Below are positions 1-64,000 of a DNA stretch of 64,000 nucleotides, piece by piece. The DNA is taken from the IMG/VR virus record IMGVR_UViG_3300023208_000003, positions 96,001-160,000 of that record; one strand, given 5' to 3'. Position numbers and translations under genes: made by a program. How positions within the stretch are numbered: the first letter of the stretch is position 1; every line of letters starts with the position of its first letter. The DNA comes from a virus. The notes beneath the pieces are model-generated. The model was not told the origin of the DNA. It saw nothing but the letters and a program-made list of their open reading frames with translations, and searched no databases.

Positions 1-2
1 AA

Positions 3-725
3 GGACGAGAACATTTTATTTTAATTGAACATCCTGTTTCAGTTGATAAGAAAATGTTATTTTGCCCTTACCTTTTTAAGGACGAGTACCCTGCAATGGT
101 TCCTCACGTAATAAAACATCGTTATGTGTTTGGTCACTTTGAATTTAGAAACTTTGTACTGACAGGCAGTAACACAATTGCTGAACATGGCCCTGATCAC
201 ACAATGTTTAAAGGTTGTCGCTTTTTATTTTCTGGTCACTATCACGCTCGTCAAACCAAAGACAACATCATTTACATTGGAAATACTTTTCCAACTAATT
301 ACGGTGATGTTGATGACATTAGGCGAGGAGCGTGTCTTCTTAACCTAGAGGAAGATGATTTCAAATTTTTTGACTGGCCAGATTGCCCATCATTTCATAA
401 AACAACCTTATCAAAGGTAATAAATGAAGAATGGGAACCTAGAAGAAATGGAAGAGTTCGCTGCTTAATTGATGAAGAAATTAGCTACACTGAAGTTCAG
501 CAGCTACGAGAAGATTTACTTGAGCTTTATGGGCTACGAGAGTTCACTATTGAAGAAAATATTCTTGAAAAAAAGGATGCTATGCTTGAAGGAGCTGATG
601 TTGCAATTAATTCTCTAGAATTAAGTGATTTAGATGAAACGGTTCGAATATTAATAAAAGAGGGTGTTCAAAATACAACAACAATTTCATCAGACAAGTT
701 AATTGAAATTTACAACGAGCTATAA
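3..725 (+). CDS. gp47: SbcD/Mre11-like recombination nuclease (T4 gp47-like), 5' end outside window
   Basis: Frame is open from base 3. Metallophosphoesterase C-terminal motifs FGHFE, FSGHYH, IIYIGNTFPTNYGD. Directly upstream of an SbcC-like ATPase. Confidence 0.85.
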   Translation, partial: GREHFILIEHPVSVDKKMLFCPYLFKDEYPAMVPHVIKHRYVFGHFEFRNFVLTGSNTIAEHGPDHTMFKGCRFLFSGHYHARQTKDNIIYIGNTFPTNYGDVDDIRRGACLLNLEEDDFKFFDWPDCPSFHKTTLSKVINEEWEPRRNGRVRCLIDEEISYTEVQQLREDLLELYGLREFTIEENILEKKDAMLEGADVAINSLELSDLDETVRILIKEGVQNTTTISSDKLIEIYNEL

Positions 726-2474
726 ATGTCACGTAAAATAACTTTTAAATGGATGTCCTGGAGGAATTTCACCTCATTCGGTGAAATTGAAACTTTCATT
801 GATCTTACTCAAATTGGCACTATCTTTTTATATGGCGTTAATTTAGACACGGGTTCAGCCAATGGAACTGGTAAGTCATCAATCATAAACGCTTTTTGTT
901 ACGCTGTTTATAATAAGCCACGCGATTCAATTTCATTGCAGCGACTTATAAATTCCACTAACGCTTGTAAGAATACACTAATGGAAGCGCGTATCGCTTT
1001 CTCAAAAGGAGAAGATGAGTATGAAGTCTATCGTTGTAGGGGGGCGGCTTACAACATATTAATTACAAAAAATGGAGTTGACATAACTCCTGACTCAGTA
1101 AGTGAGTCAGATAAGTTAGTTGAAGAAATTATTGGAATCAGTTATGAACTTTTTACAAAGGTAATTGTGTTCTCTGGTTCAGCAATGCCATTTCTTGAAA
1201 TGCCTGTTGCTTTTCAACGTAATTACATTGAGGAGCTTTTTAAGATAACATTGCTTAGTGAAAAAGCAATTATCTTAAAGAAAAAAATACAGCAAACAGA
1301 AAATGACATTCAAATAGCTCAGGTTATTATTTTAGAACAAGAAACAGCTGTAAAGCTTCACGCAAAAAGAATCAAAGATGCAACAGAACGAGCCATAACC
1401 TGGGAAAATAATAATGAAAAGCAGATCAAAACGATTACTGCAAAGCTTGCAAGCATCGAAGGAGTTGACTTTGACCGTGAGCAAGAGCTGCATTTAGCCA
1501 AATCTGAGTTAAACAGTATTAAAAAGGAATTGGAAAGCGAACAAGCTTTAAAGCGTCAAACGCTAACTACTATTGAAAAGAAGATAAAGAAAAACAATGA
1601 AGAGCTAAGTCACTTACGAGATGATAAGTGCCCTTATTGTTTACAAGGAATGCCAAACGCTAACGATAAAATTCAGTCACTTAAACTTGATAATAATACC
1701 CAATATCAAAACAAACAAGTTATTGAGAAACAGTTAGCAAAACTTCAAGCTGAAATTCAAACTATTGGAGCAGAGTTTGTAGAAATATCTGAGGAAATAA
1801 AATACCCCGATCTTCAGCAGCTTCTTAATATTAGAGCTCAACGAGCAACTTTTGAAGCGCAACTAGATGAGTACGCTCATGCTGTTAACCCTCATACTGA
1901 AACCATTGAAACTCTCACAAAAGAAAATGTCGCTGATATTGATTACGAATTGATTGACAGGTTAAAAGCTCAACAAGAGCACCAACAATTTCTGTTAAAG
2001 CTTCTTGTTGATAAAAATTCCTTCATAAGACGTAGAATCATAAATCGCACAATTCCATTTCTTAATGAACGCATTAATTACTATGCTAAGGAACTTGGCT
2101 TACCACATGTTGTAAAATTTGATGACAATATGAGTTGTACTGTTTCCGAATTTGGTAGAGAACTTGACTTTGGTAACCTATCAGGCGGCGAAAAGAAACG
2201 TGTTAATTTGGCTATTGCTATCGCGTTTAGAGACGTGCTTCACAGGCGACACGCTTTTATTAACGTGCTATTCTTAGATGAGATAGATGCCTCGTTAGAC
2301 GCAACTGGAACTGATGTTTTAATTAAGCTGATCAGAAACAAAGCTAACTCTGATAATCTTGGTATCTGGGTTATTATGCATCGACCAGAAGCTGAGGGTA
2401 AGTTTGATAAAACTATGCTAGTAATTAAAGAAGGTGGCTTTTCTCGCTTAGAAGAGTTACAGTTAAATACGTAA
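726..2474 (+). CDS. gp46: SbcC/Rad50-like recombination ATPase (T4 gp46-like)
   Basis: Walker A NGTGKSS, coiled coil with zinc hook CPYC, ABC signature LSGGE, Walker B LFLDEID. Confidence 0.93.
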   Translation: MSRKITFKWMSWRNFTSFGEIETFIDLTQIGTIFLYGVNLDTGSANGTGKSSIINAFCYAVYNKPRDSISLQRLINSTNACKNTLMEARIAFSKGEDEYEVYRCRGAAYNILITKNGVDITPDSVSESDKLVEEIIGISYELFTKVIVFSGSAMPFLEMPVAFQRNYIEELFKITLLSEKAIILKKKIQQTENDIQIAQVIILEQETAVKLHAKRIKDATERAITWENNNEKQIKTITAKLASIEGVDFDREQELHLAKSELNSIKKELESEQALKRQTLTTIEKKIKKNNEELSHLRDDKCPYCLQGMPNANDKIQSLKLDNNTQYQNKQVIEKQLAKLQAEIQTIGAEFVEISEEIKYPDLQQLLNIRAQRATFEAQLDEYAHAVNPHTETIETLTKENVADIDYELIDRLKAQQEHQQFLLKLLVDKNSFIRRRIINRTIPFLNERINYYAKELGLPHVVKFDDNMSCTVSEFGRELDFGNLSGGEKKRVNLAIAIAFRDVLHRRHAFINVLFLDEIDASLDATGTDVLIKLIRNKANSDNLGIWVIMHRPEAEGKFDKTMLVIKEGGFSRLEELQLNT

Positions 2475-2523
2475 AATAATCCATAAAAATAAATAGTGGT
2501 ATCAACAATGAAAAGGTGCCACT

Positions 2524-3045
2524 ATGAACCTCCTGCAAGAAATAGACCTCATCGCTGAGGAAACCAAAACCGAGAAAGACTTGGTAAAGATGTTCAAGGA
2601 CGCCAAAGACAGCGGCGCACTTAAGAACTATGTCCTTTCTGAAACCTATGACGTTCGTCCACTCAAGATAGACGAAGAAGTCAAAGTAAAATTCCCAGGA
2701 TTTACCTCTAAAACCGAAAAAGCGCAGGAAGGCGAGAGCTTGTTGCGTGTTCACGATAAACCAAATCTTCAACGCATTATTGATGAGGAAGAACTTGAAG
2801 ATAGTTACGCTCCTATTCGTCCAAATGAAAAACCAGATGCAGAAGGATTTACGCTTTATCGTAGCGTTAAAACACTTCAAGCTTTTCAATATACTGAGGA
2901 CCAACCTCTGGTCTTCCAGGGTAACGTAGGAGGCTCATTGCATGTTAAAATGAATGACTATATCGCTCGTGACGTAGCTAATCCCAAGAGAGTCCTAGTG
3001 TTTCCTGGTCCAAAGTTTGAAGACAAATATACTGAAACCAAATGA
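2524..3045 (+). CDS. hypothetical protein, probably late/virion-associated
   Basis: 173-aa ORF downstream of AATAAATAG (2488-2496). N-terminus MNLLQEIDLIAEE carries L/I-x-E motifs. Confidence 0.6.
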   Translation: MNLLQEIDLIAEETKTEKDLVKMFKDAKDSGALKNYVLSETYDVRPLKIDEEVKVKFPGFTSKTEKAQEGESLLRVHDKPNLQRIIDEEELEDSYAPIRPNEKPDAEGFTLYRSVKTLQAFQYTEDQPLVFQGNVGGSLHVKMNDYIARDVANPKRVLVFPGPKFEDKYTETK

Positions 3046-3692
3046 AAGTTCAAAAGCTAATTTCTGAGAGCCCTGGTTCTGGTTCTTTTACTATTATGTG
3101 CACTAAGCAAGTAAAAAGTAATGTTCAAATTGATATGTTTGAGCAAAATTTTAAATATCTTGCGTCACAAAATTTTAAAGATGAAACTGTTAGATTGGAT
3201 AGTTCCTCTGGTAGAATTAATGTCGGAATACAATTTAACAATTCTTCACGAACAATTTTTCCTAAAAAAGTAGCAGAAATAATTTTAAAATTTGTAACAA
3301 ATTATACTGGAAGTTCCGTGTTTCCACCAGTAAAAATGCATGTAAATTATCCAACGTTGATTTTGTTAGATTTTAGTGATCAAGATGATCGAATTGTTGA
3401 TCAAACAGTCGACAATGAACATTTAATGATTAATGGATTTACGCTCAAAGACATTCATAAACACATTAAAAATATTGATTCGATTTATTGTAATGATAAA
3501 ATCACAGATAGCGTTTTAGGTCTATTATTAATTGAACACAGTCTTCGTTGTTTTGAAGAAGTTGTAGGCGTTCCATCTTTAAATGAAGACTGGATGGAAA
3601 TAGTTAATAAACACTTAAGTGGCGATAAAGATGTTCTTGAATGTAAAACAGATTTAATTGAAAAAGGATTTCCAAAGTTGGCAAAAATATGA
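3042..3692 (+). CDS. YAKL-family paralogue 1
   Basis: N-term MKVQKLISE; C-term DSVLGLLLI...DKDVLECKTDLIEKGFPKLAKI*. Confidence 0.85.
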   Translation: MKVQKLISESPGSGSFTIMCTKQVKSNVQIDMFEQNFKYLASQNFKDETVRLDSSSGRINVGIQFNNSSRTIFPKKVAEIILKFVTNYTGSSVFPPVKMHVNYPTLILLDFSDQDDRIVDQTVDNEHLMINGFTLKDIHKHIKNIDSIYCNDKITDSVLGLLLIEHSLRCFEEVVGVPSLNEDWMEIVNKHLSGDKDVLECKTDLIEKGFPKLAKI

Positions 3693-4359
3693 AAGTCAAG
3701 CAACTTCTTCAAGAAGCTCAGCGTGGAATGTTTTACTTTACATTCAACTCAGCTCAGCTCAAACAACGTATGAAAATTCTCTCCTTCTGAAAGATGATTT
3801 ACAGGTTGCAGCAGAAAAGCTCGGTGCTGAAGTAGAGTTCATTGGACGTACTGAAGATGATGACGATGAAGGCAGACTCACGAGTAATTATGGGTTCAAG
3901 ATTTATCATCACTCAGGTGATCTTCACCCGAAACAACTTGGTATTGTTCTCAATAATCTTTATGTAAAATACACAAATGGAGATGTTGATGTAAGTAACA
4001 CAATGGTAACTCCAACAATGGGACTTCACTTGCCAGTCAATTTTCTTGTTGACTTTTCAGATGGCACAGCTACATTTGTAAATCAATTTATAAATCAATA
4101 TTTCGTAAATATTGCAGGAACCGATTTACATAATATTCACAAGCAAATTCAGCACATTGACGCAATATTTATAGATGATGATGTGAAATCGGGTGGGCTT
4201 GGACTTATGCTAGTTGAAGATTTAGTAAATGTTTCTGGGATAAAGCAAACACTTCAGTGGCGAAACATTATAACCAAGCATCTCAAAAATGAGCGCGATG
4301 TGCTTGATTGCAAAGCAGAGTTAATTGAGAAAGGGTATTCAACGCTCGCAAAACTATAA
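3689..4359 (+). pseudogene. YAKL-family paralogue 2, frameshifted near 3751-3760
   Basis: The ATGA-coupled start at 3689 (MKVKQLLQEAQ) stops at 3788-3790. The rest of the family gene (..DVLDCKAELIEKGYSTLAKL*) is in another frame. Removing one AGCTC copy at 3751-3760 restores the frame. Confidence 0.7.
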
Positions 4360-4371
4360 AAGAGAATTCAT

Positions 4372-4917
4372 ATGATAGAAGAAGAAAAAAAGAAAAGAAA
4401 GAATAGTAAAGCAAAAGGAAATGGCTTTGAAAGTAAAGTTGCAAAAATTTTAGCAGAGCACCTAGCGCCTTTAAAATTTATTCGTACCCAAAGTTCTGGA
4501 GCTCGTGTAGGTGGAAAAAACTTTGGAACAACTGGACAGCTTTTTAATCAACAGACACTTTCGCTTTTCGTGGGTGATGTGGTTGCCACAAATGATGGCG
4601 AAGACGGTCACTGGTTTAGGTTTGTAGTTGAATGCAAATTTTATAAGGAACCTGATACATTAGATCAGCTGCTTACTCGTAAAGCAAAGGTATTTGGCTG
4701 GCTGAATGAAGTTGATGTTGATAAAGTAAAGGTTGGTAAAGAAGGAATTGTCATAATGAAGTTTAATGGAAAAGATCCATTGATAGCCGTTAGACCTGAA
4801 ATTGAGCTACCTTTTAAGAATTACTTAACAATTGGGAATGCAAAGATTGGTTATCTTGCAGACGCACTAGAACACCCGGAATTCTGGTTAAAAAATGAAA
4901 ATACAACAGCTACTTGA
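4372..4917 (+). CDS. putative Holliday junction resolvase, PD-(D/E)xK family
   Basis: NSKAKGNGFESKVAKIL, SGA..G, GDVV, VVECKFYK pattern typical of phage resolvases. Confidence 0.7.
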   Translation: MIEEEKKKRKNSKAKGNGFESKVAKILAEHLAPLKFIRTQSSGARVGGKNFGTTGQLFNQQTLSLFVGDVVATNDGEDGHWFRFVVECKFYKEPDTLDQLLTRKAKVFGWLNEVDVDKVKVGKEGIVIMKFNGKDPLIAVRPEIELPFKNYLTIGNAKIGYLADALEHPEFWLKNENTTAT

Positions 4918-5567
4918 AAATCAAGAAGTTAAATCTCACTTTACAATGCATGAGATTTATCCTGAAATGTCAAAAATAAAAAGTGAGTTTGTAAATATGC
5001 CACAAGGTAAAATTTCAAAATTAATTGAAAAGAAACTCAAACTATTAAAGACGAAATATGGATTTGACGCTATTCCGACAGCTTTTTTTTAAAACTCATT
5101 CTAATGACTTTTTTTTTGGAGAGTATGGAATTACGTTTACTTTCAGTGACAGAACAGCAACAATTGATCTTACAAAACTTAGAAATGAAACCAATTTAAC
5201 TTTAGGACTATCTTCTAGAAAAAATAATTACACTACGCTCGAATTTAATTGTCCACTAAGTTTAACATTCAAAACTGATAAATCATTTAGTGAAGCATTA
5301 TGCGAATTCGCAGCAAACGGAAAAACTCTGCAGAATATTCATAAAATTATTCCTGACGTTTATAGTTTACGTGTAGTTGATACAATTGAAAGCAACGTGT
5401 TAGGGCTTGTTTTAATGAAAAAATTAGAAGCTGGGTTTATTGATTTTGGAGCATCAAATAAAGATTGGTCATTAATAGTCTGTCGTTATCTTCACAGCAA
5501 TCGTGACCTGCTTGAATGCAAAACTGAGTTAATTGAAAAAGGATTTGGAGCTTACGCAAAGCTATGA
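4895..5567 (+). pseudogene. YAKL-family paralogue 3, frameshifted at T8 tract 5083-5090
   Basis: The MKIQQLLENQE ORF stops at TAA 5090-5092 immediately after GCTTTTTTTT. The +1 frame continues to DLLECKTELIEKGFGAYAKL*. T7 would give one ORF. Confidence 0.72.
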
Positions 5568-6325
5568 AAATAAATCAATTATTTGAAGAAGTTAATCACT
5601 ACGCCACCATTCGCTTTCGTCTGAGTCCCTTTGTGGTTGATGATGAAACTGGCGAGCTTTTACCGATTAAGCGCTGGCAAAAAGACGGGGTTGACGCCTT
5701 TAACGTCGACAGTGATGCTTGGAAAGAAACACTGCAGTTGGTTAAAAACGCTAATGTTGATGGTTTAAAAATGTTCAGAATGTCTGCCCAATCAAGAAAT
5801 AATAGTGATCTTGGGTATGATTTTATTTTTTACGTGACAAAAGCAATCAACGTTGATCAAGCGCTTTTAGAGCTTCACAGTAAGATCGCTTATTACGATT
5901 CTCATTCGGAACCTAAGAAAGGGAGTGCGATGTATGTGAACTCCATCGTCTTTATTTCTCCTATTCCAGCTGGTCTTACCTTTGATGAGGAAAAAACTCG
6001 AGACTTGCAGAAGTGGAACTGGGACGGTATTGCGCTTGGCGGAAGAAGTGCTTCTGCTGCGCAAAATGAGCTTTCACTTGCAAATATCAAACACATCAAG
6101 TGCTTCAATTTATTTTTGTTCGGTAAGGTAGTAAGTAACGCGTTAGGCATTTTGCTAAATCCTACAATACGAACGCTAACTTCAGCATCAGGATTTAAAT
6201 CGCCTAATCAAGTATGGAATCCTTGGATCCCAATAGTCACTAAGCATTTAGATGGCGATAAAGACATTCTTGAGTGTAAAACAGATTTGATAGAAGCTGG
6301 TTACAAGGAACTCGCGAAAATCTAA
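5564..6325 (+). CDS. YAKL-family paralogue 4
   Basis: MKINQLFEE...DKDILECKTDLIEAGYKELAKI*; ATGA overlap with previous gene. Confidence 0.85.
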   Translation: MKINQLFEEVNHYATIRFRLSPFVVDDETGELLPIKRWQKDGVDAFNVDSDAWKETLQLVKNANVDGLKMFRMSAQSRNNSDLGYDFIFYVTKAINVDQALLELHSKIAYYDSHSEPKKGSAMYVNSIVFISPIPAGLTFDEEKTRDLQKWNWDGIALGGRSASAAQNELSLANIKHIKCFNLFLFGKVVSNALGILLNPTIRTLTSASGFKSPNQVWNPWIPIVTKHLDGDKDILECKTDLIEAGYKELAKI

Positions 6326-6326
6326 A

Positions 6327-6356
6327 TTGTACTTTTTCTTACTTTGATGTTATAAT
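6327..6356 (+). promoter_or_regulatory. sigma70-like (early/middle) promoter TTGTAC-N18-TATAAT with extended TG
   Basis: The same motif recurs at 8360-8388, 9049-9078, 58469-58497 and 59942-59970, with 17-18 nt spacers. Confidence 0.65.
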
Positions 6357-6378
6357 TTGCATTAAAATAGGGTGATTT

Positions 6379-7038
6379 ATGTCTGCTGAAGCTCCATTAC
6401 TTGGTTACGGTGCGCGCTACGCCGTAATGATAAAAAATCCGTATGAAAAAAACCCGGAACAGTTTTTATCCAAAATCTTCAAGCAGCTTGAAGTAAACGT
6501 TACTGCTGCACTTCAAGATTATCCTATCTATTCAATCAGTTTCAATGTTGAAACTGCCGGCAAATTCGTTTCATTAATAATTTTCTTTGACGATGCAGCT
6601 TTTACTATTGATATTGAAAAGCTGCACGCAACTATTTTAGATAACCTCAAAGCTTTAAATTTAAAAGTAGCAAATTCTGATAAATACTACGGAATGACGA
6701 ACTTGTATTTGCCTACAAGCATTTCAATATTTGTTTCAGATAAGATCTTTGAAACTGATAATGGAATAGTGCTGGTTTCTGGCAGGTCCCTTAGTGGAGT
6801 TCATAAACAGCTGATAAATGTCAATTGTATTATCTTACAAGACACAATCAAATCAAACATTTTAGGATTGCTTTTGATTGATAATTTAGTAGAACTTAAC
6901 TTTACAAGTAAAGAAGTTCGAGAAAGCAATCGTACTTGGACAGAGCCTTACAAGCTGGCTAGATTGGAAAAAATGGATTTGCTCGAGTTTAAAGCGATGC
7001 TCATTGAAAATGGATTATCACAATACGCGAAACTATGA
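6379..7038 (+). CDS. YAKL-family paralogue 5 (no capsid-targeting-like N-terminus)
   Basis: SLSGVHKQL...SNILGLLLI...MDLLEFKAMLIENGLSQYAKL*. Confidence 0.85.
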   Translation: MSAEAPLLGYGARYAVMIKNPYEKNPEQFLSKIFKQLEVNVTAALQDYPIYSISFNVETAGKFVSLIIFFDDAAFTIDIEKLHATILDNLKALNLKVANSDKYYGMTNLYLPTSISIFVSDKIFETDNGIVLVSGRSLSGVHKQLINVNCIILQDTIKSNILGLLLIDNLVELNFTSKEVRESNRTWTEPYKLARLEKMDLLEFKAMLIENGLSQYAKL

Positions 7039-7697
7039 AAGTACAAACATTATTAAAAGAAAACACTAATTTTGAAGGGTTTAAATACAGCTTCAGAGTG
7101 TCTGAAGAATGGCCTAGTCAGCCCCAAGATAAAGAAAAAAATATCAGTAACAGTGTTAATAGCGTAATTAAAGAACTTTATTCATTGTCGTTTTCAATAA
7201 AAGAAATTCTTTTTAATTTTGATGGAACCGAGAGAAAATTCAAAATTGAGTTTAAAGATGTTTCAGAAGTTGTTAACTTAGGTCATTTTCACGATGAAAT
7301 CAAAAAAATACTTAAGAACAATAATTTAATATTTACCATGAGTGATGAATATATTGCTAATATGACAATGATGTTTCCAGGCAAAATCGGTGTTCGTATT
7401 AGCGCATTTCAGAGAAATAACGGGTGGGCTACAGTCGTCGTATACGGTAATTCATTAAAAGATGTTCATAAAAGAATTCTTAATGCTGAAGAGCTCGTTA
7501 TTCAAAATGAAATTAACTCAAGTGTCTTAGGACTTATCTTAATGTCTGGAACGTCTATACGTTTTAGATCAAATCAAATCATTGAAGATAATCCTTGGCT
7601 TGATTTATATGTTGAAGCAATGGAGCAAAAAATGGACGTGCTTGAGTTCAAAGCGATGCTCATTGAAAATGGAATGTCACATCTGGCAAAATTATGA
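7035..7697 (+). CDS. YAKL-family paralogue 6
   Basis: MKVQTLLKE...MDVLEFKAMLIENGMSHLAKL*. Shares 24 identical nt with paralogue 5 (6991-7014 = 7650-7673). Confidence 0.85.
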   Translation: MKVQTLLKENTNFEGFKYSFRVSEEWPSQPQDKEKNISNSVNSVIKELYSLSFSIKEILFNFDGTERKFKIEFKDVSEVVNLGHFHDEIKKILKNNNLIFTMSDEYIANMTMMFPGKIGVRISAFQRNNGWATVVVYGNSLKDVHKRILNAEELVIQNEINSSVLGLILMSGTSIRFRSNQIIEDNPWLDLYVEAMEQKMDVLEFKAMLIENGMSHLAKL

Positions 7698-8359
7698 AAG
7701 TTCAAACATTACTAGAAAGTGAAGAAAGTTTACTAACCACTCCAGGCTACGCGTATGTCACATACATCTGTTCTAGTGAGTACCCAAAGGGGCTAAAAGA
7801 AATTATTGAAGAGCTCAAACATAAGATACCTTGTACAAAATTTGTAGAAAATAAAGATAGCTACATTAATGCAGAAGAAGGTGTTGAAACGTGTAAGCTT
7901 ATCTTTCACTTTGCTTCAGGTAATGTTAGTATCAAACAACTACAAACTGACATTCGAAAGATTGTTTTCAATAAATTTGATTGGAATTTCATTAGAGGGT
8001 TTGGTAGAATTGGACTTTCTTATATTAATTTTCCAACTAGTGTAGTTGTAAATTCCGATTACATTGAAATTGATGACAATGAAAACATTGATTATGCAAC
8101 TTCTTCAACTACTCTCAAAAATATTCACAAGTCAATAAAAGGAGAAATCACGTTTCTAGAACTTCATAGAGAGATTGAAGACTCAGTTTTAGGCTTATGT
8201 CTTTTAGAACACCGTGACTTTAAAATTATGTCATCAAGTTCAAAAGTAGCCGGCACAAACGTATCTTGGGTTAAGCTTTACAGAGAACATAAAGATGATC
8301 TTCTAGAGTTTAAAACTGCTCTCATTGAAGCTGGACTTCCACATCTCGCAAAAATTTAA
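7694..8359 (+). CDS. YAKL-family paralogue 7
   Basis: MKVQTLLESE...DDLLEFKTALIEAGLPHLAKI*. Confidence 0.85.
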   Translation: MKVQTLLESEESLLTTPGYAYVTYICSSEYPKGLKEIIEELKHKIPCTKFVENKDSYINAEEGVETCKLIFHFASGNVSIKQLQTDIRKIVFNKFDWNFIRGFGRIGLSYINFPTSVVVNSDYIEIDDNENIDYATSSTTLKNIHKSIKGEITFLELHREIEDSVLGLCLLEHRDFKIMSSSSKVAGTNVSWVKLYREHKDDLLEFKTALIEAGLPHLAKI

Positions 8360-8388
8360 TTGTACCTTTTTTACGCTTATGTTATAAT
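8360..8388 (+). promoter_or_regulatory. sigma70-like promoter TTGTAC-N17-TATAAT
   Basis: TTGTAC 8360-8365 and TATAAT 8383-8388, preceded by TGT; immediately upstream of ATG 8395. Confidence 0.6.
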
Positions 8389-8394
8389 AGTAAT

Positions 8395-8985
8395 ATGAGC
8401 GTAAAACTTAAGTTAACATTTTCAGCAAATGTAGATTTTTACCCATCATATACGGTAAAAATCGCGGCGGCGCTTCTTAAAGAGTTTAATGTTTCGCCTG
8501 ATCTTTGGATTTATGGTAACGCAAATTTAAATCTTGACGTTACATTCACCGATGTGCAAACTGTTAACATCAGTGAGCTAATTCATAATTATAAAAGATG
8601 TATTTTAAAAGCATTAAATCCACCAGCATCATCTTATTTAGTCTTAACCGTGATCGCGCGTAGTATCGAACTTCATGTTCCTAGCGTTACAAAAATCATA
8701 ATGGATGATAAACTTTCTGCTGGGCACAATCTTTTAAAGCTGTTTGGCACTGACTTTCATAACCTTCAAAAGGTTGCCGATCTCAACTCAACGATAGTCG
8801 TTGACATCAAGGATCACGTTAAGGCTAACGTTCTATCAATGTGTCTTCTTTCAAATTGCATGTTTAAAGTTGAAAATATTGAAAATTTAAAATGGCTTAA
8901 TTTATTTTATGATACTGATAGAGATTTATTAGCATTTAAAGCTGCTTTAATTGAGAATGGATTTTCACAATTGGCAAAAATATGA
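8395..8985 (+). CDS. YAKL-family paralogue 8 (no capsid-targeting-like N-terminus)
   Basis: ANVLSMCLL...DRDLLAFKAALIENGFSQLAKI*. Confidence 0.82.
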   Translation: MSVKLKLTFSANVDFYPSYTVKIAAALLKEFNVSPDLWIYGNANLNLDVTFTDVQTVNISELIHNYKRCILKALNPPASSYLVLTVIARSIELHVPSVTKIIMDDKLSAGHNLLKLFGTDFHNLQKVADLNSTIVVDIKDHVKANVLSMCLLSNCMFKVENIENLKWLNLFYDTDRDLLAFKAALIENGFSQLAKI

Positions 8986-9048
8986 ATATTGCTAAAGATA
9001 GTATTTTTAAACTATAGAATTTGTTCCAAAGCAATACGCTAAATTTTA

Positions 9049-9078
9049 GTGTACTTCTTCTGATTTCCTTGTTATAAT
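9049..9078 (+). promoter_or_regulatory. sigma70-like promoter GTGTAC-N18-TATAAT
   Basis: Matches the recurrent motif; upstream of GGAG RBS and GTG 9114. Confidence 0.6.
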
Positions 9079-9113
9079 GTTATCTGATAATAACAGACAA
9101 GGAGAGCACTCTC

Positions 9114-9362
9114 GTGAATCTAAAGAAAGCAAAGGCTCTACGCCGAGCCGCAAAAAATATCATTACAGGTTTAACTCAGGCCGGTCAAACTATTGAGCCA
9201 ACTGGGTACGTTGAAATTGAAAAGAACCGTAAGACCATGATGGTTGATGGCGCGTTAATTCCAATTTCAGTAGGAACCATCTTAAACGCCAAGAATACCT
9301 TCCGCGGCATCTACCGTAACCTTAAGCGCTCTGCTCGTAACCAGCGCATATTAGGCCTATAG
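9114..9362 (+). CDS. hypothetical basic protein
   Basis: 82 aa, GGAG RBS, GTG start, promoter upstream. Confidence 0.65.
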   Translation: MNLKKAKALRRAAKNIITGLTQAGQTIEPTGYVEIEKNRKTMMVDGALIPISVGTILNAKNTFRGIYRNLKRSARNQRILGL

Positions 9363-9375
9363 GGAGACTATAAAT

Positions 9376-9585
9376 ATGCTTATTTATGATAAGATAATGT
9401 CCCTCAAGTCAGGCGACATCTTTATCGTACACGTTGACACCTATGATTTACCAAAGCCAAAGGCTCGTCAGCTTTTGCGCAAGCACCTTGTTGTGCTACG
9501 GGAACTTATTCCCAATAAAAAAATTAGAATTTTAGTGTTTGCAAAAAAATCCGTTTCGTTTTCAGTTATTCGTTCAGAAGTTTAA
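9376..9585 (+). CDS. hypothetical protein
   Basis: 69 aa with GGGAG RBS. Confidence 0.6.
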   Translation: MLIYDKIMSLKSGDIFIVHVDTYDLPKPKARQLLRKHLVVLRELIPNKKIRILVFAKKSVSFSVIRSEV

Positions 9586-9619
9586 AAGTTTAAGCCGTTT
9601 ATTTGTTTTGATTCTGTTT

Positions 9620-10570
9620 TTATAGAGGTGCTTGTGGGTTCCGGGACTTTTGTTCGCACCTCTCAAATCAAAACCTTAAAAAGGACTGCACGGTTAGATC
9701 AACAGTACAAGAACTGCCGTCCCCAATGATCTCACACTGCAATTAAGTGCGCGCTGAAGAGCTGACTAAAAAGATATAATTCGTAGGTGTTGCGAGCCTA
9801 TAGTTAAGTTTCTCGTTATTTTGCTAGAGAAATTAATATCGCACCAGAATGGGTTTACCAACTGGTAAAGTGGGTCTTGACAATGTAGCCTTGCCGCGAG
9901 AGCTGCCTGTAGAGGTTTGGAGGGGCTAATTCTTACACGCTGAAAGAAGCGTAAGGAATTAATAACTTAAAAAGAAGACATTGGTGCCTGGACTTGCCCT
10001 TGAGAGCCAATAGCTTGGGGCGCCGCAAGGCGAGGCCTGATAGTATCAGGTTGAATGGCAGGATAGACTAGCGCTTCCGTAAAGCCGACACGAGAAAGAA
10101 AGGATTTCTTTCAAGCTCATAAACGACCATATCGCGACAACCGTAAGGACTTTTTAATAAGAGCTTTTACGGTTGTCGTTCTGAATTTAATTCAGTCCGC
10201 CAAATCGTTCTTAGTGTGGAACGTAAAACGACGGGGATAAGTATCGAATTAGTAGTCGTCCACAAAAACCAGTCGAGAGATTGGTGTAGGCTACCTGGCA
10301 TAGCAAGCCAGCTTAAATAAATTTTGGTCGATAAACGCTTACTATTGTCACTCGATTAATCACTGAGGTAATCAGCTTGATTGGGTTCTACTGAAAATCC
10401 TGTTAATGGGTTTGGGCCGTCTTTATCTAAAAGACTTACAATAATGTCCCTATAATCCAATAACTACATAAAGCTAATTAAAAAGCTTCAATGCAGTGAT
10501 AAACGGGAGAGCGGTAGAGAGGTAGAGATATGTCCCGAGGAAGGTTATAGCTATATTCCTCAATCAGTTT
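9620..10570 (+). ncRNA. putative large structured non-coding RNA (family unassigned; ends approximate)
   Basis: No ORF of 60 aa or more over 9586-10706 in an otherwise gap-free genome. At least 8 hairpins, with GNRA loops and G-U pairs that favour the + strand. Confidence 0.55.
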
Positions 10571-10706
10571 TTAACAAAATAGATAAATTATCAAAAGAGC
10601 TTTGTTTAAATTAACCATTTTATTGGTTAGGCTTAAAAATTTGATATACTTCAAAAATCCTCAATCTTTCTGATAAATAAGTCATCACCTTTATCAGATT
10701 GTCTTA

Positions 10707-11375
10707 ATGAAAACATTCAAGCGCTTTCTAACAGAAGCACCCAAAATTTATAATTCAGATCGTCATTATCCAAACGAGGATTCTGAAGATCTAATCATAA
10801 AAGGTAATATTGAAGATAGTCCTGTTATTGATTTTAGTGACTGGGTAGAGTACGATGAGCAGTATAGTCCAGGCTGTATTGTAGAAGGAAATGTTACTGT
10901 CAGTAAAATTGATTCATTTAAAACTTGTGTTGGCGCTCCAAGTAAAATTAAAAAAACTTTAACAATTCAATATTGCAAAAATTTTATTTCATTAAAAGGG
11001 TTACCTGAAAAGATCGGCGGAAATCTTTATGGATTAAACATTCGTGGTTGTACTGCGTTGACAACTTTAGAGTATTGTCCAAAACAACTTGGCGCTTATT
11101 TTAACCTTGACGGTTGTACGAGTTTAATTAGCTTGAAGTATATGCCGAAGAAAATGGATGGAGATCTGTTTTTAACGGATTGCAAAAATTTAAAAAACAT
11201 TCTTCACGTTTTTCTAACCATTGGTATTGATGAAATTCATTACGATGCTAATCAATCTAATCTAGAACAAGCGCTTTATATTATTTGTGATCATTACTTT
11301 AAAAAAGATAGGGATTTACTTGAGTGCAAAGCTGAATTGATAGAAAGAGGATTATCAGAATATGCAAAGCTTTAA
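10707..11375 (+). CDS. YAKL-family paralogue 9, LRR-rich
   Basis: MKTFKRFLTEA. About 23-aa repeats (L.I..C..L.SL.G.P..I). DRDLLECKAELIERGLSEYAKL*. GATAAATA at 10672. Confidence 0.88.
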   Translation: MKTFKRFLTEAPKIYNSDRHYPNEDSEDLIIKGNIEDSPVIDFSDWVEYDEQYSPGCIVEGNVTVSKIDSFKTCVGAPSKIKKTLTIQYCKNFISLKGLPEKIGGNLYGLNIRGCTALTTLEYCPKQLGAYFNLDGCTSLISLKYMPKKMDGDLFLTDCKNLKNILHVFLTIGIDEIHYDANQSNLEQALYIICDHYFKKDRDLLECKAELIERGLSEYAKL

Positions 11376-12000
11376 ATCATATCTTCAGGAAGAAGATCCT
11401 CCAAGAATTTTCTTTGATCCTAATTATACTTTTTACGATAAGAATGACATTCATTCAATGCGTGATTTAATTCACATACAGCCTGATTATGTTACAGGGT
11501 GCATCATCAAAAATGATTTTGATATCAGCGGTTTGAAAAATATTAAGAGTTGGGATGACGGTCCATCGTATATAGCAGGAACGTTATATGCTGCAGACAC
11601 TGGTTTTACTACGCTAAAAGGAATGCCAAAATATATTGGTTCTGATATTAATCTTCGTATGTGTATGGGATTAACTACTCTTGAAGGGTGTGTTCAAGAG
11701 TGTAATGGGTATTTTGCTATTTCAAATTGTGTTAATCTAGTTTCATTAAAGTGGATGCCTAAGAAAATAACAGGAATTTTATTAATACGATTCTGTCATT
11801 CGCTAAGAGGTATTCTTTCTATTTTACTCTGTGATGGAATAATTGCAATCAAAGATGAAATTACAACAAATCAAAATAACGCGCAGCTACGTGAAGCCAT
11901 GCGAATTGTAAAAGATCATTATTTTAATCAAGATAGAGATATTCTTGAATGTAAAGCAGAACTAATTGAAAATGGATTAGGTGAGTATGCAAAGCTTTAA
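11362..12000 (+). CDS. YAKL-family paralogue 10, LRR-rich
   Basis: MQSFKSYLQEE; repeats; DRDILECKAELIENGLGEYAKL*. Confidence 0.88.
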   Translation: MQSFKSYLQEEDPPRIFFDPNYTFYDKNDIHSMRDLIHIQPDYVTGCIIKNDFDISGLKNIKSWDDGPSYIAGTLYAADTGFTTLKGMPKYIGSDINLRMCMGLTTLEGCVQECNGYFAISNCVNLVSLKWMPKKITGILLIRFCHSLRGILSILLCDGIIAIKDEITTNQNNAQLREAMRIVKDHYFNQDRDILECKAELIENGLGEYAKL

Positions 12001-12619
12001 ATCATTCCTAAATGAAGAAACTCATACAATTCGCTTTGATATTGGCGTTCCTGAATCTGTTGAAGATTTAGCTGAACTTACTGAGGTTTATAATAAAGGA
12101 CCTCAAATATACGTTCCTGGCTGTAAAATTGAAGGTGCATTTTTTGCTACTAATTCTAAAATTAAAAATTTTAAAAATGGTCCATCATACGTTCGTAAGG
12201 AAATTATGGCTGATAGATGTCGAGAGCTTGAATCTCTTGAAGGTATGTGCGATTCAGGTAGCTATGTTTCGCTTGAACGTTGTGATAAGCTTACAACGCT
12301 CGAACATATTCCAAACGTAATTCAAGGCTGGTTGAATATTAATTTTTGCTCAAGCTTAGAAACTCTCAAGCATTTTCCAAAAGCGATTATGGGTGCACTT
12401 TACATTCGTGAGTGCAACGAGATTAGAAATGTGATGCGGCTTTTGATGTGTCATCAAATTTTTAGATTCGATTTTGAAAAAGACTTTCCAGAAAATCCTC
12501 AACTGTCCGAAGCTCTTACAATTATAGCAAAAAATTATAAAAAGTCAGGCGATGCTGATATTCTTGAATGTAAAGCAGAACTAATTGAAAATGGACTAAG
12601 TGATTACGCGAAACTATAA
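11987..12619 (+). CDS. YAKL-family paralogue 11, LRR-rich
   Basis: MQSFKSFLNEE (ATG 11987, 14-nt overlap); DADILECKAELIENGLSDYAKL*. Confidence 0.88.
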   Translation: MQSFKSFLNEETHTIRFDIGVPESVEDLAELTEVYNKGPQIYVPGCKIEGAFFATNSKIKNFKNGPSYVRKEIMADRCRELESLEGMCDSGSYVSLERCDKLTTLEHIPNVIQGWLNINFCSSLETLKHFPKAIMGALYIRECNEIRNVMRLLMCHQIFRFDFEKDFPENPQLSEALTIIAKNYKKSGDADILECKAELIENGLSDYAKL

Positions 12620-12644
12620 AGGGCAACCGAAGCTGCCCTTTATA
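12615..12644. terminator. bidirectional intrinsic terminator
   Basis: TATAAAGGGCA-ACCGAAGC-TGCCCTTTATA between convergent genes. Confidence 0.75.
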
Positions 12645-12677
12645 ACGTCGCTAAAAGTATCTGAACTCACGACTTGA

Positions 12678-12902
12678 TTAAAACACTGGGTGCATCATTT
12701 TACCAGCAGCTTCTAAACGCTCATTTACTATTTCAATTGCAAGATCTCGCTCACCTGCAGACATTTGCAGTACTTGATCATAATCCCACCCACCCCTAGA
12801 AAACCACGCTATTTCTAAACACGTCTTAATCAGCGATCTGATTTCTTTTCCTAAGAAATTGATGTGCTGACTAACCATATTCATATCCCCAGTGTGCATC
12901 AT
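12678..12902 (-). CDS. baseplate hub assembly protein (T4 gp51-like)
   Basis: Short acidic protein (W..RGG..Y..VL.MS..ER..) downstream of a gp26-like gene. Confidence 0.55.
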   Translation of the reverse strand: MMHTGDMNMVSQHINFLGKEIRSLIKTCLEIAWFSRGGWDYDQVLQMSAGERDLAIEIVNERLEAAGKMMHPVF

Positions 12903-13693
12903 TCGGTGAAAAAAGACACTGGATTAATTGGAATTTCAGTATCAAAACTTTCACCACAATCTCTACACTCAAGCTTAACTTCAAGCTTTGGTCCCCAACT
13001 ATTTGTATTTTCAATTGCTGTGGCAATTTTACTAATGTAAGGAGCAGGTACTACCTTTAACCACTCTCTAATCATCTTCTTATCTTCAACATTATCGACG
13101 CTCTTGATAATGTTGAGAAGATTTGTCATTAACGTTTTCTGCATATCATCAGCAGTAAATTCCTTTTTAGATTCGTTAAGCTTTACAATTTCTAGCAAGT
13201 GACGATAGCGCACGGGTTGAATTAAAACCTGTTGCTCATTTCCAAGATCCACAGTATACTGTTGTGTGATAATTGCTGGATCAAGATACTCCATTGTTTG
13301 GAGCTGTTGCTCTAAATTAACCGCGTAGCTATGAGACTTTGCATTATCGCAGGTATGAATTCTATGAAGTTCATAGTTACTTCCATATGTAACTAGTCGT
13401 AAGAACAACATCACCGCATCAACGTCACGTCCAAACAATTCGTGCGGTTTAACGATATCGGGAACACAAGTTTTAAAAACTGTTTCGATAGCTGAACCAT
13501 TGAAAAGAAGATCTGGATTCTTAATTACGATTTCATCAAGCGCCGACATTGGATGCACGTGAATTTCACCGTTTGTCACACTTGACGCAAGCTCTCCATT
13601 CGTATATAAAGCCCCACGTGAAGGGAGCTGAAAGACTCGACCTGGAAGTTTGACTTTCGCAAGGAGAGGATTTGATTGAAAATTTTCTGACAT
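12899..13693 (-). CDS. baseplate hub subunit (T4 gp26-like)
   Basis: NPLLAK..LPGR.FQLPSRG..Y start, RD.DA..L..R..TYG, C-terminal C..CG..F..EIPINP..FF. Confidence 0.7.
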   Translation of the reverse strand: MSENFQSNPLLAKVKLPGRVFQLPSRGALYTNGELASSVTNGEIHVHPMSALDEIVIKNPDLLFNGSAIETVFKTCVPDIVKPHELFGRDVDAVMLFLRLVTYGSNYELHRIHTCDNAKSHSYAVNLEQQLQTMEYLDPAIITQQYTVDLGNEQQVLIQPVRYRHLLEIVKLNESKKEFTADDMQKTLMTNLLNIIKSVDNVEDKKMIREWLKVVPAPYISKIATAIENTNSWGPKLEVKLECRDCGESFDTEIPINPVSFFTE

Positions 13694-13712
13694 TTTTGTA
13701 TTCCTTTATGCG

Positions 13713-13736
13713 TATAAATAGACAATACTATTTATC
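13713..13736. promoter_or_regulatory. pair of oppositely oriented T4-like late promoters
   Basis: TATAAATA (+, 13713-13720) toward the 13757 gene; GATAAATAG (-, 13736-13728) toward the 13693 gene. Confidence 0.65.
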
Positions 13737-13756
13737 TTTGTGAGAATAACACAAAA

Positions 13757-16700
13757 ATGGCAGCATCTGACAACACCGAACTTTTAAAATCACTTGATAG
13801 ACTTCGCGGCACTATAGAAAGTTTATCAAGAATTACTGAAACATCAGAAACGCGCCGTCGCCAGCGCGTTGAAGGGGGTGGTGGTGAATTCAAACCAAAA
13901 GATGTAAAGAAGACATTTACTGAATTCTACGTGAGCGTTGGCAAAGCTTCTAAGAGTTTCAAAGATACTGCTGAGGCGATGACTGATCTTCACGAAGCAG
14001 CACATTTAACATCAGAGGAACACGATAAACTAACTGCTTCAATTTTAAAAAGCTCAAATATCATTGAACTGTATAATGATCAGACGCATAAAACAATTCG
14101 ATCAATGCGTCAATTTGATGAAGAGAATAGAAGAACGGCTGCTAATTTAGATGATGTTTTTTCGATGCTTGACAAAGAAATTAATGGTAGCACGAAAAAA
14201 TATGCTGAGCTTATAAAGCATATTAAAGACGCTAATGGTGATTATAAAAAAATACGCGGAACTGCGCTAACATATATGATGGCAATAAATGACGCAAAAG
14301 ACTCGATTAAAGGTTTTGAAAAAGGTTTAGATTCTTCACTAGAAGAAATTCAAAAAGCTTATGATGCAGCTGCAAAAAAACAAAAAGCAATTCAAGAGAA
14401 TACAAAACGTAATTATGCAGCAGCTCAGGCTGCTTCAAATATTCAGCAAAAATTTGGAGTATTTGGTGAAGCAATAACAGGTGTAGCTTCAAAAGCGGTA
14501 ATTGCTGGTGCCATTTTAACTGAGCTTTGGAAAGGCGCAAAGCTTGCGTGGGATCAATTGACGATTTTAGGTAAGGCTGGGTTAGCCTCAGAATTTGGTA
14601 ATATTTGGAATTCGTCATTTCATCTCGGTGTAAATTTTGAAAAAATGACGGCTATTACTAAAGATAGTATGGCCGCAATGCGTTTATCAAAAAAGAATAT
14701 AGATGAATTTACAAAAGAAGTGAGCGCCAATCAAAACGCACTAACTGCCTTTACTTACAGTACCGAAGATTCTGCTGCCGGGTTAATGGCAATGCGCTCA
14801 GACTTGCTTGATATGGGCGCGGCGTTTGATAACACTCCAACTCTTAACAAAGCAATGGCGTCTCAGACTGCTTCGTTTGCTAAATTGAATGCGATGACCG
14901 GCGCGTCAATGGAAGAGTTTATTCGTTTGAATAAAGAGCTTGGAACGTCATCTTCCGTTCAAATGATGCTTTTAGGGCTTGATAAAAAAGCTCGTCTTCA
15001 AAAAATTGAGGACTTAAAACAAGCACGTGAATATTATGCCACGATGGGAATGAGCGCGCAAGAAGCTCAGGAAATGGTAAAGCGCATTCAAGACATTGGT
15101 AAGGAAAAAGTAGTTGATCGTTTTGAACAAGCTGCGCAGCTTAGACGCTCTATGACAATGCTTGGAATAGCTGGAGGAGCAGAAGCTCAACAAAATTTAT
15201 TAAGTGGAAAGTTTAGAAATGATCCAGAAGCTGCTAAAAAATTGCAAGCAGCGATCCAAGCTACGCAAGTAGGGTTAGATCGCTGGAAAATGTCGAATAA
15301 TATTCAAAAAGAATTACAGGCTGACACTTTAATTGCTACTCTTGGGCCATTATTCAATCAATTTAGCGATAGCAATCGTCAAAATCAGTTACGTCAAGAG
15401 GCCGCAGACGACAAGCGTATAATTGCAGATGCCGAAGCTCGTAAGCAACAGGCGAGTGATGGAACTTTATTTTTAAAAGAACTTGGTGGTAAGTTTGACG
15501 CAATAATGAGCGGTCCTCTAGGCAATATTATTAAAGCTGGAGGTTTTGCAGCTGCAGGATTATTCGGTGGGAAACTTTGGAGCAAAGGCAAGGATTGGTT
15601 TGTAAATCGTGGCGCAAGTAAAACTGCAGAGGGCGCAGCCGAAGATGCAGGAAAAATTGCTAAAAAATCTGGCGGAAAGGTGTTAGGATTTTTAGGACGC
15701 TTCGGTGAAGCATTTGGAAAAATAGCAACTAAAATTCCGTGGGAAGGAATGGGTAGAATGCTTGGAAAAACTTTAGGCCCAATAGCAATTATAGGAGAAA
15801 GTCTTTTTAATATGTCAAAAACGGCAGAAATTTTTGGCAAGGAGGCAAATAATGTTTCTTTTAGCCAACTTCTGACTACCTACTTTATGGGTTTCCCAAA
15901 AATGATCGGTAAGATCATTGACAGTATCTTTGGAACAGATGCAGAGTCTCTTTTTGACACTTCAACAATTGTAATTTCACGATTTTTTACTGATCTTTAT
16001 GATGGGGTTGTTGACTTTTTTCAATATTCGTGGGACTTAGTGACTGGTCACGGCTCAGATTTGTTTGATAAACTTTCACTTGTTATGAAACGTGTTATTC
16101 ATTCATTCGGCAATATTATGTCAAATATTGCTGATATGATGCAAGAAGCACCTGACACAATTTTCTCAATGTATGATCGTTATTTTGGTGATGATGAGGC
16201 AAAAGAACGATCACGAAAATATGATGAAGTAAGAGCTAAAGCTAAAACCGAAAGAGATGCTCAGCACGCTCAAGATAATAAAGCGTTTGAAGATTCAATA
16301 AAAGCAGAAATGCAAAAAATAACACAAAAGCGCGCAGAATCTGACGCTGCATTTAAAGCGCAACAGGCTTCAAAAAAATCTGAAAAAGATAAACAGCGTG
16401 CTCAAGAAGATGACGCATTTGTTCAAACAATGGTCAACAGAAATAGAAAGAAAGCAGCCGATGCAGCGAAAAAGGATGCTGAAGAAGCAGCAGCTAAGAA
16501 TAAAAATGCCAACAACGCACTTAGTCAGCTAATGTCAGACCCTAAATCATTCCTTGGTTTGACAAACTGGGCAAATTTGAGTAACAATTTAGCTCAAACT
16601 GTAACTTCTGGAGGAACTACAGGAATTTCAGGTGGGCCGACTATAAATAGCAACGTAGCTCCAATAGTTGCCGCTCAAGCAGCAACTTCTTCCGGAAATG

Positions 16701-16933
16701 CATCACCAACAGCGACAACTGAAAAAACAGAAGAAACTACACTCGCGGATGTTGCTGCACTCTTACAAAAGCTTGTCGATATTGAGCAGAAAAATCTTAC
16801 TTCTCAACAGGATCAGTTTGACTATATGAAAAGTCTGAAAGGATCTGGTTTAGCAGGAGCTGCTGCCGCCACCGTGCTCGACGCTTTCGGTAATTCTTTT
16901 TCTTCAAAATTTGACATGTCACAGAGGGCATAA
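13757..16933 (+). CDS. tape-measure-like protein
   Basis: 1058 aa, Ala/Lys-rich helical composition with a central hydrophobic/Gly segment; located between hub genes and portal. Confidence 0.6.
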   Translation: MAASDNTELLKSLDRLRGTIESLSRITETSETRRRQRVEGGGGEFKPKDVKKTFTEFYVSVGKASKSFKDTAEAMTDLHEAAHLTSEEHDKLTASILKSSNIIELYNDQTHKTIRSMRQFDEENRRTAANLDDVFSMLDKEINGSTKKYAELIKHIKDANGDYKKIRGTALTYMMAINDAKDSIKGFEKGLDSSLEEIQKAYDAAAKKQKAIQENTKRNYAAAQAASNIQQKFGVFGEAITGVASKAVIAGAILTELWKGAKLAWDQLTILGKAGLASEFGNIWNSSFHLGVNFEKMTAITKDSMAAMRLSKKNIDEFTKEVSANQNALTAFTYSTEDSAAGLMAMRSDLLDMGAAFDNTPTLNKAMASQTASFAKLNAMTGASMEEFIRLNKELGTSSSVQMMLLGLDKKARLQKIEDLKQAREYYATMGMSAQEAQEMVKRIQDIGKEKVVDRFEQAAQLRRSMTMLGIAGGAEAQQNLLSGKFRNDPEAAKKLQAAIQATQVGLDRWKMSNNIQKELQADTLIATLGPLFNQFSDSNRQNQLRQEAADDKRIIADAEARKQQASDGTLFLKELGGKFDAIMSGPLGNIIKAGGFAAAGLFGGKLWSKGKDWFVNRGASKTAEGAAEDAGKIAKKSGGKVLGFLGRFGEAFGKIATKIPWEGMGRMLGKTLGPIAIIGESLFNMSKTAEIFGKEANNVSFSQLLTTYFMGFPKMIGKIIDSIFGTDAESLFDTSTIVISRFFTDLYDGVVDFFQYSWDLVTGHGSDLFDKLSLVMKRVIHSFGNIMSNIADMMQEAPDTIFSMYDRYFGDDEAKERSRKYDEVRAKAKTERDAQHAQDNKAFEDSIKAEMQKITQKRAESDAAFKAQQASKKSEKDKQRAQEDDAFVQTMVNRNRKKAADAAKKDAEEAAAKNKNANNALSQLMSDPKSFLGLTNWANLSNNLAQTVTSGGTTGISGGPTINSNVAPIVAAQAATSSGNASPTATTEKTEETTLADVAALLQKLVDIEQKNLTSQQDQFDYMKSLKGSGLAGAAAATVLDAFGNSFSSKFDMSQRA

Positions 16934-18582
16934 TGGCAACTTGGGTAAATTATTGGCGAATTATTACGCCAGCTTCTAAAAAGCAGCAATACACGCATTT
17001 AGCGACAGATACTCTATCAAACACAAATCCAAACGCTGTAGCGTCAATTTCATGGTACTCGCAGATCATGAAAGGCGCTGGAACTCGTTTACAACGTTAT
17101 ATCCAATACGAAGGCATGGATGGCGACGTTGACGTATCACGCGCTCTTGATATTATTGCCGAAGAAATTTCAAATGATGACGAACGTACAGGTTTGCCAT
17201 TTTTAATTGAGTATCAAAATGAAGAAGATGAGGAAGTATCAGAAACTATTGTTTCAACGCTAAGAGCGGCTGTTCGACATTGGGCAAGAATACAAGATTT
17301 AAACAATAGAATTTTTAGAACTGCCCGCACGATGGTTAAGTACGGAGATTGCTTCTTTAGAAAAACTACTGACTTTAAGAAATGGGATTTTGTTGACCCA
17401 TCAAAAGTTTTAGGCATTGAAATTAACGAAAAAAATGAGCGAGTTGCGTATCACTTAAAAAAGGGTGAGGGCACTGTAACAGTAGGCGGGCGCAACGATA
17501 ACGTTGAAATTGTTCCAGCTGACGCAATAATTCACTTCTCACTTTCGGATGAAATGGAAGATATGGCTCCATTTGGTGAGTCTGTTCTTCAACCAATTTT
17601 TAGAACATTCAAACAGCTTTCAATGCTTGAAGACTCAACAATCATTTATCAGATTGTTCGCGCGCCTGAACGTCGAGTATTCTACATTGACGTTGGTAAC
17701 ATGCCACAGCAGCGCGTGGCAACTTATTTAGAATCTATTAAGAATCAAATTCGTCAAAAACGTCAACCAAATACAACCGCTGGAAAGGAAAATGTTGACG
17801 GTGTATACAATCCAAACTCCATTCAAGAGGATTTCTTTTTTCCTGTAACGACATCTGGACGTGGTTCGCGCGTTGAAACTCTTCCTGGCGGCGAAAATCA
17901 AGGGCAAAATGAAAATCTTCTTTATTTTCAAAAGAAGATGTTTAGAGGCCTTCGTATTCCAACTTCATATATGGTTGGCCAGGATGGTCAACAAGCTCAA
18001 TATAACGATGGTAAGGTTGGTATTGCTTATATTGAAGAACTTCGTTTTGCAAACTTTATTAAACGTCTTCAAAATAAGCTTGAAAGCGTTTATGATTATC
18101 AGTTCAAAATATATCTGAATGCCGCAAACATTATTGTAAATGAGGAGCTCTTTCTTTTAAAACTTCCTGATCCACAAAATTTTGCTCTTTATAGACAAGC
18201 CGCACTTGACACTGATCTTATAAATGCGTTCAAGTCTGTTGAAGATGTTGAGTATCTTTCACGTAGATTTATTTTAGCTCGTTACCTTGGTTTAACTGAG
18301 GATGAAATTCAAATGAATGAAGCAATGCTTAAGCAAGAACGCGCTATTCGTGAGGATGTTAATCTTTCTGATCTACAGCAAATATATGACAAAAAGGTTT
18401 ATGAAAATCGTCCAGAACAAAAAGTTGAAGAGCCAGAAGCTGAAGGTGGTGAAGAAATGGGTGGCGGGGAACCTGGTGGTGAAGAAATGGGTGGAATGGG
18501 TGGCGCGCCTGAAGAAATGGGTGGCGGAGGAGCAGAATTACCACCAGGAGGACCTGGTGGTGAAGAAAATTTAACAATTTAG
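16933..18582 (+). CDS. gp20: portal protein (T4 gp20-like)
   Basis: QL.MLEDS.IIY.IVRAPERRVFYIDVGNMP, EDFFFP...GRGSRVETLPGG, YF.KK.FRGLRIP, ELRF..FI.RLQ. Confidence 0.95.
   Translation: MATWVNYWRIITPASKKQQYTHLATDTLSNTNPNAVASISWYSQIMKGAGTRLQRYIQYEGMDGDVDVSRALDIIAEEISNDDERTGLPFLIEYQNEEDEEVSETIVSTLRAAVRHWARIQDLNNRIFRTARTMVKYGDCFFRKTTDFKKWDFVDPSKVLGIEINEKNERVAYHLKKGEGTVTVGGRNDNVEIVPADAIIHFSLSDEMEDMAPFGESVLQPIFRTFKQLSMLEDSTIIYQIVRAPERRVFYIDVGNMPQQRVATYLESIKNQIRQKRQPNTTAGKENVDGVYNPNSIQEDFFFPVTTSGRGSRVETLPGGENQGQNENLLYFQKKMFRGLRIPTSYMVGQDGQQAQYNDGKVGIAYIEELRFANFIKRLQNKLESVYDYQFKIYLNAANIIVNEELFLLKLPDPQNFALYRQAALDTDLINAFKSVEDVEYLSRRFILARYLGLTEDEIQMNEAMLKQERAIREDVNLSDLQQIYDKKVYENRPEQKVEEPEAEGGEEMGGGEPGGEEMGGMGGAPEEMGGGGAELPPGGPGGEENLTI
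18451..18524 (+). repeat. GAAGAAATGGGTGG x3 at 30-bp period (EEMGG repeats in portal tail)
   Basis: Copies start at 18451, 18481 and 18511. Confidence 0.85.
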
Positions 18583-18650
18583 TAACAAAAGTTTGAAAAA
18601 CGCTAAATATAACTAACTAGAATTTTCGCCTATTTAAAGGAATTACAACT

Positions 18651-19262
18651 ATGGCAAAAGAAATTTTGATTGAAAACATTTCGCCAATTCAGGCAAATTT
18701 AGTTGAATCAATTGATACTGAAAAAAATTATTTTTTGACAGGTATTTCAATGCAGGCCAATATTCGTAATGGCAATAATCGCATTTATCCACTTGAAGAA
18801 ATCTCACGTGAAGTTCAACGAGTACAAGAAAATTTAAAAAAAGGAAGCTATGTGCTTGGAGAACTTAATCATCCAGATACCTTAGCAATCAATCCATACA
18901 ATGCGTCTCACGCAATTATGGAAATTAACATGGATGGTGAAAATGCTGTTAGTAAGATGAAACTTCTTGATACCCCTGCTGGTAATATTGCACGTGCAAT
19001 TTTAGAAGGCGGTGTTCGCTTAGGTGTTTCATCTCGTGGTGCCGGTAATGTTGGAAATGATGGAAGCGTTTCTGATTTTCAACTTGTAACAATTGACATT
19101 GTTCATCAACCATCAGCACCTAACGCATATCCAAATTTTGTTCGTGAAGCTCAAGAGAACACAAAGATTGTAACTCTTGCTGAGTCTGTTGTTCACGATA
19201 AAGCTGCTCAAAAATATTTAGCAGCGGAGATGAAAAAATTTATCAAAAGCATTTTGAATTAA
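18651..19262 (+). CDS. gp21: prohead protease (T4 gp21-like)
   Basis: N.N.RIYP, LGELNHP, ASH, GVSSRG.G, DIV..PSAP.A. Confidence 0.93.
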   Translation: MAKEILIENISPIQANLVESIDTEKNYFLTGISMQANIRNGNNRIYPLEEISREVQRVQENLKKGSYVLGELNHPDTLAINPYNASHAIMEINMDGENAVSKMKLLDTPAGNIARAILEGGVRLGVSSRGAGNVGNDGSVSDFQLVTIDIVHQPSAPNAYPNFVREAQENTKIVTLAESVVHDKAAQKYLAAEMKKFIKSILN

Positions 19263-19288
19263 AAATATAACACATAGGAGCATAAAAA

Positions 19289-19474
19289 ATGAGTGACGAA
19301 AATAAAGAAAAACTTCATTCAGTACTTCGTGATCTAATTAAAGATGAATCGACTACTGCGTCAGCAACTCTTCATGATTACTTTTCGTCCAAGTCTAGAG
19401 AAGTTCTAGGTTTTGGTGAAAAAGATGCAAGTAGTTCAAGAATCGATGACAAAAATGACTTAGAAGACGAATAA
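19289..19474 (+). CDS. small acidic prohead core protein (gp67/gp68-like position)
   Basis: 61-aa acidic ORF between protease and scaffold, with GGAG RBS. Confidence 0.5.
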   Translation: MSDENKEKLHSVLRDLIKDESTTASATLHDYFSSKSREVLGFGEKDASSSRIDDKNDLEDE

Positions 19475-19507
19475 TTACTCATTTTTTACACTGCATTTTT
19501 GAACCTG

Positions 19508-19582
19508 TATAAATAATAACAAATCAAAATGCGGAAAACGCAATTTGCAGTTGTAAAGATTTTGATTTTCACCTTATAAATA
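19508..19582 (+). promoter_or_regulatory. two T4-type late promoters TATAAATA
   Basis: TATAAATA at 19508-19515 and 19575-19582, upstream of the scaffold/capsid genes. Related (A/G)ATAAATA motifs occur at 2488, 10672, 24292, 30354, 33989, 43431, 47804, 50034, and TATAAATA at 60100. Confidence 0.75.
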
Positions 19583-19595
19583 GGAGATTAGCACT

Positions 19596-20495
19596 ATGGA
19601 TGAAATCCTTAATAAATTATTGGAATCCGAGTTGCTAAGCGACGAAACGAAGACTGAAGTTTCAACTCTCTGGAACTCTGCCGTATCAAAGAAAATGGCA
19701 GAAATTAAAGAAGAAGTTGAATTGGAAGTTCGCGCAGAACTCGCCGAGCAATGGACAAAAGACCGTGAAGCCTTCATTACGAAGGTTGATACATTTGTAA
19801 CCGAGCAGCTTACTACTGAACTTGCAGACTTACGTGGCGATATTGAGCGCTTCCGTGATCTAGAGGTTGAGTACAGCGAGCGTCTCGTAGAAGAAAAGAA
19901 GAAAATTGCAGAAGAAGTTGCAAAAGAAATGGATACTCTTGTTGACAAGATTGATGCATTCTTTGAGCTTCGTATTGCAGAAGAGATGGCTGAATTCAAG
20001 GAAGACCTTGAAATCGTTAAGCAGAACGAGTTTGGTCGTAAAGTATTTGAGGCATTTGCTTCAGAGTACGCGAACTCCCACGTTGATGAAGAAAGCAACT
20101 CTACTAAGCTTTCAATTGCTGAAAGCAAAGTTGCTGATCTTACCAAGCGCCTAGCGGCACTTGAAACTGAAAAGAACAAAATGATTCGTGAATCTAAAAT
20201 GGCTGAAGTTCTTAAGCCACTTTCTGGCGAAAAACGTGAGTCAATGGCATTCATCCTCCAAAACGTTGAGACCAACAAACTTGAAGAAGCTTACAAGCAC
20301 TTCATTGGTCGCATCTTAAAGGAAGAAAAGCCTGCTTCTGAAAAGAAGGAAGAGGTTCTTAAAGAGTCAACCACTAAAGTTGTAACTGGCGAAGAGAAGA
20401 ATGCAGAAATCATCAAAGAAGAAAAATCTGCAGCAGCTCCAGCCTCCAGCAGCAATCTTGATAGTATCAGACGCTTAGCTGGTATCAAGAAATAA
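19596..20495 (+). CDS. gp22: prohead scaffold/core protein (T4 gp22-like)
   Basis: Glu/Lys-rich coiled coil directly upstream of MCP. Confidence 0.8.
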   Translation: MDEILNKLLESELLSDETKTEVSTLWNSAVSKKMAEIKEEVELEVRAELAEQWTKDREAFITKVDTFVTEQLTTELADLRGDIERFRDLEVEYSERLVEEKKKIAEEVAKEMDTLVDKIDAFFELRIAEEMAEFKEDLEIVKQNEFGRKVFEAFASEYANSHVDEESNSTKLSIAESKVADLTKRLAALETEKNKMIRESKMAEVLKPLSGEKRESMAFILQNVETNKLEEAYKHFIGRILKEEKPASEKKEEVLKESTTKVVTGEEKNAEIIKEEKSAAAPASSSNLDSIRRLAGIKK

Positions 20496-20520
20496 TTTCC
20501 AAGTTAGAGGAGAATTTACT

Positions 20521-21747
20521 ATGGAACTATTTGAAAATTGGCAAGAAACTAAAGAAGTATTGCTTGAAGGCGTACCTGAGCACAAGAAGAGCTATGTTGC
20601 TTCTGTAATGGAAACTCAGAAAAAGTACCTTACTGAAACTGCTGCCGCTACTGCCAGCAACTCAACCGCTATCAGCAATTTCCAGAAGATCGTCATTCCG
20701 ATGATCCGCCGTATTATCCCAGCAACTATTGCTACTGAACTCGTTGGTATTCAGCCAATGCCTGGTCCAGTATCTTTGGTTTATTCATTACGTTTCCTCT
20801 TTTCTGAGAACGTAACAACCGTACCAGCACAGACACCATCTGAAGACATCGTTGGTCTTTCTACTGAAGTTTTCTCAAACAACAGTAAGACAAAACGTTG
20901 GTATTCTACTTCTAATGTCTCTGCACCGAGCGGTGGCCCAGCAGCTGCTACTTCAGCAGGTGAAGCTGCTCTTACCTCTGATTACGAAAGTTTCGGCGGT
21001 CGTGCAATGCAGCTCGAAGTTCTTAAGCAGACTGTAACTGCTGGTTCACGTAAGTTACAAGCTAAGTGGACTATCGAAGCTATGCAGGATCTTTCTGCGC
21101 AGCACGGTCTTGATCTTGAAGCTGAAATTACTGCAGCTCTTTCTGCAGAAATCGTATCTGAAATTGATAACGAAATCATCAACAACCTTATCCAGCTTGC
21201 TGGTACTTCCGACAGCTTTGATATGTCTGGTACTTTTACTGGCGTACCTAACTACGTTGGTGATCGTCACGCAGTTCTTGGTGTATTGATTAACAAGGTT
21301 GCTAATGAGATTGGACGTAAGACACGTCGTGGTCCTGCTAACTGGATCGTTGTTTCCCCACTTGTTGTTTCTATCCTCCAGTCAGCTGCTAAGTCTGTCT
21401 TTGCTCCTGCTGTTTCTGGTTCTTTTGAAGGTCCAAACAACACCAAGTTGGTTGGTACTTTGAATGGAAATATCAAGGTTTACACCTACTTGTACCATGA
21501 CACTGGCGTTGAGCCAATTCTTCTTGGTTACAAGGGTGGTAATGGTGAGTTGGATGCAGGTTATTTTTACTGCCCATACATCCCATTGATGGCTTCTCAG
21601 GTTATTACTGATCCATCTACCTACAACCCACAAATCAGCTTAATGACCCGTTACGGAAAAGCAACTTTCCTTAACAGCACAACAAGCCTTGGGAACTCAG
21701 CCGACTACTACGGAAAAATCACTGTTTCGAATTTGACTTTCCTCTAA
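20521..21747 (+). CDS. gp23: major capsid protein (T4 gp23-like)
   Basis: IPMIRR..P..IA.ELVGIQPM.GP, RKLQAKWT.EA.QDL.A.HG.D.EAE, FYCPYIPL, MTRYG. Probable gp21 cleavage site at YLTE/T. Confidence 0.96.
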   Translation: MELFENWQETKEVLLEGVPEHKKSYVASVMETQKKYLTETAAATASNSTAISNFQKIVIPMIRRIIPATIATELVGIQPMPGPVSLVYSLRFLFSENVTTVPAQTPSEDIVGLSTEVFSNNSKTKRWYSTSNVSAPSGGPAAATSAGEAALTSDYESFGGRAMQLEVLKQTVTAGSRKLQAKWTIEAMQDLSAQHGLDLEAEITAALSAEIVSEIDNEIINNLIQLAGTSDSFDMSGTFTGVPNYVGDRHAVLGVLINKVANEIGRKTRRGPANWIVVSPLVVSILQSAAKSVFAPAVSGSFEGPNNTKLVGTLNGNIKVYTYLYHDTGVEPILLGYKGGNGELDAGYFYCPYIPLMASQVITDPSTYNPQISLMTRYGKATFLNSTTSLGNSADYYGKITVSNLTFL

Positions 21748-21776
21748 TTCGACTCTGTAATTTACAGGATGTAAGC

Positions 21777-21807
21777 AAAAAAGCCAACCCGAAGGTTGGC
21801 TTTTTTT
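21777..21807 (+). terminator. intrinsic terminator after MCP
   Basis: GCCAACC-CGAA-GGTTGGC followed by T7 and preceded by A6. Confidence 0.88.
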
Positions 21808-21843
21808 GTTTATAAAAGTTGATAAAGATGTTATAATAAGCAC

Positions 21844-22350
21844 ATGAATATTTTTGTACTAGATGAAGATGTTGAAGTCTGCGCGCGTTATCACTGTGAT
21901 GCGCACATTCGAAAAATGATTATTGAATATGCACAACTTCTTTCATTTGCTTTTTATTCAGTTCCTGAAATAGGCGCAGCGTTTTATGATTATGGCTTAA
22001 TTTATAAGAACAGTAAAGCTCATTTTAATCACCCTTGCGCTGTTTGGGTACGAGAATCATTAGCTAACTGGGAATGGTTGCAGCAACTTGCAATTCATTT
22101 ATCGCTTGAGCATTGGTACCGATACGGGCAGTATTCAGGAAACTTTCATAAGTCTGGAGTAATGTTAAATAATATGCCAACTCCAGAGCATTTACCTAAC
22201 AAGGAACTTACTGAGCAACCAAAGTGCATGCCTGACCAATTTAAGGATGAGACAGTTATAACATCGTATCGTAATTATTATCGCTACGATAAGGTAAGAT
22301 TCGCTACATGGAAAAACCGTTCAATTCCATATTTTATGAAAATACAATGA
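21844..22350 (+). CDS. pyrimidine-dimer DNA glycosylase-like protein (DenV-related family)
   Basis: MNIFVLD...HCD.HI.KMIIEYAQLLS, HFNHPCAVWVRES..NW.WL, YR.YY..DK..FATW. Confidence 0.65.
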   Translation: MNIFVLDEDVEVCARYHCDAHIRKMIIEYAQLLSFAFYSVPEIGAAFYDYGLIYKNSKAHFNHPCAVWVRESLANWEWLQQLAIHLSLEHWYRYGQYSGNFHKSGVMLNNMPTPEHLPNKELTEQPKCMPDQFKDETVITSYRNYYRYDKVRFATWKNRSIPYFMKIQ

Positions 22351-22535
22351 AAATTTTAGCCAGTATTTTACTTTGGATGCTAGCTTCTTTTTTAGGAATG
22401 ATTTTAGCAAGTGAGCTCTTCTTTAGCAACTTAAAACAAATGGCACCTGAAAAGCTAAAGTGTTATGAAAAACGTTTTTTGATTTATCAAGTAAATCCTA
22501 CAATTCCTGGGTGTGAGGTAAAAAACAATGATTGA
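22347..22535 (+). CDS. small membrane protein
   Basis: ATGA-coupled MKILASILLWMLASFLGMILA hydrophobic N-terminus. Confidence 0.5.
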   Translation: MKILASILLWMLASFLGMILASELFFSNLKQMAPEKLKCYEKRFLIYQVNPTIPGCEVKNND

Positions 22536-22695
22536 ACAACTTGTTGATGATCTTCAGTATGGTCAACTTTGGTTAACCATCAATCGAAATTTTTTTATAC
22601 TTTACTCGTATGAAGGTGAACGTTTGTTTGAAACAACTGACTTTAATGAGCTAAATGCATGGTTGAAATCTTTTATTCAGCCTTTAAAAGACTAA
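22528..22695 (+). CDS. hypothetical protein (55 aa, below ORF-track cutoff)
   Basis: MIEQLVDDLQYGQLWLTINRNFFILYSYEGERLFETTDFNELNAWLKSFIQPLKD*; GAGG RBS upstream. Confidence 0.5.
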   Translation: MIEQLVDDLQYGQLWLTINRNFFILYSYEGERLFETTDFNELNAWLKSFIQPLKD

Positions 22696-22739
22696 CAGAT
22701 TTAATTTGCGGTCAATCAATACTTATAGAGGGGCAAAAA

Positions 22740-22952
22740 ATGAGCCACCCGTTTTCAGAAGAGCGTTTAGCGGAGTTAAACGCAGAAATTGATTTTCTAA
22801 CTGAGGTAATTTCAGCTACACGTGATAGACCAACACGCTACAATGCGGTTATATCAGGTTCAAATATTTACGCGATCATTCAGCAGCTTGAACTTCAGCG
22901 TTCTGAATTACAGGTAAAAGCTGCTGTTCTTGAGGATTATCTTCAAGAATAG
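22740..22952 (+). CDS. hypothetical coiled-coil protein
   Basis: GAGGGG RBS then MSHPFSEERLAELNAEIDFL. Confidence 0.5.
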   Translation: MSHPFSEERLAELNAEIDFLTEVISATRDRPTRYNAVISGSNIYAIIQQLELQRSELQVKAAVLEDYLQE

Positions 22953-23115
22953 GAACCCAGTATGTTTCACCTGCTTTAGGCACAACGTTTTGATTTGCTA
23001 TGTTGAATAAGTTTTGAAGTTCATCAAGTTTACTATGATCGTTGTTTTTGAGCTTTAAAACAGCATCGACTGTGTGACCTGGTAGAAAGCACCAGGCTTC
23101 ATATCTAATTACCAT
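22876..23115 (-). CDS. small LysM-like protein
   Basis: F.PGHTVDAV.......L..L..F...N....PKAGETYWVP resembles the LysM pattern. Confidence 0.4.
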   Translation of the reverse strand: MVIRYEAWCFLPGHTVDAVLKLKNNDHSKLDELQNLFNIANQNVVPKAGETYWVPILEDNPQEQQLLPVIQNAEVQAAE

Positions 23116-23116
23116 T

Positions 23117-24238
23117 TTAGTAATACCAATTCGCTGATGAACTTGTTTGAAGGCTAATTTTTAATGGAACAATTTTATTTCCATCCATTTTTACAAAAAC
23201 ACGAAATGAAGGAGGCGGAACGCCGTAATCTGTTGTAATAGCATTTAAAGTAGAATCATTCCATTTATCAATACTTTTCATCTTATTTTTTATTTCATTT
23301 TTAATATTTTTTACTTTTGTGGTATTTTCATTAATCTCGTATTCAATATATGCTTCACCGCTTAAAAGCGATTTAAATGAAAAGTTGCTGTTATTATTGA
23401 ATAATGTGTAATCATATCCATCAATTTTTAGCTTTTCTAATGGTCCGTGTTCTTGAAAAAGACCTTGGACCTGGTCGATATTATCAACTCCTTTTGATTT
23501 TGACGCTTTAAAGTTATCAAGACGTTTTGCTAACTCAAGTCTGGCATTTCTTTTAAATTCATTTTGTTTTTTAACATTACTATCAGGTATTGATGGCGCA
23601 AATGTAGCGCCAGCCCGAGTTGACTTACGTTCGCGTTGCTTTTCATCTCGTTTTTCATCTCGTTGAATAGCATAAACAATTGGTTTGTGTGCTTTAAAAA
23701 TTGTTTTGTTTAAAGCTGCCATAATCTTGCTAAGCTGACTAAAATCAAGATTATGTAAAAAGTGAACTCCGCTTCTTGAGTTTTCTTTATGAAAGCTAAG
23801 ACTAGTTTTTTCTATTTGCGGTTTTAAAAGCTTATATTGGTCATCAGTAAAAGCCTGAGCGTCAATTCCTACCTTCCAGTATTTCCAGTCAGAGGCAACA
23901 ATTATAAAACATTGTTTATTGTTTGCGGAATTTAAGAAGACGTAAACGCCTGACGCGTTAGGATAAACACGCGTTTTATCATCATTTGTTTTTAAAGGCT
24001 CTTTTAAAAGTTCAAGAAAATCTGCGCCACTTTTGTAAGTAATCTGAACGAATTCAGAATCTCTGCCAAGCGTTGATTTAAGCTTATCAGCAGGATTAAA
24101 CGTGTTTGAATCGATATTCTTCTTTCTAGTTGGGTCAGTATCCGTTTTTAAAGCGTCTAAAAATTTTCTATCAAGCTTTATTAAGTTACCAAGGTGCTCT
24201 ACAAGAAGAGCTGATTGTAAAAGTTCAAAAAGTTTCAT
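23117..24238 (-). CDS. hypothetical protein, probably virion head-associated
   Basis: Start MKLFELLQSALLVEHL (L-x-E). Late-type GATAAATAG on - strand at 24283-24275. Confidence 0.65.
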   Translation of the reverse strand: MKLFELLQSALLVEHLGNLIKLDRKFLDALKTDTDPTRKKNIDSNTFNPADKLKSTLGRDSEFVQITYKSGADFLELLKEPLKTNDDKTRVYPNASGVYVFLNSANNKQCFIIVASDWKYWKVGIDAQAFTDDQYKLLKPQIEKTSLSFHKENSRSGVHFLHNLDFSQLSKIMAALNKTIFKAHKPIVYAIQRDEKRDEKQRERKSTRAGATFAPSIPDSNVKKQNEFKRNARLELAKRLDNFKASKSKGVDNIDQVQGLFQEHGPLEKLKIDGYDYTLFNNNSNFSFKSLLSGEAYIEYEINENTTKVKNIKNEIKNKMKSIDKWNDSTLNAITTDYGVPPPSFRVFVKMDGNKIVPLKISLQTSSSANWYY

Positions 24239-24274
24239 TCTTATCCTCAAAAAGAAACAGATTTTATATTGTTT

Positions 24275-24300
24275 CTATTTATCTCAGGATTGATAAATAG
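24275..24300. promoter_or_regulatory. back-to-back divergent late promoters
   Basis: CTATTTATC (24275-24283) and GATAAATAG (24292-24300) form an inverted repeat between divergent genes. Confidence 0.7.
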
Positions 24301-24319
24301 TTGAACATAACCACATAAT

Positions 24320-25864
24320 TTGGAAAGTTCAATGATCAATCCGCCAATTGAAAGCAGCACATTCGACTTATGGAGTGAAAGTCGTGAAGTTTCAATTTCA
24401 CTAGTAAGAGCAACTCCAACAACATTAACACTTAATTGGTCGACACCACCTACAACAAAAGCGTATGCTGGTTTTATAGTAACACTTTCAACAGCTCCAA
24501 TTTCATCGTTAAATCACCCAGTAGATGGCCAGCGTTATGTTGCTTCTGCTGATCTTGCTGTTCCAGCTGACACAATTGGTGGCGCGCAAGTAGTTGCTGC
24601 AAGATATTCGGCGTTTGACGGTCCAACGGCTACCGCCGCCGGCTCGATCACAATTACGAACGCGTCCCCAACAACGATTTATTATGCTTCGATTCATGGT
24701 GCATCCAATGTTCTTCAATATTATCCAGTTGGCGTTCAGTCTTACCCGCTAGAAGCCGGTAGAGTTGAAACAAACATTAATGCGTATGCAGGTTCAATCC
24801 CTGAAGCTGATTCTCCACCTCTTAATCCATTTACTGGGCAGGTTTTTTACAATCCAAATGATAATACTGTTAAGATGTGGAATGGAGCTGCCTGGATTAA
24901 CGCAAGTAATGATACTCCAGGAACAGGAACTATTGATCCTGACCCATTAACAGCAAGTCCAGCGTTAATTGCTGGTCAATTCTTTTATAATTCAGCGCAG
25001 CGCAAATTAAAAGTTTGGAATGGATCGTCTTGGATTGATGCAAACACAGATCAACCAGGTACACCAACAACTGATAAAATTCCTATTGGAAATGATGGAT
25101 CGTATGATGAACGTGTTCGCTTAATTAATGTTTTAAAAACTCAGCTTGGTTGGCCGGCCGTTTGTGTAGAACTTTCTGAAGAAAGCTTTAACATTGCAAT
25201 TGATAATGCATTAGATGAATTTAGACGACGTGCTGATAATGCATATCAACACCGTCACGTTTTATTTACTGTTAAAAATGGACAAACAAAATACTTTTTG
25301 AATGACCCAACAACTGGTACAAATCGTATTGTTGACATTATAAAAATTCATCGCGTAAATACTCTTGGTATGAACGCTTTAGGTGGTGATAACGGAATTT
25401 ACGCGCAAATTTTCTACAATCAATTTTTTTACGGTGCCATGATTGATGTATTGTCAATTCATTTGGTACACTCACTCGGAGAAGAATATGAGCGCCTTTT
25501 TGCTGGTAATTTAATGTTTGAGTGGATTGAAAGTTCTCGTGAACTTAACATTCTTCGTAGATTGTATAGAGATGAACGAGTTGTTTTAGAGTGTGTTATG
25601 GAACGAACAGAGCAAGAATTACTTGTTGACCGCTGGGCAAAACAGTGGCTTCAAGGGTGGGCACTAAGTGAGTGCTTTGAACAACTTGGAATGATTCGCT
25701 CTAAGTTCTCAACTTTGCCAGGCGCTGGTGGCGGTTTATCATTAAATGGGTCAGAGCTTCTTTCACTAGCGACAGAACAACAAACTGAGCTTTTAAGACA
25801 GATTCAAGATTTTGAAGTTGGCAATGGTCTTAGCGTTCCTGCCGGCGCCTTATTGATAGGTTAA
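24320..25864 (+). CDS. neck protein (T4 gp13-like) with N-terminal extension
   Basis: C-terminal half LGWP.V.VEL...F..AID.AL..F; W.K.W.QG...EQLG.IRSKF..LPG.GG..SLNG. N-terminal half has two GQ.FYN.....K.WNG..W repeats. Confidence 0.8.
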   Translation: MESSMINPPIESSTFDLWSESREVSISLVRATPTTLTLNWSTPPTTKAYAGFIVTLSTAPISSLNHPVDGQRYVASADLAVPADTIGGAQVVAARYSAFDGPTATAAGSITITNASPTTIYYASIHGASNVLQYYPVGVQSYPLEAGRVETNINAYAGSIPEADSPPLNPFTGQVFYNPNDNTVKMWNGAAWINASNDTPGTGTIDPDPLTASPALIAGQFFYNSAQRKLKVWNGSSWIDANTDQPGTPTTDKIPIGNDGSYDERVRLINVLKTQLGWPAVCVELSEESFNIAIDNALDEFRRRADNAYQHRHVLFTVKNGQTKYFLNDPTTGTNRIVDIIKIHRVNTLGMNALGGDNGIYAQIFYNQFFYGAMIDVLSIHLVHSLGEEYERLFAGNLMFEWIESSRELNILRRLYRDERVVLECVMERTEQELLVDRWAKQWLQGWALSECFEQLGMIRSKFSTLPGAGGGLSLNGSELLSLATEQQTELLRQIQDFEVGNGLSVPAGALLIG

Positions 25865-25866
25865 TT

Positions 25867-27639
25867 ATGGCAGAACCTACATCTTACGTTCCATCACAAC
25901 TTTGCATTGGACAGTGGCGTCTTCAAGACAATGCTGGTTGTAACAACGATTCTTCAACTCTTGAACAATACGTAGCTGAATCAATTGAGATAGCTGGTGC
26001 TCCAATGAATGTCTTTAAATTGCTAGGCGTTCACGAGCAAGGTCGTCTAATGGATTTAACTGGTTTTGGAACACCACTTTCGAGCGGCTCTTTAGCTGGT
26101 TCTGACGTAACAAACGCGTTTGATATTTCAGCTGATAGCTGGAAATCCGCGCAAGTAGGGTCTGCTGTAGTTGCAACTCCTGCTTGGATTGGTTACTTTT
26201 TTGGAACAAAAAAGACTAGCTTTGGAATGGATAAGTATAAACCTTCCAGCCCAATTCTTCAGCATATAACAACACTTAAAATTCAACAAGGCCCGAATAT
26301 TCAAAATCGCGCTTTACAAGTGCGTGTTGATCGTTCGGATGGAAAGCTTGATGCGAGACTCGTCTCACAATTTATTACGAGCGCAGCTGTTTTATCTAAC
26401 ATAAGGGCCGCGCAAACTGCAAAGTGGGGAACTGTTTACGTTACTGCAACAAGTTCTACTCAAATTTCTGTTTCTGGCCCTTCTGGAATCGAAACAGGGA
26501 CGATCGGTTCTTTTAAAGGCACTGACGTTCTATTTGACCTTCAAGGTCCAATGAATACCGGTGATATTTTTAGAATTGAACTAGACGTGAGGTGGAAACG
26601 TGCAGACATTATCAACCTTCCTAATACTAGCAATCTTGAACAAATTGCCATCAGACAGACCGCCCCATCCTCGTACTGGCGCATCGTCCCACTTATCTTT
26701 AATGGTGGAGCGACCGATTCGTGGGAAATTGTCAAGCTCGAACTCATTGATTTTCAATCGACCTCAATTGACAATATTGAAGATACCTTATTTCTCGAGA
26801 ATCGAGACAGAGATTATTCAAATACGTCAATTGAACTCAAGGCCCAATATCAACCAGTAGATTCAATTGGAGATTTAGGTAAATTTGGTTTTAATTTATT
26901 AGATCAATATGCTTTTAGTGTTTCATTTAGTCGAATGGTTGAGCTTCTTGGTAGGCCTATTGTTGTCGGTGACGTTATTGAAGTTACACCTGAGCTTGCC
27001 TATGATCAAAATTTAAAACCGATCAAGAAATTTTTAGAGGTAATCGACGCCTCATGGGCAGCTGAAGGATTTACCCCCGGCTGGAAGCCATTGATCTATA
27101 GATTTACAGCAGTCCCGCTTTTGCCATCGCAAGAACATCGTGATCTATTTGGAACGCCTGATGAGCAGCTTTACAAAGTTGACGATGGAACCTTTTTTAA
27201 CAACATTGGTCAACATCAAAACGCTCAACTAACTGTTGCTGAAGACGCGGCAACAGTTGCGCTTGACCAGGTTCCAGAGATAGGAGCTGACCCACAGGAA
27301 ATTGCTAGTGGTGCTCCACTCCTTAATAACGTAAACAAACTTGGTGAAAGAACTGACCAGCAAGATATGTATGTTCAGGACGCTATTCCACCTGATGGTT
27401 TACCTTACAAAGAGGGGTATACGTTTCCTGACGCAAATACCGCGTTGGACGGAGATTATTTCCGGCAAATTTATCCGCCTGACACCAGAATACCCGCTAG
27501 ACTGTACAAATTTAATGCAATCAAGCACCGCTGGATCTACCAGGAGACTGATATGCGTGATAGCTATAGTAGCCATAAGCCATCCATCCGCAGTGCCCTG
27601 GTGTCATTAGGGTCTAAGAGTTTAAAGAGTGACCTATGA
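25867..27639 (+). CDS. neck/head-closure protein (T4 gp14-like) with inserted domains
   Basis: ESIEIAG....FK.LG; LFLENRDR.Y; KFG....DQ..F.VSF..M...LGRPI.VGDVI; follows gp13-like gene. Confidence 0.72.
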   Translation: MAEPTSYVPSQLCIGQWRLQDNAGCNNDSSTLEQYVAESIEIAGAPMNVFKLLGVHEQGRLMDLTGFGTPLSSGSLAGSDVTNAFDISADSWKSAQVGSAVVATPAWIGYFFGTKKTSFGMDKYKPSSPILQHITTLKIQQGPNIQNRALQVRVDRSDGKLDARLVSQFITSAAVLSNIRAAQTAKWGTVYVTATSSTQISVSGPSGIETGTIGSFKGTDVLFDLQGPMNTGDIFRIELDVRWKRADIINLPNTSNLEQIAIRQTAPSSYWRIVPLIFNGGATDSWEIVKLELIDFQSTSIDNIEDTLFLENRDRDYSNTSIELKAQYQPVDSIGDLGKFGFNLLDQYAFSVSFSRMVELLGRPIVVGDVIEVTPELAYDQNLKPIKKFLEVIDASWAAEGFTPGWKPLIYRFTAVPLLPSQEHRDLFGTPDEQLYKVDDGTFFNNIGQHQNAQLTVAEDAATVALDQVPEIGADPQEIASGAPLLNNVNKLGERTDQQDMYVQDAIPPDGLPYKEGYTFPDANTALDGDYFRQIYPPDTRIPARLYKFNAIKHRWIYQETDMRDSYSSHKPSIRSALVSLGSKSLKSDL

Positions 27640-28361
27640 GATTTAAACAATTTTTAACAGAAGCCAAAATTCCAGAATTTGTAATACCTGCATTCTTTTG
27701 GTTTTCAGATGATTTTGCTAATTCAGTTTCAATGACGTTAAATTCAGCCATAGAAATATGGATGTCTGAAGACTCAATACAGAAGTTAATGATGCTAGTC
27801 AGAGGAGGCGTAACGCTAAAATGTACAAATTATGAACGTCAAACTAAAGCAGCTGTTAAAAATGGTTGGACGCTATTTGAAGAAGAGCACAATTTTGATA
27901 GTTATGAAGGAATACTTTATAAGAAGAGTCAAGAAATTCAATATCCTAAACTTTACTATTATCAATCTCAAAATTTATCAAAAATTCCAGCTGGTATGAA
28001 TATGGACGCAACTATAGTTGCAAATTTGGCGTTTAATAATTTATCTGACTTTGAAAACTTGCCGCATAATACTGCGCATTGTTTCTTAAATTCTAACAAA
28101 TATACATCACTCTCAGGAATACATAAGCAACTTAAGGATTGTTATCAACTTGATATTGAAAAGAACCCGATTAAAGAATCTGTTTTAGGATTGCTCTTAA
28201 TTAAAGGACTTTATGATTTTTCATTTGAAGGAGTTCCAGCAAAAGCTTATGACGCAATTTACTTAATTATGAAACATCATAGACATGAAGAAGCTGGAGA
28301 TGTTCTCGAAGCAAAAGCAGAACTAATAGAAAAAGGATTTAGCCAGTATGCGAAGCTTTAA
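27636..28361 (+). CDS. YAKL-family paralogue 12
   Basis: MRFKQFLTEA; YTSLSGIHKQL; ESVLGLLLI; GDVLEAKAELIEKGFSQYAKL*. Confidence 0.88.
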   Translation: MRFKQFLTEAKIPEFVIPAFFWFSDDFANSVSMTLNSAIEIWMSEDSIQKLMMLVRGGVTLKCTNYERQTKAAVKNGWTLFEEEHNFDSYEGILYKKSQEIQYPKLYYYQSQNLSKIPAGMNMDATIVANLAFNNLSDFENLPHNTAHCFLNSNKYTSLSGIHKQLKDCYQLDIEKNPIKESVLGLLLIKGLYDFSFEGVPAKAYDAIYLIMKHHRHEEAGDVLEAKAELIEKGFSQYAKL

Positions 28362-28920
28362 GCAATTTATACGTGAAAATATCGACGGCGTAAAAAATGG
28401 AATCTGGTGTACCTCACCACCAGAAAATCCTCTTGAGTATAATGCTACAGATTTAAGAACAATTTTAGATTTCAATAATTATGAAGAAGACCATCTTTAT
28501 AATGATGTTGAATTTGCGTTCTACAAAAAGCTAAATACTCTTGAAGGCTGTCCTGAAAAAGTTATTAATTATTTTTATCTAAACTTTTTACCTGAACTTA
28601 AAACGCTTGAGTATGCTCCTAAATTTGTCGGAAATTCAGCTTATCTTTCATCATTAGATCTTTCAACGTTGTCTGGCATTGGTAAGCGCTTTTTCAATGA
28701 AATTAAAGTTATGCTTTCATTTGATAATTGCACAATTGATTCATCTATTTTAGGGCTCTTATTGATTAAGGGGCTTTCATCCTGTGTTTCAGTTTTTAAT
28801 GGCGGTAAAGATTTAGAACGTGCGATAATCGTAATCAACAACCACTTACCTGATCGTGATATTTTAGAAGCAAAAACAGAACTTATCGAACTTGGATATT
28901 CACGATACGCAAAGCTATGA
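28348..28920 (+). CDS. YAKL-family paralogue 13
   Basis: MRSFKQFIRE; LNTLEGCP/LKTLEYAP repeats; DRDILEAKTELIELGYSRYAKL*. Confidence 0.88.
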   Translation: MRSFKQFIRENIDGVKNGIWCTSPPENPLEYNATDLRTILDFNNYEEDHLYNDVEFAFYKKLNTLEGCPEKVINYFYLNFLPELKTLEYAPKFVGNSAYLSSLDLSTLSGIGKRFFNEIKVMLSFDNCTIDSSILGLLLIKGLSSCVSVFNGGKDLERAIIVINNHLPDRDILEAKTELIELGYSRYAKL

Positions 28921-29573
28921 AACTATTAGAAATTACATCTCCTACATACAAACACTCAGATGTTGAATTAGCTTTTTACACAGCCGATGTTAAACGCTTG
29001 TATCAACTTGTGGATGCTGTTACAAAAGAAAAAATAATTAAAGAGATGCTTGATGTTAAAAAATACGGGGTTTATTTTTTAGGCGAAGATTATCATAATG
29101 AAGCATGCTCGATCTTTTACTCATTTGGGTGTGAGGATCCAATATCTTCAGCCGGGGTTAAAGAAATTTATCGCAGTGTTGAAAAAATATTTGAATCTTA
29201 CGGAATTAACACAGAAGAATTATTGGCCGGTCTCAATTTTTATAAAATGCCTGATAAAGTTTGGGTTAAAAGTGATCATTCTTCTCCAAATTTTTATCTT
29301 TCAGCAAATGAAGAATTTACCAGCTTATGTGGAATTTCCAAAAAGATTAAATATGAAGTTGTTGATGATATTGACATTGAGCACGTAGAACGCATCACAG
29401 AAGGTGGTCTAGGATTTTTATTAATTGATAATCTTAGAACAATTTATACTCTTCCTGCAAAAAAAATATTATGGCTGAGCATTATAAATGAGCATCTTAA
29501 AGGAGAACGAGATATTCTTGAATGTAAAACCGCTCTTATTGAACAAGGACAAGGAGCTTTTGCTAAAATATGA
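28917..29573 (+). CDS. YAKL-family paralogue 14
   Basis: MKLLEITS; EGGLGFLLI; ERDILECKTALIEQGQGAFAKI*. Confidence 0.86.
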   Translation: MKLLEITSPTYKHSDVELAFYTADVKRLYQLVDAVTKEKIIKEMLDVKKYGVYFLGEDYHNEACSIFYSFGCEDPISSAGVKEIYRSVEKIFESYGINTEELLAGLNFYKMPDKVWVKSDHSSPNFYLSANEEFTSLCGISKKIKYEVVDDIDIEHVERITEGGLGFLLIDNLRTIYTLPAKKILWLSIINEHLKGERDILECKTALIEQGQGAFAKI

Positions 29574-30310
29574 TAACAGAATATTTTTATGACGCGCAGC
29601 TGCGCTCTTATCTGCAACAATTTTGCGCTATATTTTACGGTCTACAGGTTAAAACAGGTAAAGGTGAAGATGGAACAGAAGCTTTCATAAGCGTTCCAAC
29701 TCACGTAGGCAATCGTGATCGAGTTGTGGCGGCCATCATGCAGTCAAACACGCACAACAAGCCATTCTCTCTTCCTATCATGGCGGCCTCAATTACTGGA
29801 ATTGATTTATCCCCAGAACGTCGAAAAGGCATCGGTGTTACTGATACTCGCGTCTTTATGCCGCAAGGCGGTGTATTTCCTGATGATCTTGCTACAGCAA
29901 GTCGCATCATGCCAATTCCATACAATATGAATGTGCAACTTACGTTATACGCATCGAATACTAATCAGCTTCACCAGATAATCGAGCAGATTTTAATGTT
30001 GTTTGACCCTATCCTGCAGATTCAGACAACTGACGCGCCATTTGACTGGACAAAGATAACCACAGTAGAGCTAACTGGAATAGCCAATGAGGAAAATTAT
30101 CCAGCCGGACAAGACCAGCGCATTTTAAATTGGTCATTTGATTTCTTAATTCCGATTTGGATTTCAGCGCCAATGGATGTCAAGGATAGACTGGTTCGTA
30201 AAATTATTGTAACTATCGGTGATAAAAGCTCAATGTTATTTAATGAATTTGATGAAAATGGCGAGCTTGTACCATTTGAAGTTGTATTTGGGCAGAGTGT
30301 TACACAATAA
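29570..30310 (+). CDS. tail sheath terminator/stabiliser (T4 gp15-like)
   Basis: YFYD.Q.R.Y..QF..IF; LP.MA..ITG....PER; PIPYN...QL..Y..N..Q..QIIEQIL..FDP. Confidence 0.8.
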   Translation: MITEYFYDAQLRSYLQQFCAIFYGLQVKTGKGEDGTEAFISVPTHVGNRDRVVAAIMQSNTHNKPFSLPIMAASITGIDLSPERRKGIGVTDTRVFMPQGGVFPDDLATASRIMPIPYNMNVQLTLYASNTNQLHQIIEQILMLFDPILQIQTTDAPFDWTKITTVELTGIANEENYPAGQDQRILNWSFDFLIPIWISAPMDVKDRLVRKIIVTIGDKSSMLFNEFDENGELVPFEVVFGQSVTQ

Positions 30311-30407
30311 AAACCAAAAAGCAACAAAATTTAGCCAGAAAAACTCCTATTTGAATAAATATCATCAAGAAAAAATCTTCTCAACATTTTTATAAGGAGA
30401 AAAACAT

Positions 30408-32318
30408 ATGGCTACACTCGTGAGTCCTGGAGTGTCAGTTCCAATAACTGATGAATCCTTCTATATCCCTGTTACCGCACCCACGGTGCCTTTATTTTTT
30501 ATTGCGACGCGCAAGAACAAGCGTCAGCCAAACGGCGTAGATATTGCAACTGCTACTAACGAAAGTTCTGTAGTTCGTACAGTTACTTCGCTTGGTCAGT
30601 CAACGCAGCTTTACGGCATTCCATACTTTTGGCAGGATGCCGGTAAGAATCAATTTCACGGCGACGCTCGCAATGAATATGGTTTGTTTGCGCTTAATCA
30701 ATTTCTTGGAGTTGGTAACCGTGCTTTCGTAGTTCGCTCAAACATTGATTTGTCTGACGCGACAACAAATTTTATCGGTATTACTAACACTAACGGCTCA
30801 CAGCCACCACTTGCCACTGTTCCTAATTTGATTGGAGCTGGCAATGGAACAATGACGACACCTACTGTAGCGAGCGCTTTAGTTCAGCCAGATAACTACA
30901 GTGTTGTTTGCATTACACCAGCAGTTTACGATATTAACAACGTAAAAACCAAAGCAGCTAAATTTAATGTCTTGAGCTCACGTGGTTTTATTGGTATTGC
31001 AACTGAAGGCACTGCTTTTAGCACTCCGTTGACTCCTGAAGTTGCTTTCACGATTACTGAAGGTACAACGCATTTTGCAGCAGGCGATTACTTTACGTTT
31101 TCAACTTACTATGTTCCATTGACTTCACCTTCAGGTGCTGGTAAAGGAACAATGTCTGATCTTCTTCCAGCTGAGCTAGCAGTTGAAGAAACTTGGACAA
31201 TTACATTTATCACTCCGACAACGTTTGATGTTTCAGGTTCTGTTTTTGGTCCATCTACTCCTGGTACAGTTGGTGTTCCATACGATAACAATTACATTAA
31301 TTTCATAGTTAATGACGGAACTACTCCGTTTGTTGTAGGTGACACGTTTACTGTTGTCTTTAAGAGCCTTTCACACTTTAATCCATTAGGTTCTACAGAT
31401 GCCCAGAAACGCGTTACCATCGCTACTGCGCTTCAAGCGGAAATTAACTCAAACACTGAAGTTCGTTCCGAAATGTATGAGTATAATTTGATTTTGGCTC
31501 CTGGCTATTCAGAAGTTGTTGATGAGCTTCTCGCGCTTTCAACCGCGGTTAATGATGAAGCTTTCGTAATTGCAGATACTCCAGTTGATAAGACACCTGA
31601 ACAGGTTGCGACTTGGGCAAATACTTCAGATCGTTTCAACAGTCACAATGCTGCATACTATTACCCTTGGGGTCTTGCTTCAAACTTGGATGGAACTGAT
31701 GTCGTGGTTGCTCCATCTGGCATTGCTCTTCGCACCTACGCATTCTCTGACAACGAGAGTTACGTGTGGTTCGCGCCAGCAGGTCCTAACCGTGGTCTTG
31801 TAACAGGCGTTTCAAAAGTTGGTTACGTTACTGGCGAGCTTGGTACTCCAACGACCTTTATTGAAGCAAACCTCAACCAAGGTCAACGTGATAACCTTTA
31901 CGAATTCTACAAGAATATCAACCCAATTGTGTACTTCACTGGCCGCGGAATGATGGTATTTGGACAGAAAACAGCAGCTCCTGTTGCTTCTGCACTTGAT
32001 CGCGTTAATGTTGTTCGCCTAGTTATGTACATTAAGCGCGGTATTCGTAAGGGTATGTTTGCCTTCTTGTTCGAACCTAACGATCAGATTACTCGTGATA
32101 ACGTTAAGAACGCAATTGATGGTTATCTTGGCGATATTATGATTAAGCGCGGTTTGTATGACTTCGCTACAATCTGCGATGCTTCAAACAACACTCCAAC
32201 TCGAATTGATCGCAATGAGCTTTGGGCTGATGTAGCATTGAAACCAGTAAAAGCGGTGGAATTTATTTACGTGCCAATTCGAATTCTTTCAACTGGCGCG
32301 GCGATGGGAAAAGCGTAA
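30408..32318 (+). CDS. gp18: tail sheath protein (T4 gp18-like)
   Basis: LVSPGVSV start, WFAPAG.NRG, ALDRVNV.RL, FLFEPND..TR, IDRNEL...V..KP.KA.EFIY. Confidence 0.95.
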   Translation: MATLVSPGVSVPITDESFYIPVTAPTVPLFFIATRKNKRQPNGVDIATATNESSVVRTVTSLGQSTQLYGIPYFWQDAGKNQFHGDARNEYGLFALNQFLGVGNRAFVVRSNIDLSDATTNFIGITNTNGSQPPLATVPNLIGAGNGTMTTPTVASALVQPDNYSVVCITPAVYDINNVKTKAAKFNVLSSRGFIGIATEGTAFSTPLTPEVAFTITEGTTHFAAGDYFTFSTYYVPLTSPSGAGKGTMSDLLPAELAVEETWTITFITPTTFDVSGSVFGPSTPGTVGVPYDNNYINFIVNDGTTPFVVGDTFTVVFKSLSHFNPLGSTDAQKRVTIATALQAEINSNTEVRSEMYEYNLILAPGYSEVVDELLALSTAVNDEAFVIADTPVDKTPEQVATWANTSDRFNSHNAAYYYPWGLASNLDGTDVVVAPSGIALRTYAFSDNESYVWFAPAGPNRGLVTGVSKVGYVTGELGTPTTFIEANLNQGQRDNLYEFYKNINPIVYFTGRGMMVFGQKTAAPVASALDRVNVVRLVMYIKRGIRKGMFAFLFEPNDQITRDNVKNAIDGYLGDIMIKRGLYDFATICDASNNTPTRIDRNELWADVALKPVKAVEFIYVPIRILSTGAAMGKA

Positions 32319-32335
32319 ATTAACTTTTCAATTTG

Positions 32336-32366
32336 AAATAAAGCCGGCTCGTCCGGCTTTATTTTT
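32336..32366 (+). terminator. intrinsic terminator after sheath gene
   Basis: AAATAAAGCCGG-CTCGT-CCGGCTTTATTT followed by more T. Confidence 0.8.
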
Positions 32367-32413
32367 GTCTGTGGATATGATATAATTAAAATTATTTAAC
32401 TAGAGTAATTTTA

Positions 32414-33967
32414 ATGCTTACTTGTCAAATCTGTGGTTATCAACACCCAACAATGTTGGCGCCTGCGCATATTTCAAAGCATAAATTGACTGCTGTTCAA
32501 TATCGTGAGTTATTTCCTGGCGCAGTACTTCGAATTCAATCAACGGTATCAAAAGAAAAAATGTCAGCATCTAAAAAAGGGCAAAAACCCTATAATGCTG
32601 GTAAAAACATTTCAGAAGAGCAAAAGCAAAAGCAATCTCAAACAATGAAAGCACGCTATCTTAATGGAGAGATCATTCATTGGAACACAGGCAAAACCAC
32701 TTCGGAACAAACAAAAGAAAGAATACGAAAAGCTACTAAAGGTCAGCAATTAACAGATGAACAGAAAGCAAAACATCTGGAAGGAATTAGACGATATAGA
32801 AATTCTAAAAATTATGTTCCTGGTATGTTAGGAAAACACCATTCCAAAGAAACAAAAGAAAAACTTTCAAGGAATGTAAGAAAAACTTGGAATAAAAAAA
32901 CAGATAATTTAATAGAAGTGTGTATTAAAAAAGCTCAGTCTGATAATTTAAAAGTCTTAAAAATTGAATACAATTATTGGTTTGACTTTGAATGTAATGT
33001 TTGCGGAACACATTTTACTTTTACGCGTCAAATTTTTAGAGATTCGACAAAACAAGGAATAGAATTGTGTCCTACTTGTTATCCGCGACTTAATGGTAGA
33101 AGTAAAATGGAAATCGACTTTTACTGTGAAATTCAAAAAATGTGGCCTACCGCAGTTGCAAGTGATACTAAAATTCTTGGCGGTAAAGAAATTGATGTCC
33201 TCATTAAAGAAAAAAGATTAGGGTTTGAATTTACTGGAATTTATCATCATTCGGAGTTAAAAGGTAACCCTAAATATCACTTACTTTGGAAGCAACAATT
33301 TGCAGTTAAAGAAGATCATAAAATATTTACAGTTTTTGAAAATGAATGGGTGCTAAAACGCGATTTAGTGTTATCGCGAATTGCGTCAATTTTAGGAGTA
33401 AATAAAACTTTTTATGACGCGCGTAAATGCAAAATAAAACAGCTAACGTCTCAAATGAAAAATAGATTTTTAAATGATAATCATCTTCAAGGTAGAGATA
33501 CTTCTCCAATTTCTTTAGGCTTATTTTATCAAGACACGTTAGTATCCGCGATGACGTTTAAAAAAACAACAGTTGTTAAAGGCGGCACTGGCGAAGAATG
33601 GGAATTGAGTCGTTTCTGTAATTTAAAATTTTGTACAGTTAGAGGAGCAGCTGGAAAATTGCTTTCGCATTTTCAGCAGAATTATAACACTGATCATCTA
33701 TCAATTATTTCATTTGCAAATAGACGATGGTCAAATGGAGAATTTTATGAAAAGATCGGTTTTGAATTCGCTGGAACTACGCCTCCCTCATACTGGTATT
33801 TTAAAGGAAACAGCATTGATATTCAGCATCGAAGCAATTTTATGAAACACAAAATTATAAAAAAGTTTGGTGGTGATCCAATTAAAACAGAATGGGAATT
33901 AGCGCAAGAAAATGGTTTCAATCGGATTTGGGATTGTGGAAATACTAAGTGGATTTTGAGCTATTAG
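32414..33967 (+). mobile_element. free-standing putative homing endonuclease (NUMOD3-like repeats, zinc ribbon, PD-(D/E)xK/Vsr-like domain)
   Basis: HSKETKEKLS-type motifs, CNVCG and CPTCY, EIDVLIKEKRLGFEFTGIYHHSE, C-terminal RIWDCG. Paralogous to 48413-49972. Confidence 0.75.
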
Positions 33968-34030
33968 TTATTAAATGTTAAAGTCTTCAATAAATAGTCT
34001 AACAAGTTAGATAATTTATTGGAGATAACA

Positions 34031-34219
34031 ATGAAACTTCACCGTTTGTCAGAAACAATTTTAGCCGAAAAGAAGGCTGAAATAAACATCGATGATTCTC
34101 CTCTTGAAAGACCAATCGGTATTTCGCGAGACGAGTGGACTCCTGAATATCAGGATCGTCTACGCAAAATTAGAAAAAATAATCCAACCCGCTATGAAAG
34201 AATGGTAAGAGGAGATTAA
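34031..34219 (+). CDS. small hypothetical late protein
   Basis: GGAG RBS; MKLHRLSETILAE; AATAAATAG at 33989. Confidence 0.55.
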   Translation: MKLHRLSETILAEKKAEINIDDSPLERPIGISRDEWTPEYQDRLRKIRKNNPTRYERMVRGD

Positions 34220-34223
34220 ATCA

Positions 34224-36848
34224 ATGGCGACTCCTAAAACGAAAGATTTTAAACCATCTCCAGCCAATATTTCACAGCGCTTAGATCTTGTGCGTGACGT
34301 TATACGTAACGCAAAGATTAAATCTTCAGGCGACATTAAGCAGCACCCAAGCGTTATGCTCGCTGGTGATCCAGGTATTGGTAAAACTCAATTTTTAGAG
34401 CAGTTTGCTTCTCTTATGGGATTATCAGTTATTACCATTGAAGCGCCACACATTATTGAAGAGCACTTAATCAATATTCCTTACATCGTAACTGATACCA
34501 AGGGCAAGCAAACAGGCGGCGAAACAGAAGTTGTTGAGAAAAAATACTCAATTGAAATTGCTGACAGTAATCTTTATACTGCGTTGAATCGCGTTAGAAA
34601 GAATACTGACAAACAATATCTTTCTGACATTTATACCGATGCGGCTGACGATACTAAGGCAATTTTTGAGGAACTTGGTGGTAATGAAACTACTGTTCCA
34701 CCTGACATTGAAATTTTACGTAGCAAATATCGCGTAATTTTGTTCTTAGATGAATACTTTAGAACAACTGTTCCACGTATTCTCAAGATGCTTCGTGGTA
34801 TCTTGAACAACAAGCTTGGTCTTCACGATATTCCAAAAGACATTCTTATCATCTACGCATCAAATATCAGCGACGTTGGCGGAAGTCTTGCGAAAATTCC
34901 AAAGAACGCGCAGTTGCCTCCGATTGATTTCCCAGTTCCTACAAAGGACGAGTGGTTTAGCTGGCTTGTTTACAAATTCAAGCAAGAGCACCGCGGCGTA
35001 ACGCTTAAGAAAGAGGTCATCAACAAGTTTTACCACGCGCTAAATGACGAGCACATCAGCTACTTTGATCCAGCCTCTAAAGTTCGTACTTCACCTCGCC
35101 GCTGGGAACAGCTTTTGCTCTATGTGAATGAATCACTTCCTGTAAAGGATGAGCACGAAGCCCGTCAGCTCTTGACCAACGTTAAAGTGAATTTCAGAAA
35201 CTACGTCAAGGGTGGTCACTCTGAGCTTGTTGACACCGTAATGAAAGCAGTTTCTGAGCTTATCGAAGAAACGTCTCATTTTGACGTCGCAGCAAATAAC
35301 ACTCAGAGTGAGCACGACTGGCGTTCTACTCTTGAGCATCAGATCAAGCTAAAGATGAAGCTTGGTGATCATCGTAAGTATGTTCCAGTTATTGCTGGTG
35401 AACCTGGTATTGGTAAAACAACTCACATTCAACAAATCGCAGATGATCTTGACCTTCGTCTTATTGACTTTGAAGTTGATAAGTTCAACGCTGAAGACGC
35501 AACAGGTCTTGTAACTCCTCACAAGGAGAAAGGCAAGAAGATGGAGACGCGCTTCTCCACCCCAATGCTTTATCGTTTAATCACCGATAAGATTAAGAAA
35601 GAAGATGAGGAACACATTGCGCAGCTTAAAGCCGACGGAAAGACCAGAGAAGCAAAAGAATATCCAAACAAGCGTTGGAAGTATTTGATTTTCTTCGATG
35701 AGTTGAACCGCGCCAGTGATCCTAAAGTCTTCAACGCGCTGCGTCGCGTTCTTCTTGAGAAGAACTTTGGGCCTTCTGATGAAAGCAACGGTGAAGTTCT
35801 TAAGCTTCCAGAAGGGTCAATTATGGTTGCTGCCATTAACCCTGACCCAAAGGAAGAAGGTGTTATTGAATTTACTGATCACGTCAAAGACGTTCTTGAC
35901 ATTATTCCAGCAGCTCCAAACTGGAATAGCACTGTTCAGCATTTAGAAGATACGAAAGTTCCGTACGCAGAAGATAACGCGGCTCACACCACACTTGACG
36001 TCATTAAGAAGTTTGTTGATAAGTTTAAAACAAAGGAGCCATCAATTCAGGTTTCTGAACGTCCATTCTACATTAACATCGGTAAGAACATTTACGTACA
36101 ACCACGTGAATATAAGGCAATGTACCTTGAGGCGGCTGTTGCTCTCACTGAGGAGCTTCAACGTATTCGTAAGCACGATCTCAAGAAAGCAACAGCTGAC
36201 GAACTGAAAGAATATGAACAAGACGCGAAGTTGACGCTTTACAAGTCAATTCGTAGATTTTTACTTGGCTTGGCAGTTATTCGTAATAACATTAAGGGAA
36301 CTGAATTCTTTGAAGATTTGAAGACTTGGTTCTTACATTCACCAGAAATTGATATAGGTGAAGGTTTATTCTATCACGTTGGTTCAAAAGTTAAGCGTAC
36401 ATTCTTAGGTGTCTTCGACGATATCTTTGAAGGTAATTATGCAGAACATTTAGCTGACAATCAGGACTTTATTAACTATCTTGAAAACATAACTGGCGAT
36501 ATTACTAAATTTAAGGAAAGCTTGACAGAGTTTATCGAGAAGAAATTAAAAGACCCAGCTGATATTGAAAAGTACTTGACGAAGGATGATTACCCACTTA
36601 TTGTTCTTAAGGACGGTGAAATCAAAGAAGATAAAGGTAAAAAAGTTACGCTGCTTGCCAACTTAATGTCAGAAGCACGTATCGCGTTAATAATGCACGA
36701 GTATGACAACAGTATGGTTGAAGCTCTTGGTGTTGGTGTTCTAAAGGCTATAACAGCTTTCTTGAAGACACACAAGGATAAAGGCTTCTACCCACCAGAA
36801 GTAGCAGCTCAAATTTCTGAACTTTATGATACAGTGTTTGAGATTTAA
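34224..36848 (+). CDS. tandem AAA+ ATPase (two MoxR/dynein-related-like modules)
   Basis: Walker A GDPGIGKT and GEPGIGKT; Walker B LFLDEYFR and IFFDELNRA; sensor/Arg segments ASN, SPRRWE, AAINP, QPREY. Confidence 0.85.
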   Translation: MATPKTKDFKPSPANISQRLDLVRDVIRNAKIKSSGDIKQHPSVMLAGDPGIGKTQFLEQFASLMGLSVITIEAPHIIEEHLINIPYIVTDTKGKQTGGETEVVEKKYSIEIADSNLYTALNRVRKNTDKQYLSDIYTDAADDTKAIFEELGGNETTVPPDIEILRSKYRVILFLDEYFRTTVPRILKMLRGILNNKLGLHDIPKDILIIYASNISDVGGSLAKIPKNAQLPPIDFPVPTKDEWFSWLVYKFKQEHRGVTLKKEVINKFYHALNDEHISYFDPASKVRTSPRRWEQLLLYVNESLPVKDEHEARQLLTNVKVNFRNYVKGGHSELVDTVMKAVSELIEETSHFDVAANNTQSEHDWRSTLEHQIKLKMKLGDHRKYVPVIAGEPGIGKTTHIQQIADDLDLRLIDFEVDKFNAEDATGLVTPHKEKGKKMETRFSTPMLYRLITDKIKKEDEEHIAQLKADGKTREAKEYPNKRWKYLIFFDELNRASDPKVFNALRRVLLEKNFGPSDESNGEVLKLPEGSIMVAAINPDPKEEGVIEFTDHVKDVLDIIPAAPNWNSTVQHLEDTKVPYAEDNAAHTTLDVIKKFVDKFKTKEPSIQVSERPFYINIGKNIYVQPREYKAMYLEAAVALTEELQRIRKHDLKKATADELKEYEQDAKLTLYKSIRRFLLGLAVIRNNIKGTEFFEDLKTWFLHSPEIDIGEGLFYHVGSKVKRTFLGVFDDIFEGNYAEHLADNQDFINYLENITGDITKFKESLTEFIEKKLKDPADIEKYLTKDDYPLIVLKDGEIKEDKGKKVTLLANLMSEARIALIMHEYDNSMVEALGVGVLKAITAFLKTHKDKGFYPPEVAAQISELYDTVFEI

Positions 36849-36862
36849 TCGGATAAAAATTT

Positions 36863-38923
36863 ATGTCATTCATAACTGAAGCATTTGTTAGTCGTAAGTA
36901 TGCTAAGGGTGCTGTTAAATTCAAAAAACACACCCTTAATGATCCTGAAATTCAGGCAGCAATTGATCACGCTGCTAAGGAGCTTAACAAACCAAAAAGT
37001 GAAATTTTAGATGAGATTAATGATAAGATTGATAAGTTTAAAAAATACGCGACTAAGGCACCGTTTTTGTTTTCAACAATTCTTGAAAATGTCGTTGAAC
37101 AAACAATATTTGCAATGTACGAGGACTACGCGATTAATACGCCTGGTCCAAAATTCAGCACTGTCATTTTTAGAAAGCTTGTTCGTTACATTAAAGTTGA
37201 ACACGATCAGTTTTTTCCGCTTCGAAGCTTTATAAAGTCGACGTATCTTTATGATCCGCCAATTATTTTGCTACCAAACCCAAAATACAAAGCTGAGTCA
37301 GAGCAGATAACAACGGCAGCTGCCGATAAGCAGGGCAATTTTTATTTTAACGTGCCGTTTATGCAAAATTTAATGAATTACGCACATATTAAAAAAGTTC
37401 ATCCTGCCGGCAAGAAATATCAATCAAATGGCGGCGATATTCCTGATGAGTATTGTTACATTGAGTTCGTTATTATGCATGAATTCATGCACTATAGCTA
37501 TGATGACTTTTATTACAATGACATTATAAAAGACCCAGGAATCAGTAGAAAATTTAAGAGCAAAATTATTAATTATGTCGGTGATTTTCGTACGAATTAT
37601 CTATTGGTGAAATCAGGATTTGAGCAGCTTCCAATGGGATTATTTAATGATGACATCAATTATGATCGCCAATCAACTTACAAGGAAATGTATGATTTAG
37701 TAAAGTCTGAACTTGAAAAGCTAAACGATAAGGATCGTGAAGAGCTTGAAAAAATGCTTGACGATATGACAGATGACCACGAACCTGGTAATGAGCCTGG
37801 AGAAGGCGAGGGAGAAGGCGAGGGAGAAGGCGAAGGTCAGCCAGGAAAAGGAAAAGGAAAGGGTAAAGGAAAACCAAGTGATAAAAAAGAAGAGGGAGAG
37901 GAAACCGGCGAAGGAGGAGATGAAAAGAAAGATGGTAAAAGTGGTAAGGGCAAAGCTGGCGAAGGGGAAGATAAAGATGGAGACGCTGCGGGTGAAAAAG
38001 AAGGAGAATCTGACAAGAAATCAAAAGTTAATAAAACTTTAGAGGACATTGAAAAGCGTCACAAGGAAATTGAAGACGCAATGAGTAAAGGCGAAGATAA
38101 AGATGCTGAAGAAGTCGAATCAAAAACACGTGAAGAAAATACAAAGCGAAACATAAAATCTGGTTCTAATTTCGGAGGTGGTAGTAAAACCGGCGACGGT
38201 AACATTGGCATTGATTATTCAAAGGAACACGCGCGTTTTGATTGGGATGAGCTTCTTAACAACGTTATCAAATCAACAGGTACGGATACGGTAGAAGTTT
38301 ATGGTAAGCATAATCGTAGAAATATGCAGGCTGTCGTTCAAGCTGATGATACCGGTGCGGCAGCAGTATTTCCAACTCCTACTGAAGAGCCGTACATTGA
38401 CGCAAAATTTGCCTTTATCATTGACAGCTCTGGTTCAATGAGCGGTTACATTGAACAGGTTTATGCCAACGTTCATTCATTGTTTAGCGAGCATCATACA
38501 TTAGCAAATGCTGAATTTTTCTTAATTAAGTTTTCAAGTGATTACGAAATCTTCAAGTGTATTTTTAACCAGAATAAAGCCGCACTTCTTCCTAAAATTG
38601 ATGCAACTCCTAACTTTGATAAAGATTTACACCACGTGTTCACAACACATTTTGGCGGAGGCACAAATTTCTCTGGTGAGGTAGCTCATATTGGAAGAAA
38701 GTTGCTTGATGATGGATACAACGTTATCATTCTTTCAGACTCTGATATATGTGGCGGTGGAAATTTAGAAGATTTGGTAACCTTGCTTAATTTCCCTAGC
38801 GGTAAAGCGTTTGTTATTTTTGCAACGCGAGGTGATTGGGTTGCATTCCGTCAGGCAGCAAGAGAGCAATATCCAGAACAAGTTACCTACATTGATAAAT
38901 CATTGGAAAAGAATCAGAAATGA
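36863..38923 (+). CDS. metallopeptidase-like (HExxH) plus VWA domain protein, partner of the AAA ATPase
   Basis: HEFMH, acidic Gly/Glu/Lys linker, MIDAS DSSGSMS, GGGTNF, LSDSD. Confidence 0.82.
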   Translation: MSFITEAFVSRKYAKGAVKFKKHTLNDPEIQAAIDHAAKELNKPKSEILDEINDKIDKFKKYATKAPFLFSTILENVVEQTIFAMYEDYAINTPGPKFSTVIFRKLVRYIKVEHDQFFPLRSFIKSTYLYDPPIILLPNPKYKAESEQITTAAADKQGNFYFNVPFMQNLMNYAHIKKVHPAGKKYQSNGGDIPDEYCYIEFVIMHEFMHYSYDDFYYNDIIKDPGISRKFKSKIINYVGDFRTNYLLVKSGFEQLPMGLFNDDINYDRQSTYKEMYDLVKSELEKLNDKDREELEKMLDDMTDDHEPGNEPGEGEGEGEGEGEGQPGKGKGKGKGKPSDKKEEGEETGEGGDEKKDGKSGKGKAGEGEDKDGDAAGEKEGESDKKSKVNKTLEDIEKRHKEIEDAMSKGEDKDAEEVESKTREENTKRNIKSGSNFGGGSKTGDGNIGIDYSKEHARFDWDELLNNVIKSTGTDTVEVYGKHNRRNMQAVVQADDTGAAAVFPTPTEEPYIDAKFAFIIDSSGSMSGYIEQVYANVHSLFSEHHTLANAEFFLIKFSSDYEIFKCIFNQNKAALLPKIDATPNFDKDLHHVFTTHFGGGTNFSGEVAHIGRKLLDDGYNVIILSDSDICGGGNLEDLVTLLNFPSGKAFVIFATRGDWVAFRQAAREQYPEQVTYIDKSLEKNQK
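37802..37833 (+). repeat. 12-bp tandem repeat GAAGGCGAGGGA (about 2.7 copies) encoding (GE)n
   Basis: Read directly in the VWA-protein linker. Confidence 0.8.
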
Positions 38924-39699
38924 AGACGTGGTTCAAGAAATTTATTAAGGAAGATTTTGAACCTAATCTTAAACCTTGGATGCTTCAAACGAAACCTGAG
39001 ATTGAGAAATGGTTGAAAGATAATAGAATTGATGGTTTGGTTTCAAAAGAACTGGAAGTTCATATTACGAGAGGGTCATTATCTTTTATATTTTTAGGCA
39101 ATAATGACTTTACTACGGACAACCAAGGCCGTCGCTGCTTGCCAGTGCAATTTTATATCGTAAAAGAATATGATATGGACGGTCCTGATCTTGAATCATT
39201 TGTCGGCAGTCCAATTGGTGTTTTTGAAAAAATGACATTTAATGATTTTTGCGGTGATAGCTGGGAAGGGTTTCCAAAGTTTTGTTCTGAACTTCGAGGT
39301 AATCCAGGAAAGATAACTTCATTCGAAGGTTTTCCTACTAATGGGGTAAAGTCTCTTAAACTTTTTAGTAAAAAAGATGAACCGCAAATTCCAACTTTAG
39401 AAGGACTTCCAGATAATATTAAAGAGTTTGCAACTGATTGCGTTGCAAGTTATTCAAAAATTGATAAAATTTTACCCAATTTAACTTTTGTAAATGTTCC
39501 AAAAACTCTAAAGGATTCAATTTTAGGAATTTTATTGTTAGAACACTTAAGTGACATTGGATATAATTCAAAAGGGGAAAGTAAGGCATGCCGCGCGGCA
39601 ACCATTGTAAATGACCATTACTTCTCGGGCGATCGTGACATTCTTGACTGTAAGTCAGAGTTAATTGAAAAAGGACTTTCTGAATATGCCAAGCTTTAA
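38920..39699 (+). CDS. YAKL-family paralogue 15
   Basis: MKTWFKKFIKE; SF.G.P repeats; DRDILDCKSELIEKGLSEYAKL*. Confidence 0.87.
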   Translation: MKTWFKKFIKEDFEPNLKPWMLQTKPEIEKWLKDNRIDGLVSKELEVHITRGSLSFIFLGNNDFTTDNQGRRCLPVQFYIVKEYDMDGPDLESFVGSPIGVFEKMTFNDFCGDSWEGFPKFCSELRGNPGKITSFEGFPTNGVKSLKLFSKKDEPQIPTLEGLPDNIKEFATDCVASYSKIDKILPNLTFVNVPKTLKDSILGILLLEHLSDIGYNSKGESKACRAATIVNDHYFSGDRDILDCKSELIEKGLSEYAKL

Positions 39700-40333
39700 A
39701 ACTTTTATTGTAAATGACCCTGATAGAGTTAGAGCGAGCGTATTTGCTGGACGCATAATAAAATCTCGACAAACTGATGCCGATGCTTTTAAAATTGAAC
39801 GAGATGCTAGCATAACGCTTTTAGCTAATGCTAGACTTTTAACAGTTGACTATAAAAACATTGAAAATTCAAATTTTGAGCTGCCGTTCAAAATTAATGA
39901 CACTGACATGAAAATCAGCTTTGATTTTGATTCTTCTGTTTTAAAATCATTTAAGAATTTTCCAAGAAAAATACCAAATGTTTATTTGAGACTTATAGAT
40001 TGTGGCATTACTTCTATTGAAAATATACCTGAGGAAATGGATCGCTTGTTAATGGCTGGAAATGACAGGCTAGAATCATACGCTGGTATTGGATCAAAAA
40101 TTAAAAAATGTGACGAAATGATAATGCCTACTGTTAGTATTAAATCAAGTATTCTTGGATTTCTTCTTATTGATAGACTTGAATCTTTAATGTTTGATAT
40201 GTTTTCACCAACCCCACATTTTACTGCTGTAGCTTTTCAAATTTTACATAAGCATTTTAAAGGCGAAAAAGACGTGCTAGACTGTAAAGCCGAGCTTATT
40301 GAAAATAAATTATCGGAATTCGCCAAACTATGA
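39686..40333 (+). CDS. YAKL-family paralogue 16
   Basis: MPSFKTF (14-nt overlap); KDVLDCKAELIENKLSEFAKL*. Confidence 0.86.
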   Translation: MPSFKTFIVNDPDRVRASVFAGRIIKSRQTDADAFKIERDASITLLANARLLTVDYKNIENSNFELPFKINDTDMKISFDFDSSVLKSFKNFPRKIPNVYLRLIDCGITSIENIPEEMDRLLMAGNDRLESYAGIGSKIKKCDEMIMPTVSIKSSILGFLLIDRLESLMFDMFSPTPHFTAVAFQILHKHFKGEKDVLDCKAELIENKLSEFAKL

Positions 40334-41274
40334 AACTTACTGACATTTTACAAGAAGATGTTGATATTGCTGCTATTGAAAATCTTCCTATCTTTCAAAA
40401 GTTTAAGAACTTACAATTTACTGTGGTTTCAACCCCACGTCAAATAAAGAATGGTACTTTTGAAATTTCACAGCCAAAAGATATTATTAAGAACCCTGAT
40501 ATTATCAAGATGGGCGTTAAGATTTCAAGAACAGGAAACATTTATTTTAGACACCGCTCAAATATGTATCCTTCTTCAGCAAATGTTGCTTTTATTTATG
40601 AAAAAGATGATCTTACATTTTACCAAAAGGCGCTTGAGCGTGCCTGGGAAGAAATTGAAAAACGTTTAAAGCTAGATCAAAAACAAAGAGATAAAAATGC
40701 TAAGGAAATTTTTAAATTTGATCCTACAGCGTATTATGAAGATTTAACTTTCTTAAATTTGCCTGCCGAGCAACGAAATTTACGACTTGAAAACATTAAT
40801 ACGGGATCTTTTTTAGGGCTTCCAAAAAAGATACCTGGAGAATGCAGAATATTGCTCGCTGAAAATAATGTCAACTCTCTTGAGCATTTACCGGCTATTT
40901 GTGGAGATTTTCGATTAGCTTTATTTAAATCTGGTCTTGTTAAAGCTTCAGATGATCAATTAAAGTACGTACCAGCTCGTTGTGAGTACTTATGGCTTGA
41001 CACTATTGGCTTTACATCATTTGCAGGAATTGGAAAAATATTAAAACGGTGTCAAAATCTTTACGCACCAACAACACTTGCATCATCATGTTTAGGCATT
41101 TTGCTTATTCCAAAAATAGATAGGTTTGGTTTTAACCGGTCAATTGATGCCACTCCTATAAAATTGCAATTATTAAACAAAATTATTAACACGCATTTAG
41201 GATCAGACAAAGATATTCTTGAATGCAAAACAGAACTTATTGAAAATGGATTAAAAGAGTTTGCTAAACTATGA
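40330..41274 (+). CDS. YAKL-family paralogue 17
   Basis: MKLTDILQE; long N-domain; DKDILECKTELIENGLKEFAKL*. Confidence 0.87.
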   Translation: MKLTDILQEDVDIAAIENLPIFQKFKNLQFTVVSTPRQIKNGTFEISQPKDIIKNPDIIKMGVKISRTGNIYFRHRSNMYPSSANVAFIYEKDDLTFYQKALERAWEEIEKRLKLDQKQRDKNAKEIFKFDPTAYYEDLTFLNLPAEQRNLRLENINTGSFLGLPKKIPGECRILLAENNVNSLEHLPAICGDFRLALFKSGLVKASDDQLKYVPARCEYLWLDTIGFTSFAGIGKILKRCQNLYAPTTLASSCLGILLIPKIDRFGFNRSIDATPIKLQLLNKIINTHLGSDKDILECKTELIENGLKEFAKL

Positions 41275-42239
41275 AACTTAATCAGCTAATTCGTGAATCG
41301 TTAACTTACGATCAGCTTATTAACTCTCCAGCATTTAAGGAGTTAAAGTCAAAGCATGGTTTTGAAATCGACTTTGACTCTTTTACAAAAAGTCCAAAAC
41401 GAAACGAAATTAAATTAGCTCAAGGAAAATTCGTCAATTCTAAAAATATGTATTTTATGTCCTTTTTTATTAAAATAAAGGGCGATAAGGCTAACATTGA
41501 ATTTCGTCGTAGCTCAAAAAAGATTGAATATTTTAAATCCCCTGATTTGAAAGATGATATTGAAAAGAATCAGGATAATTTTTTAGAGCAAATTTTTGAG
41601 TACTGTAAGCTTGTTGTTGAATCACAACTTAAAAAGGAAGAAGAAGCGCGAATGAAACACGCGCTTGAAAATCGTACTTTCATTCCAACTGATTACTATG
41701 ACAGCTTTGAATTTCTATACTTGCCTGAAGATAGAATGGACACGTTGAACATCAAAAATGCAAATGTCGGTTCTCTAAAAGGACTACCGCAGAGCGTTGA
41801 TGAATTGCATATTGAACTTGCTGAATCAATAGAAAGTATCTCTCTTGAAGGTCTTCCTTGGCGGTGCGCAGATTCATTTTATTTAGGTCTATATCAATCA
41901 CAACAACTATTAAATTTTCCTGCAGGTGATATAAAGCATTTGCCTAAAAGTTGTACATTTCTTGATTTAACTGGGTTAAACGTGACATCATTAATAGGCA
42001 TTAATAAAGTCGAATTTAAACGAATTCTTAGAATTAAAATGAGTAAAACTCTTGAAGAAGGAGGACTCGGCTTATTATTGATTCCGAAACTTCGTGAACT
42101 TACTTTTACTACTGCGCATGGAAAGTATAAAGCTTTTGCAGATATTATGAACGCTAATTTTAGAAAAGCTGAAAAAGATATTCTTGATTGCAAAGCAGAA
42201 CTTATTGAAAATGGATTATCAGCATATGCCAAGCTTTAA
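41271..42239 (+). CDS. YAKL-family paralogue 18
   Basis: MKLNQLIRE; SLKGLP/SLEGLP repeats; KDILDCKAELIENGLSAYAKL*. Confidence 0.87.
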   Translation: MKLNQLIRESLTYDQLINSPAFKELKSKHGFEIDFDSFTKSPKRNEIKLAQGKFVNSKNMYFMSFFIKIKGDKANIEFRRSSKKIEYFKSPDLKDDIEKNQDNFLEQIFEYCKLVVESQLKKEEEARMKHALENRTFIPTDYYDSFEFLYLPEDRMDTLNIKNANVGSLKGLPQSVDELHIELAESIESISLEGLPWRCADSFYLGLYQSQQLLNFPAGDIKHLPKSCTFLDLTGLNVTSLIGINKVEFKRILRIKMSKTLEEGGLGLLLIPKLRELTFTTAHGKYKAFADIMNANFRKAEKDILDCKAELIENGLSAYAKL

Positions 42240-42777
42240 AGCAAGATACATCCCAAAAAATCCTCAAAAGTATGTCGGTAATCCAAATAACATTCAATGC
42301 CGTAGTTCTTGGGAAATAGCAGTTTGTAAATTTTTCGATCTTTCAACTTCAGTTATTCGCTGGGCTTCAGAAGAAATTTCCGTGCCTTATATTTCACCAG
42401 TTGACGGAAGAGTGCATCGATATTTTCCAGATTTTATTGTTTCATATTTAGACGCCCGCGGCAATATTCAACAAGAAATTGTTGAAGTAAAGCCCTTAAA
42501 AGAATCAGATGAACGATTTGCTAAAACTCCAGTCGATAAATCACGTTTTTTAGTAAATAAAGCAAAGTGGGAAGCAGCAGCTAAATTTGCGTCAAGTAAT
42601 GGAATGAGCTTTCGAGTAATTACTGAACTTAGTATTTTTAAGGACAGCCGGTCAACCTCGAAAAATCGTGTTAAATCAACAAAAGGAACGCAAGGGTCCA
42701 CCACAACTAAAAAAGCTCGTACTACGGTTGCGCCGCGCTCAGTAAAAACGGCTCGCAAGCAAAAGGCTAAAAAATGA
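42226..42777 (+). CDS. gp4: head completion protein (T4 gp4-like nuclease fold)
   Basis: Y.PKNP.KY.G.P..I..RSSWE...C.F.D....V..WASEEI.VPY.SP.DG..HRYFPDF, VEVKP. Confidence 0.92.
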   Translation: MPSFKARYIPKNPQKYVGNPNNIQCRSSWEIAVCKFFDLSTSVIRWASEEISVPYISPVDGRVHRYFPDFIVSYLDARGNIQQEIVEVKPLKESDERFAKTPVDKSRFLVNKAKWEAAAKFASSNGMSFRVITELSIFKDSRSTSKNRVKSTKGTQGSTTTKKARTTVAPRSVKTARKQKAKK

Positions 42778-43430
42778 CATCATTCAAAACATACTTTAAA
42801 CAAGATGACACTGTTGATTCACCAAAACAAATTGAGAATTATCTAAGAAATAATTGGAAATTCAATTTTGACGCTGGAAATATCAAAATTGACCTATTAA
42901 AAAAAGAAGTTTTTGGTTCAAACTTTTCACTGACTGTTACCGAGGAAAATTTAGCTAATGTCAATGGTAAAAAAGTAATTCCAGTAAAATTTTCTACTGT
43001 TGCTAACTTTCAACATATCAACAAACATACTGAAAGTTTTACATTAGAATACGCGCCACACACAACTATAGATCATTGGTACGCGATTGATCCATATTTT
43101 AATAATATTGAATACTTACCTCAATATTCAACTATGATTGATATTTCTCAATGTTTAAATTTTAAATCTCTTCATAATATTCATAAAAGAGTAAAGCGAA
43201 CTCACGTTGTTACGCTGTGCAATATGATTGAAAGTTCAATGCTAGGGCTAATGTTAATTCCTGAACTAGGACAAGTTGAGTTTATAAATTTTATAAGTTC
43301 AGGAACTTCAAATGATACGATTTCCACTTTAACAAATACCTTTCGAAAAGCGCTAGAAACAAGCGTCGATGTTTTAGATGTTAAAGCTGAACTAATTGAA
43401 AAAGGATTATCAGAGTTTGCGAAGCTCTAA
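42774..43430 (+). CDS. YAKL-family paralogue 19
   Basis: MTSFKTYFKQ; FKSLHNIHKRV; VDVLDVKAELIEKGLSEFAKL*. Confidence 0.87.
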   Translation: MTSFKTYFKQDDTVDSPKQIENYLRNNWKFNFDAGNIKIDLLKKEVFGSNFSLTVTEENLANVNGKKVIPVKFSTVANFQHINKHTESFTLEYAPHTTIDHWYAIDPYFNNIEYLPQYSTMIDISQCLNFKSLHNIHKRVKRTHVVTLCNMIESSMLGLMLIPELGQVEFINFISSGTSNDTISTLTNTFRKALETSVDVLDVKAELIEKGLSEFAKL

Positions 43431-43465
43431 AATAAATAAGAAAAACACAATTTGGAGCATATCAA

Positions 43466-44143
43466 ATGCGAATAAACGATCTCGTAAACGAACAAATTAT
43501 TGCTGAAGTACACCAGGAGGAAAACCTGGTAGCGCAGTATCACAACGCTGAAGAGTATGAAGGGAATATAAGCATGTCAGGACGTCACCTGACATCACTC
43601 AGAGGAGCCCCGAAGATAGTCAATGGAAACTTTGACGTTAATGAAAATCCTCTTTTAAAGACACTGCGCTTTGCACCAATCCACATAACTGGTAGATTTA
43701 ACGCTAATGATTGTGATATTCAATCATTGCGCGGCTGTACAACAAAAACAATTGGTGAGCTATTTACTATATCAAAAAATTCTTTTAGATCAGTTGATGA
43801 TTTAATGGGGGCTCCTGAAGATATTGGCTCACTTCACATGTGTTTTGGAATGAACTTTACTTCACTAAGCGGAATTCATAAAGCGTTTAAATGCGTCAAT
43901 GATACGATTTTTATTCCAGAAAAATCAACTCACGTGCTTGCATTAGCTTTTATTAAAAACCTTAAACACGTTGTTATTGGTTCATTGCCATCTGATCAGA
44001 AATTAAATACTGACCTTGGTAAGGTAATAAAGATTTTGAATGATCATTTAAAAACTGGTTCAATTGATATGCTTGATGTAAAGACTGAAATTATTGAAAC
44101 TTATTCAGGTCAGCCTGAAATTCTTGCGCTTGCAAAGGTATAA
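43466..44143 (+). CDS. YAKL-family paralogue 20, canonical LRR and divergent C-terminus
   Basis: MRINDLVNE; LTSLRGAPKIVNGNFDV-type repeats; IDMLDVKTEIIETYSGQPEILALAKV*; own AATAAATA at 43431. Confidence 0.8.
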   Translation: MRINDLVNEQIIAEVHQEENLVAQYHNAEEYEGNISMSGRHLTSLRGAPKIVNGNFDVNENPLLKTLRFAPIHITGRFNANDCDIQSLRGCTTKTIGELFTISKNSFRSVDDLMGAPEDIGSLHMCFGMNFTSLSGIHKAFKCVNDTIFIPEKSTHVLALAFIKNLKHVVIGSLPSDQKLNTDLGKVIKILNDHLKTGSIDMLDVKTEIIETYSGQPEILALAKV

Positions 44144-44146
44144 ACA

Positions 44147-45136
44147 ATGAAACTAATTGAAATAACTGAATCTAGCAAAGTCTATAATTTTAAAAATGTT
44201 GAAGATACTATTAAACGACTTACTCCAGAAGAATTTGAAGCGGCAATTCGATTCGCAAAAAAGCAGCCAGAGTTTAAAGCGCTTTTAGCAGCTGGTTATG
44301 ATTTTGCTTCGTCTGAAAATCAGCTTAAGAAAGGAATTTTAAGTTTTAAATTTGCGCATATTTCAAAAACTGACGCTGGCCAAGCAATATCTGACAACAC
44401 TGCACGTTCAGTAATTTACCCAAACGGCAATGTTCGTTTAATGTGGGATAGCGGCGACCATGCAACAACTATTTCAATTCCAGGTATTGGTAGAAATCTA
44501 ACTGAACGTTATAAAATCGGACTTCAAGCTCTTGTACGAGTTGCTAATAAGCGCGCTAAGCTCAGACAAGAGCTAGGCGTTGTCCATGGGTTAACCAATC
44601 TTTCTAAAATTGATACATCTCATCAAGCTTTAAATCAAATAACTTTTGATCGTTGTTCATTTAAGGATTTTAAAACTCTTGATCCCAATTTTAATGGCAT
44701 AATGAAAATTATCAGCCACAAAGTTGACCTTTCAATGGTTGGCTGCGCAGTTAAGAGTCAACATTTAGATGAACTAAGAATACAAGAAGGCAAAAACGTA
44801 ATTGATCTCGATAAATTACCGGAACGTATCGACATTTTAGATTTATCTGAATCAAACATTATAAGTTTAAAAGGAATCGGAAAAAGTTTAAGATATTGTG
44901 ATAAGTTTTACTTTTCGCCTAAAATACAGGATAGCATTTTAGGTATAATGAACATTCAATGGATTTCAACTTATAAAGATGTTAAAGTAAATAGATTTAC
45001 TATAGCATTTGAAAAAAACAAATTATTAGCTGATGCAATTGGAATCTTAATGACAAATTACCACAACAAAGCAGATATTTTAGATTGTAAAGCTGAGCTG
45101 ATTGAAGCTGGGTTAGGGCAGTATGCCAAACTTTAA
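44147..45136 (+). CDS. YAKL-family paralogue 21
   Basis: MKLIEITE; ADILDCKAELIEAGLGQYAKL*. Confidence 0.87.
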   Translation: MKLIEITESSKVYNFKNVEDTIKRLTPEEFEAAIRFAKKQPEFKALLAAGYDFASSENQLKKGILSFKFAHISKTDAGQAISDNTARSVIYPNGNVRLMWDSGDHATTISIPGIGRNLTERYKIGLQALVRVANKRAKLRQELGVVHGLTNLSKIDTSHQALNQITFDRCSFKDFKTLDPNFNGIMKIISHKVDLSMVGCAVKSQHLDELRIQEGKNVIDLDKLPERIDILDLSESNIISLKGIGKSLRYCDKFYFSPKIQDSILGIMNIQWISTYKDVKVNRFTIAFEKNKLLADAIGILMTNYHNKADILDCKAELIEAGLGQYAKL

Positions 45137-45749
45137 AGAATTTTTCAAATATAATCCTCGTGAACCCGCTCTTTGGATGTATGCTGAAAGACAAGACGTT
45201 TTAGACTGGCTTTGGCAGGCAGCTCCGCATAAAACGCAATTTGACGTAAATGATGATCTGATTGTTTTTTCAAAAGACGATTTCCAGCTCGAAGATAACG
45301 TAATAACAGCATTGCCAGTTCGTTTAGATACTCCAAAAAAATTAGTATTGAAAATGAAAAATTTACAAACTTTACGAGGTATACCAGAAGGCGTAATGTA
45401 TGGAACTTTAATAATCGCTTCTGATAAATTAACAGAGCTTGATTATTTGCCATATAGCGTGTCTTCATTGAATATAATAGATTGCCCAAATGTTCATTCG
45501 CTTCATGGAATTCACGATAAGGTTAAACGAATGACGATGATTATTGTTGGTGAAGGAATTGAAAGCTCAATTCTTGGTCTTCTAACAATTAAAGATTTTT
45601 CAGGAATGATGACTAATACATCTAATTCTAACGCTTCGCTAAATAAAGCTTGTCAGATTTTAAATGCTGCAATTATTCATAAGCAAGATTTACTTGATTG
45701 CAAAGCAGAACTAATTGAAAAAGGATTATCAACATATGCTAAGCTTTAG
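45123..45749 (+). CDS. YAKL-family paralogue 22
   Basis: MPNFKEFFK; QDLLDCKAELIEKGLSTYAKL*. Confidence 0.87.
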   Translation: MPNFKEFFKYNPREPALWMYAERQDVLDWLWQAAPHKTQFDVNDDLIVFSKDDFQLEDNVITALPVRLDTPKKLVLKMKNLQTLRGIPEGVMYGTLIIASDKLTELDYLPYSVSSLNIIDCPNVHSLHGIHDKVKRMTMIIVGEGIESSILGLLTIKDFSGMMTNTSNSNASLNKACQILNAAIIHKQDLLDCKAELIEKGLSTYAKL

Positions 45750-46413
45750 AGATTATTTAAAAGAAGAAAAACTAACAGGCTTCTTAGATACAAGAGAGGC
45801 AGTTAAACAATACATGCAGGATAATTTTTCACTCATTTCATATTCATTTAATGATTATGAAGATGATCCTGATATTGTAGAAGTTAATTTAGAGTTAACT
45901 CCACGAATAACTTTTACAAATGAACATTTACGTAAAACTGGCAGCCAATATCATCTTCCATTTAAAATTGGAGAAATTACTAATTTAGTTATTAACGCGC
46001 CGAAGTTAAATTCTACTGAAGGTTTTCCAAATTCAGCAGGACGTATTTTAATTTTAGATATGGATTTACACGAGCTGAATCACGATATTGTATTCAATGT
46101 TGGTGATTTATGCTTACGCGGCACTTATCTCATAACGTTAACAGGAATTCATAACTCCTGTCCTCATGGAGTTAGTGAGTTAGAATTTCCAAAAGGACTA
46201 CAGGGAAACGTTTTAGATTTAGCGCGTCTAGATAATCTTGACAGTGTAAGCGTTGCGCCGCATGCAATGCGACTTTCAGATGAAATTTGGAATGAACAAG
46301 TTCGTTTGGCGGCCACTATTAATGATTATCTTAGTGAATCTCGTGGTCTTGATTTATTAGAACTAAAAGCTACTCTTATTGATAATGGATTTTCAAAGTA
46401 TGCCAAGATTTAA
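45736..46413 (+). CDS. YAKL-family paralogue 23
   Basis: MLSFRDYLKEE (ATG 45736); LDLLELKATLIDNGFSKYAKI*. Confidence 0.86.
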   Translation: MLSFRDYLKEEKLTGFLDTREAVKQYMQDNFSLISYSFNDYEDDPDIVEVNLELTPRITFTNEHLRKTGSQYHLPFKIGEITNLVINAPKLNSTEGFPNSAGRILILDMDLHELNHDIVFNVGDLCLRGTYLITLTGIHNSCPHGVSELEFPKGLQGNVLDLARLDNLDSVSVAPHAMRLSDEIWNEQVRLAATINDYLSESRGLDLLELKATLIDNGFSKYAKI

Positions 46414-47086
46414 AGAATTTTTAAAAGAAGAAACTGAATCACATTACTTTAAAAATAAAGACGCCGTACTAGATTGGTTTAGCGATTATGTTGAAACACT
46501 TGAAACTCCTGATATTAAAGTAAATAATAAAGGAGTTTTTTATGTAGCCGATGATTCAATGGATTTTACTCTTAATCCTGGTTGTTCAGTTCCTGTAACT
46601 TGGAATGGAAGAAAAGTTTATGGTTTACCAGTTAAAATAGAAGAAGCCCGTGATTTTATTGTTAAAGATGGAAGATTAAATTCAACAGTAGGATTTCCTG
46701 ATCTTGTAGATAATATTGTCCATTATCCATATGGTTTTCCTTGTGGTTTAACTGAATTTAACGACGCTGTATTTTTTCCGATGTGTAATCTTAAGTTGTC
46801 TGGAACTCAAATTAAAACATTAAGAGGTATTCATACTTCTTGTGACGCCGGTCTTGGCGATCTTTGGTTACCATTTGAACTTGACGGCCCGGTTCTTGAC
46901 ATTACAAAGCTTGAAGGTCTTAATATGGTAAGAATCGATAAAAAAATTCATCCGGCTCATTCAGATTATTTTAGATACAAGACACTTACTGAAACTATAA
47001 ATCTTGTTCTTGAAGACGGTTTTGACGCGCTTGATTTAAAAGCTGCGCTTATTGAAAAAGGATTAAGTCAATATGCGAAGTTTTAA
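46400..47086 (+). CDS. YAKL-family paralogue 24
   Basis: MPRFKEFLKEE (ATG 46400); FDALDLKAALIEKGLSQYAKF*. Clearly closest to paralogue 23. Confidence 0.86.
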   Translation: MPRFKEFLKEETESHYFKNKDAVLDWFSDYVETLETPDIKVNNKGVFYVADDSMDFTLNPGCSVPVTWNGRKVYGLPVKIEEARDFIVKDGRLNSTVGFPDLVDNIVHYPYGFPCGLTEFNDAVFFPMCNLKLSGTQIKTLRGIHTSCDAGLGDLWLPFELDGPVLDITKLEGLNMVRIDKKIHPAHSDYFRYKTLTETINLVLEDGFDALDLKAALIEKGLSQYAKF

Positions 47087-47726
47087 GCAATTTTTAGCTG
47101 ATGAAGAAGTCGACAGTTGCTTTTTAACATTTGTAATGCAATTCAGCAAGCTTTATAATTCGCCTGAAGACTCAGAAGCGGAACGAATTGTTAGAGAAGC
47201 GTTTGAGCCTGTTTTTTCAAAGTATCACATTGAAAAAATGATTCCTTCTAAAGTAAACAAGCTTGGCGGCTTTTATTCTATAGTGCTTGTGATAGCTGAA
47301 GGGGCTCATTTAAATGTAAAAGATTTAGTTAATGAATTGACATTGTTGTATAAAGAAAAAATTGGTTCATATTCAGTTTTTGAACCTAACCCCTGGGCCG
47401 CTAGTTTGTATGTTAATCTTCCAACGTCATCAGTGTTTGATTGTGATTTTGAAGCTTTTATTACTCGTGTTAATAATAAAACTGCTAAAAATATTCACAA
47501 AACACTTTTGAATCTTGAACATCTAATGTTTCAAGATTCACTTTTTAATGGTCCGGTACTTGGAACGATGTTAATGCCGCATCTTAAAAGCGTTGGTCTT
47601 GAATTTCATTTAGAGCCGCCTGATTGGATCAAAATAATTAATGCGCAGCTTAAAGGCGATCGTGATTTGCTTGAGTGCAAGACACAACTAATTGAGGCTG
47701 GCTACGCTGAAATGGCTAAAATTTAA
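47073..47726 (+). CDS. YAKL-family paralogue 25
   Basis: MRSFKQFLADEE; DRDLLECKTQLIEAGYAEMAKI*. Confidence 0.87.
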   Translation: MRSFKQFLADEEVDSCFLTFVMQFSKLYNSPEDSEAERIVREAFEPVFSKYHIEKMIPSKVNKLGGFYSIVLVIAEGAHLNVKDLVNELTLLYKEKIGSYSVFEPNPWAASLYVNLPTSSVFDCDFEAFITRVNNKTAKNIHKTLLNLEHLMFQDSLFNGPVLGTMLMPHLKSVGLEFHLEPPDWIKIINAQLKGDRDLLECKTQLIEAGYAEMAKI

Positions 47727-47852
47727 GCAAGTAATATTTATTCAATCTCAATAAAATCTCAAAATCATCAACCTTTAGAAATAAGCAAAAAATTAAAGTA
47801 GCTGATAAATAGCTTTAACACTTTACTTACGTGTTTAAAGGAGAAAAAATTT

Positions 47853-48443
47853 ATGGCTACTCTCTCACAGATTGGCATTCCAGCTTCTGGAAATGGTATT
47901 TTAGCACCAAAAATTAAGAATCGCTTTCAAGTTCGCTTTGTTGGTATTGCAAGGGCACTTGGTGGAAATGGACGTGACTTAACCGCGCAGGTAACCACAT
48001 TTACCCGCCCACAACTTGATTTTGAAGAAATTGAATTAAACCGCTACAACAGCCGCGCGTATGTTGCTGGTAAGCATACTTGGTCTGAAACAACTCTTAC
48101 TGTTGAGGATGACATTACAGGTCGTGCAGCGTATGTTGTTCAAGGTCAGCTTGAAACTCAGCAGCGCTTGATTGGCGCAGACTCAACTAATGGTCAGTGG
48201 TTGAACGCAACCCCAACGGCTTCTGGTTACAAGTTTGCAACCAAGGTTGAACAGCTTGACGGTAATGAGTTCCCTGTTGAAACTTGGATTATTGAGGGCT
48301 GTTGGATCAAGTCAGTTGACTGGGGTGATCTTGATTATCAAGCATCTGAAGCAAATACGATTCAGCTTACTATTCGTTACGACCATGCACGTCAAGAACT
48401 TACAGGTCAGGGTTATGGAACGGCCATTGGAGGCACGTTATAA
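47853..48443 (+). CDS. gp19: tail tube protein (T4 gp19-like)
   Basis: PKIKNRFQVRF, RPQL.FEEI.L.RYNS..Y.AGK..W....LTV.DD, GCWI..V.WGDLDY, LTIRYD; GATAAATAG at 47804. Confidence 0.85.
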   Translation: MATLSQIGIPASGNGILAPKIKNRFQVRFVGIARALGGNGRDLTAQVTTFTRPQLDFEEIELNRYNSRAYVAGKHTWSETTLTVEDDITGRAAYVVQGQLETQQRLIGADSTNGQWLNATPTASGYKFATKVEQLDGNEFPVETWIIEGCWIKSVDWGDLDYQASEANTIQLTIRYDHARQELTGQGYGTAIGGTL

Positions 48444-49972
48444 GTCCAACCATAAACATCCTGTCCGCAATCATAAACGCGGTACGCTTTTACAGCTACC
48501 GCGTTTTCTTCTTCTGATAAATTTTTATTGTATTGAATATCAAAATTTTTATTAAAGTTTTTTTCTTGAAATGCAATTCGTGATATTCTAAGTAATTGTC
48601 CTTCTTTATAATAAGAGTACCCTATTTTTGATGTACGTAAATAGGTAAAACCGATTTTTTCATAAAAAGAACTAATAAAGCCCCACGTTTTATCTCTATA
48701 TGTTATTATAGATTGAGGATTAAGATTTTTTTTAAAAAACGCCAGTAATTTACCGGCACCACCAATCACATTTCCATTTGAACAATATCTTAGTAATTCC
48801 CATTCATAAGATTTATCATATCGTGGTTTTCCAAAAGTCATAACAGCGATAAGATTTTCATTATTAAATAAGCCCAAATTTATTTTTGCTGGAATAAAAC
48901 CTTGTATATGATGTTGTTCTAAAAAATCTTTAGACGTTTTTATTATTTTTACTGTGCAATTTCGCGCAAACATTCTATTTGATTTATCTAATAGACTTTT
49001 TATTCTATTTTTACAAATTTCATTTTTTGAAATCCAGTCATCTTCAAAAATATGAAATAGTTGAATATAATTTTCATTACATAAAAACGATTTATTGAAA
49101 TGATATGCAGGGTCAATTCCTTTTTTTGTTGAATGCCAATACAGCCCATTAAATTCAAATGCTATATTTTTTTTCGGTAAAAATATATCTAATTGGTATG
49201 GTTTTATAATCTGTTTTGAATCAATTATGATTTCATCATCGAACTGTTTTATCCATTCACAAATTTCATTTTGTAGTTTTGTTTTAGGATTAGAATAACA
49301 AGTTGGACAAGTTGGAATATTATTTGCTGATAATCTAGATATTTTAAAAGTCGTCTGACAGTCTTTGTGCTTAATTAGATTTATACGACCATTTTCAAAC
49401 GTTTTTATTATTTCAAAGTTGAAAATTTTTAATTTTTCTATTATTTCATTTAATCGTTTTTGATATCTATTAGTGTAAAATTGCTTTGATTGAAAAATTG
49501 TAGGAGCACCGTATTTGGTCATACAGGTTTGACGTTTTTTAAATTCTGCTTCTACTTTATCTCTGCTATTTGCTGCCTCTTTCATTTTTTGTTTTTGCTC
49601 TAAGGTCCTTTTGCTACCTAAATTTTTATTAGGTGTATTTTTTTCCTTGATTGTCAATAGTCTCTTTTTTGTACATTCAGGATCTTTCATTTGACAGGAC
49701 ACGGAGCAATATGTGCCAACATATCCTAATTTAAAAACACTAAATGTTAAATAACCAGTTTGACAAATTTTACATTTAGGAGGTTCAATAACATTATTCA
49801 AAATTCTAAAAATTTTTTCACTTAACGAGCGCGATTTAAACGTAAAACTTTCTTCAATTATTTCAACATATTCAGCTATTTCCACGTTTTTAGGATTTTT
49901 TAGAATTGCTGCAGCATTTTTGTTGAGATTACCGTTTTTTAAGACAATTAATTGTTTTAATTTTTCTAACAT
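48413..49972 (-). mobile_element. free-standing putative homing endonuclease (same family as 32414-33967)
   Basis: CKIC/YCSVSC zinc motifs, KYGAPTIFQS, QLDIFLPKKNIAFEFNGLYWHS, WELLRYC..GGAGKLL, RVYDCG. Confidence 0.75.
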
Positions 49973-50066
49973 AGAATTACTTTAAAATCAAAATAAATAT
50001 ATTTTATCAACATTTCATTTGGTTGTACATTGAAATAAATAGATCATATTATTTTAGGAGAATTTT

Positions 50067-51311
50067 ATGTCTCTAGATTTTTCAGGAATTGTAGGTGGTA
50101 CCGGTATTGATCTTGAACGAACAGCAGCTGCTGTTTTTGGTCAAGCGGTTGATATTTACGCTAATCAGCAAATAAATCGAATTTTTAGCGGGCCGACGTC
50201 TGGTGAAATAACGTCACATTCTAGACCACCATATGGATTATGGGATCCAGCTTCTTACGCTGAGGATCTTGTTGCGTTTCAACCAAAACACCGCTTTCTT
50301 TTTAAGGTGATGTTTGATGTTGAACCTCAGTATCTAAATCTTTTTAAGAACCATTCTGGACAATCAGCTTTCCAATATATGGTTAAATCTATTCAACGTC
50401 CTACAATAACGTATGAATATGAAGACGTTAACTTTTACAACTTTCGTACAAAGTTTTTAAAGTCAATAAAGCACGGTGAACTTCAGTTAACATTAATTGA
50501 CGATATTCAAAATACGCTTCACGTATTTTTAGGTGAATATATTAGAGCGTTTTCTCCAATCAATCGTTCGGCCGCCCCCGCTAGTCCAATAATGTATGAT
50601 ACTGCTGGTTTTAACTTCACGGATCCTGCAGGCGTCGGGCAAGTAGATTCATCAGTACGCGGCGTATTAAAGAAAGCTAATTCTGATAATTCAATTAACC
50701 CACTCAAGTCAATAAAGATTATTCAGTTCTTTGGTCACGCAGCATGGTATAATACATTTACGCTAATTAATCCACGCGTTACATCAATCAATTATGATGA
50801 CGCATCTCATGAAGGTGGCGATCCTGGAAATCACGTAACTCTTAACTTTGATTATGACGCGCTCTATCTTGATCAAACTGTTGACTTTATCGGAGCTCCT
50901 CCGTACCCAGCCCCAAAGTCAGACATTTACGGATCAATAAATGATAGAACAATAAAAGCAGCATCGTTTAATGATAGCTTTGATCCAGCCACTGGCAGAC
51001 AAACAAGCGGTTTTGGTGTTGCACAAAGTGTTTTAGGTACTTTGCTTGGAAACGTTGGCTCAAGAATAGCGTCAAATGCAATTCAGCGAGTTACTCAAGG
51101 AGTGCTTGGGTCAAGCAATCCAATGATTGCAGGTGTGCTTGGAAATCTTGGTTATGGTGTTTCAAGTCAAGTAGGTGATATGGCTCGCCGAACAATCGGT
51201 AATACAGTGAACGGCGTTAGTCCTGGATTTATAGCGCCAAATCGTCCAGCTGTTATTGACAATAGTTCAATCAATCAAACAACTACACAACGTTACAATA
51301 ATTTATTCTAA
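50067..51311 (+). CDS. tail tube-related baseplate/tube initiator protein (gp48/gp54-like)
   Basis: Tube-like fold motifs F.F.V.F, VKSI.RP.I.Y....N.YN, L.LT..DD, V...NYDD; Gly/Asn-rich tail. Confidence 0.55.
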   Translation: MSLDFSGIVGGTGIDLERTAAAVFGQAVDIYANQQINRIFSGPTSGEITSHSRPPYGLWDPASYAEDLVAFQPKHRFLFKVMFDVEPQYLNLFKNHSGQSAFQYMVKSIQRPTITYEYEDVNFYNFRTKFLKSIKHGELQLTLIDDIQNTLHVFLGEYIRAFSPINRSAAPASPIMYDTAGFNFTDPAGVGQVDSSVRGVLKKANSDNSINPLKSIKIIQFFGHAAWYNTFTLINPRVTSINYDDASHEGGDPGNHVTLNFDYDALYLDQTVDFIGAPPYPAPKSDIYGSINDRTIKAASFNDSFDPATGRQTSGFGVAQSVLGTLLGNVGSRIASNAIQRVTQGVLGSSNPMIAGVLGNLGYGVSSQVGDMARRTIGNTVNGVSPGFIAPNRPAVIDNSSINQTTTQRYNNLF

Positions 51312-51781
51312 TGAGCACAAAAACTACAATTCTTCCGTTAGAGCAAACCTTTAATATTGAAGCTGGCTCAACGCGCGCTTTACAAAACGTTTTAGAAGAA
51401 GATGATCAGATGATGGCGATATCACAAGCGACTGCAAATGAAGTCGCTCCTTATCAGGACGATGCTGAAGATAAAGAAATTGCAGAGCAAATTAAAACAA
51501 TTTATGACGCTGCAATGGACGCCTTCGATAACCAAACACAACTTGTTGAAGTTGTTGAGCCACGATACGCCGCCCGACTTGGTGAAATCGCTAATCAAAG
51601 TTTAAATACGGCTTTAAATGCAGTTGCTCTTCGTTCTAAAAATAAGAATGAAAAGCGAAAAACTGCAGCATTTGTGCCTTTTGCTAATCAAAGCAATCAA
51701 ACTAACATTGTAATGGCAAGTCGAAATGATTTGCTTAAAATGATTAAGGACAGAAAGGAAGTAATAATCGATGCAGAATAA
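51311..51781 (+). CDS. terminase small subunit (T4 gp16-like)
   Basis: Helical EPRYAARLGEIANQ.L segment and C-terminal NQTNIVMASRNDLLKMI; upstream of terL. Confidence 0.65.
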   Translation: MSTKTTILPLEQTFNIEAGSTRALQNVLEEDDQMMAISQATANEVAPYQDDAEDKEIAEQIKTIYDAAMDAFDNQTQLVEVVEPRYAARLGEIANQSLNTALNAVALRSKNKNEKRKTAAFVPFANQSNQTNIVMASRNDLLKMIKDRKEVIIDAE

Positions 51782-52427
51782 ATCGTTAAAGCAATTTCTA
51801 TGTGAAGATGAAAATTTAACTCTTGAGAGGGGTGTTGAAGTTTTGCAAATGCTTTTTGGTGATCAATTTGTTATTGACGGTGATAGAGTCAACTCTACTC
51901 AAAGTTTATCATTGAATTTTTCACATAAACGCTGGTTCAAAGGAACACACATGCCTGTAAAATTTGGCAAAATTCAAGGTAATTTTAATGTAACAAATAT
52001 GGATTTTAATTACAATAAAGAACTACCAATTTACGTTAAAGGAAATTGTTATCTCACTAGTAATGGATTTAAAACCATTGAGCATTTTCCTGAGTATATA
52101 GGCGCAATTCTTTCAATTTACGATAATCCAGAAATAAAAACGTATTCTAACATTCACAAACACGTAAAATATTGTGGAAAGGGAATAGTAATTGATCCTC
52201 TTCACTGCCCATATCTTGGTTTTCTTTTAGTTAAAGATAACTTATCAATTTTTAACATCAAATCATATTTAACTTTTGATATTTCAGTAGTAATGGGCGA
52301 CCCTCATAATGAAGAAGCTTTTCAAGCAAAGCAAATCATTAACGATTACAAAGTTAAAAACGGCGATTTACTTGATTGCAAAGCTGAATTAATAGAACAA
52401 GGACTTACAGAGTTTGCGAAAATATAA
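51771..52427 (+). CDS. YAKL-family paralogue 26, inserted between terS and terL
   Basis: MQNKSLKQFLCED; TYSNIHKHV; GDLLDCKAELIEQGLTEFAKI*. Confidence 0.86.
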   Translation: MQNKSLKQFLCEDENLTLERGVEVLQMLFGDQFVIDGDRVNSTQSLSLNFSHKRWFKGTHMPVKFGKIQGNFNVTNMDFNYNKELPIYVKGNCYLTSNGFKTIEHFPEYIGAILSIYDNPEIKTYSNIHKHVKYCGKGIVIDPLHCPYLGFLLVKDNLSIFNIKSYLTFDISVVMGDPHNEEAFQAKQIINDYKVKNGDLLDCKAELIEQGLTEFAKI

Positions 52428-52492
52428 TATCTATCGATAATCTTATTCAGATTAGCCCATAAATAAATGAAAGTACCAATCTTTCATATTTT

Positions 52493-53356
52493 ATGGCAAA
52501 CATATACATCAAAAGAGCTTTCGCAGAAAGTGAATATACGTACAATGAAGTTCTTGAACTCGAACGTTGTACAAATGATCCAATCTACTTCATAGAAAAA
52601 TACGTAAAGGTTCAGCACCCAACACGAGGACCTGTCCCATTTATTCTGTATGACTACCAGAGACACATGATCGATGTCATACATAACAATAAAGACTCGA
52701 TTATCTTGTGTTCCAGACAGCTTGGTAAGACCACGGTAGTAGCAATCTATCTACTTTGGTTAACCACATTTTTTGAGGACAAGCTTGCTATTATTGCATC
52801 AAAGGCAAACAGTCACGCGATTGAAATTATGTCTCGCATTAAGTTTGCTTATGAGGAACTTCCGCACTGGTTAAAAGCAGGTTGCAAATATTACAATCGT
52901 CACAGCATTGAATTTGATAACGGCTCAATCATAAAGTCAGAAGCAACAACTGAAAAAACAGGTCGAGGCAGTTCGCCATCAATTTTGTTCCTTGACGAAA
53001 TTGCATTTATTTCTCATAAAATTCAGGAAGAGCTTTGGGCGTCATTAACACCATCTCTTTCTACTGGTGGTAAATTTATTCTCACCTCAACACCAAACGG
53101 AGACTCTGATCTTTACGCGACTCTCTGGCGCGGCGCAATGGCTGGTACAAACAATTTTAAGCCGTTTAAAGCGCTATTTCACCAGCACCCTGAGCGTGGT
53201 CCAGAATCTGGTTACTATGAAGAAATGAAAGGTAAGCTTGGTGAGATTAAGACTCGACAGGAATTAGACTGTTGCATTGGTGAAACTGAAGTAACAGTTG
53301 AAAATAAAAATAAAATACAAAATATTTCAATAGAAAAATTATTTGAACTTTTATGA
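52493..53356 (+). CDS. terL: terminase large subunit N-terminal fragment fused to split-intein IntN
   Basis: DP.YFI..YVK..HPT.G, SRQLGKTT Walker A, LFLDEIAF Walker B, STPNG. Ends QELD-CCIGETEVTV...IEKLFELL* (intein N-fragment, 53270-53353). Confidence 0.93.
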   Translation: MANIYIKRAFAESEYTYNEVLELERCTNDPIYFIEKYVKVQHPTRGPVPFILYDYQRHMIDVIHNNKDSIILCSRQLGKTTVVAIYLLWLTTFFEDKLAIIASKANSHAIEIMSRIKFAYEELPHWLKAGCKYYNRHSIEFDNGSIIKSEATTEKTGRGSSPSILFLDEIAFISHKIQEELWASLTPSLSTGGKFILTSTPNGDSDLYATLWRGAMAGTNNFKPFKALFHQHPERGPESGYYEEMKGKLGEIKTRQELDCCIGETEVTVENKNKIQNISIEKLFELL

Positions 53357-53967
53357 CAAACATAAATCATAGACAAATTTGGCAAAATAATTTCGGTTCA
53401 ATACCAATTGATGAATATGGCAGAAGCTATGAAATTCATCATATAAATGGCAATCATTTTGATAATTCAATTGAAAATTTAAAATGCGTTTCAATTGATG
53501 AACATTTTCAAATTCATTTAAGTCAAGGAGATTTTGGTGCGTGTTTTTTAATTGCTCGCAGAATGGGATTATCATCTGAAGAATTAAGCAATTTGCAAAA
53601 AGGAAATAAATTATCTGAAATTACAAAAGCTAAAATTTCAATAGCGCATAAAAGGGGACATTTTGAAGGTAAAATTAAATCATGGAATGAAGGATTTAAA
53701 GGGTATAAATTGAAGCTAAAAATTCAACGAAAAGGAAAACGTTTTTCTTCAAAAATATCAGAAGAAGATGTTATCAAAATTAAAAATGATTTTATTGAAT
53801 GGAAAAAAACTCAGCCTAACAAATTACCATTTAAACTTTCACATGAAAAAGCTTTTGCACGTTTAATAAAACCAAAATTCCCGTTATTAAAAACAGACGT
53901 AACTATAGTTAATATTCTTAAAGGCAAATCATGGAAACCAGAGATTTTGAATATAAACCCAATTTAA
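53353..53967 (+). mobile_element. free-standing HNH homing endonuclease inside fractured terL
   Basis: YEIHHINGNHFDNSIENLKCVSIDEH (HNH); NUMOD3-like LSEITKAKISIAHK. Confidence 0.88.
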
Positions 53968-55028
53968 AAAAGTTAAAAATTAAAACCTTATTTGGAATGA
54001 AATCATTTGATGGAATAAGAAAAATACTTAAAAAAGGTTTAATTGAAATTCAGACACACCATTTTAATTTAAAATGTTCATTGACCCATAAAGTTTTAAC
54101 TGAACGAAATTGGATTTCTGCAGATGAATTACAGGTTGGTGAAAAAATTGAAACTATTAATGGTGAAGAAGAAATTATTTCAATTTCAATAGATCATGAA
54201 AAAGAAGAAACTTTTTATGATTTAGTAAATGTTGAAGGTGGAAATACATATCTAACCAATGGAATTGTTTCACATAATTGTGAGTTCTTATCATCTGATG
54301 CACTATTAATTAATACTTTGCGCCTTATTGAGTTAAAAGCTTCCCTACCAATCTCTGAAGAACTCGGATTTAAATACTGGAAACCGATTGGAGGTCGCGG
54401 AAAAGTTTATCTGATGAGCGTGGATATAGCAACCGGAAACGGTAATGATTTCTCAGTTATTGATGTGTTTGAATTTCCATCTCTTGAACAAGTGGTTCAA
54501 TGGCGCTCAAACGTTATGAACATTCCGATGCTTTACCAAGCAATAAAATACATGCTTTCAATGTTGACAAGACAAGATTCACACGGATTTAGACCTGATG
54601 TTTTTTGGACATTTGAACGTAATGGAGTTGGTGAAGCAATCAAAGCGCTCCTTTTCAATGATGAAAAACCAAATGAATTTGCTGAACTTGTAAGCGATAA
54701 GCCAGATGAAATGGGAATGAACACGTCTGGTAAGACAAAAATTCTTGCATGCCTTCACGTAAAGCAACTTGTTGAAAAACAAAAAGATGGATTAAAGCTA
54801 AATTCAGATAAAACAATTTTTGAGCTTCAAAATTTTGTTGCTTCTGGCGGTTCCTACGCAGCAAAGAAGGGAGCAACAGACGATACTGTTTCATCTCTTC
54901 TTTTGATATCTAGACTGTTAAAGCAAATCTGTATGTACGATGACCGCGCAATTGATATTCTTTACGATTATTCTAACCAATTTGATGACACACAAACAGA
55001 AGCACCTATGCCTATTTTAATCGTGTAA
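53931..55028 (+). CDS. terL: split-intein IntC (116 aa) fused to terminase large subunit nuclease domain
   Basis: Block B CSLTHKV, block F FYDLVNV, block G NGIVSHN/C (Asn codon ends 54278). Then CEFLSS and RNase-H-like VDIATGNG.DFS, ERNGVG, DDTVSSL. Confidence 0.93.
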   Translation: METRDFEYKPNLKKLKIKTLFGMKSFDGIRKILKKGLIEIQTHHFNLKCSLTHKVLTERNWISADELQVGEKIETINGEEEIISISIDHEKEETFYDLVNVEGGNTYLTNGIVSHNCEFLSSDALLINTLRLIELKASLPISEELGFKYWKPIGGRGKVYLMSVDIATGNGNDFSVIDVFEFPSLEQVVQWRSNVMNIPMLYQAIKYMLSMLTRQDSHGFRPDVFWTFERNGVGEAIKALLFNDEKPNEFAELVSDKPDEMGMNTSGKTKILACLHVKQLVEKQKDGLKLNSDKTIFELQNFVASGGSYAAKKGATDDTVSSLLLISRLLKQICMYDDRAIDILYDYSNQFDDTQTEAPMPILIV

Positions 55029-55076
55029 TAATATTGAAACAATTTGGTGATATGATAAACTTTTTGAGGTAGGCTT

Positions 55077-55844
55077 ATGTTACGCGTAAAAACTTGTTGG
55101 ATTTCAGATCTTCATCTTGGTAGTACTCAGTGTCAAGCTGATAAACTCCTTGAGTTTCTTAAAGTGCTTGATGCTCAAAAGCTTTACTTAGTCGGTGATA
55201 TTATTGATTTTTGGGCTCTTTCAAGAAAATCATTTTGGCCAACTGATCACAATACAGTGGTTCAAAAAATACTTCGAATGGCGCGGCATGGTGTTGAAGT
55301 CATTTATATTCCAGGTAATCATGACTCTCCAGTACGTGATTTAGCTGATATGACATTTGGAAATGTACAAGTTAAGCTAGAAGATATTCATGAGCTAAAA
55401 AATGGTAAAAAGTTTTTAGTTACTCATGGCGACCAATTTGATACAATATCAAAGCATTATGGTTGGCTTTCAAAATTCGGCGCCATAGGCTATGACATTT
55501 TGCTTCAGCTAAATCGTTTTACACGATTAATTCAAAAGCTTTTTAACATTGAATCTCACTTTTCACTGTCTTCATTTATAAAGTACAAAGTTAAGAACAT
55601 TGTAAAATTTATAAGTGATTATGAGAATGAAATTTGTGAAATTTTAAAGAATGAAGAACTAGATGGAATAATTTGCGGGCATATTCATCATCCTGAGCTA
55701 ATAAAAAATAATGATTTCATTTACTTGAACTGCGGTGATTGGGTAGAAAGCTTAACAGCAATTATTGAAACTTATGAAAATGAATTAATTTTAATTAAAA
55801 AAATTGAAAATGACATTATTGAAATTAAAAAATTATCCATCTAA
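55077..55844 (+). CDS. LpxH/YbbF-like metallophosphoesterase (UDP-2,3-diacylglucosamine diphosphatase family)
   Basis: ISDLHLG, LVGDIID, PGNHD, THGD.FD, CGHIH.P, N.GDWVE. Confidence 0.85.
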   Translation: MLRVKTCWISDLHLGSTQCQADKLLEFLKVLDAQKLYLVGDIIDFWALSRKSFWPTDHNTVVQKILRMARHGVEVIYIPGNHDSPVRDLADMTFGNVQVKLEDIHELKNGKKFLVTHGDQFDTISKHYGWLSKFGAIGYDILLQLNRFTRLIQKLFNIESHFSLSSFIKYKVKNIVKFISDYENEICEILKNEELDGIICGHIHHPELIKNNDFIYLNCGDWVESLTAIIETYENELILIKKIENDIIEIKKLSI

Positions 55845-56769
55845 ATAAAAATCCAAGATTTTTAGTGGCCGTTTCTTTTAAAAATGATATTTTTTGATCA
55901 ATTTTAAACGTATATTGACTTTTTACTTCAATAATAGTATTAATTTTTGGAATAAAAAAGTCAGGATAATATCGCTTAATTTTGTTATCATATTCATAGA
56001 TAATTTTGGGCATATCTTTTTTAGAAAAAAGAATTTCTTCTTCATTAAATCCTTCATCTAATAACAAAGAAAATGCCTTTGGCTCAAATCCTTGTAATAA
56101 AATTACTTTACCGGATGGTAAAGTAAATTCATGTTTCTTTTTAAATCTGTTATTACAACAAATTTCTGCTACTGATGGAATATGTGCTGGATAAAATACA
56201 TCATATTTTTCATTTAAAACTTGTTGTAAATAATTTTGATCAAAATTATGTGGACGTTTATATTTTTGCATCATTGTTTGAGCTTTTTTAAATTTTATGC
56301 TGTCTAATTTACTAATATTATCCACTCCATATCTTTTAATTAAGGTAAATTTACATTTTTGTTTAACATCTTTACGTTGAAAGACATTAGTAATTCCATA
56401 TTTTTCTAAAAGACTTTTTTCTAAATTTTGCTTTATAAGCTGTTTTCCTTCATTGCTTGATGCTTCTCTTTTAGAATGAAATAATGCATATCCATATTGT
56501 AATCCAGGAAAATCAATTTCCCGTCGAGTTGCCGGGCCACGCCGCCACATACATTCAAGTCCGCTAATTGGACATATTGGAACATTTACGTGACCTAATA
56601 ACAAGTGATATATTTTACGTTGAAAATTCCATTCATTTGGAATTTTCAACGTTTTAAAAGCATTTTCGATTTCAAAAAACCAACTTTCTTTTTGAATAAA
56701 AAATAGATTTCTTCGTTTTCTTTTTGGATTTGATAAATATTCAAGAATTTTACTTTGTATAATAATCAT
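55825..56769 (-). mobile_element. putative homing endonuclease with C-terminal PD-(D/E)xK (TnsA-like) domain
   Basis: KYGITNVFQ/RYGVDNISK repeats; QGFEP; RYYPDFFIPKINTIIEVKS. Confidence 0.7.
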
Positions 56770-56817
56770 GTTAATATCTCCACTATTAGCATAATAAACT
56801 ATTTATAGGAAAAAATA

Positions 56818-57852
56818 ATGACAAAATTGCTAATTGTAACTGATGCGTTTAGACCTCAAGTATCAGGCGTAGTTCGTACACTTGAAAAAACTATTGATGG
56901 GCTTTCTGCTCATTTTAATATTACAGTAATTCATCCAGAGATGTTTAAAACATTTCCTTGCCCAACTTATCCTGAAATTAAGTTAGCTTGGCCTGGAATG
57001 AAACGATTAGCAACACGAATAAAGCACGCAAAACCAGATTTTATTCACATTGCAACTGAAGGTCCTTTAGGGCTTTTAGCCCGCTGTTACTGCGTTAAAA
57101 ATAATCTCAGATTTACAACCGCATATCATACAAAGTTTCCTGAATATATTGAAAATAAGTTAAGTGTTCCTGCCAGCTTAACTTACAAATACTTCAAATG
57201 GTTTCATAAACCTGCTTCTCGCGTCTTTGTCGCAACAGAATCACTTGAAAATGAATTGAAAGCTCGAGGCTTTCAAAACCAATTTTGGCGCTGGTCTCGT
57301 GGTGTCGATATTGATCTTTTTAATCCTTCACGCGATTATAAAAAAGGACCACCGTTTGCTCTTTATGTAGGTCGAGTTTCAAGTGAAAAAAATATTGAAG
57401 CTTTTTTAAATGCAAAAACAGCATTTTTAAAAATAGTTGTCGGTGATGGCCCGCAACTTGAACAGTATAAAAAGCAATATAAATGTGATAGTATAATATT
57501 TGTTGGAGCTAAGCATTCAACAGACTTAGCTAATTTTTATGCTTCTGCTAAGGTAGTAGTTTTTCCATCAAAAACTGATACGTTTGGTTTGGTAACTCTT
57601 GAGGCTTTAGCAAGCGGAACGCCAGTGGTTGCGTTTAACGTGCCTGGTCCTGGTGATGTATTGCCAGCATACTTAAAGGGGTATCTATCAAACGTAGGAA
57701 CTCTTGTAGAAAGCGATAATGAAATAGGAGCCGCAATTAATTATTATTGTGAATATTATAAAAATGAAGTTCCTCGTCAGTATGTGCTTGACAATTTTAC
57801 GTGGGAAATAGCTACTCAGCAATTTAAAGATGGTTTAGTTTTGATGAAATGA
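56818..57852 (+). CDS. GT-B glycosyltransferase, family 4
   Basis: TDA..PQVSGVV.TL, HIATEGPLG, YVGRVS.EKNI, DTFGLV.LEALASGTPVVA. Confidence 0.92.
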   Translation: MTKLLIVTDAFRPQVSGVVRTLEKTIDGLSAHFNITVIHPEMFKTFPCPTYPEIKLAWPGMKRLATRIKHAKPDFIHIATEGPLGLLARCYCVKNNLRFTTAYHTKFPEYIENKLSVPASLTYKYFKWFHKPASRVFVATESLENELKARGFQNQFWRWSRGVDIDLFNPSRDYKKGPPFALYVGRVSSEKNIEAFLNAKTAFLKIVVGDGPQLEQYKKQYKCDSIIFVGAKHSTDLANFYASAKVVVFPSKTDTFGLVTLEALASGTPVVAFNVPGPGDVLPAYLKGYLSNVGTLVESDNEIGAAINYYCEYYKNEVPRQYVLDNFTWEIATQQFKDGLVLMK

Positions 57853-58430
57853 ATGATAAAAAAGAGGTTATTAAGATGCTTAAATTTTTGATGATGTTAT
57901 TTCTTTCAAATCTTGCTTTTGCCAGTAGTCCTAATGTTTCAACCGCTACGTATGATATCCCTGAGTTAATGATTTTTCGTGACGATGGCGTAAAGATAAA
58001 TATCAAAGATGAAACAATGGGGTACAAACCCATTGCCATCAATTTTGTTTTTACCACGTGCGCTGGCATTTGTCCTGCGTTAAGCCGCACGTTTGTAGCA
58101 GTTCAGAAGCAATTAGGCGAGGACGCTTCGAAAGTTCATCTCATTTCATTTTCAATTGACCCTGAAAATGACACTGTTAGCGTCTTACAGGAACATATGA
58201 AAAAATTAAAGACGCAACCAGGTTGGAATTTTTACACTGGAACCTTTGATCAAATTATTCAAATTGAAAAAGCATTTCACGCTTATTTTGGTGATAAAAT
58301 GAATCACCAGCCGTTAACCATTATTCATCGACCTGGTGAAAGTACTTGGACTCGTATTGATGGTTTCGCCACAGCCAATCAAATTGTGTCAGAGTTGAGA
58401 AAAAACGATGAAGTTGTTACCATAAAATAA
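57849..58430 (+). CDS. SCO1/SenC family protein with signal peptide
   Basis: NF.FTTCAGICP (CxxxC), S.DPENDT, conserved His in NHQP; N-terminal hydrophobic segment. Confidence 0.88.
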   Translation: MNDKKEVIKMLKFLMMLFLSNLAFASSPNVSTATYDIPELMIFRDDGVKINIKDETMGYKPIAINFVFTTCAGICPALSRTFVAVQKQLGEDASKVHLISFSIDPENDTVSVLQEHMKKLKTQPGWNFYTGTFDQIIQIEKAFHAYFGDKMNHQPLTIIHRPGESTWTRIDGFATANQIVSELRKNDEVVTIK

Positions 58431-58468
58431 TGAAATTCACAAAGTGCAATAATGTTTGGTACAATTAA

Positions 58469-58497
58469 TTGTACTTTTTTAAAAATTGTGCTATAAT
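58469..58497 (+). promoter_or_regulatory. sigma70-like promoter TTGTAC-N17-TATAAT
   Basis: Recurrent motif; ATG at 58504. Confidence 0.6.
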
Positions 58498-58503
58498 AAG
58501 CAC

Positions 58504-58788
58504 ATGAACACTGATATGGCTGGGCCTGACGCTAGAATTGAAATCATTGACGACATTTCACTTACTCTGAGACTTCGTCATGATTTCATTTATGAAAGTC
58601 GTTTTACGCCTACTTCAGTTCACTTAGACGTTTGTAGAAATAACCAAACGGTAACACTCTATTTACAACTTATGCCTAATTATGAAATTTTAATTTCATT
58701 TGAAGGCATTTTTTACCAAACCGTTACAACAGATGAAGCGCTTTCGTTAATTGAAATGTTGATTGAGGAACATAATGGAACTTTTTAA
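58504..58788 (+). CDS. hypothetical protein
   Basis: 94 aa from ATG 58504, downstream of promoter. Confidence 0.55.
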   Translation: MNTDMAGPDARIEIIDDISLTLRLRHDFIYESRFTPTSVHLDVCRNNQTVTLYLQLMPNYEILISFEGIFYQTVTTDEALSLIEMLIEEHNGTF

Positions 58789-59956
58789 CAAGCTCTACAT
58801 TGCTCTCACCTCGAGCTCAATTGCGCATAACATGCGTTCTATTCGTGAAAACAGCCCGTATCATCGTGAGGAAAATGTGTGGAAGCACACGTTGATGACA
58901 CTTGACTCATACTGCGTAAACATTGGGCCGCACCGCACCCAACGGATGGAGCTTATCACGATGACAGCTCTGCTTTTTCATGATGCTGGAAAGCCGCTGT
59001 CACGTCAAGAAAAGTACAGTGACAGCCGTGGCAACTATCAAACTTTTGGTGGTCATGAACCTGTTTCAGCTCGAGTGTTTGAAGATTTCATGATGACAAA
59101 CCCCGAACTTATGGCTGAACTTCGCTTTGACAGCAATGAGTGGCGTTTGATTAAGTGGTTGATTGAAAATCATCTTCCGTACGACATTAAGGATAACCAA
59201 AAGTGTCGCGCTTTGATAACTGATTGTCATTCACACGGTCTGGGAGCGTTGCAAATGTTCTTAGATGTTTTGCGCTCTGACGCAAGAGGCCGCATCTCTG
59301 ATGATCATGAAGCGAAGCTCTCAAAGGTCGAGCAATGGATTGCCGAGTTTGTTACTTTGGAACCTTTGTCTTACAGAATAGTTGAGCAACCGCAGCCGGC
59401 AAATCATAAGATTGCTACATTTTTGATTGGTCCTTCTGGTGCTGGTAAGTCCACGTATGCCCGTCAATTGGCTACTAATGCCAAGATTTTTTCACTCGAT
59501 GAGCTTCGCTTGGAGTTTTACTTTACGTCAGGTTTTAAGACATCAAATAATTCTAAGCGTGATTACGCACTCGCTTGGAAGTATTGCACAATGGAAAAGT
59601 CAAAAGAATTTGACCAGTTTTGGAGAGCTCGTTTTATTGGATTAATGAACGCTGGTCACGATTTGGTTATTGACAACGTGAACTCGACCAGAAAGTCTCG
59701 CGCGTTCTATGTTGCAGAGCTTCGCAAGCGCAATTATTTCATTGTTTCAATGGAATTTCCGATTGCGCTTTCTACGGTAATTGAGCGTCAATTGTTGCGT
59801 GATGATAAGGAAGTACCAGTTGAGAGTGTAACGCAGCAATACTACGCTATTAGTCAGCCGCGAGTTGGAAGCGAGGTTGATGAAGCGTACGTAATATTTG
59901 ATGGAAACTTTCAAAAATCTGCTGCTAAGCACTACAAAGTAGTGTACAACAGCTGA
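58775..59956 (+). CDS. HD-domain plus P-loop kinase (AAA_33/Pnk-like) fusion
   Basis: YHRE..VW.HT; LFHDAGKP; H..VSA; GPSGAGKST; VIDN.N.T...R. Confidence 0.78.
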   Translation: MELFNKLYIALTSSSIAHNMRSIRENSPYHREENVWKHTLMTLDSYCVNIGPHRTQRMELITMTALLFHDAGKPLSRQEKYSDSRGNYQTFGGHEPVSARVFEDFMMTNPELMAELRFDSNEWRLIKWLIENHLPYDIKDNQKCRALITDCHSHGLGALQMFLDVLRSDARGRISDDHEAKLSKVEQWIAEFVTLEPLSYRIVEQPQPANHKIATFLIGPSGAGKSTYARQLATNAKIFSLDELRLEFYFTSGFKTSNNSKRDYALAWKYCTMEKSKEFDQFWRARFIGLMNAGHDLVIDNVNSTRKSRAFYVAELRKRNYFIVSMEFPIALSTVIERQLLRDDKEVPVESVTQQYYAISQPRVGSEVDEAYVIFDGNFQKSAAKHYKVVYNS

Positions 59957-60176
59957 TTTCTTGTTATAATAACACTTACCCGCTGATAAGGGAACCTATT
60001 ATAGGTTCCCTTCCTCTTTTGTCTAAGACTTCCCCTTGTTGATATGCCCAATTTATTTGGGCTTTTGTTGCCGTTGTCCTACAAAAACTGTTGACAGTCT
60101 ATAAATAACATTGTCACCTGCCAAACAGGTGTCATTTGTACGTTTATTTGTTTATTTTGTTTAGGAGAATATTATC

Positions 60177-61073
60177 ATGGCATCAGAACGTTTTACCCGT
60201 TTAACTGGAAATTACAACAAATCTGCTAATTCCGAATCACCATACAAAAAGTTTTTTCCATTCTGGAAAATGGAAGATGACACAACTACAGTTGTTCGTT
60301 TTCTTCCTGATCGCAACGAAAGCAATCCATTAGGTTTTCTAGTAGAAAATCTTCAACATGAGCTCACCATCAACGGTGAAAGAAAGCGCGTTCCTTGTTT
60401 GTCAATGTATGGCGAAAAATGTCCTATTTGTGAACTCTCTCGTAAGTATTACAATGAGAAAAACGAAGATCTTGGTTACAAGTACTATAAGAAAAAGTCC
60501 TATATCGGACAAGTCATCGTAGTTGAATCTCCAATTGAGACTAACGATTCTGACCTAGTAAAGCTTATTGAATTTGGCCCAAAGATTTTCAAAGCAATTC
60601 AAGCTGGATTTAAATCTGGTGATCTTGAAGAAAGTCCAGATGATATGAAAGCTGGTTACAATTTTCGCATCAAGAAGACAAAGTCTGGTAAGTGGTCAGA
60701 TTACGGAACTTCAACATTTTCACCAAAGCAAACTCCTCTTGACGACTCTCTTATTGAGAGTTTAACTCGATATGATCTATCTGAATATCGTACACCGTAC
60801 ATGGATTATGATACTGTTGCAAACATGCTTCTCGCTGATCAAACTGGCGCAAGTTATGAAGGCGATACAGATTCTGGTCATGAAATTCCTGATGATTCAA
60901 GTACGACATCAAGTTTAAAAACTGAAACTACAGAATCTTCTGCTCCGTCACAATTTAATGCTTCTGAATCAAATGATGATAAATTTGATTCAGCTGAAAA
61001 TAATACAAGCAAAGCTTCAGCTGTTCTTGAAAGATTAAAGAACCGCAAGGCAGCACGTCAGACAGCCGAGTAA
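60177..61073 (+). CDS. gp32: single-stranded DNA-binding protein (T4 gp32-like)
   Basis: VRFLP, PC...YGE.CP.C zinc site, GYNF.IKK..SG.W.DY..S.F, acidic tail. Confidence 0.85.
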   Translation: MASERFTRLTGNYNKSANSESPYKKFFPFWKMEDDTTTVVRFLPDRNESNPLGFLVENLQHELTINGERKRVPCLSMYGEKCPICELSRKYYNEKNEDLGYKYYKKKSYIGQVIVVESPIETNDSDLVKLIEFGPKIFKAIQAGFKSGDLEESPDDMKAGYNFRIKKTKSGKWSDYGTSTFSPKQTPLDDSLIESLTRYDLSEYRTPYMDYDTVANMLLADQTGASYEGDTDSGHEIPDDSSTTSSLKTETTESSAPSQFNASESNDDKFDSAENNTSKASAVLERLKNRKAARQTAE

Positions 61074-61087
61074 AAACTTAGGAATTA

Positions 61088-61116
61088 AAAGGCAAAGCAT
61101 TTAATGCTTTGCCTTT
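61088..61116 (+). terminator. hairpin between gp32 and uvsX (terminator or RNA-processing stem)
   Basis: AAAGGCAAAGCAT-TTA-ATGCTTTGCCTTT; weak U tail. Confidence 0.55.
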
Positions 61117-61126
61117 GGAGCTTGTT

Positions 61127-62194
61127 ATGTTACCATTTTTGAATAAATTTAAAAAGACGATTGATAAACTAGAAACAGTTTATACGTCATTCGGACCGCC
61201 TGATTTTTGGTATAATACCGGAAATTACGCGATTAATAAAATTATGTCTGGTTCTTTTACCAAAGGCATTCCACAAGGTAGAATTACATGTTTAGCTGGT
61301 CCATCTGGTGCCGGTAAATCATTTTTACTTTGTAACATTTTACGAGATGCTCAGAAGCAAGGAGCATTTGTTTTAGTTCTTGATTCCGAAAATGCTCTTG
61401 ATGATAACTTTATGTCAGCTATCGGAATTGATACATCACCTGATAAGCTCATGTACGTTGGCGTAACGCTATTCTCTGATGTTGTTTCTGTAATTTCAGA
61501 TTTTATTCAGAGTTATGAAAAGGAATACGGCAAGGATAATCCTAACTCGCCTAAAGTTGTAATAGCACTTGATTCACTTGATATGCTTTTGACAGATTCT
61601 GAAGTTTCTCACTTTGAATCAGGCGTTCAAAAAGGCGATCAAGGACAGCGAGCCAAGCAGTCAAAGCACATGCTTAGAACTGCTGTTTCACGAATAAAGC
61701 GATTGCCGATGGCAATGATTGTTACACATCAAGTTTACGCAAACTCTGATTTGCTAAACGGTGAAGGTAATTGGATTATCAATAATGCAATTCGTTACTC
61801 TGTTTCTCAAATCCTGCTTATCACGAAGCTTAAATTAAGAGAGGCCGGCGAAGTTCTTGGTATTCGCATGAGAGTAGAATGTTTTAAATCACGCTTTGCA
61901 AAACTTGGTAGTCGAGTTGAAGTCGATGTTCCGTACACAAAGGGAATGAGTCCTTATTCTGGATTTCTTGATCTTATGGAAGCAGCTGGGATTGTAACTT
62001 CTGCAGGTGCCTGGAAAACATTAGTTATGCCTGATGAACAAATCAAGTTTCAATCAAAACAGCTAAATGAAGAGTTGGTCTCAAAAATGTTGAGTCACCC
62101 AAAAATAACCGGTGAAGAAATAGCCATAACAACACTCATAGACTCAATGTCAGAAGACCCTGAACAAGAACTACAAACGGAGGCAATCCAATGA
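61127..62194 (+). CDS. uvsX: RecA-like recombinase (UvsX)
   Basis: TGNYAINKIMSG, AGPSGAGKS, LDSENA, IALDSL, GN...N..RYS.S, KSRF. Confidence 0.92.
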   Translation: MLPFLNKFKKTIDKLETVYTSFGPPDFWYNTGNYAINKIMSGSFTKGIPQGRITCLAGPSGAGKSFLLCNILRDAQKQGAFVLVLDSENALDDNFMSAIGIDTSPDKLMYVGVTLFSDVVSVISDFIQSYEKEYGKDNPNSPKVVIALDSLDMLLTDSEVSHFESGVQKGDQGQRAKQSKHMLRTAVSRIKRLPMAMIVTHQVYANSDLLNGEGNWIINNAIRYSVSQILLITKLKLREAGEVLGIRMRVECFKSRFAKLGSRVEVDVPYTKGMSPYSGFLDLMEAAGIVTSAGAWKTLVMPDEQIKFQSKQLNEELVSKMLSHPKITGEEIAITTLIDSMSEDPEQELQTEAIQ

Positions 62195-62397
62195 AACGAA
62201 AGGACCTTGATTTTTACAATGTTGAAGTTGTAATTGAAATTGTAAACGGCGGTTTTATTTTAAACTACCCAACTTTTGAAAATGCTGGAAATGCAGATGA
62301 ATTATCTAGCGTTGGACAACGTCGTGAAGTTTTTCACACCCGCGCCAAATTAAATAAAAAGTTAAAAGAAGTAGTCGATAATCTAACTGAAAAATAA
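62191..62397 (+). CDS. hypothetical protein
   Basis: 68 aa, ATGA-coupled, GGAGG RBS. Confidence 0.6.
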   Translation: MKRKDLDFYNVEVVIEIVNGGFILNYPTFENAGNADELSSVGQRREVFHTRAKLNKKLKEVVDNLTEK

Positions 62398-62445
62398 TTC
62401 TAACTTGGAAGCTCGTAAAGAGCTTCATTTTACGTGGAGCTTTTT

Positions 62446-62712
62446 ATGAGCTTGCTTTTTGATACTAGTGCAATCGAAAAGTTACAAGAAACAGGAATTA
62501 AAAAATTCCGAATAGAAATTAATAATAACGATGAATTTAGTATTGTTCAAATTGATGAAGTTGAATTGCCGGATATTGCTGACGCTATTGTAGAAATTCA
62601 AGACATTTTAGTGTATATTGATTTTATAAGCTACACCATTCTCGTAGAAAGCGTTGTTAAATTCGATACTACGTTAGATACTTTTATTGTTGATTCTCAA
62701 TATGTTTCATGA
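62446..62712 (+). CDS. hypothetical acidic protein
   Basis: GGAG RBS, ATG 62446. Confidence 0.5.
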   Translation: MSLLFDTSAIEKLQETGIKKFRIEINNNDEFSIVQIDEVELPDIADAIVEIQDILVYIDFISYTILVESVVKFDTTLDTFIVDSQYVS

Positions 62713-63154
62713 TATCATAAAAAATAATGAATTACTAGTTCATAAAATACTTGATTATTCAGATAAAATTGATGAGGCGGCGCCTATCTTTGATATTGAG
62801 GGTAAGCGAATTGAAACGCTACACCGTGAGTTACCTAGTAACTTAGTTCGTTATCGTCAAATAGCTGATGAGTTAAAAACTCTAGAACAATTTCTCCTTA
62901 TTAAAAAGGAAAAAGCTGAGTCTGACGCGTATCGTAAGTTTAAAGAAGGTTCAAACAGAGCCCTTCAACCATCAGATATCAAGGCCTATGTACCTGGCGA
63001 TAAGGATGTTATAAGTTGGGCTGAACTTGGACTAGAGGTTACTCTTCTTAGAAGAAAAGCTGAATCAATTGTTGCCGCTCTAGAAACTTGGAGTTGGCGA
63101 ATTAGCGACATAACAAAATTAAGAATTGCAGAATTGCAAGACGTTATCCTGTGA
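62702..63154 (+). CDS. uvsY: recombination mediator (UvsY-like)
   Basis: Helical protein between uvsX and helicase; K..YV.GD.DV, L.T.SWRI.DI..LR. Confidence 0.65.
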   Translation: MFHDIIKNNELLVHKILDYSDKIDEAAPIFDIEGKRIETLHRELPSNLVRYRQIADELKTLEQFLLIKKEKAESDAYRKFKEGSNRALQPSDIKAYVPGDKDVISWAELGLEVTLLRRKAESIVAALETWSWRISDITKLRIAELQDVIL

Positions 63155-64000
63155 TAAAGTGTTACATTACAGTTAAAGATGAAGTTTGGTGTATTATCTC
63201 TGGGTTAAAACCGTCACACGCTGAGGTCCTCTGGGATAAGTTGGGGCCTCACAAAGATGGTTACTTTTGGAGCCCACAATATAAGCTTGGACGCTGGGAT
63301 GGTAGAATCAGATTTTTTAACAAACAAACTGGTAAAACTTACTATCGACTATTAACTACCATTGTTCCAATGTTGGCAGCTTGGGACTATGATATTGAGT
63401 TAAGAGATGAACGAAAACCAATTGAAAATATTCCAGCTTTAGTTTGTGAAAACTTCTTTGCAAATGAAAAGATAAAACTTAGACCTTATCAAGTAGAAGC
63501 TGTTAATCTTGCCATTGATGCAACCTCAGGATTTATTATTGCTGGAACTGGAGCTGGTAAATCACTTATTTGCGCTGCGCTTTGTGACACTTATGGTCGC
63601 TCAGGGTACAGAACAATAACAGTAGTTCCATCAGCTGATTTAGTACGACAAACAGCTGATTGGTATGAAATCTGCGGGCTAGATGTTGGCATTTATTGTG
63701 GTGATAAAAAAGAAATTGATCACCAGCATGTAGTGGGCACGTGGCAAGCACTTCAAAACAACCCTCATTTGTTAAGTTTTTTTCAATGTTTTGTTTGGGA
63801 CGAAGTACACGGCGCCGCCGCTAATGTAGCTCAAAAGTTAATGAATGAAAATGGAGTTCATATTCCATTTAGATATGGAGTAACTGGAACATTTCCAAAA
63901 CCTGAAGTTGATAAGCTTTCACTTTATTCTTCAATTGGAGATATTTTAACTGAAATACCAGCTAGTTGGTTAATTGAAAATGGTTATCTAGCTGAAGTTG
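63151..64000 (+). CDS. uvsW: SF2 DNA helicase (UvsW-like), runs off window end
   Basis: GTG 63151. Y..SP.YKLG.WDG.IRFF, LRPYQ.EAV, AGTGAGKS, WDEVH, G.TGT. Absent from the ORF track because the stop lies outside the window. Confidence 0.88.
   Translation, partial: MIKCYITVKDEVWCIISGLKPSHAEVLWDKLGPHKDGYFWSPQYKLGRWDGRIRFFNKQTGKTYYRLLTTIVPMLAAWDYDIELRDERKPIENIPALVCENFFANEKIKLRPYQVEAVNLAIDATSGFIIAGTGAGKSLICAALCDTYGRSGYRTITVVPSADLVRQTADWYEICGLDVGIYCGDKKEIDHQHVVGTWQALQNNPHLLSFFQCFVWDEVHGAAANVAQKLMNENGVHIPFRYGVTGTFPKPEVDKLSLYSSIGDILTEIPASWLIENGYLAEV

Follow-up and report, generated by a model that had tools for sequence, protein, structure and literature searches.

An expanded family of candidate internal head proteins in a T4-like jumbo phage

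Injected internal proteins are a phage's first move against the defences of its host, and few of them have assigned functions: T4 IPI*, IPIII and Alt. In the 64,000-nucleotide stretch of DNA analysed here (the window), 26 genes, all on the + strand, encode proteins that end in one and the same module. Part of the family is built on the LRR, a classic binding scaffold that is rarely reported in phages. What does a phage do with so many variants of a single protein? A sequence-only reading had proposed a repertoire of diversified binders. The unnamed family, the common C-terminal scaffold, the binding-type LRR fold and the rapid gain and loss of copies all find support; diversifying selection on the N-terminal part does not.

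Members, clusters and fold

An HMM of the shared module recovered all 26 genes, each at its listed position (E 1e-17 to 1e-26, in-sample); its best non-family match had an E of 0.1. Eight more members, detected out-of-sample with E values of 2e-6 to 5e-23, lie outside the window and bring the record to 34 in a T4-like jumbo phage genome that is 55% complete. The 26 genes sum to 18.2 kb, roughly the 17-18 kb first estimated. Instead of the single array that had been described, they form five clusters (3042-8985, 10707-12619, 27636-29573, 38920-47726 and 51771) interspersed among T4-like morphogenesis genes. The gp20/21/22/23-like genes at 16933-21747 include a T4-type prohead protease, scaffold and capsid, and the capsid protein matches those of T4-like jumbo phages. 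The listed genes at 3689 and 4895 are frameshifted, with leader and body in different frames.

The first cluster opens with a 216-aa member (3042..3692) that has a type-A leader, a non-LRR N domain and a stop codon overlapping the next start in an ATGA. The gene that follows (3689..4359) is broken by a 5-bp tandem duplication at 3750-3759; its orthologue in the relative L001 is intact at 221 aa. In the other frameshifted member (4895..5567) the break lies at a T8 run (5083-5090) and reflects either natural slippage or an assembly error. Beyond it come a 253-aa member with a type-A leader (5564..6325; orthologue 77% identical, dN/dS 0.11) and four members absent from the relative: 6379..7038 (219 aa), 7035..7697 (220 aa), 7694..8359 (221 aa) and 8395..8985 (196 aa), the middle two with type-A leaders.

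The second cluster consists of three LRR-class genes. The first (10707..11375) has a type-B leader and a late-type promoter of its own (ATAAATA, at a distance of 33 nt); its orthologue in the relative is internally deleted (91 aa). The second (11362..12000, 212 aa) starts within the preceding tail, overlapping it by 14 nt, and the third (11987..12619, 210 aa) has a 74% orthologue with a dN/dS of 0.12. Within the neck (gp13/14-gp15) operon lies a 241-aa member with a type-B leader (27636..28361). It is followed by a 190-aa LRR-class member (28348..28920), whose nearest ESM Atlas clusters are unnamed Uroviricota proteins, and by a 218-aa member with a non-LRR N domain (28917..29573), which is broken in the relative and whose stop overlaps a gp15-like start.

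The fourth cluster begins right after the gene for a metallopeptidase-VWA protein (36863..38923), the partner of a double AAA+ MoxR-type ATPase (34224..36848; RsoM2USA orthologue ORF86, 43%). Its first gene (38920..39699, LRR class, 259 aa) is represented by only a fragment in the relative. Then come a 215-aa member with a type-B leader (39686..40333) and two of the LRR class, one of 314 aa with a type-A leader (40330..41274) and one of 322 aa (41271..42239) whose tail gives an in-frame start to the next gene, a non-family TnsA-like (gp4-like) nuclease. Four more LRR-class genes follow: 42774..43430 (218 aa, orthologue 71%), 43466..44143 (225 aa, with a divergent tail and its own late-type promoter), 44147..45136 (329 aa) and 45123..45749 (208 aa, orthologue 55%, dN/dS 0.12). 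The cluster ends with sister genes of 225 aa (45736..46413) and 228 aa (46400..47086), the latter with a type-B leader that arises from the 14-nt overlap, and a 217-aa member at 47073..47726. The gene at 51771..52427 (LRR class, 218 aa, orthologue 60%) is flanked by small-terminase-like and terminase genes.

The shared end, first put at ~70 aa, extends over ~85 aa, in which two to three LRR coils are followed by three helices. Ahead of it the domains vary, as had been claimed, except at the extreme N-terminus, where a ~10-aa leader is conserved across members. 'Degenerate LRRs' describes the variable part of about half of the members (12 of the 26 fall in one BLAST cluster). These have a full LRR solenoid; the others retain two to three coils, and most non-LRR members are predicted to carry alpha/beta variable domains. 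AlphaFold models of one member of each kind share a three-helix cap, as a common scaffold would require. The 11362 product (pLDDT 92) is modelled as an LRR solenoid closed by this cap, and the top 50 matches of a structural search with it were nearly all of the LRR type (best Z 11.5, rmsd 3.1 over 149). The 47073 product (pLDDT 82) is modelled as a ferredoxin-like N domain, a short LRR and the same cap. Its fold search gave generic ferredoxin-like matches alone (best Z 8.3, a SEA domain), too generic for us to draw a function from them.

Does the family have a name? None had been recognised from the sequence, and this is borne out. The module matches at least 1,877 protein clusters, and the family occupies as much as about 25 kb of a genome, yet no Pfam, PHROG, NCBIfam or PADLOC family describes the module; LRR matches occur in few homologues (NCBIfam, 5 of 92). 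A PDB sequence search with the module gave no match, and the ESM Atlas returned unnamed viral clusters, with no usable named match to the tail region. The nearest sequences of known structure belong to the substrate-binding LRRs of SspH/IpaH effectors and internalins; the profile match to SspH2 (E 1.6e-12) covers repeats only (profile 12-158). Members stop 45 aa past the last LRR coil, and neither Pfam nor NCBIfam finds a NEL domain in them, the matches being confined to the repeats. An incomplete literature search found no description of the family. In some homologues additional N-terminal domains carry HExxH-like or YHGT-like motifs, which were spotted by eye and not confirmed by Pfam. No match to the module came from XacN1, Xoo-sp13, GAP32, Vibrio phage SRILMA or a 735-kb phage, though LRR repeats of a similar kind occur in SRILMA and the 735-kb phage.

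Leaders, promoters and virions

The leader, ~10 aa ending in (L/I)xE, resembles a T4 capsid-targeting sequence. It is present in 29 of the 34 members and in 8 of 148 other ORFs (P 2e-21, for a pattern chosen after looking), and in 116 of 136 members from other genomes. A hydrophobic-x-E within residues 4-14 occurs in 111 of 133 members against 35 of 148. The type-B consensus, F-K-x-(F/Y)-L-x-E, which we compared with the starts of T4 IPI, IPII and IPIII, is partly dictated by the overlap with the upstream tail. We rejected the idea that the leader is a mere by-product of that overlap: it extends past it and is present at ATGA junctions and cluster heads. The metallopeptidase-VWA protein also has a short leader, ending in (I/L/N)xE.

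The cultured phage RsoM2USA has five homologues (ORFs 88, 89, 90 and 240 and one at 47.8 kb), annotated merely as hypothetical and never described as a family. ORF89 (E 3e-10) begins with a type-B leader and has a computed mass of 28.56 kDa; by LC-MS/MS it is one of ten virion bands, at 28.57 kDa (PMC8504454). The bands were excised from a gel, the assignment is worded 'most likely correspond', and the list includes a putative transposase (PMC8504454). ORF86, the MoxR ATPase orthologue, was in virions too (PMC8504454), and the leader of ORF89 recurs in another virion protein, ORF132. The virion support comes from one homologue, and the window phage is uncultured. RsoM2USA, with five copies of which one was seen in virions, allows direct tests of packaging and ejection, of the targets and of what the tail does.

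Thirty of the 34 members lie in units with late-type ATAAATA promoters that also contain structural genes. Two members (6379 and 8395) instead stand immediately 3' of sigma70-type promoter-like sites (6327..6356, with the consensus that also precedes early genes in other parts of the genome, and 8360..8388). Both lack the leader and, judged by these sites, look early-expressed. Tails overlap the next start codon, as ATGA or by 14 nt, in 22 of the 34 members and at 74 of 86 junctions in other genomes. Such dual coding of tail and start is an unusual and general way to chain paralogues. The tail is conserved at the protein level with synonymous codons, including in copies without overlap. Its Tyr codon switches between TAT and TAC, a pattern not strict in other genomes; here all seven copies without overlap have TAC (P 5e-4).

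Turnover and the genome-specific tail

Had relatives carried the same copies nearly unchanged, the repertoire idea would have suffered; instead, gain and loss are rapid. This phage and related jumbo phages hold 5, 5, 14, 34+ (the present genome) and 39 copies, an eightfold difference at the same genome size. A ~79%-identical relative has about 11 of 33 members as intact orthologues, together with many broken copies and one 45-aa leader-plus-tail relic. The orthologues are under purifying selection: eight pairs have dN/dS values of 0.11-0.23, with a dN about twice that of other genes. A whole-gene test on these pairs (dS 1.2-3, near saturation) detected no positive selection, and the N-terminal part, proposed to be diversifying, evolves no faster than the C-terminal part (dN 0.243 and 0.249). 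This is birth-and-death turnover, not hypermutation. The copies are shown to be individually dispensable: they turn over as genes are duplicated, deleted or frameshifted and as tails and domains are shuffled. Their diversity stems from a long-standing variety of domains, from shuffling and from the turnover of genes.

The final 25 residues are specific to the genome. On a tree of this tail the genome label changes 13 times, against 47 for the adjoining 55 aa and about 80 when shuffled, with the caveat that divergent regions produce noisier trees; for the LRR class the changes number 11 (tail), 21 (N part) and about 29 (shuffled). One tail residue is Lys in 90% of copies here and Gln throughout (100%) in seven other sets. 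Capping the LRR does not by itself require the tail, because 67 of 73 longer proteins with the same LRR type lack it. These sequence patterns hint at a docking tag or at tail swapping.

Packaged binders and the alternatives

What, then, are these proteins for? We give a probability of about one half to their being internal head (ejection) proteins that bind host targets, an unnamed family expanded in the lineage of T4-like jumbo phages related to RsoM2USA. From their promoters and junctions, most of the genes would be transcribed late and coupled in translation head to tail. As in T4, the leader would load members into the prohead core, and a gp21-type protease would remove it after (L/I)xE. 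The proteins would then exit the head together with the DNA. The variable LRR face or swapped-in alpha/beta domain may bind a host protein, as T4 IPI* binds GmrSD; the likeliest target would be a defence or early-response factor that varies between strains. The constant coils and helices are predicted to cap the solenoid, the last 25 residues probably doubling as a shared handle. Pull-downs could uncover new defence systems, and leader and tail may serve as loading signals.

The likeness to T4 IPI, IPII and IPIII (and Alt) lies in the ~10-aa leader, by its F/Y-K/Q-x-F-x-x-E pattern, in the T4-type gp21/gp22/gp23 head, in variability between phages and non-essentiality, and, as reported for the homologue ORF89, in association with the virion. 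T4 IPI* and IPIII are counter-defence proteins (PMC9958956; 10.1101/2022.04.14.488369). Against the packaged-binder reading, the family is non-homologous to the T4 proteins, with neither HMM nor BLAST finding a match outside the leader, and two members are leaderless and early-looking. It also differs from them in being one family of 5-39 paralogues with an LRR scaffold and a constant genome-specific tail, in the translational interlocking of its arrays and in having a second type of leader. Related LRR repeats occur in internalins and in the IpaH/SspH/SlrP LRR-NEL effectors, the latter also paralogous, delivered proteins with a variable LRR and a constant C-terminal part; the family here, however, is phage-encoded and without the NEL ligase, its helical tail of ~45 aa showing no catalytic motif. 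In VLR- and DGR-like repertoires positive selection or targeted hypermutation of the binding part would be expected, and the whole-gene dN/dS found here, with dS near saturation, points the other way.

Poxvirus ankyrin-PRANC/F-box proteins and giant-virus LRR-F-box adaptors likewise form large paralogue families in which a variable repeat binder is joined to a short, constant module at the end. The comparison is an analogy, for members have no F-box match and the bacterial host has no ubiquitin system. Could the tail nevertheless be such an adaptor's docking site? Dozens of LRR or alpha/beta binders, delivered in the virion through the capsid-targeting leader, would take host substrates with their variable part and use the 25-residue tail, specific to each phage, to dock on a single co-packaged machine that the phage encodes, perhaps the MoxR AAA+/metallopeptidase-VWA pair, destroying or unfolding many host defence proteins at infection. 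The genome-specific tail, dispensable for capping, is consistent with this, as are the intact VWA MIDAS motif, the presence of both the MoxR orthologue and a family member in RsoM2USA virions, and members flanking MoxR-VWA genes in four of five genomes. In the genome G005, however, members no longer adjoin these genes, and in the close relative they hardly do; many scattered copies also make adjacency cheap. MoxR-VWA pairs are more widespread among jumbo phages, too, and a role as assembly chaperones has been proposed for them (PMC7824862). Tail-swapping recombination would yield genome-specific tails without a partner (tail codon identity is 54% against 47% expected), and the noise of divergent regions weighs here too. 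We regard the adaptor system, which would be a counterpart of F-box adaptor families in viruses of prokaryotes, as unlikely.

Leader, late context and virion presence would fit equally well a structural filler of the head core, packaged like T4 gp67/gp68 or SPN3US family B: interchangeable copies that aid core shape or DNA packing, with no host target and a drifting variable part. Purifying selection, with no positive selection detected, agrees with this, and SPN3US has a family (B) of 20 head proteins of unknown function (PMC5694885). Families A and B of SPN3US/phiKZ-like phages are also large and vary in copy number among relatives, but they belong to another phage lineage, and SPN3US propeptides are mostly long; these phages gave no tblastn match among 50,697 records, and sequence-level searches gave members no Pfam or PHROG match to the two families (PF12699 for A). 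A filler is improbable given well-folded LRR and alpha/beta domains maintained by purifying selection, the leaderless pair behind early promoters, the eightfold copy-number variation and the extra N-terminal domains of some homologues. The tail/start overlaps, broken copies and leader-plus-tail relic recall a nearly neutral cassette that chains itself, the tail supplying recombination homology while copies multiply and decay to little benefit. This is quite unlikely: retained orthologues have low dN/dS, the tail is conserved as protein even without overlap, and the genes take up 18 kb of a 64-kb window, a heavy cost. Least probable are adhesins or receptor-binding decorations on the virion surface, LRR binders on head or tail, despite the internalin-like fold, the virion homologue and clusters adjoining neck, baseplate and tail genes; the leader resembles an internal-packaging signal, fibre, Ig or trimerisation features are absent, and most members are only ~200 aa.

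Two ideas about the locus itself were rejected. An archaeal origin is suggested by the 'Nitrosotenuis' label of the closest relative, but its contigs hold T4-like portal (a Pfam match in the relative), sheath and neck genes, and the label is probably a binning artefact. Mobility through nucleases within the clusters was also considered; the TnsA-like gp4-type gene and the PDDEXK_15 gene are both conserved single-copy neighbours.

Family membership and phage setting

All 26 genes listed in the sequence-only reading do share a C-terminal module: a profile HMM built on their final 75 residues recovers every one of them, with a clear gap to background. Two of the 26 carry frameshifts. The same HMM finds eight further members outside the window, for a total of 34 that a second search confirmed. 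Identity between paralogues is mostly 20-40%. They do not form the single array first described; they lie instead in five clusters, inserted between morphogenesis genes. An ORF-free gap of 1.1 kb (window 9586-10706) separates two clusters. Its ends are 75-77% identical to a closely related phage (blastn); it has no Rfam match at E 0.1 and is possibly a structured RNA.

The source IMG/VR contig is 197,099 bp long and 55% complete (CheckV), so the whole genome is roughly 350 kb. T4-like portal, protease, scaffold, capsid, neck, sheath, tube and terminase genes all lie in the window. Judged by the capsid protein, the closest isolate is the Ralstonia jumbo phage RsoM2USA (61.5%); uncultured phages of 342-360 kb show 62-77% identity. 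Because the early promoters are of sigma70 type, they point to a bacterial host. The terminase gene (window 52493-55028) is split, and an HNH gene and intein-like segments lie between its two pieces. Metallophosphoesterase, GT4-type glycosyltransferase and SCO1/SenC-like genes, assigned by eye, occupy window 55077-58430.

How far does the family extend? Searched against 1.84 billion proteins clustered at 50% identity, the module profile matched 1,877 clusters, and among the 150 matches listed the module is always C-terminal. No curated model in Pfam, PHROG or NCBIfam spans it, and no description of the family turned up in the literature searched. RsoM2USA and jumbo phage G005 have five copies each, G002 has 14 and G003 has 39; fragments of 30-47 kb hold 10-17. 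Since the profile finds no match in XacN1, Xoo-sp13 or GAP32, the family marks the RsoM2USA-related clade. Where context was read in other genomes, most members likewise sit amid late genes or follow one another in long tandem series. In the complete 360-kb phage G003, 26 kb (G003:C1:279975-306096) contain more than 30 copies in near-continuous ATGA-linked rows. Longer homologues (P0186, P0172, P0127 and L060:16393-17850) have extra N-terminal domains, in which putative HExxH-like and YHGT-like motifs can be seen by eye, or consist of two units fused so that one tail is internal.

Protein anatomy and the case for packaging

Each member has three parts: a leader of about 10 residues, a variable part and a constant end of about 85 amino acids. 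The leader is of type A (M-K-L/I/V-x-x-L-x-E) or type B (M-x-x-F-K-x-F-L-x-E). One or the other begins 29 of the 34 members, compared with 8 of 148 other ORFs, and is found in 116 of 136 members from other genomes. The starts of T4 IPI-IPIII, taken from the T4 record, match type B. In T4, this start sequence loads proteins into the prohead and is then cleaved off (PMC9958956). The family would resemble the T4 internal proteins in mode of working and is reminiscent of head paralogue family B of SPN3US, but it showed homology to neither.

One large class of variable part, an LRR solenoid, accounts for 100 of about 150 proteins compared (model pLDDT 92, with LRR-type structural matches). Its repeats are kin to those of IpaH/SspH and internalins, whose other domains are missing here. 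The model of member 47073 shows an alternative, a ferredoxin-like alpha/beta domain (pLDDT 82), and non-LRR variable parts are mostly sequence singletons. In both predicted models the constant end has an identical layout of two to three LRR coils plus three helices.

The motif ATAAATA lies 30-50 nt upstream of structural genes, and 30 of the 34 members fall within ATAAATA units. Sigma70-type promoters precede four members. Two of these, 6379 and 8395, lie directly behind such promoters and are the only full-length members lacking a leader, an internal control for what the leader means.

Virion data come from RsoM2USA. Its ORF89 is a family member with a type-B leader and a computed mass of 28.56 kDa; Ahmad et al. 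list ORF89 (28.57 kDa), along with ORF86 and ORF132, among ten virion bands identified by mass spectrometry (PMC8504454). The window's MoxR ATPase has its orthologue in ORF86; ORF132 bears the same leader as ORF89. This is a single low-depth experiment, yet it is independent of the sequence argument.

We put the probability that members are packaged inside the head at about 0.75. That they would then be ejected and bind host proteins, with the tail serving as a cap and perhaps a handle, we consider an even bet. The likeliest purpose would be counter-defence, because T4 IPI* acts against GmrSD and IPIII is needed on one E. coli strain (PMC9958956; 10.1101/2022.04.14.488369). An adaptor variant of ejected binding is unlikely, and equally so is a role as structural filler. 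That the genes form a near-neutral cassette is distinctly doubtful, and a surface adhesin is improbable.

Leader-like starts also occur in proteins outside the family, at window 23117-24238 (minus strand) and genome 17732-18466, 18770-19138, 39923-42196 and 188593-188928; these are candidates for further packaged proteins. By eye, RsoM2USA ORF438, reported in virions, starts like the gene at genome 39923.

Turnover of the repertoire

The two largest contigs (219 and 107 kb) of a MAG labelled Candidatus Nitrosotenuis sp. (GCA_038824965.1, contigs 1 and 2) belong to a closely related T4-like jumbo phage, with about 79% nucleotide identity; database protein names there are misleading. Core gene order is retained, and only about 11 of 33 comparable members have intact orthologues. 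The others are absent, internally deleted, split or replaced, in the extreme case leaving a 45-residue leader-plus-tail relic. The idea of a repertoire under diversifying selection found no backing at gene level: dN/dS is 0.11-0.23 in the eight measurable orthologue pairs, and N and C parts evolve at equal rates. Members have roughly double the dN seen in other genes. Few intact orthologues, low dN/dS and equal rates together argue that the repertoire changes through birth, death and shuffling, not ongoing hypermutation.

An early-promoter cassette is repeated at window 6327-6356, 8360-8388 and 58469. Block 6379-8985 lies between such cassettes and is missing from the close relative, which suggests promoter-mediated insertion or loss.

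A genome-specific tail and its candidate partner

The tail overlaps the next start codon in 22 of 34 members, either as ATGA or by 14 nt, where the +1 frame of the closing Y-A-K-L-stop encodes M-x-x-F-K; of 86 junctions elsewhere, in other genomes, 74 obey these two rules. Tail residues are conserved through synonymous codons even where overlap is lacking, so the tail is selected as protein.

A signature of the genome can be read in the tail's last 25 residues: at one position 90% of the copies here have Lys, whereas seven other sets have Gln throughout. Best matches of N domains fall in another genome in 39 of 72 cases. In FastTree trees of 131 proteins from eight genome sets, the tail needs 13 changes of genome label and the neighbouring 55 residues 47, against about 80 after shuffling; within the LRR class the figures are 11 for the tail, 21 for the N part and 29 after shuffling. 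Noisier alignment of divergent parts inflates this contrast. Tails may be either homogenised by recombination or co-evolving with one partner per phage. Among longer relatives, 67 of 73 have the same LRR type without this tail.

The one concrete candidate for such a partner, loosely linked, is the pair of a MoxR double AAA+ ATPase and a metallopeptidase-VWA protein (window 34224-38923), noted as a jumbo-phage assembly chaperone (PMC7824862). Members flank this pair in four of five genomes. In five phages the VWA protein has a short conserved leader ending (I/L/N)xE ahead of a conserved A-F, a pattern suggesting that it may itself be processed by the prohead protease and packaged.

Follow-up and report, generated by a model that had tools for sequence, protein, structure and literature searches.

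A retained non-coding locus with a near-invariant 5′ block in a T4-like lake phage: a candidate lineage-specific RNA locus

In the 197-kb record of an uncultured T4-like jumbo phage from lake water, the largest stretch free of ORFs (window positions 9586-10706) is non-coding, is retained at the equal position in the one close relative found, opens with a block of about 140 nt that is constrained almost base by base, and continues in a body that is rich in G and C in both phages. We tentatively read it as a lineage-specific non-coding RNA locus, in which a 5′ module under sequence constraint precedes a GC-rich body that evolves fast, and place this reading a little short of an even chance; at most, the gap represents a new, narrowly distributed phage non-coding RNA locus. 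A sequence-only reading of the same DNA had proposed a large structured non-coding RNA. The parts of that proposal which concern the lack of coding capacity, the RNA-like composition, the bias towards the + strand and the absence from catalogues stand, whereas the part which concerns one conserved ornate fold is not supported.

The window, i.e. the whole stretch of 64,000 nt that was analysed, corresponds to bases 96001-160000 of a 197-kb phage record with a CheckV completeness of 55%. The record codes for a T4-type portal, major head protein, tail sheath and baseplate hub as well as for several HNH homing endonucleases, and its major capsid protein shares 57-77% identity with the counterparts on many uncultured phage contigs of 340-390 kb. 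The stretch is present in ten lake-water metagenome runs, all of DNA; four DNA runs that were compared gave identical fragments at low depth, with no variants or microdiversity. Taken together, the T4-type genes, the capsid relatives among jumbo phages and the lake runs identify the source as an uncultured T4-like jumbo phage of lake water.

The absence of ORFs between 9586 and 10706 was confirmed, no + strand ORF being longer than 34 amino acids under table 11. An alternative genetic code hiding a gene was rejected since translations under table 4, TAG=Q or TAA=Q have no long frame either. The gap had also been described as the only long non-coding one in the window, and it is in fact the largest ORF-free stretch in the entire 197 kb, the next ones measuring 277 and 294 nt. 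The 294-nt stretch sits in a tRNA cluster. The higher G/C content relative to the flanks, likewise noticed before, applies to 9600-10400 (GC 0.42-0.46 against 0.30-0.35), where a G>C skew accompanies it, but not to the last ~280 nt (10424-10706, GC 0.30). For reference, the other intergenic DNA of this genome has a GC of 0.28 and its GC3 is 0.30. Repeats, iterons or arrays of note were not found in the gap, and a CsrB-like GGA sponge was rejected, GGA not being enriched (12 GGA against 11 TCC).

The relative was reached by a protein search with ORF82, the product of a small gene upstream of the gap. It is a 219.5-kb NCBI contig (L096) filed as a Candidatus Nitrosotenuis (archaeal) MAG, yet its portal, baseplate and prohead-protease genes are of T4 type. 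The baseplate hubs of this contig and the window share 81% identity, whereas all other hubs among 5.8 billion proteins reach at most 61%, so that the window phage and L096 form an isolated pair. The order of elements is the same in both: a sigma70-like promoter, ORF82, ORF69, an ORF-free gap (777 nt in L096), a leader-bearing paralogue and the baseplate hub. In the window the elements next to the gap are:

9049-9078, + strand: sigma70-like early promoter with GTGTAC (9049-9054), an 18-nt spacer and the extended -10 element TGTTATAAT (9070-9078)
9114-9362, + strand: ORF82, a small basic protein with 78% amino acid identity to L096 P0002
9376-9585, + strand: ORF69, a small protein with 58% amino acid identity to its L096 orthologue, ending directly before the gap
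10707-11375, + strand: first downstream member of the leader-bearing (MKTFKRF...) paralogue family, complete and with its own start

The location of the gap downstream of a promoter at 9049 agrees with the sequence-only reading, and the promoter is kept in L096 (TGTACA-17-TATAAT with TG, 10 of 12 matches); promoter and 5′ UTR together share 84% identity in the pair. In neither phage does the stretch from ORF69 to the next gene have a predicted + strand terminator, and no RusA-type gene context accompanies the locus. The gene content around the locus is less stable: four additional paralogues at 6356-9041 of the window have no L096 counterpart, and the gene at 10707 has an L096 counterpart that carries a frameshift and is truncated (7826-7920 plus 7938-8213). 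In the neighbouring genes, identity at third codon positions is 51% (ORF82) and 43% (ORF69), which indicates that neutral divergence between the two phages is near saturation.

By sequence comparison of the window with L096 the gap is divisible into three parts, the first two of which we infer to make up the candidate element:

9596-9733, + strand: near-invariant non-coding block of about 140 nt, 93-96% identical to L096 7061-7195
9734-~10423, + strand: hairpin-rich, G>C-skewed, GC-rich body of 690 nt (GC 0.44)
10424-10706, + strand: AT-rich 3′ part with a GC of 0.30 in both phages, aligning with L096 at 61-79%

In the block, the 70 nt at 9618-9687 are letter-identical between the two phages. 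No other 100-nt window in their alignment of ~12 kb is as conserved as the block (0.97; mean 0.77, sd 0.07), which exceeds even the portal gene in identity. The differences consist of a 7-nt patch at 9610-9616, two substitutions and two 1-nt indels, and they cluster in that patch, in a predicted loop and at a junction. The sole small frame of the block, from GTG at 9634 to 9729, is broken by the two indels while the nearby bases are conserved; the constraint therefore acts on nucleotides and not on a peptide. The near-invariance of the block shows strong nucleotide-level selection at this place. The block is single-copy, secondary matches in the 197 kb being at most 16 nt long, and contains no promoter consensus or terminator pattern. 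Folded alone it is no stabler than its shuffles (z -0.15 on the + strand and -1.1 on the - strand). The following hairpin was predicted in it by alifold:

9624-9663, + strand: hairpin AGAGGTGC/GCACCTCT with an invariant 24-nt loop, within the conserved block

Being letter-identical in both phages, this hairpin carries no covariation information, and a palindromic DNA site would account for its conservation equally well.

According to a rival explanation at the DNA level, the locus lies in a hyperplastic region, the block is a cis-acting site (a recombination linker in the manner of PeSLs, an origin or initiator, or an operator) and the adjoining bodies are different, functionless foreign insertions. 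We regard this as fairly unlikely. The body of L096 (7196-7646, 451 nt, GC 0.46) has no detectable homology to that of the window (global alignment z 1.5 against shuffles, the adjoining 3′ part reaching z 5.4 in the same test), and the two differ in length (690 against 450 nt). The variable gene content near the locus and the unremarkable thermodynamics of the block as RNA would also suit a DNA-level element, as would the precedent of PeSLs (promoter-early stem-loops), which are described as exchange points between otherwise unrelated sequences in the hyperplastic regions of T4-like phages (PMC4122927; PMC2839356). Like a PeSL, the block is short, conserved, non-coding and stem-loop-bearing and lies at the junction of conserved and unrelated sequence in a variable T4-like region. 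However, PeSLs are short elements, many to a genome, each with an early promoter and a terminator-like stem-loop, an arrangement that the block lacks: it is ~140 nt long, single-copy and devoid of a recognisable promoter, and its hairpin has no U tail. The lack of iterons or repeats of note in the gap likewise speaks against a DNA-level element. The explanation also requires two independent GC-rich insertions at one exact point, whereas replacement of the body is not required by the data, since at a third-codon identity of 0.43-0.51 an orthologous body free of sequence constraint would be unalignable too.

The composition of the body bears on whether the locus has a function at all. A GC of 0.44 and 0.46, against 0.28-0.30, means that both lineages have held composition off mutational equilibrium. 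That the body has kept its length and GC suggests more than mere junk; foreign DNA or a DNA-level role could be the source of the high GC too. The opposite view, that the gap is the non-functional remnant of a decaying paralogue or other gene, or junk, and that the identity of the block reflects a recent recombination patch between the lineages, seems to us improbable. It draws on the similarity of 9663-9683 to the start region of the L096 paralogue (19 of 21 bases, ATC replacing ATG); this match is A-rich and borderline by our own estimate, and hints that part of the block may come from a paralogue 5′ end. Yet a decayed ORF, which the sequence-only reading had itself raised as an alternative, finds no backing in the gap: tblastn with all genome ORFs of at least 60 amino acids and with those of L096 revealed no protein remnants in the gaps of the window and L096, stop-to-stop frames of the gap have no Pfam match, and stops are dense in the one frame checked (18 in 374 codons). 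Neutral DNA would moreover be expected near a GC of 0.28-0.30; the differences in the block are clustered, as under selection, while a young patch would show them spread; and 0.8-1.1 kb of non-coding DNA has been kept by both phages in otherwise tightly packed genomes.

The nine stems listed by the sequence-only reading were all located, and most recur in the list of MFE helices (10134-10148/10165-10179, 10268-10274/10279-10285, 10295-10299/10307-10311 and 10537-10542/10556-10561). GNRA loops cap two of the gap hairpins. The strongest local structure of the gap is:

10134-10179, + strand: 15-bp hairpin, pair probability 0.94

This hairpin drives the only notable signal among 200-nt windows (10000-10300, z -3.2 to -3.4). 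The preference for the + strand that had been read from the loops and wobble pairs is seen in both phages: the MFE of the window gap is -314.9 kcal/mol on the + strand against -282.5 on the - strand, and the z values on + and - are -2.85 and -2.13 for the window body and -2.27 and -0.33 for the L096 body. Compared with dinucleotide shuffles, 971 nt of the window gap gave z -3.29 on the + and -3.05 on the - strand, and the whole gap of L096 gave -3.8. Folding energy, proposed earlier as a check, had a divided outcome, as the values are lower than those of shuffles (z -2.3 to -3.8) but fall within the range of coding controls (nine stretches of 700 nt; z -0.8 to -4.4, mean -2.1, sd 1.0). A z of -5.1 for 700 nt, obtained with 15 shuffles, was not reproduced on an overlapping, non-identical stretch (-2.85), and the weaker value was used. 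The hairpins are real; their density, with composition controlled, is not clearly above the genome background. The MFE fold of the window gap also holds a long-range 22-bp closing helix, which did not reach significance against shuffled targets and lacks an L096 counterpart. Terminal inverted repeats and a closing helix were rejected, being neither significant nor conserved.

The sequence-only reading had in mind classes such as GOLLD and ROOL. Membership in these or any other Rfam class was not supported, since cmscan with Rfam 15 over the whole window gave no match at gathering thresholds. At E<=10 the region 9300-11000 yielded four noise matches (snoRNA, miRNA and lncRNA models; E 0.6-3), all of them in 10643-10980, beyond block and body, in the AT-rich leader or in the gene downstream, and L096 6800-8100 yielded a single noise match in the downstream gene. 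GOLLD, ROOL, OLE, raiA, HEARO, RNase P and tmRNA were rejected as identities for want of a covariance-model match, and so was a group I or II intron, no match to Intron_gpI, Intron_gpII or group-II-D1D4 being found in either phage. On the exon side, ORF69 has its own stop in both phages, the downstream gene has its own start, and no 3′ exon is conserved. A tRNA, a tmRNA or a decayed or intron-bearing tRNA was rejected as well: ARAGORN at default settings found none in the window, and with relaxed settings gave poor, mutually inconsistent pseudo-matches with mismatched acceptor stems. Any RNA made from the gap would thus lie outside the catalogued families and hence be new.

The search for further homologues, also suggested earlier, produced one relative with the gap, L096, and conservation limited to the first ~140 nt. 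With the gaps of the window and L096, blastn found nothing among INPHARED phages, nor did it with the window gap in 67 IMG/VR records of related jumbo phages, including their non-coding gaps, or with the L096 body in 42 of these records and in G000. In 12 relatives the syntenic 20 kb upstream of the MCP gene holds no comparable gap. The non-coding gaps of three whole relatives (G001, G011 and G006) match neither phage's gap by blastn or nhmmer, and a fourth (G007) has no usable gap. A covariance model of the block (R1) had no match in 31 related records and G000. Exact 18-22-mers from the loop, the block and both bodies occur neither in IMG/VR nor in GTDB genomes, and exact words from the element gave six chance matches in JGI metagenomes. 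At the protein level, ORF82 retrieved L096 and a distant contig without the gap (L002), and an alignment search of GTDB genomes and IMG/VR added nothing further; ORF69 retrieved itself only.

These results weigh on the proposal of a single large (~0.8-1.1 kb) ornate RNA with a conserved architecture, forming a new class comparable to GOLLD and ROOL, to which we assign a low probability. Catalogued large RNAs have conserved core nucleotides and are detectable by family models. GOLLD (RF01998) and ROOL (RF03087) are large ornate RNAs of phages and prophages with structures addressed by cryo-EM (PMC12286853). The gap shares with them a length of several hundred nt, freedom from ORFs, richness in hairpins and a phage location in lake water, and its GC-rich sequence, its many stable hairpins, two of them GNRA-capped, the whole-gap z values (-3.3 in the window, -3.8 in L096) and the favoured + strand are what such an RNA would display. 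Unlike GOLLD and ROOL, it has no covariance-model match even at E<=10, is not adjacent to tRNAs and is conserved in L096 over the first ~140 nt only. Furthermore, 450-690 nt are unalignable between the two phages despite protein identities of 58-81%, L096 does not keep the predicted closing helix, the stability is no better than that of coding controls, and nothing similar was met in the 67 records (blastn), the gaps of the three relatives (nhmmer) or the 31 records (covariance model of the block).

The lineage-specific RNA locus that we tentatively favour would work as follows. The conserved sigma70-like promoter (9049-9078) would initiate transcription and, with no predicted terminator before the gap, block and body would be transcribed rightwards as an untranslated continuation of the early ORF82-ORF69 transcript; the early promoter, the lack of a predicted + strand terminator and the folding bias of the + strand point to an RNA read in this direction. 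Block and body would then act as RNA rather than as DNA. The block would be a specific functional site, because nearly every base of it is held fixed, and might either bind a protein, for instance the basic ORF82 from the same transcript, or form pairs with some other nucleic acid. In the body, a high GC and a folded state would be maintained without one fixed sequence or fold; it could be, for example, a transcript-stabilising or insulating tail. Several observations speak against this preferred reading: the z values of the body (-2.3 to -2.9) are inside the coding-control range, the block is no stabler than shuffles, L096 does not keep the long-range MFE helices, and no promoter or terminator delimits an RNA.

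ORF82 is a candidate partner of the block by virtue of its conserved basic N-terminal helix (MNLKKAKALRR), the first 10 residues of which are kept even in the 38%-identical L002 protein. It has no match to a Pfam or PHROG family, and its AF2 model is of low confidence (pLDDT 59, helix at 3-22), as is that of ORF69 (pLDDT 66). A nuclease-like fold for ORF69 suggested by Foldseek was set aside, the rows being weak (E 0.02-0.3) and the model of low confidence. Matches of ORF82 and ORF69 in the ESM Atlas are viral hypothetical proteins only.

A more specific version of the RNA hypothesis is a two-part phage RNA of an as yet undescribed kind, in which a ~140-nt module recognised by ORF82 would be a nut/put-like antitermination site or an RNA-protection site, and the body a diversifying decoy or shield. 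The module would carry early transcription through the long untranslated stretch, and the body sequence would be free to change, e.g. under host-driven diversifying selection. This version strikes us as improbable. The nut sites of lambda and put sites of HK022 are cis-acting RNA sites that follow early promoters and make RNA polymerase resistant to termination. In a comparable way the block comes behind an early promoter and small early genes and ahead of a long stretch that would have to be read through; it has a short hairpin with an A-rich loop, CCUUAAAAAGG, located 8 nt past a CGCACCUCUCA stretch; and a small, presumably co-transcribed protein with a predicted basic N-terminal helix (ORF82) is at hand. 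In contrast to boxB, the loop of the block hairpin lacks the GNRA-like first G, and the resemblance to nut/put spans ~35 of the 140 conserved nt, with no match to an N, Q or put family. Systems of the nut/put type are not known from T4-like phages.

Small bacterial and phage RNAs derived from 3′ UTRs or embedded in operons offer another comparison for the locus; they are usually 50-200 nt long and end at an intrinsic terminator. As in their case, the block follows directly on a stop codon, has no visible promoter of its own and is conserved above the level of the coding region. Unlike them, the gap has no predicted terminator, and the block is followed by another 0.7 kb of non-coding, GC-rich sequence.

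If block and body are expressed as RNA, they would add a further uncatalogued non-coding RNA locus to the poorly known ~350-kb T4-like phages of lakes, with an unusual layout in which a near-invariant 5′ module precedes a body constant in composition though not in sequence, and they would bear on the control of early transcription or the protection of transcripts in giant phages. The result mainly tempers the original claim, in that the gap is real, yet an ornate RNA like GOLLD or ROOL is unsupported on two genomes. What is gained is a sharply delimited target of 140 nt (9596-9733) and the calibrated model R1 of the block for use in searches.

The third part of the gap, 10424-10706, is, to judge by its composition and alignment, an ordinary intergenic leader belonging to the downstream paralogue gene. 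One more structure lies in it:

10669-10698, + strand: 9-bp hairpin, 8 nt ahead of the ATG of the gene at 10707, pair probability 0.96

One pair of this hairpin, which is outside the candidate RNA, has changed in a compensatory manner between the two phages (G-C in the window, A-U in L096), and its loop shows four changes.

Gene content varies around the module formed by the sigma70-like promoter, ORF82, ORF69 and the ORF-free gap (9586-10706), since the four paralogue genes found 5′ of the promoter (6379-8985) are missing from the close relative L096 when window 6356-9041 is compared with it. The L096 gene preceding the promoter aligns straight to window 5511-6356. On the 3′ side of the gap the first leader-bearing paralogue of L096 (7826-8213) is frameshifted and truncated, with 31 codons leading to a stop followed by a separate 91-aa call; its window counterpart, a 222-aa gene, has been kept.

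The L096 sequence [NCBI: GCA_038824965.1, JAWBPO010000001.1] is a 219.5-kb contig filed under a MAG of Candidatus Nitrosotenuis, an archaeon. It carries genes for T4-type portal, baseplate hub and prohead protease, shows synteny with the phage of the window and is probably a misbinned jumbo-phage contig. Its portal gene (13127-16039, 970 aa) contains an intein, recognized as a Pfam Intein_splicing match flanked by two Portal_T4 matches; the portal of the window has 549 aa and is intein-free.

Within the conserved block of the gap, a 21-nt piece (window 9663-9683, L096 7128-7148), TCAAATCAAAACCTTAAAAAG, agrees in 19 of 21 bases with TCAAATGAAAACCTTCAAAAG (7821-7841), the sequence around the start of the L096 paralogue, with ATC replacing ATG, a likeness of borderline significance because the sequence is A-rich. 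The piece may be left over from the 5′ end of a paralogue, or it may imitate the paralogue translation start.

The ORF69 start codon (ATG) is overlapped by TATAAATA (window 9369-9376), a perfect T4-late-promoter-like sequence that L096 has kept. Should this site be active, late transcripts would begin within ORF69 and continue untranslated into the gap. At the other end, no part of the region has a stronger local z on the minus strand than 10600-10799 (-4.4), and a terminator-like hairpin of 11 pairs is predicted on that strand at 10716-10745, within the opening codons of the gene at 10707.

ORF-free stretches were also found in three related phages:

G006, C1:62241-62980, 99349-100266 and 140824-141210 (loci L111, L112, L113, L115): stretches bearing repeats
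G011, C1:240196-241579: stretch beside tRNA arrays
G001, C1:143983-145317: stretch beside tRNA arrays

The three stretches of G006, a 164-kb contig, have in common repeated units that are 77-95% identical and occur in both orientations; this dispersed family of non-coding repeats has no relation to the gap. Those of G011 and G001 (1.3-1.4 kb, GC 0.44-0.46) gave no match when compared with the gap. These two complete relatives of ~350 kb encode 46-53 tRNA genes each, among them CUA-anticodon suppressor-like tRNAs labeled Pyl by ARAGORN.

In the 197-kb record that contains the window (G000), ARAGORN called, outside the window:

G000, C1:190252-190583: permuted (two-piece) tmRNA, tag ASNDAFYGDYALAA
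G000, C1:194767-197086: 10 clustered tRNA genes close to the record end

Two-piece tmRNAs are known from only a few bacterial lineages (alpha-, some beta-proteobacteria and cyanobacteria), so the permuted tmRNA may hint at the host of the phage.

Follow-up and report, generated by a model that had tools for sequence, protein, structure and literature searches.

The closest described counterparts of the genes reported here are the internal proteins (IPs) of phage T4. In the T4 record, IPII and IPIII start MKTYQEFIAE followed by A, and IPI starts MKTFKEF and reads ..ITE followed by A at residue 19; the starts quoted for these proteins in a first-pass annotation of the DNA analyzed here are correct. 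In the same record gp24 starts MAKINELLRE followed by S, gp22 starts MLKEQLIAE followed by A, and gp23 reads ..GSFLTE followed by AEIGG. The IPs, and also Alt, carry a capsid-targeting sequence (CTS) and are processed by gp21, the prohead protease; IPII and IPIII are basic proteins. According to a review that treats this system, the first 10 residues of IPIII are enough for incorporation into the head (Mullaney & Black, 1996, reviewed in PMC9026906), with targeting set by residues 4 and 7 and processing by residues 8 and 10; an Asp at position 10 blocks processing while targeting is kept, and two propeptides, including a C-terminal one, are reported for Alt (PMC9026906). A second comparison is offered by the phiKZ-like giants (SPN3US and phiKZ), which also carry many head-internal proteins, some of them in paralogue families. 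These phages belong to another lineage and their cleavage motif is a different one, S/A/G-x-E, with propeptides that are often long; no family with the C-terminal module reported below has been described for them. Their head-internal proteins are processed by the prohead protease, which is related to gp21, and delivered to the host (PMC5694885, PMC10052503).

The DNA that we analyzed is a stretch of 64,000 nucleotides (the window), comprising bases 96001-160000 of a 197-kb IMG/VR contig with a CheckV completeness of 55%. The source is an uncultured T4-superfamily jumbo myophage. The window includes the structural module of the phage: it encodes a baseplate hub, portal, protease, scaffold, major capsid protein, neck and head-closure proteins, as well as a sheath stabiliser, sheath, tube and split terminase. 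Its capsid protein shares 61% identity with the one of the Ralstonia jumbo phage RsoM2USA, the closest cultured phage, and 42-51% with the capsid proteins of XacN1, Xoo-sp13, GAP32 and CBB. Megablast with 10 kb of the window found no DNA-level match among cultured phages.

A stop-to-stop scan of the window yielded 26 ORFs, all on the plus strand, that share a C-terminal module with the pattern ..LIE.G....AK(L/I), or more fully ..SL.GIHK.., ..LGLLLI.. and ..D.LECKAELIE.GL..YAKL; the whole contig carries about 34 such genes. Both termini of the proteins are conserved and the N-terminal halves are hypervariable. The mature proteins have masses of 21-37 kDa and a median pI of 5.8; because they are mostly acidic, where IPII and IPIII are basic, they do not qualify as DNA counter-ions. 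Most of them begin with one of two short leaders spanning 9-11 residues. Class 1 was defined as M-(K/R/Q/P)-x-F-K-x-(F/Y)-(L/I)-x-E and class 2 as M-K-(V/L/I)-x-x-L-x-x-E, and the window family contains 13 class-1 members, 11 class-2 members and two members with neither leader.

The genes lie in several plus-strand clusters. The first, at 3042 to 8985, contains eight family genes and one unrelated gene (4372-4917). Six of its members have class-2 leaders: MKVQKLISE (3042), MKVKQLLQE (3689), MKIQQLLENQE (4895), MKINQLFEE (5564), MKVQTLLKE (7035) and MKVQTLLESEE (7694), the genes at 3689 and 4895 being frameshifted; the members at 6379 and 8395 are those without a leader. The three-gene cluster at 10707 to 12619 (genes 10707-11375, 11362-12000 and 11987-12619) is entirely class 1, with the leaders MKTFKRFLTE, MQSFKSYLQE and MQSFKSFLNE. 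Its first gene is a 222-aa ORF in which bases 10707-10739 encode the leader, MKTFKRFLTE followed by A, and the second and third genes start inside the YAKL-stop of the gene before. A further three-gene cluster, at 27636 to 29573, has two class-1 leaders, MRFKQFLTE followed by A (27636) and MRSFKQFIRE followed by N (28348), and the class-2 leader MKLLEITS (28917); it is flanked by a virion structural gene and a gp15/gp3-like sheath-stabiliser gene, with start/stop overlaps on both sides. The four genes at 38920 to 42239 comprise class-1 members starting MKTWFKKFIKE (38920) and MPSFKTFIVND (39686, no Glu) and class-2 members starting MKLTDILQE (40330) and MKLNQLIRE followed by S (41271). Upstream of them, at 34224 to 36848 on the plus strand, lies a gene for a double AAA+ ATPase that is 43% identical to RsoM2USA ORF86. 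The cluster at 42774 to 47726 has seven genes, of which five are class 1, namely MTSFKTYFKQDD (42774, no Glu), MPNFKEFFKYN (45123, no Glu), MLSFRDYLKE (45736), MPRFKEFLKE (46400) and MRSFKQFLADE (47073), and two are class 2, MRINDLVNE (43466) and MKLIEITE (44147). A single class-1 gene at 51771 to 52427, with the leader MQNKSLKQFLCE followed by D, stands downstream of two tail-tube-like genes.

The first-pass annotation had proposed that most family members start with a T4 IP-like peptide, and the counts given above (13 and 11 of 26) uphold this. To gauge chance, we compared the leader patterns at family starts with those at other ATG positions on the whole contig that have at least 60 codons after them. 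Approximately 26 of the 34 family ORFs carried a leader pattern, vs. four of approximately 960 control positions (Fisher P ~3e-40), confirming that the observation is real and far above chance. Positions equivalent to residue 4 (F/W) and residue 7 (F/Y) are kept in 13 of 13 class-1 members. The (L/I)-x-E ending is present in nine of the 13 leaders and a tenth (47073) reads F-L-A-D-E, while the members at 39686, 42774 and 45123 have F-K-x-F and lack the Glu. By analogy with the T4 mutant these three might be loaded and left uncut. In class 2, an aliphatic-x-Glu falls within residues 5-9 in nine of 11 leaders, the exceptions being 28917 and 43466. A Sec or lipoprotein signal peptide was considered and rejected, the leader being charged, 9-11 residues long and without a hydrophobic core.

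The class-1 leaders keep exactly the four T4 determinants, F4, F/Y7, L/I8 and E10. The resemblance to the T4 IPs comprises the leader itself, which is about 10 residues long, is aromatic at 4 and 7, has (L/I)-x-E at 8-10 and, in the stretch MKTFK.F, is almost the same as the IPI start; the presence of a gp21-type protease, a gp22-like scaffold and a gp23-like capsid protein whose cleavage motif aligns; the placing of the leader on unrelated, fast-diverging proteins; and a likely late-gene context. The class-2 leaders instead resemble the propeptides of T4 gp24 and gp22, MAKINELLRE and MLKEQLIAE; those two are shell and core proteins, and the similarity of the family to them is confined to the leader. 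The differences from the IPs are equally clear. The mature proteins show no homology to IPI, IPII or IPIII, as judged from Pfam, PHROGs and their LRR-like fold; they are mostly acidic, LRR-type proteins of 21-37 kDa with a constant C-terminal module, whereas IPI, at 95 aa, is far smaller. T4 has three such genes where this phage has about 34 paralogues in several arrays, with two leader classes and with starts that are dual-coded in the C-terminus of the preceding gene. In addition, targeting, cleavage and ejection are predictions for this phage. The family would thus resemble the T4 CTS system in mode of action and does not belong to the IP families; a proposed analogy with the T4 IPI locus would hold for the mechanism, and fails for ancestry and for layout, the genes being non-homologous and spread over several loci.

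The machinery that would recognize and cut such leaders is encoded nearby. The gp21-like protease claimed in the first-pass annotation is present on the plus strand at 18651 to 19262 (phrog_207, E 5e-54); the protein shares 28% identity with T4 gp21, the motifs ELNHP and GVSSRG falling in register, and is the enzyme that we propose cuts the leaders. The gp22-like scaffold gene follows at 19596 to 20495 on the same strand, and its product starts MDEILNKLLE followed by S, in the style of class 2. In the major capsid protein (20521 to 21747, plus strand), BLASTP aligned Y-L-T-E39, encoded by bases 20626-20637, with F-L-T-E65 of T4 gp23. In T4, gp21 cuts gp23 at Glu65, to which YLTE39 corresponds in the alignment, so that YLTE39 would be a maturation site in use. 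Because the protease is gp21-like and YLTE39 aligns with the gp23 site, the motif at the end of the leader is the one most likely used by the phage in its own head maturation. The near-invariant L-I-E followed by x-G in the C-terminal module is itself a gp21-type motif, and one idea is that it could delimit a C-terminal propeptide, as for Alt.

Family genes overlap neck, sheath-stabiliser, head-closure and tube-like genes through their start and stop codons, and we analyzed the distribution of a candidate late promoter, ATAAATA. The overall counts of TATAAATA and ATAAATA in the window were not above chance, and only placement was informative: on the plus strand, 16 of 19 copies of ATAAATA fell in the 14.6% of the window without plus-strand gene cover (P ~3e-11). 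Eleven copies lie 14-47 nt upstream of a start codon, including those of 10707, 43466 and the scaffold, sheath, tube and terminase genes. The box at 10673 to 10679 (plus strand) is 28 nt upstream of the 10707 start, and similar plus-strand boxes precede 2524, 13757, 19596, 24320, 30408, 43466, 47853, 50067 and 52493. A weak gp55-like match was found just upstream of the window. The earlier statement that ATAAATA late promoters precede several clusters therefore stands for position near starts and not for over-representation. Late co-expression of the family with head and tail genes is likely, the promoter being read from this 7-mer.

The strongest support for the leader as a mark of virion proteins came from RsoM2USA. 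In the RsoM2USA study, purified virions were run on SDS-PAGE, the ten most abundant bands were cut out and analyzed by LC-MS/MS, and one abundant band was assigned to ORF89, of 28.57 kDa (PMC8504454). The protein with locus tag 89 has a mass of 28.56 kDa, starts MKTFKQFLSE followed by S, and has the family module at its end. ORF61, ORF88, ORF89 and ORF90 are true members of the family: they carry the C-terminal module and leaders on four of four, with both leader classes represented, although these are four close copies vs. about 34 genes here. In the published annotation the family ORFs are called hypothetical with "no significant similarity", and family and leader go unrecognized (PMC8504454). 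ORF86, the AAA+ ATPase, is likewise a virion-band protein (PMC8504454) and adjoins family genes there, as the ATPase gene does in the window.

Two other band proteins, ORF132 and ORF438, do not belong to the family and have the same leader. ORF132 starts MKTFKQFLNTLME followed by A, and ORF438, counted from its second Met, starts MLTFKQYAQPILTE followed by G, its true start being uncertain; the leader-bearing proteins in RsoM2USA virions include a ligase-like protein and a 674-aa protein. Class-1 starts thus occur in three of the ten bands, vs. approximately 13 of 486 ORFs (hypergeometric P = 0.0016). The phage of the window encodes, outside the window, a homologue of ORF438 (34% identical) that starts MLPNSFFFLTE followed by GIAHLEDL, and the junction ..LTE followed by GI.HLEDL is common to both proteins. 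No homologue of ORF132 was found on the contig, which is incomplete. The band data consist of assignments with predicted masses and not of observed N-termini (PMC8504454), and the masses that the paper lists for ORF257 and ORF438 are at odds with the ORF lengths. What is new is that a family member, ORF89, is among the ten most abundant virion bands of RsoM2USA and that two unrelated band proteins share its leader. These results suggest that in this clade the leader is a label for virion proteins and, like the T4 CTS, is portable between unrelated proteins.

Presence in the virion would also be expected if the family proteins were virion components that are not injected, either as accessory core or scaffold parts that are degraded by the protease and expelled from the head or as external LRR adhesin-like binders, located on the capsid, neck or tail, with a docking N-terminal helix. 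LRR proteins are typical surface binders, and the Foldseek searches described below returned LRR and L-domain matches, albeit weak ones; the family genes are interspersed among neck, sheath and tube genes; and ORF89, although a virion protein, may sit outside the head. An external or accessory role nevertheless sits poorly with a leader that shares (L/I)-x-E with the capsid maturation site and keeps the T4 core-targeting residues, and the same leader on the ligase-like and 674-aa virion proteins fits cargo better than fibres. Moreover, Pfam and PHROG searches with eight members found no fibre, collar or trimerisation domains. We therefore regard the non-injected reading as unlikely.

The predicted structures are compatible with a detachable leader. 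In the AF2 model of the 10707 protein (alignment of 78 sequences), an LRR-like solenoid with a helical C-terminal cap is predicted with pLDDT >90 from about residue 80, preceded by a lone short helix that spans residues 4-9 (pLDDT 68) and by a linker, residues 12-35, that is disordered. The class-2 member at 7035 has a leader with pLDDT <55 and an alpha/beta N-domain in place of the repeats, with the same C-terminal module. From these two models, the leader is predicted to lie outside the fold in a class-1 and a class-2 member, and the variable half can consist of different domains. Many members show repeats of about 22 residues, and the beta-solenoid is predicted with high confidence; the Pfam LRR models gave no match. 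Foldseek against the PDB returned weak LRR and receptor L-domain matches, none at E <= 0.001, and the top four BFVD matches equal the four RsoM2USA paralogues in length.

These models bear on whether the N-terminal helix has a structure or function of its own, as a solenoid N-cap or an oligomerisation or partner-binding helix, in proteins that act unpackaged in the cell. Conservation of both termini and the short helix predicted at residues 3-9 would fit such a role, whereas in the 10707 model the helix is not packed on the fold and is followed by a 24-residue disordered linker. The presence of ORF89 in purified virions and of the leader on unrelated folds weighs further against it, and we consider this explanation a long shot.

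We further analyzed the overlap coding of the leaders. In eight window members the ATG lies inside the Tyr codon of the preceding ..YAKL-stop, and this 14-nt overlap, TATGCNAAGCTTTAA, sets residues 1-5 as M-(Q/R/P/L)-(S/N)-F-K; the overlaps at class-2 starts are of the ATGA type. The gp4-like head-closure gene at 42226 to 42777 (plus strand; phrog_218, E 2e-44) served as a control: it acquires MPSFK from a YAKL-stop overlap in the same way and continues ARYIPKN, without F-L-x-E. Overlap coding alone can accordingly produce residues 1-5. It does not reach residues 6-11 (x-F/Y-L/I-x-E-E/A), which only family members conserve. Upstream of the class-1 genes at 10707, 27636, 38920, 42774 and 51771 are non-family genes or non-coding DNA, in agreement with the earlier claim that these five lack a preceding YAKL overlap. 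The codons for the F, K and L of the leader vary synonymously among members, and RsoM2USA ORF61, a lone plus-strand gene amid minus-strand genes, starts (MA)MNFKEFLNE followed by A. Because the leader beyond residue 5 is outside the overlap, needs no upstream YAKL, varies in its codons and occurs on ORF61, it is not an overlap by-product; the claim that the motif is more than such a by-product thus holds for the leader as a whole and not for residues 1-5 of the overlap-coded members. Selection on the leader acts at the protein level and not at the DNA level.

That the conserved N-terminus is purely a DNA-level by-product, whether of the YAKL-stop overlap, of translational coupling or of a cassette-shuffling recombination site, with a peptide that has no function, is supported by the residues fixed by TATGCNAAGCTTTAA in eight members, by the MPSFK of the gp4-like gene and by the ATGA overlaps of class 2, and is rendered very improbable by the conservation of residues 6-11 with synonymous codon variation, by leaders without an upstream family gene (including lone RsoM2USA genes opposite in strand to their neighbours), and by the same leader on unrelated proteins and across representatives that are <50% identical.

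A profile built from the 26 members and searched against 1.84 billion proteins matched 4,426 cluster representatives with E <= 0.001, of which 1,784 reached E <= 1e-10. Both leader types and the ..YAKL end recur in the 121 best foreign representatives, any two of which are <50% identical. In 105 of these 121, (LIVFM)-x-E is complete by residue 14, vs. 17 and 19 of 121 in control windows of equal size from the same proteins. Five IMG/VR fragments carry 4-13 family copies each, and two of them include the head module, with proteases 51% and 62% identical to that of the window. A DNA pattern scan of IMG/VR for the YAKL/MQSFK overlap gave 39 loci, of which only about seven are real family loci and the remainder is at chance level. 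Eight members had no significant Pfam or PHROG match (two sub-threshold matches only), a word-index protein search with the 10707 protein returned itself and one LRR protein only, and we found no published description of the family.

Taken together, these results favor a reading in which the family N-termini are T4-type capsid-targeting and processing leaders, to which we assign a probability of roughly 0.65, and the family is probably varied cargo carried in the virus particle. Targeting by the leader, its cleavage, location in the head, ejection and function are inferred. The proposal of the first-pass annotation, that the family is packaged in the head and co-injected with the DNA, is thus supported in part. 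The genes would share late transcription with the head and tail genes and would be translationally coupled. The leader would be a short amphipathic helix whose positions 4 and 7 are aromatic or aliphatic, and it would escort its protein to the scaffolding core of the prohead, where the gp21-type protease would cut after (L/I/F)-x-E, a cut that in T4 frees cargo from the core. The mature proteins would then remain in the filled head and most likely exit with the DNA. The cargo would be a diverse set of mostly acidic 21-37 kDa proteins, each combining a variable N-terminal half (LRR or other domains) with a constant LRR-cap/helical module at the C-terminus, and such proteins most likely bind host or phage targets.

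Several features count against the leader reading. If a 10-residue tag suffices for loading, a conserved C-terminal module of about 80 residues is not accounted for, and 34 paralogues are a heavy load per head. The Glu is missing from three class-1 members and the leader from two members, and the proteins are mostly acidic in pI.

A more far-reaching version of the leader reading, which we hold only tentatively and think improbable in its entirety, is that the clade loads a large, fast-diversifying repertoire of LRR binders into the head through two interchangeable leaders, with dozens of paralogues per genome and >4,000 family clusters at 50% identity, and delivers it with the DNA as a pre-made counter-defence or takeover kit. 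The C-terminal L-I-E/x-G would there be a second protease site or a targeting element, and the AAA+ ATPase would aid loading or release.

The family is large and unannotated, and the leader rule, if true, would give it a name. RsoM2USA is cultured, and its virion already holds a family member and two other leader-bearing proteins. Should the leaders act as they do in T4, the CTS would be no T-even curiosity and would serve distant jumbo relatives of T4 as a general, portable address tag, and virions of this clade would each carry dozens of diversified binding proteins. The same rule would then allow injected phage proteins, as candidates for anti-defence functions, to be predicted from sequence in uncultured giant phages.

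The last 13 residues encoded by all family genes (e.g., window 11334-11372) comprise a nearly invariant L-I-E, then x-G-L..YAKL. The L-I-E/x-G (the slash marking the proposed cleavage point) matches the cleavage motif of gp21-type, T4-like prohead proteases; the C-terminal segment may serve as a propeptide or as a further targeting signal. With respect to the N-terminal leader, the gp4-like head-closure gene (window 42226-42777) is a natural control: because its start sits within the YAKL-stop of the family gene ahead, its product begins MPSFK, i.e., overlap alone can produce leader residues 1–5. Two family genes, at window 3689-4359 (MKVKQLLQE..) and 4895-5567 (MKIQQLLENQE..), are frameshifted soon after a class-2 leader (M-K-(V/L/I)-x-x-L-x-x-E) that is itself intact in both; the two may be pseudogenes, or the breaks may reflect faulty assembly or programmed frameshifting.

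Leader-like starts are also found on non-family proteins of the contig, outside the window. The homologue of RsoM2USA ORF438, a virion protein of this cultured Ralstonia phage (PMC8504454), is encoded at contig 39923-42196 (+) and begins MLPNSFFFLTE/G; it also contains a ligase-like K-x-D-G motif and is a candidate packaged nucleotidyl-transferase or ligase. A 244-aa protein (contig 17732-18466, –) with a nucleotidyltransferase-like G-S...D-x-D motif begins MITFRQFINDD, a class-1-like leader without the Glu. In RsoM2USA (MG752970.1), additional unrelated ORFs at 164-166 kb, 263 kb and 271-274 kb have class-1 leaders (M-x-x-F-K-x-F-L-x-E). A second, more divergent set of ~200-aa proteins (~57-58 kb and 190-211 kb) has MKL.EI.. 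leaders and ends ..LI..GF..L.; since the family profile did not match this set, relatives in RsoM2USA may number more than four.

Among the structural genes of the window, the interval separating the protease gene from the scaffold gene contains a 61-aa acidic ORF (19289-19474), whose position suggests a possible counterpart of gp67 and gp68, the small core proteins of T4. Homing-endonuclease or HNH genes (32414-33967; 48413-49972, –; 53353-53967) occur as insertions among these structural genes, and the large terminase gene is split: 52493-53356 encodes its N-terminal portion. A double AAA+ (MoxR-like) ATPase (34224-36848; also 36863-38923) shares 43% identity with ORF86 of RsoM2USA, one of the proteins assigned to that phage's ten most abundant virion bands (PMC8504454). 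In both phages a family-gene cluster lies immediately downstream of this gene, and the ATPase is therefore a possible functional partner of the family proteins.
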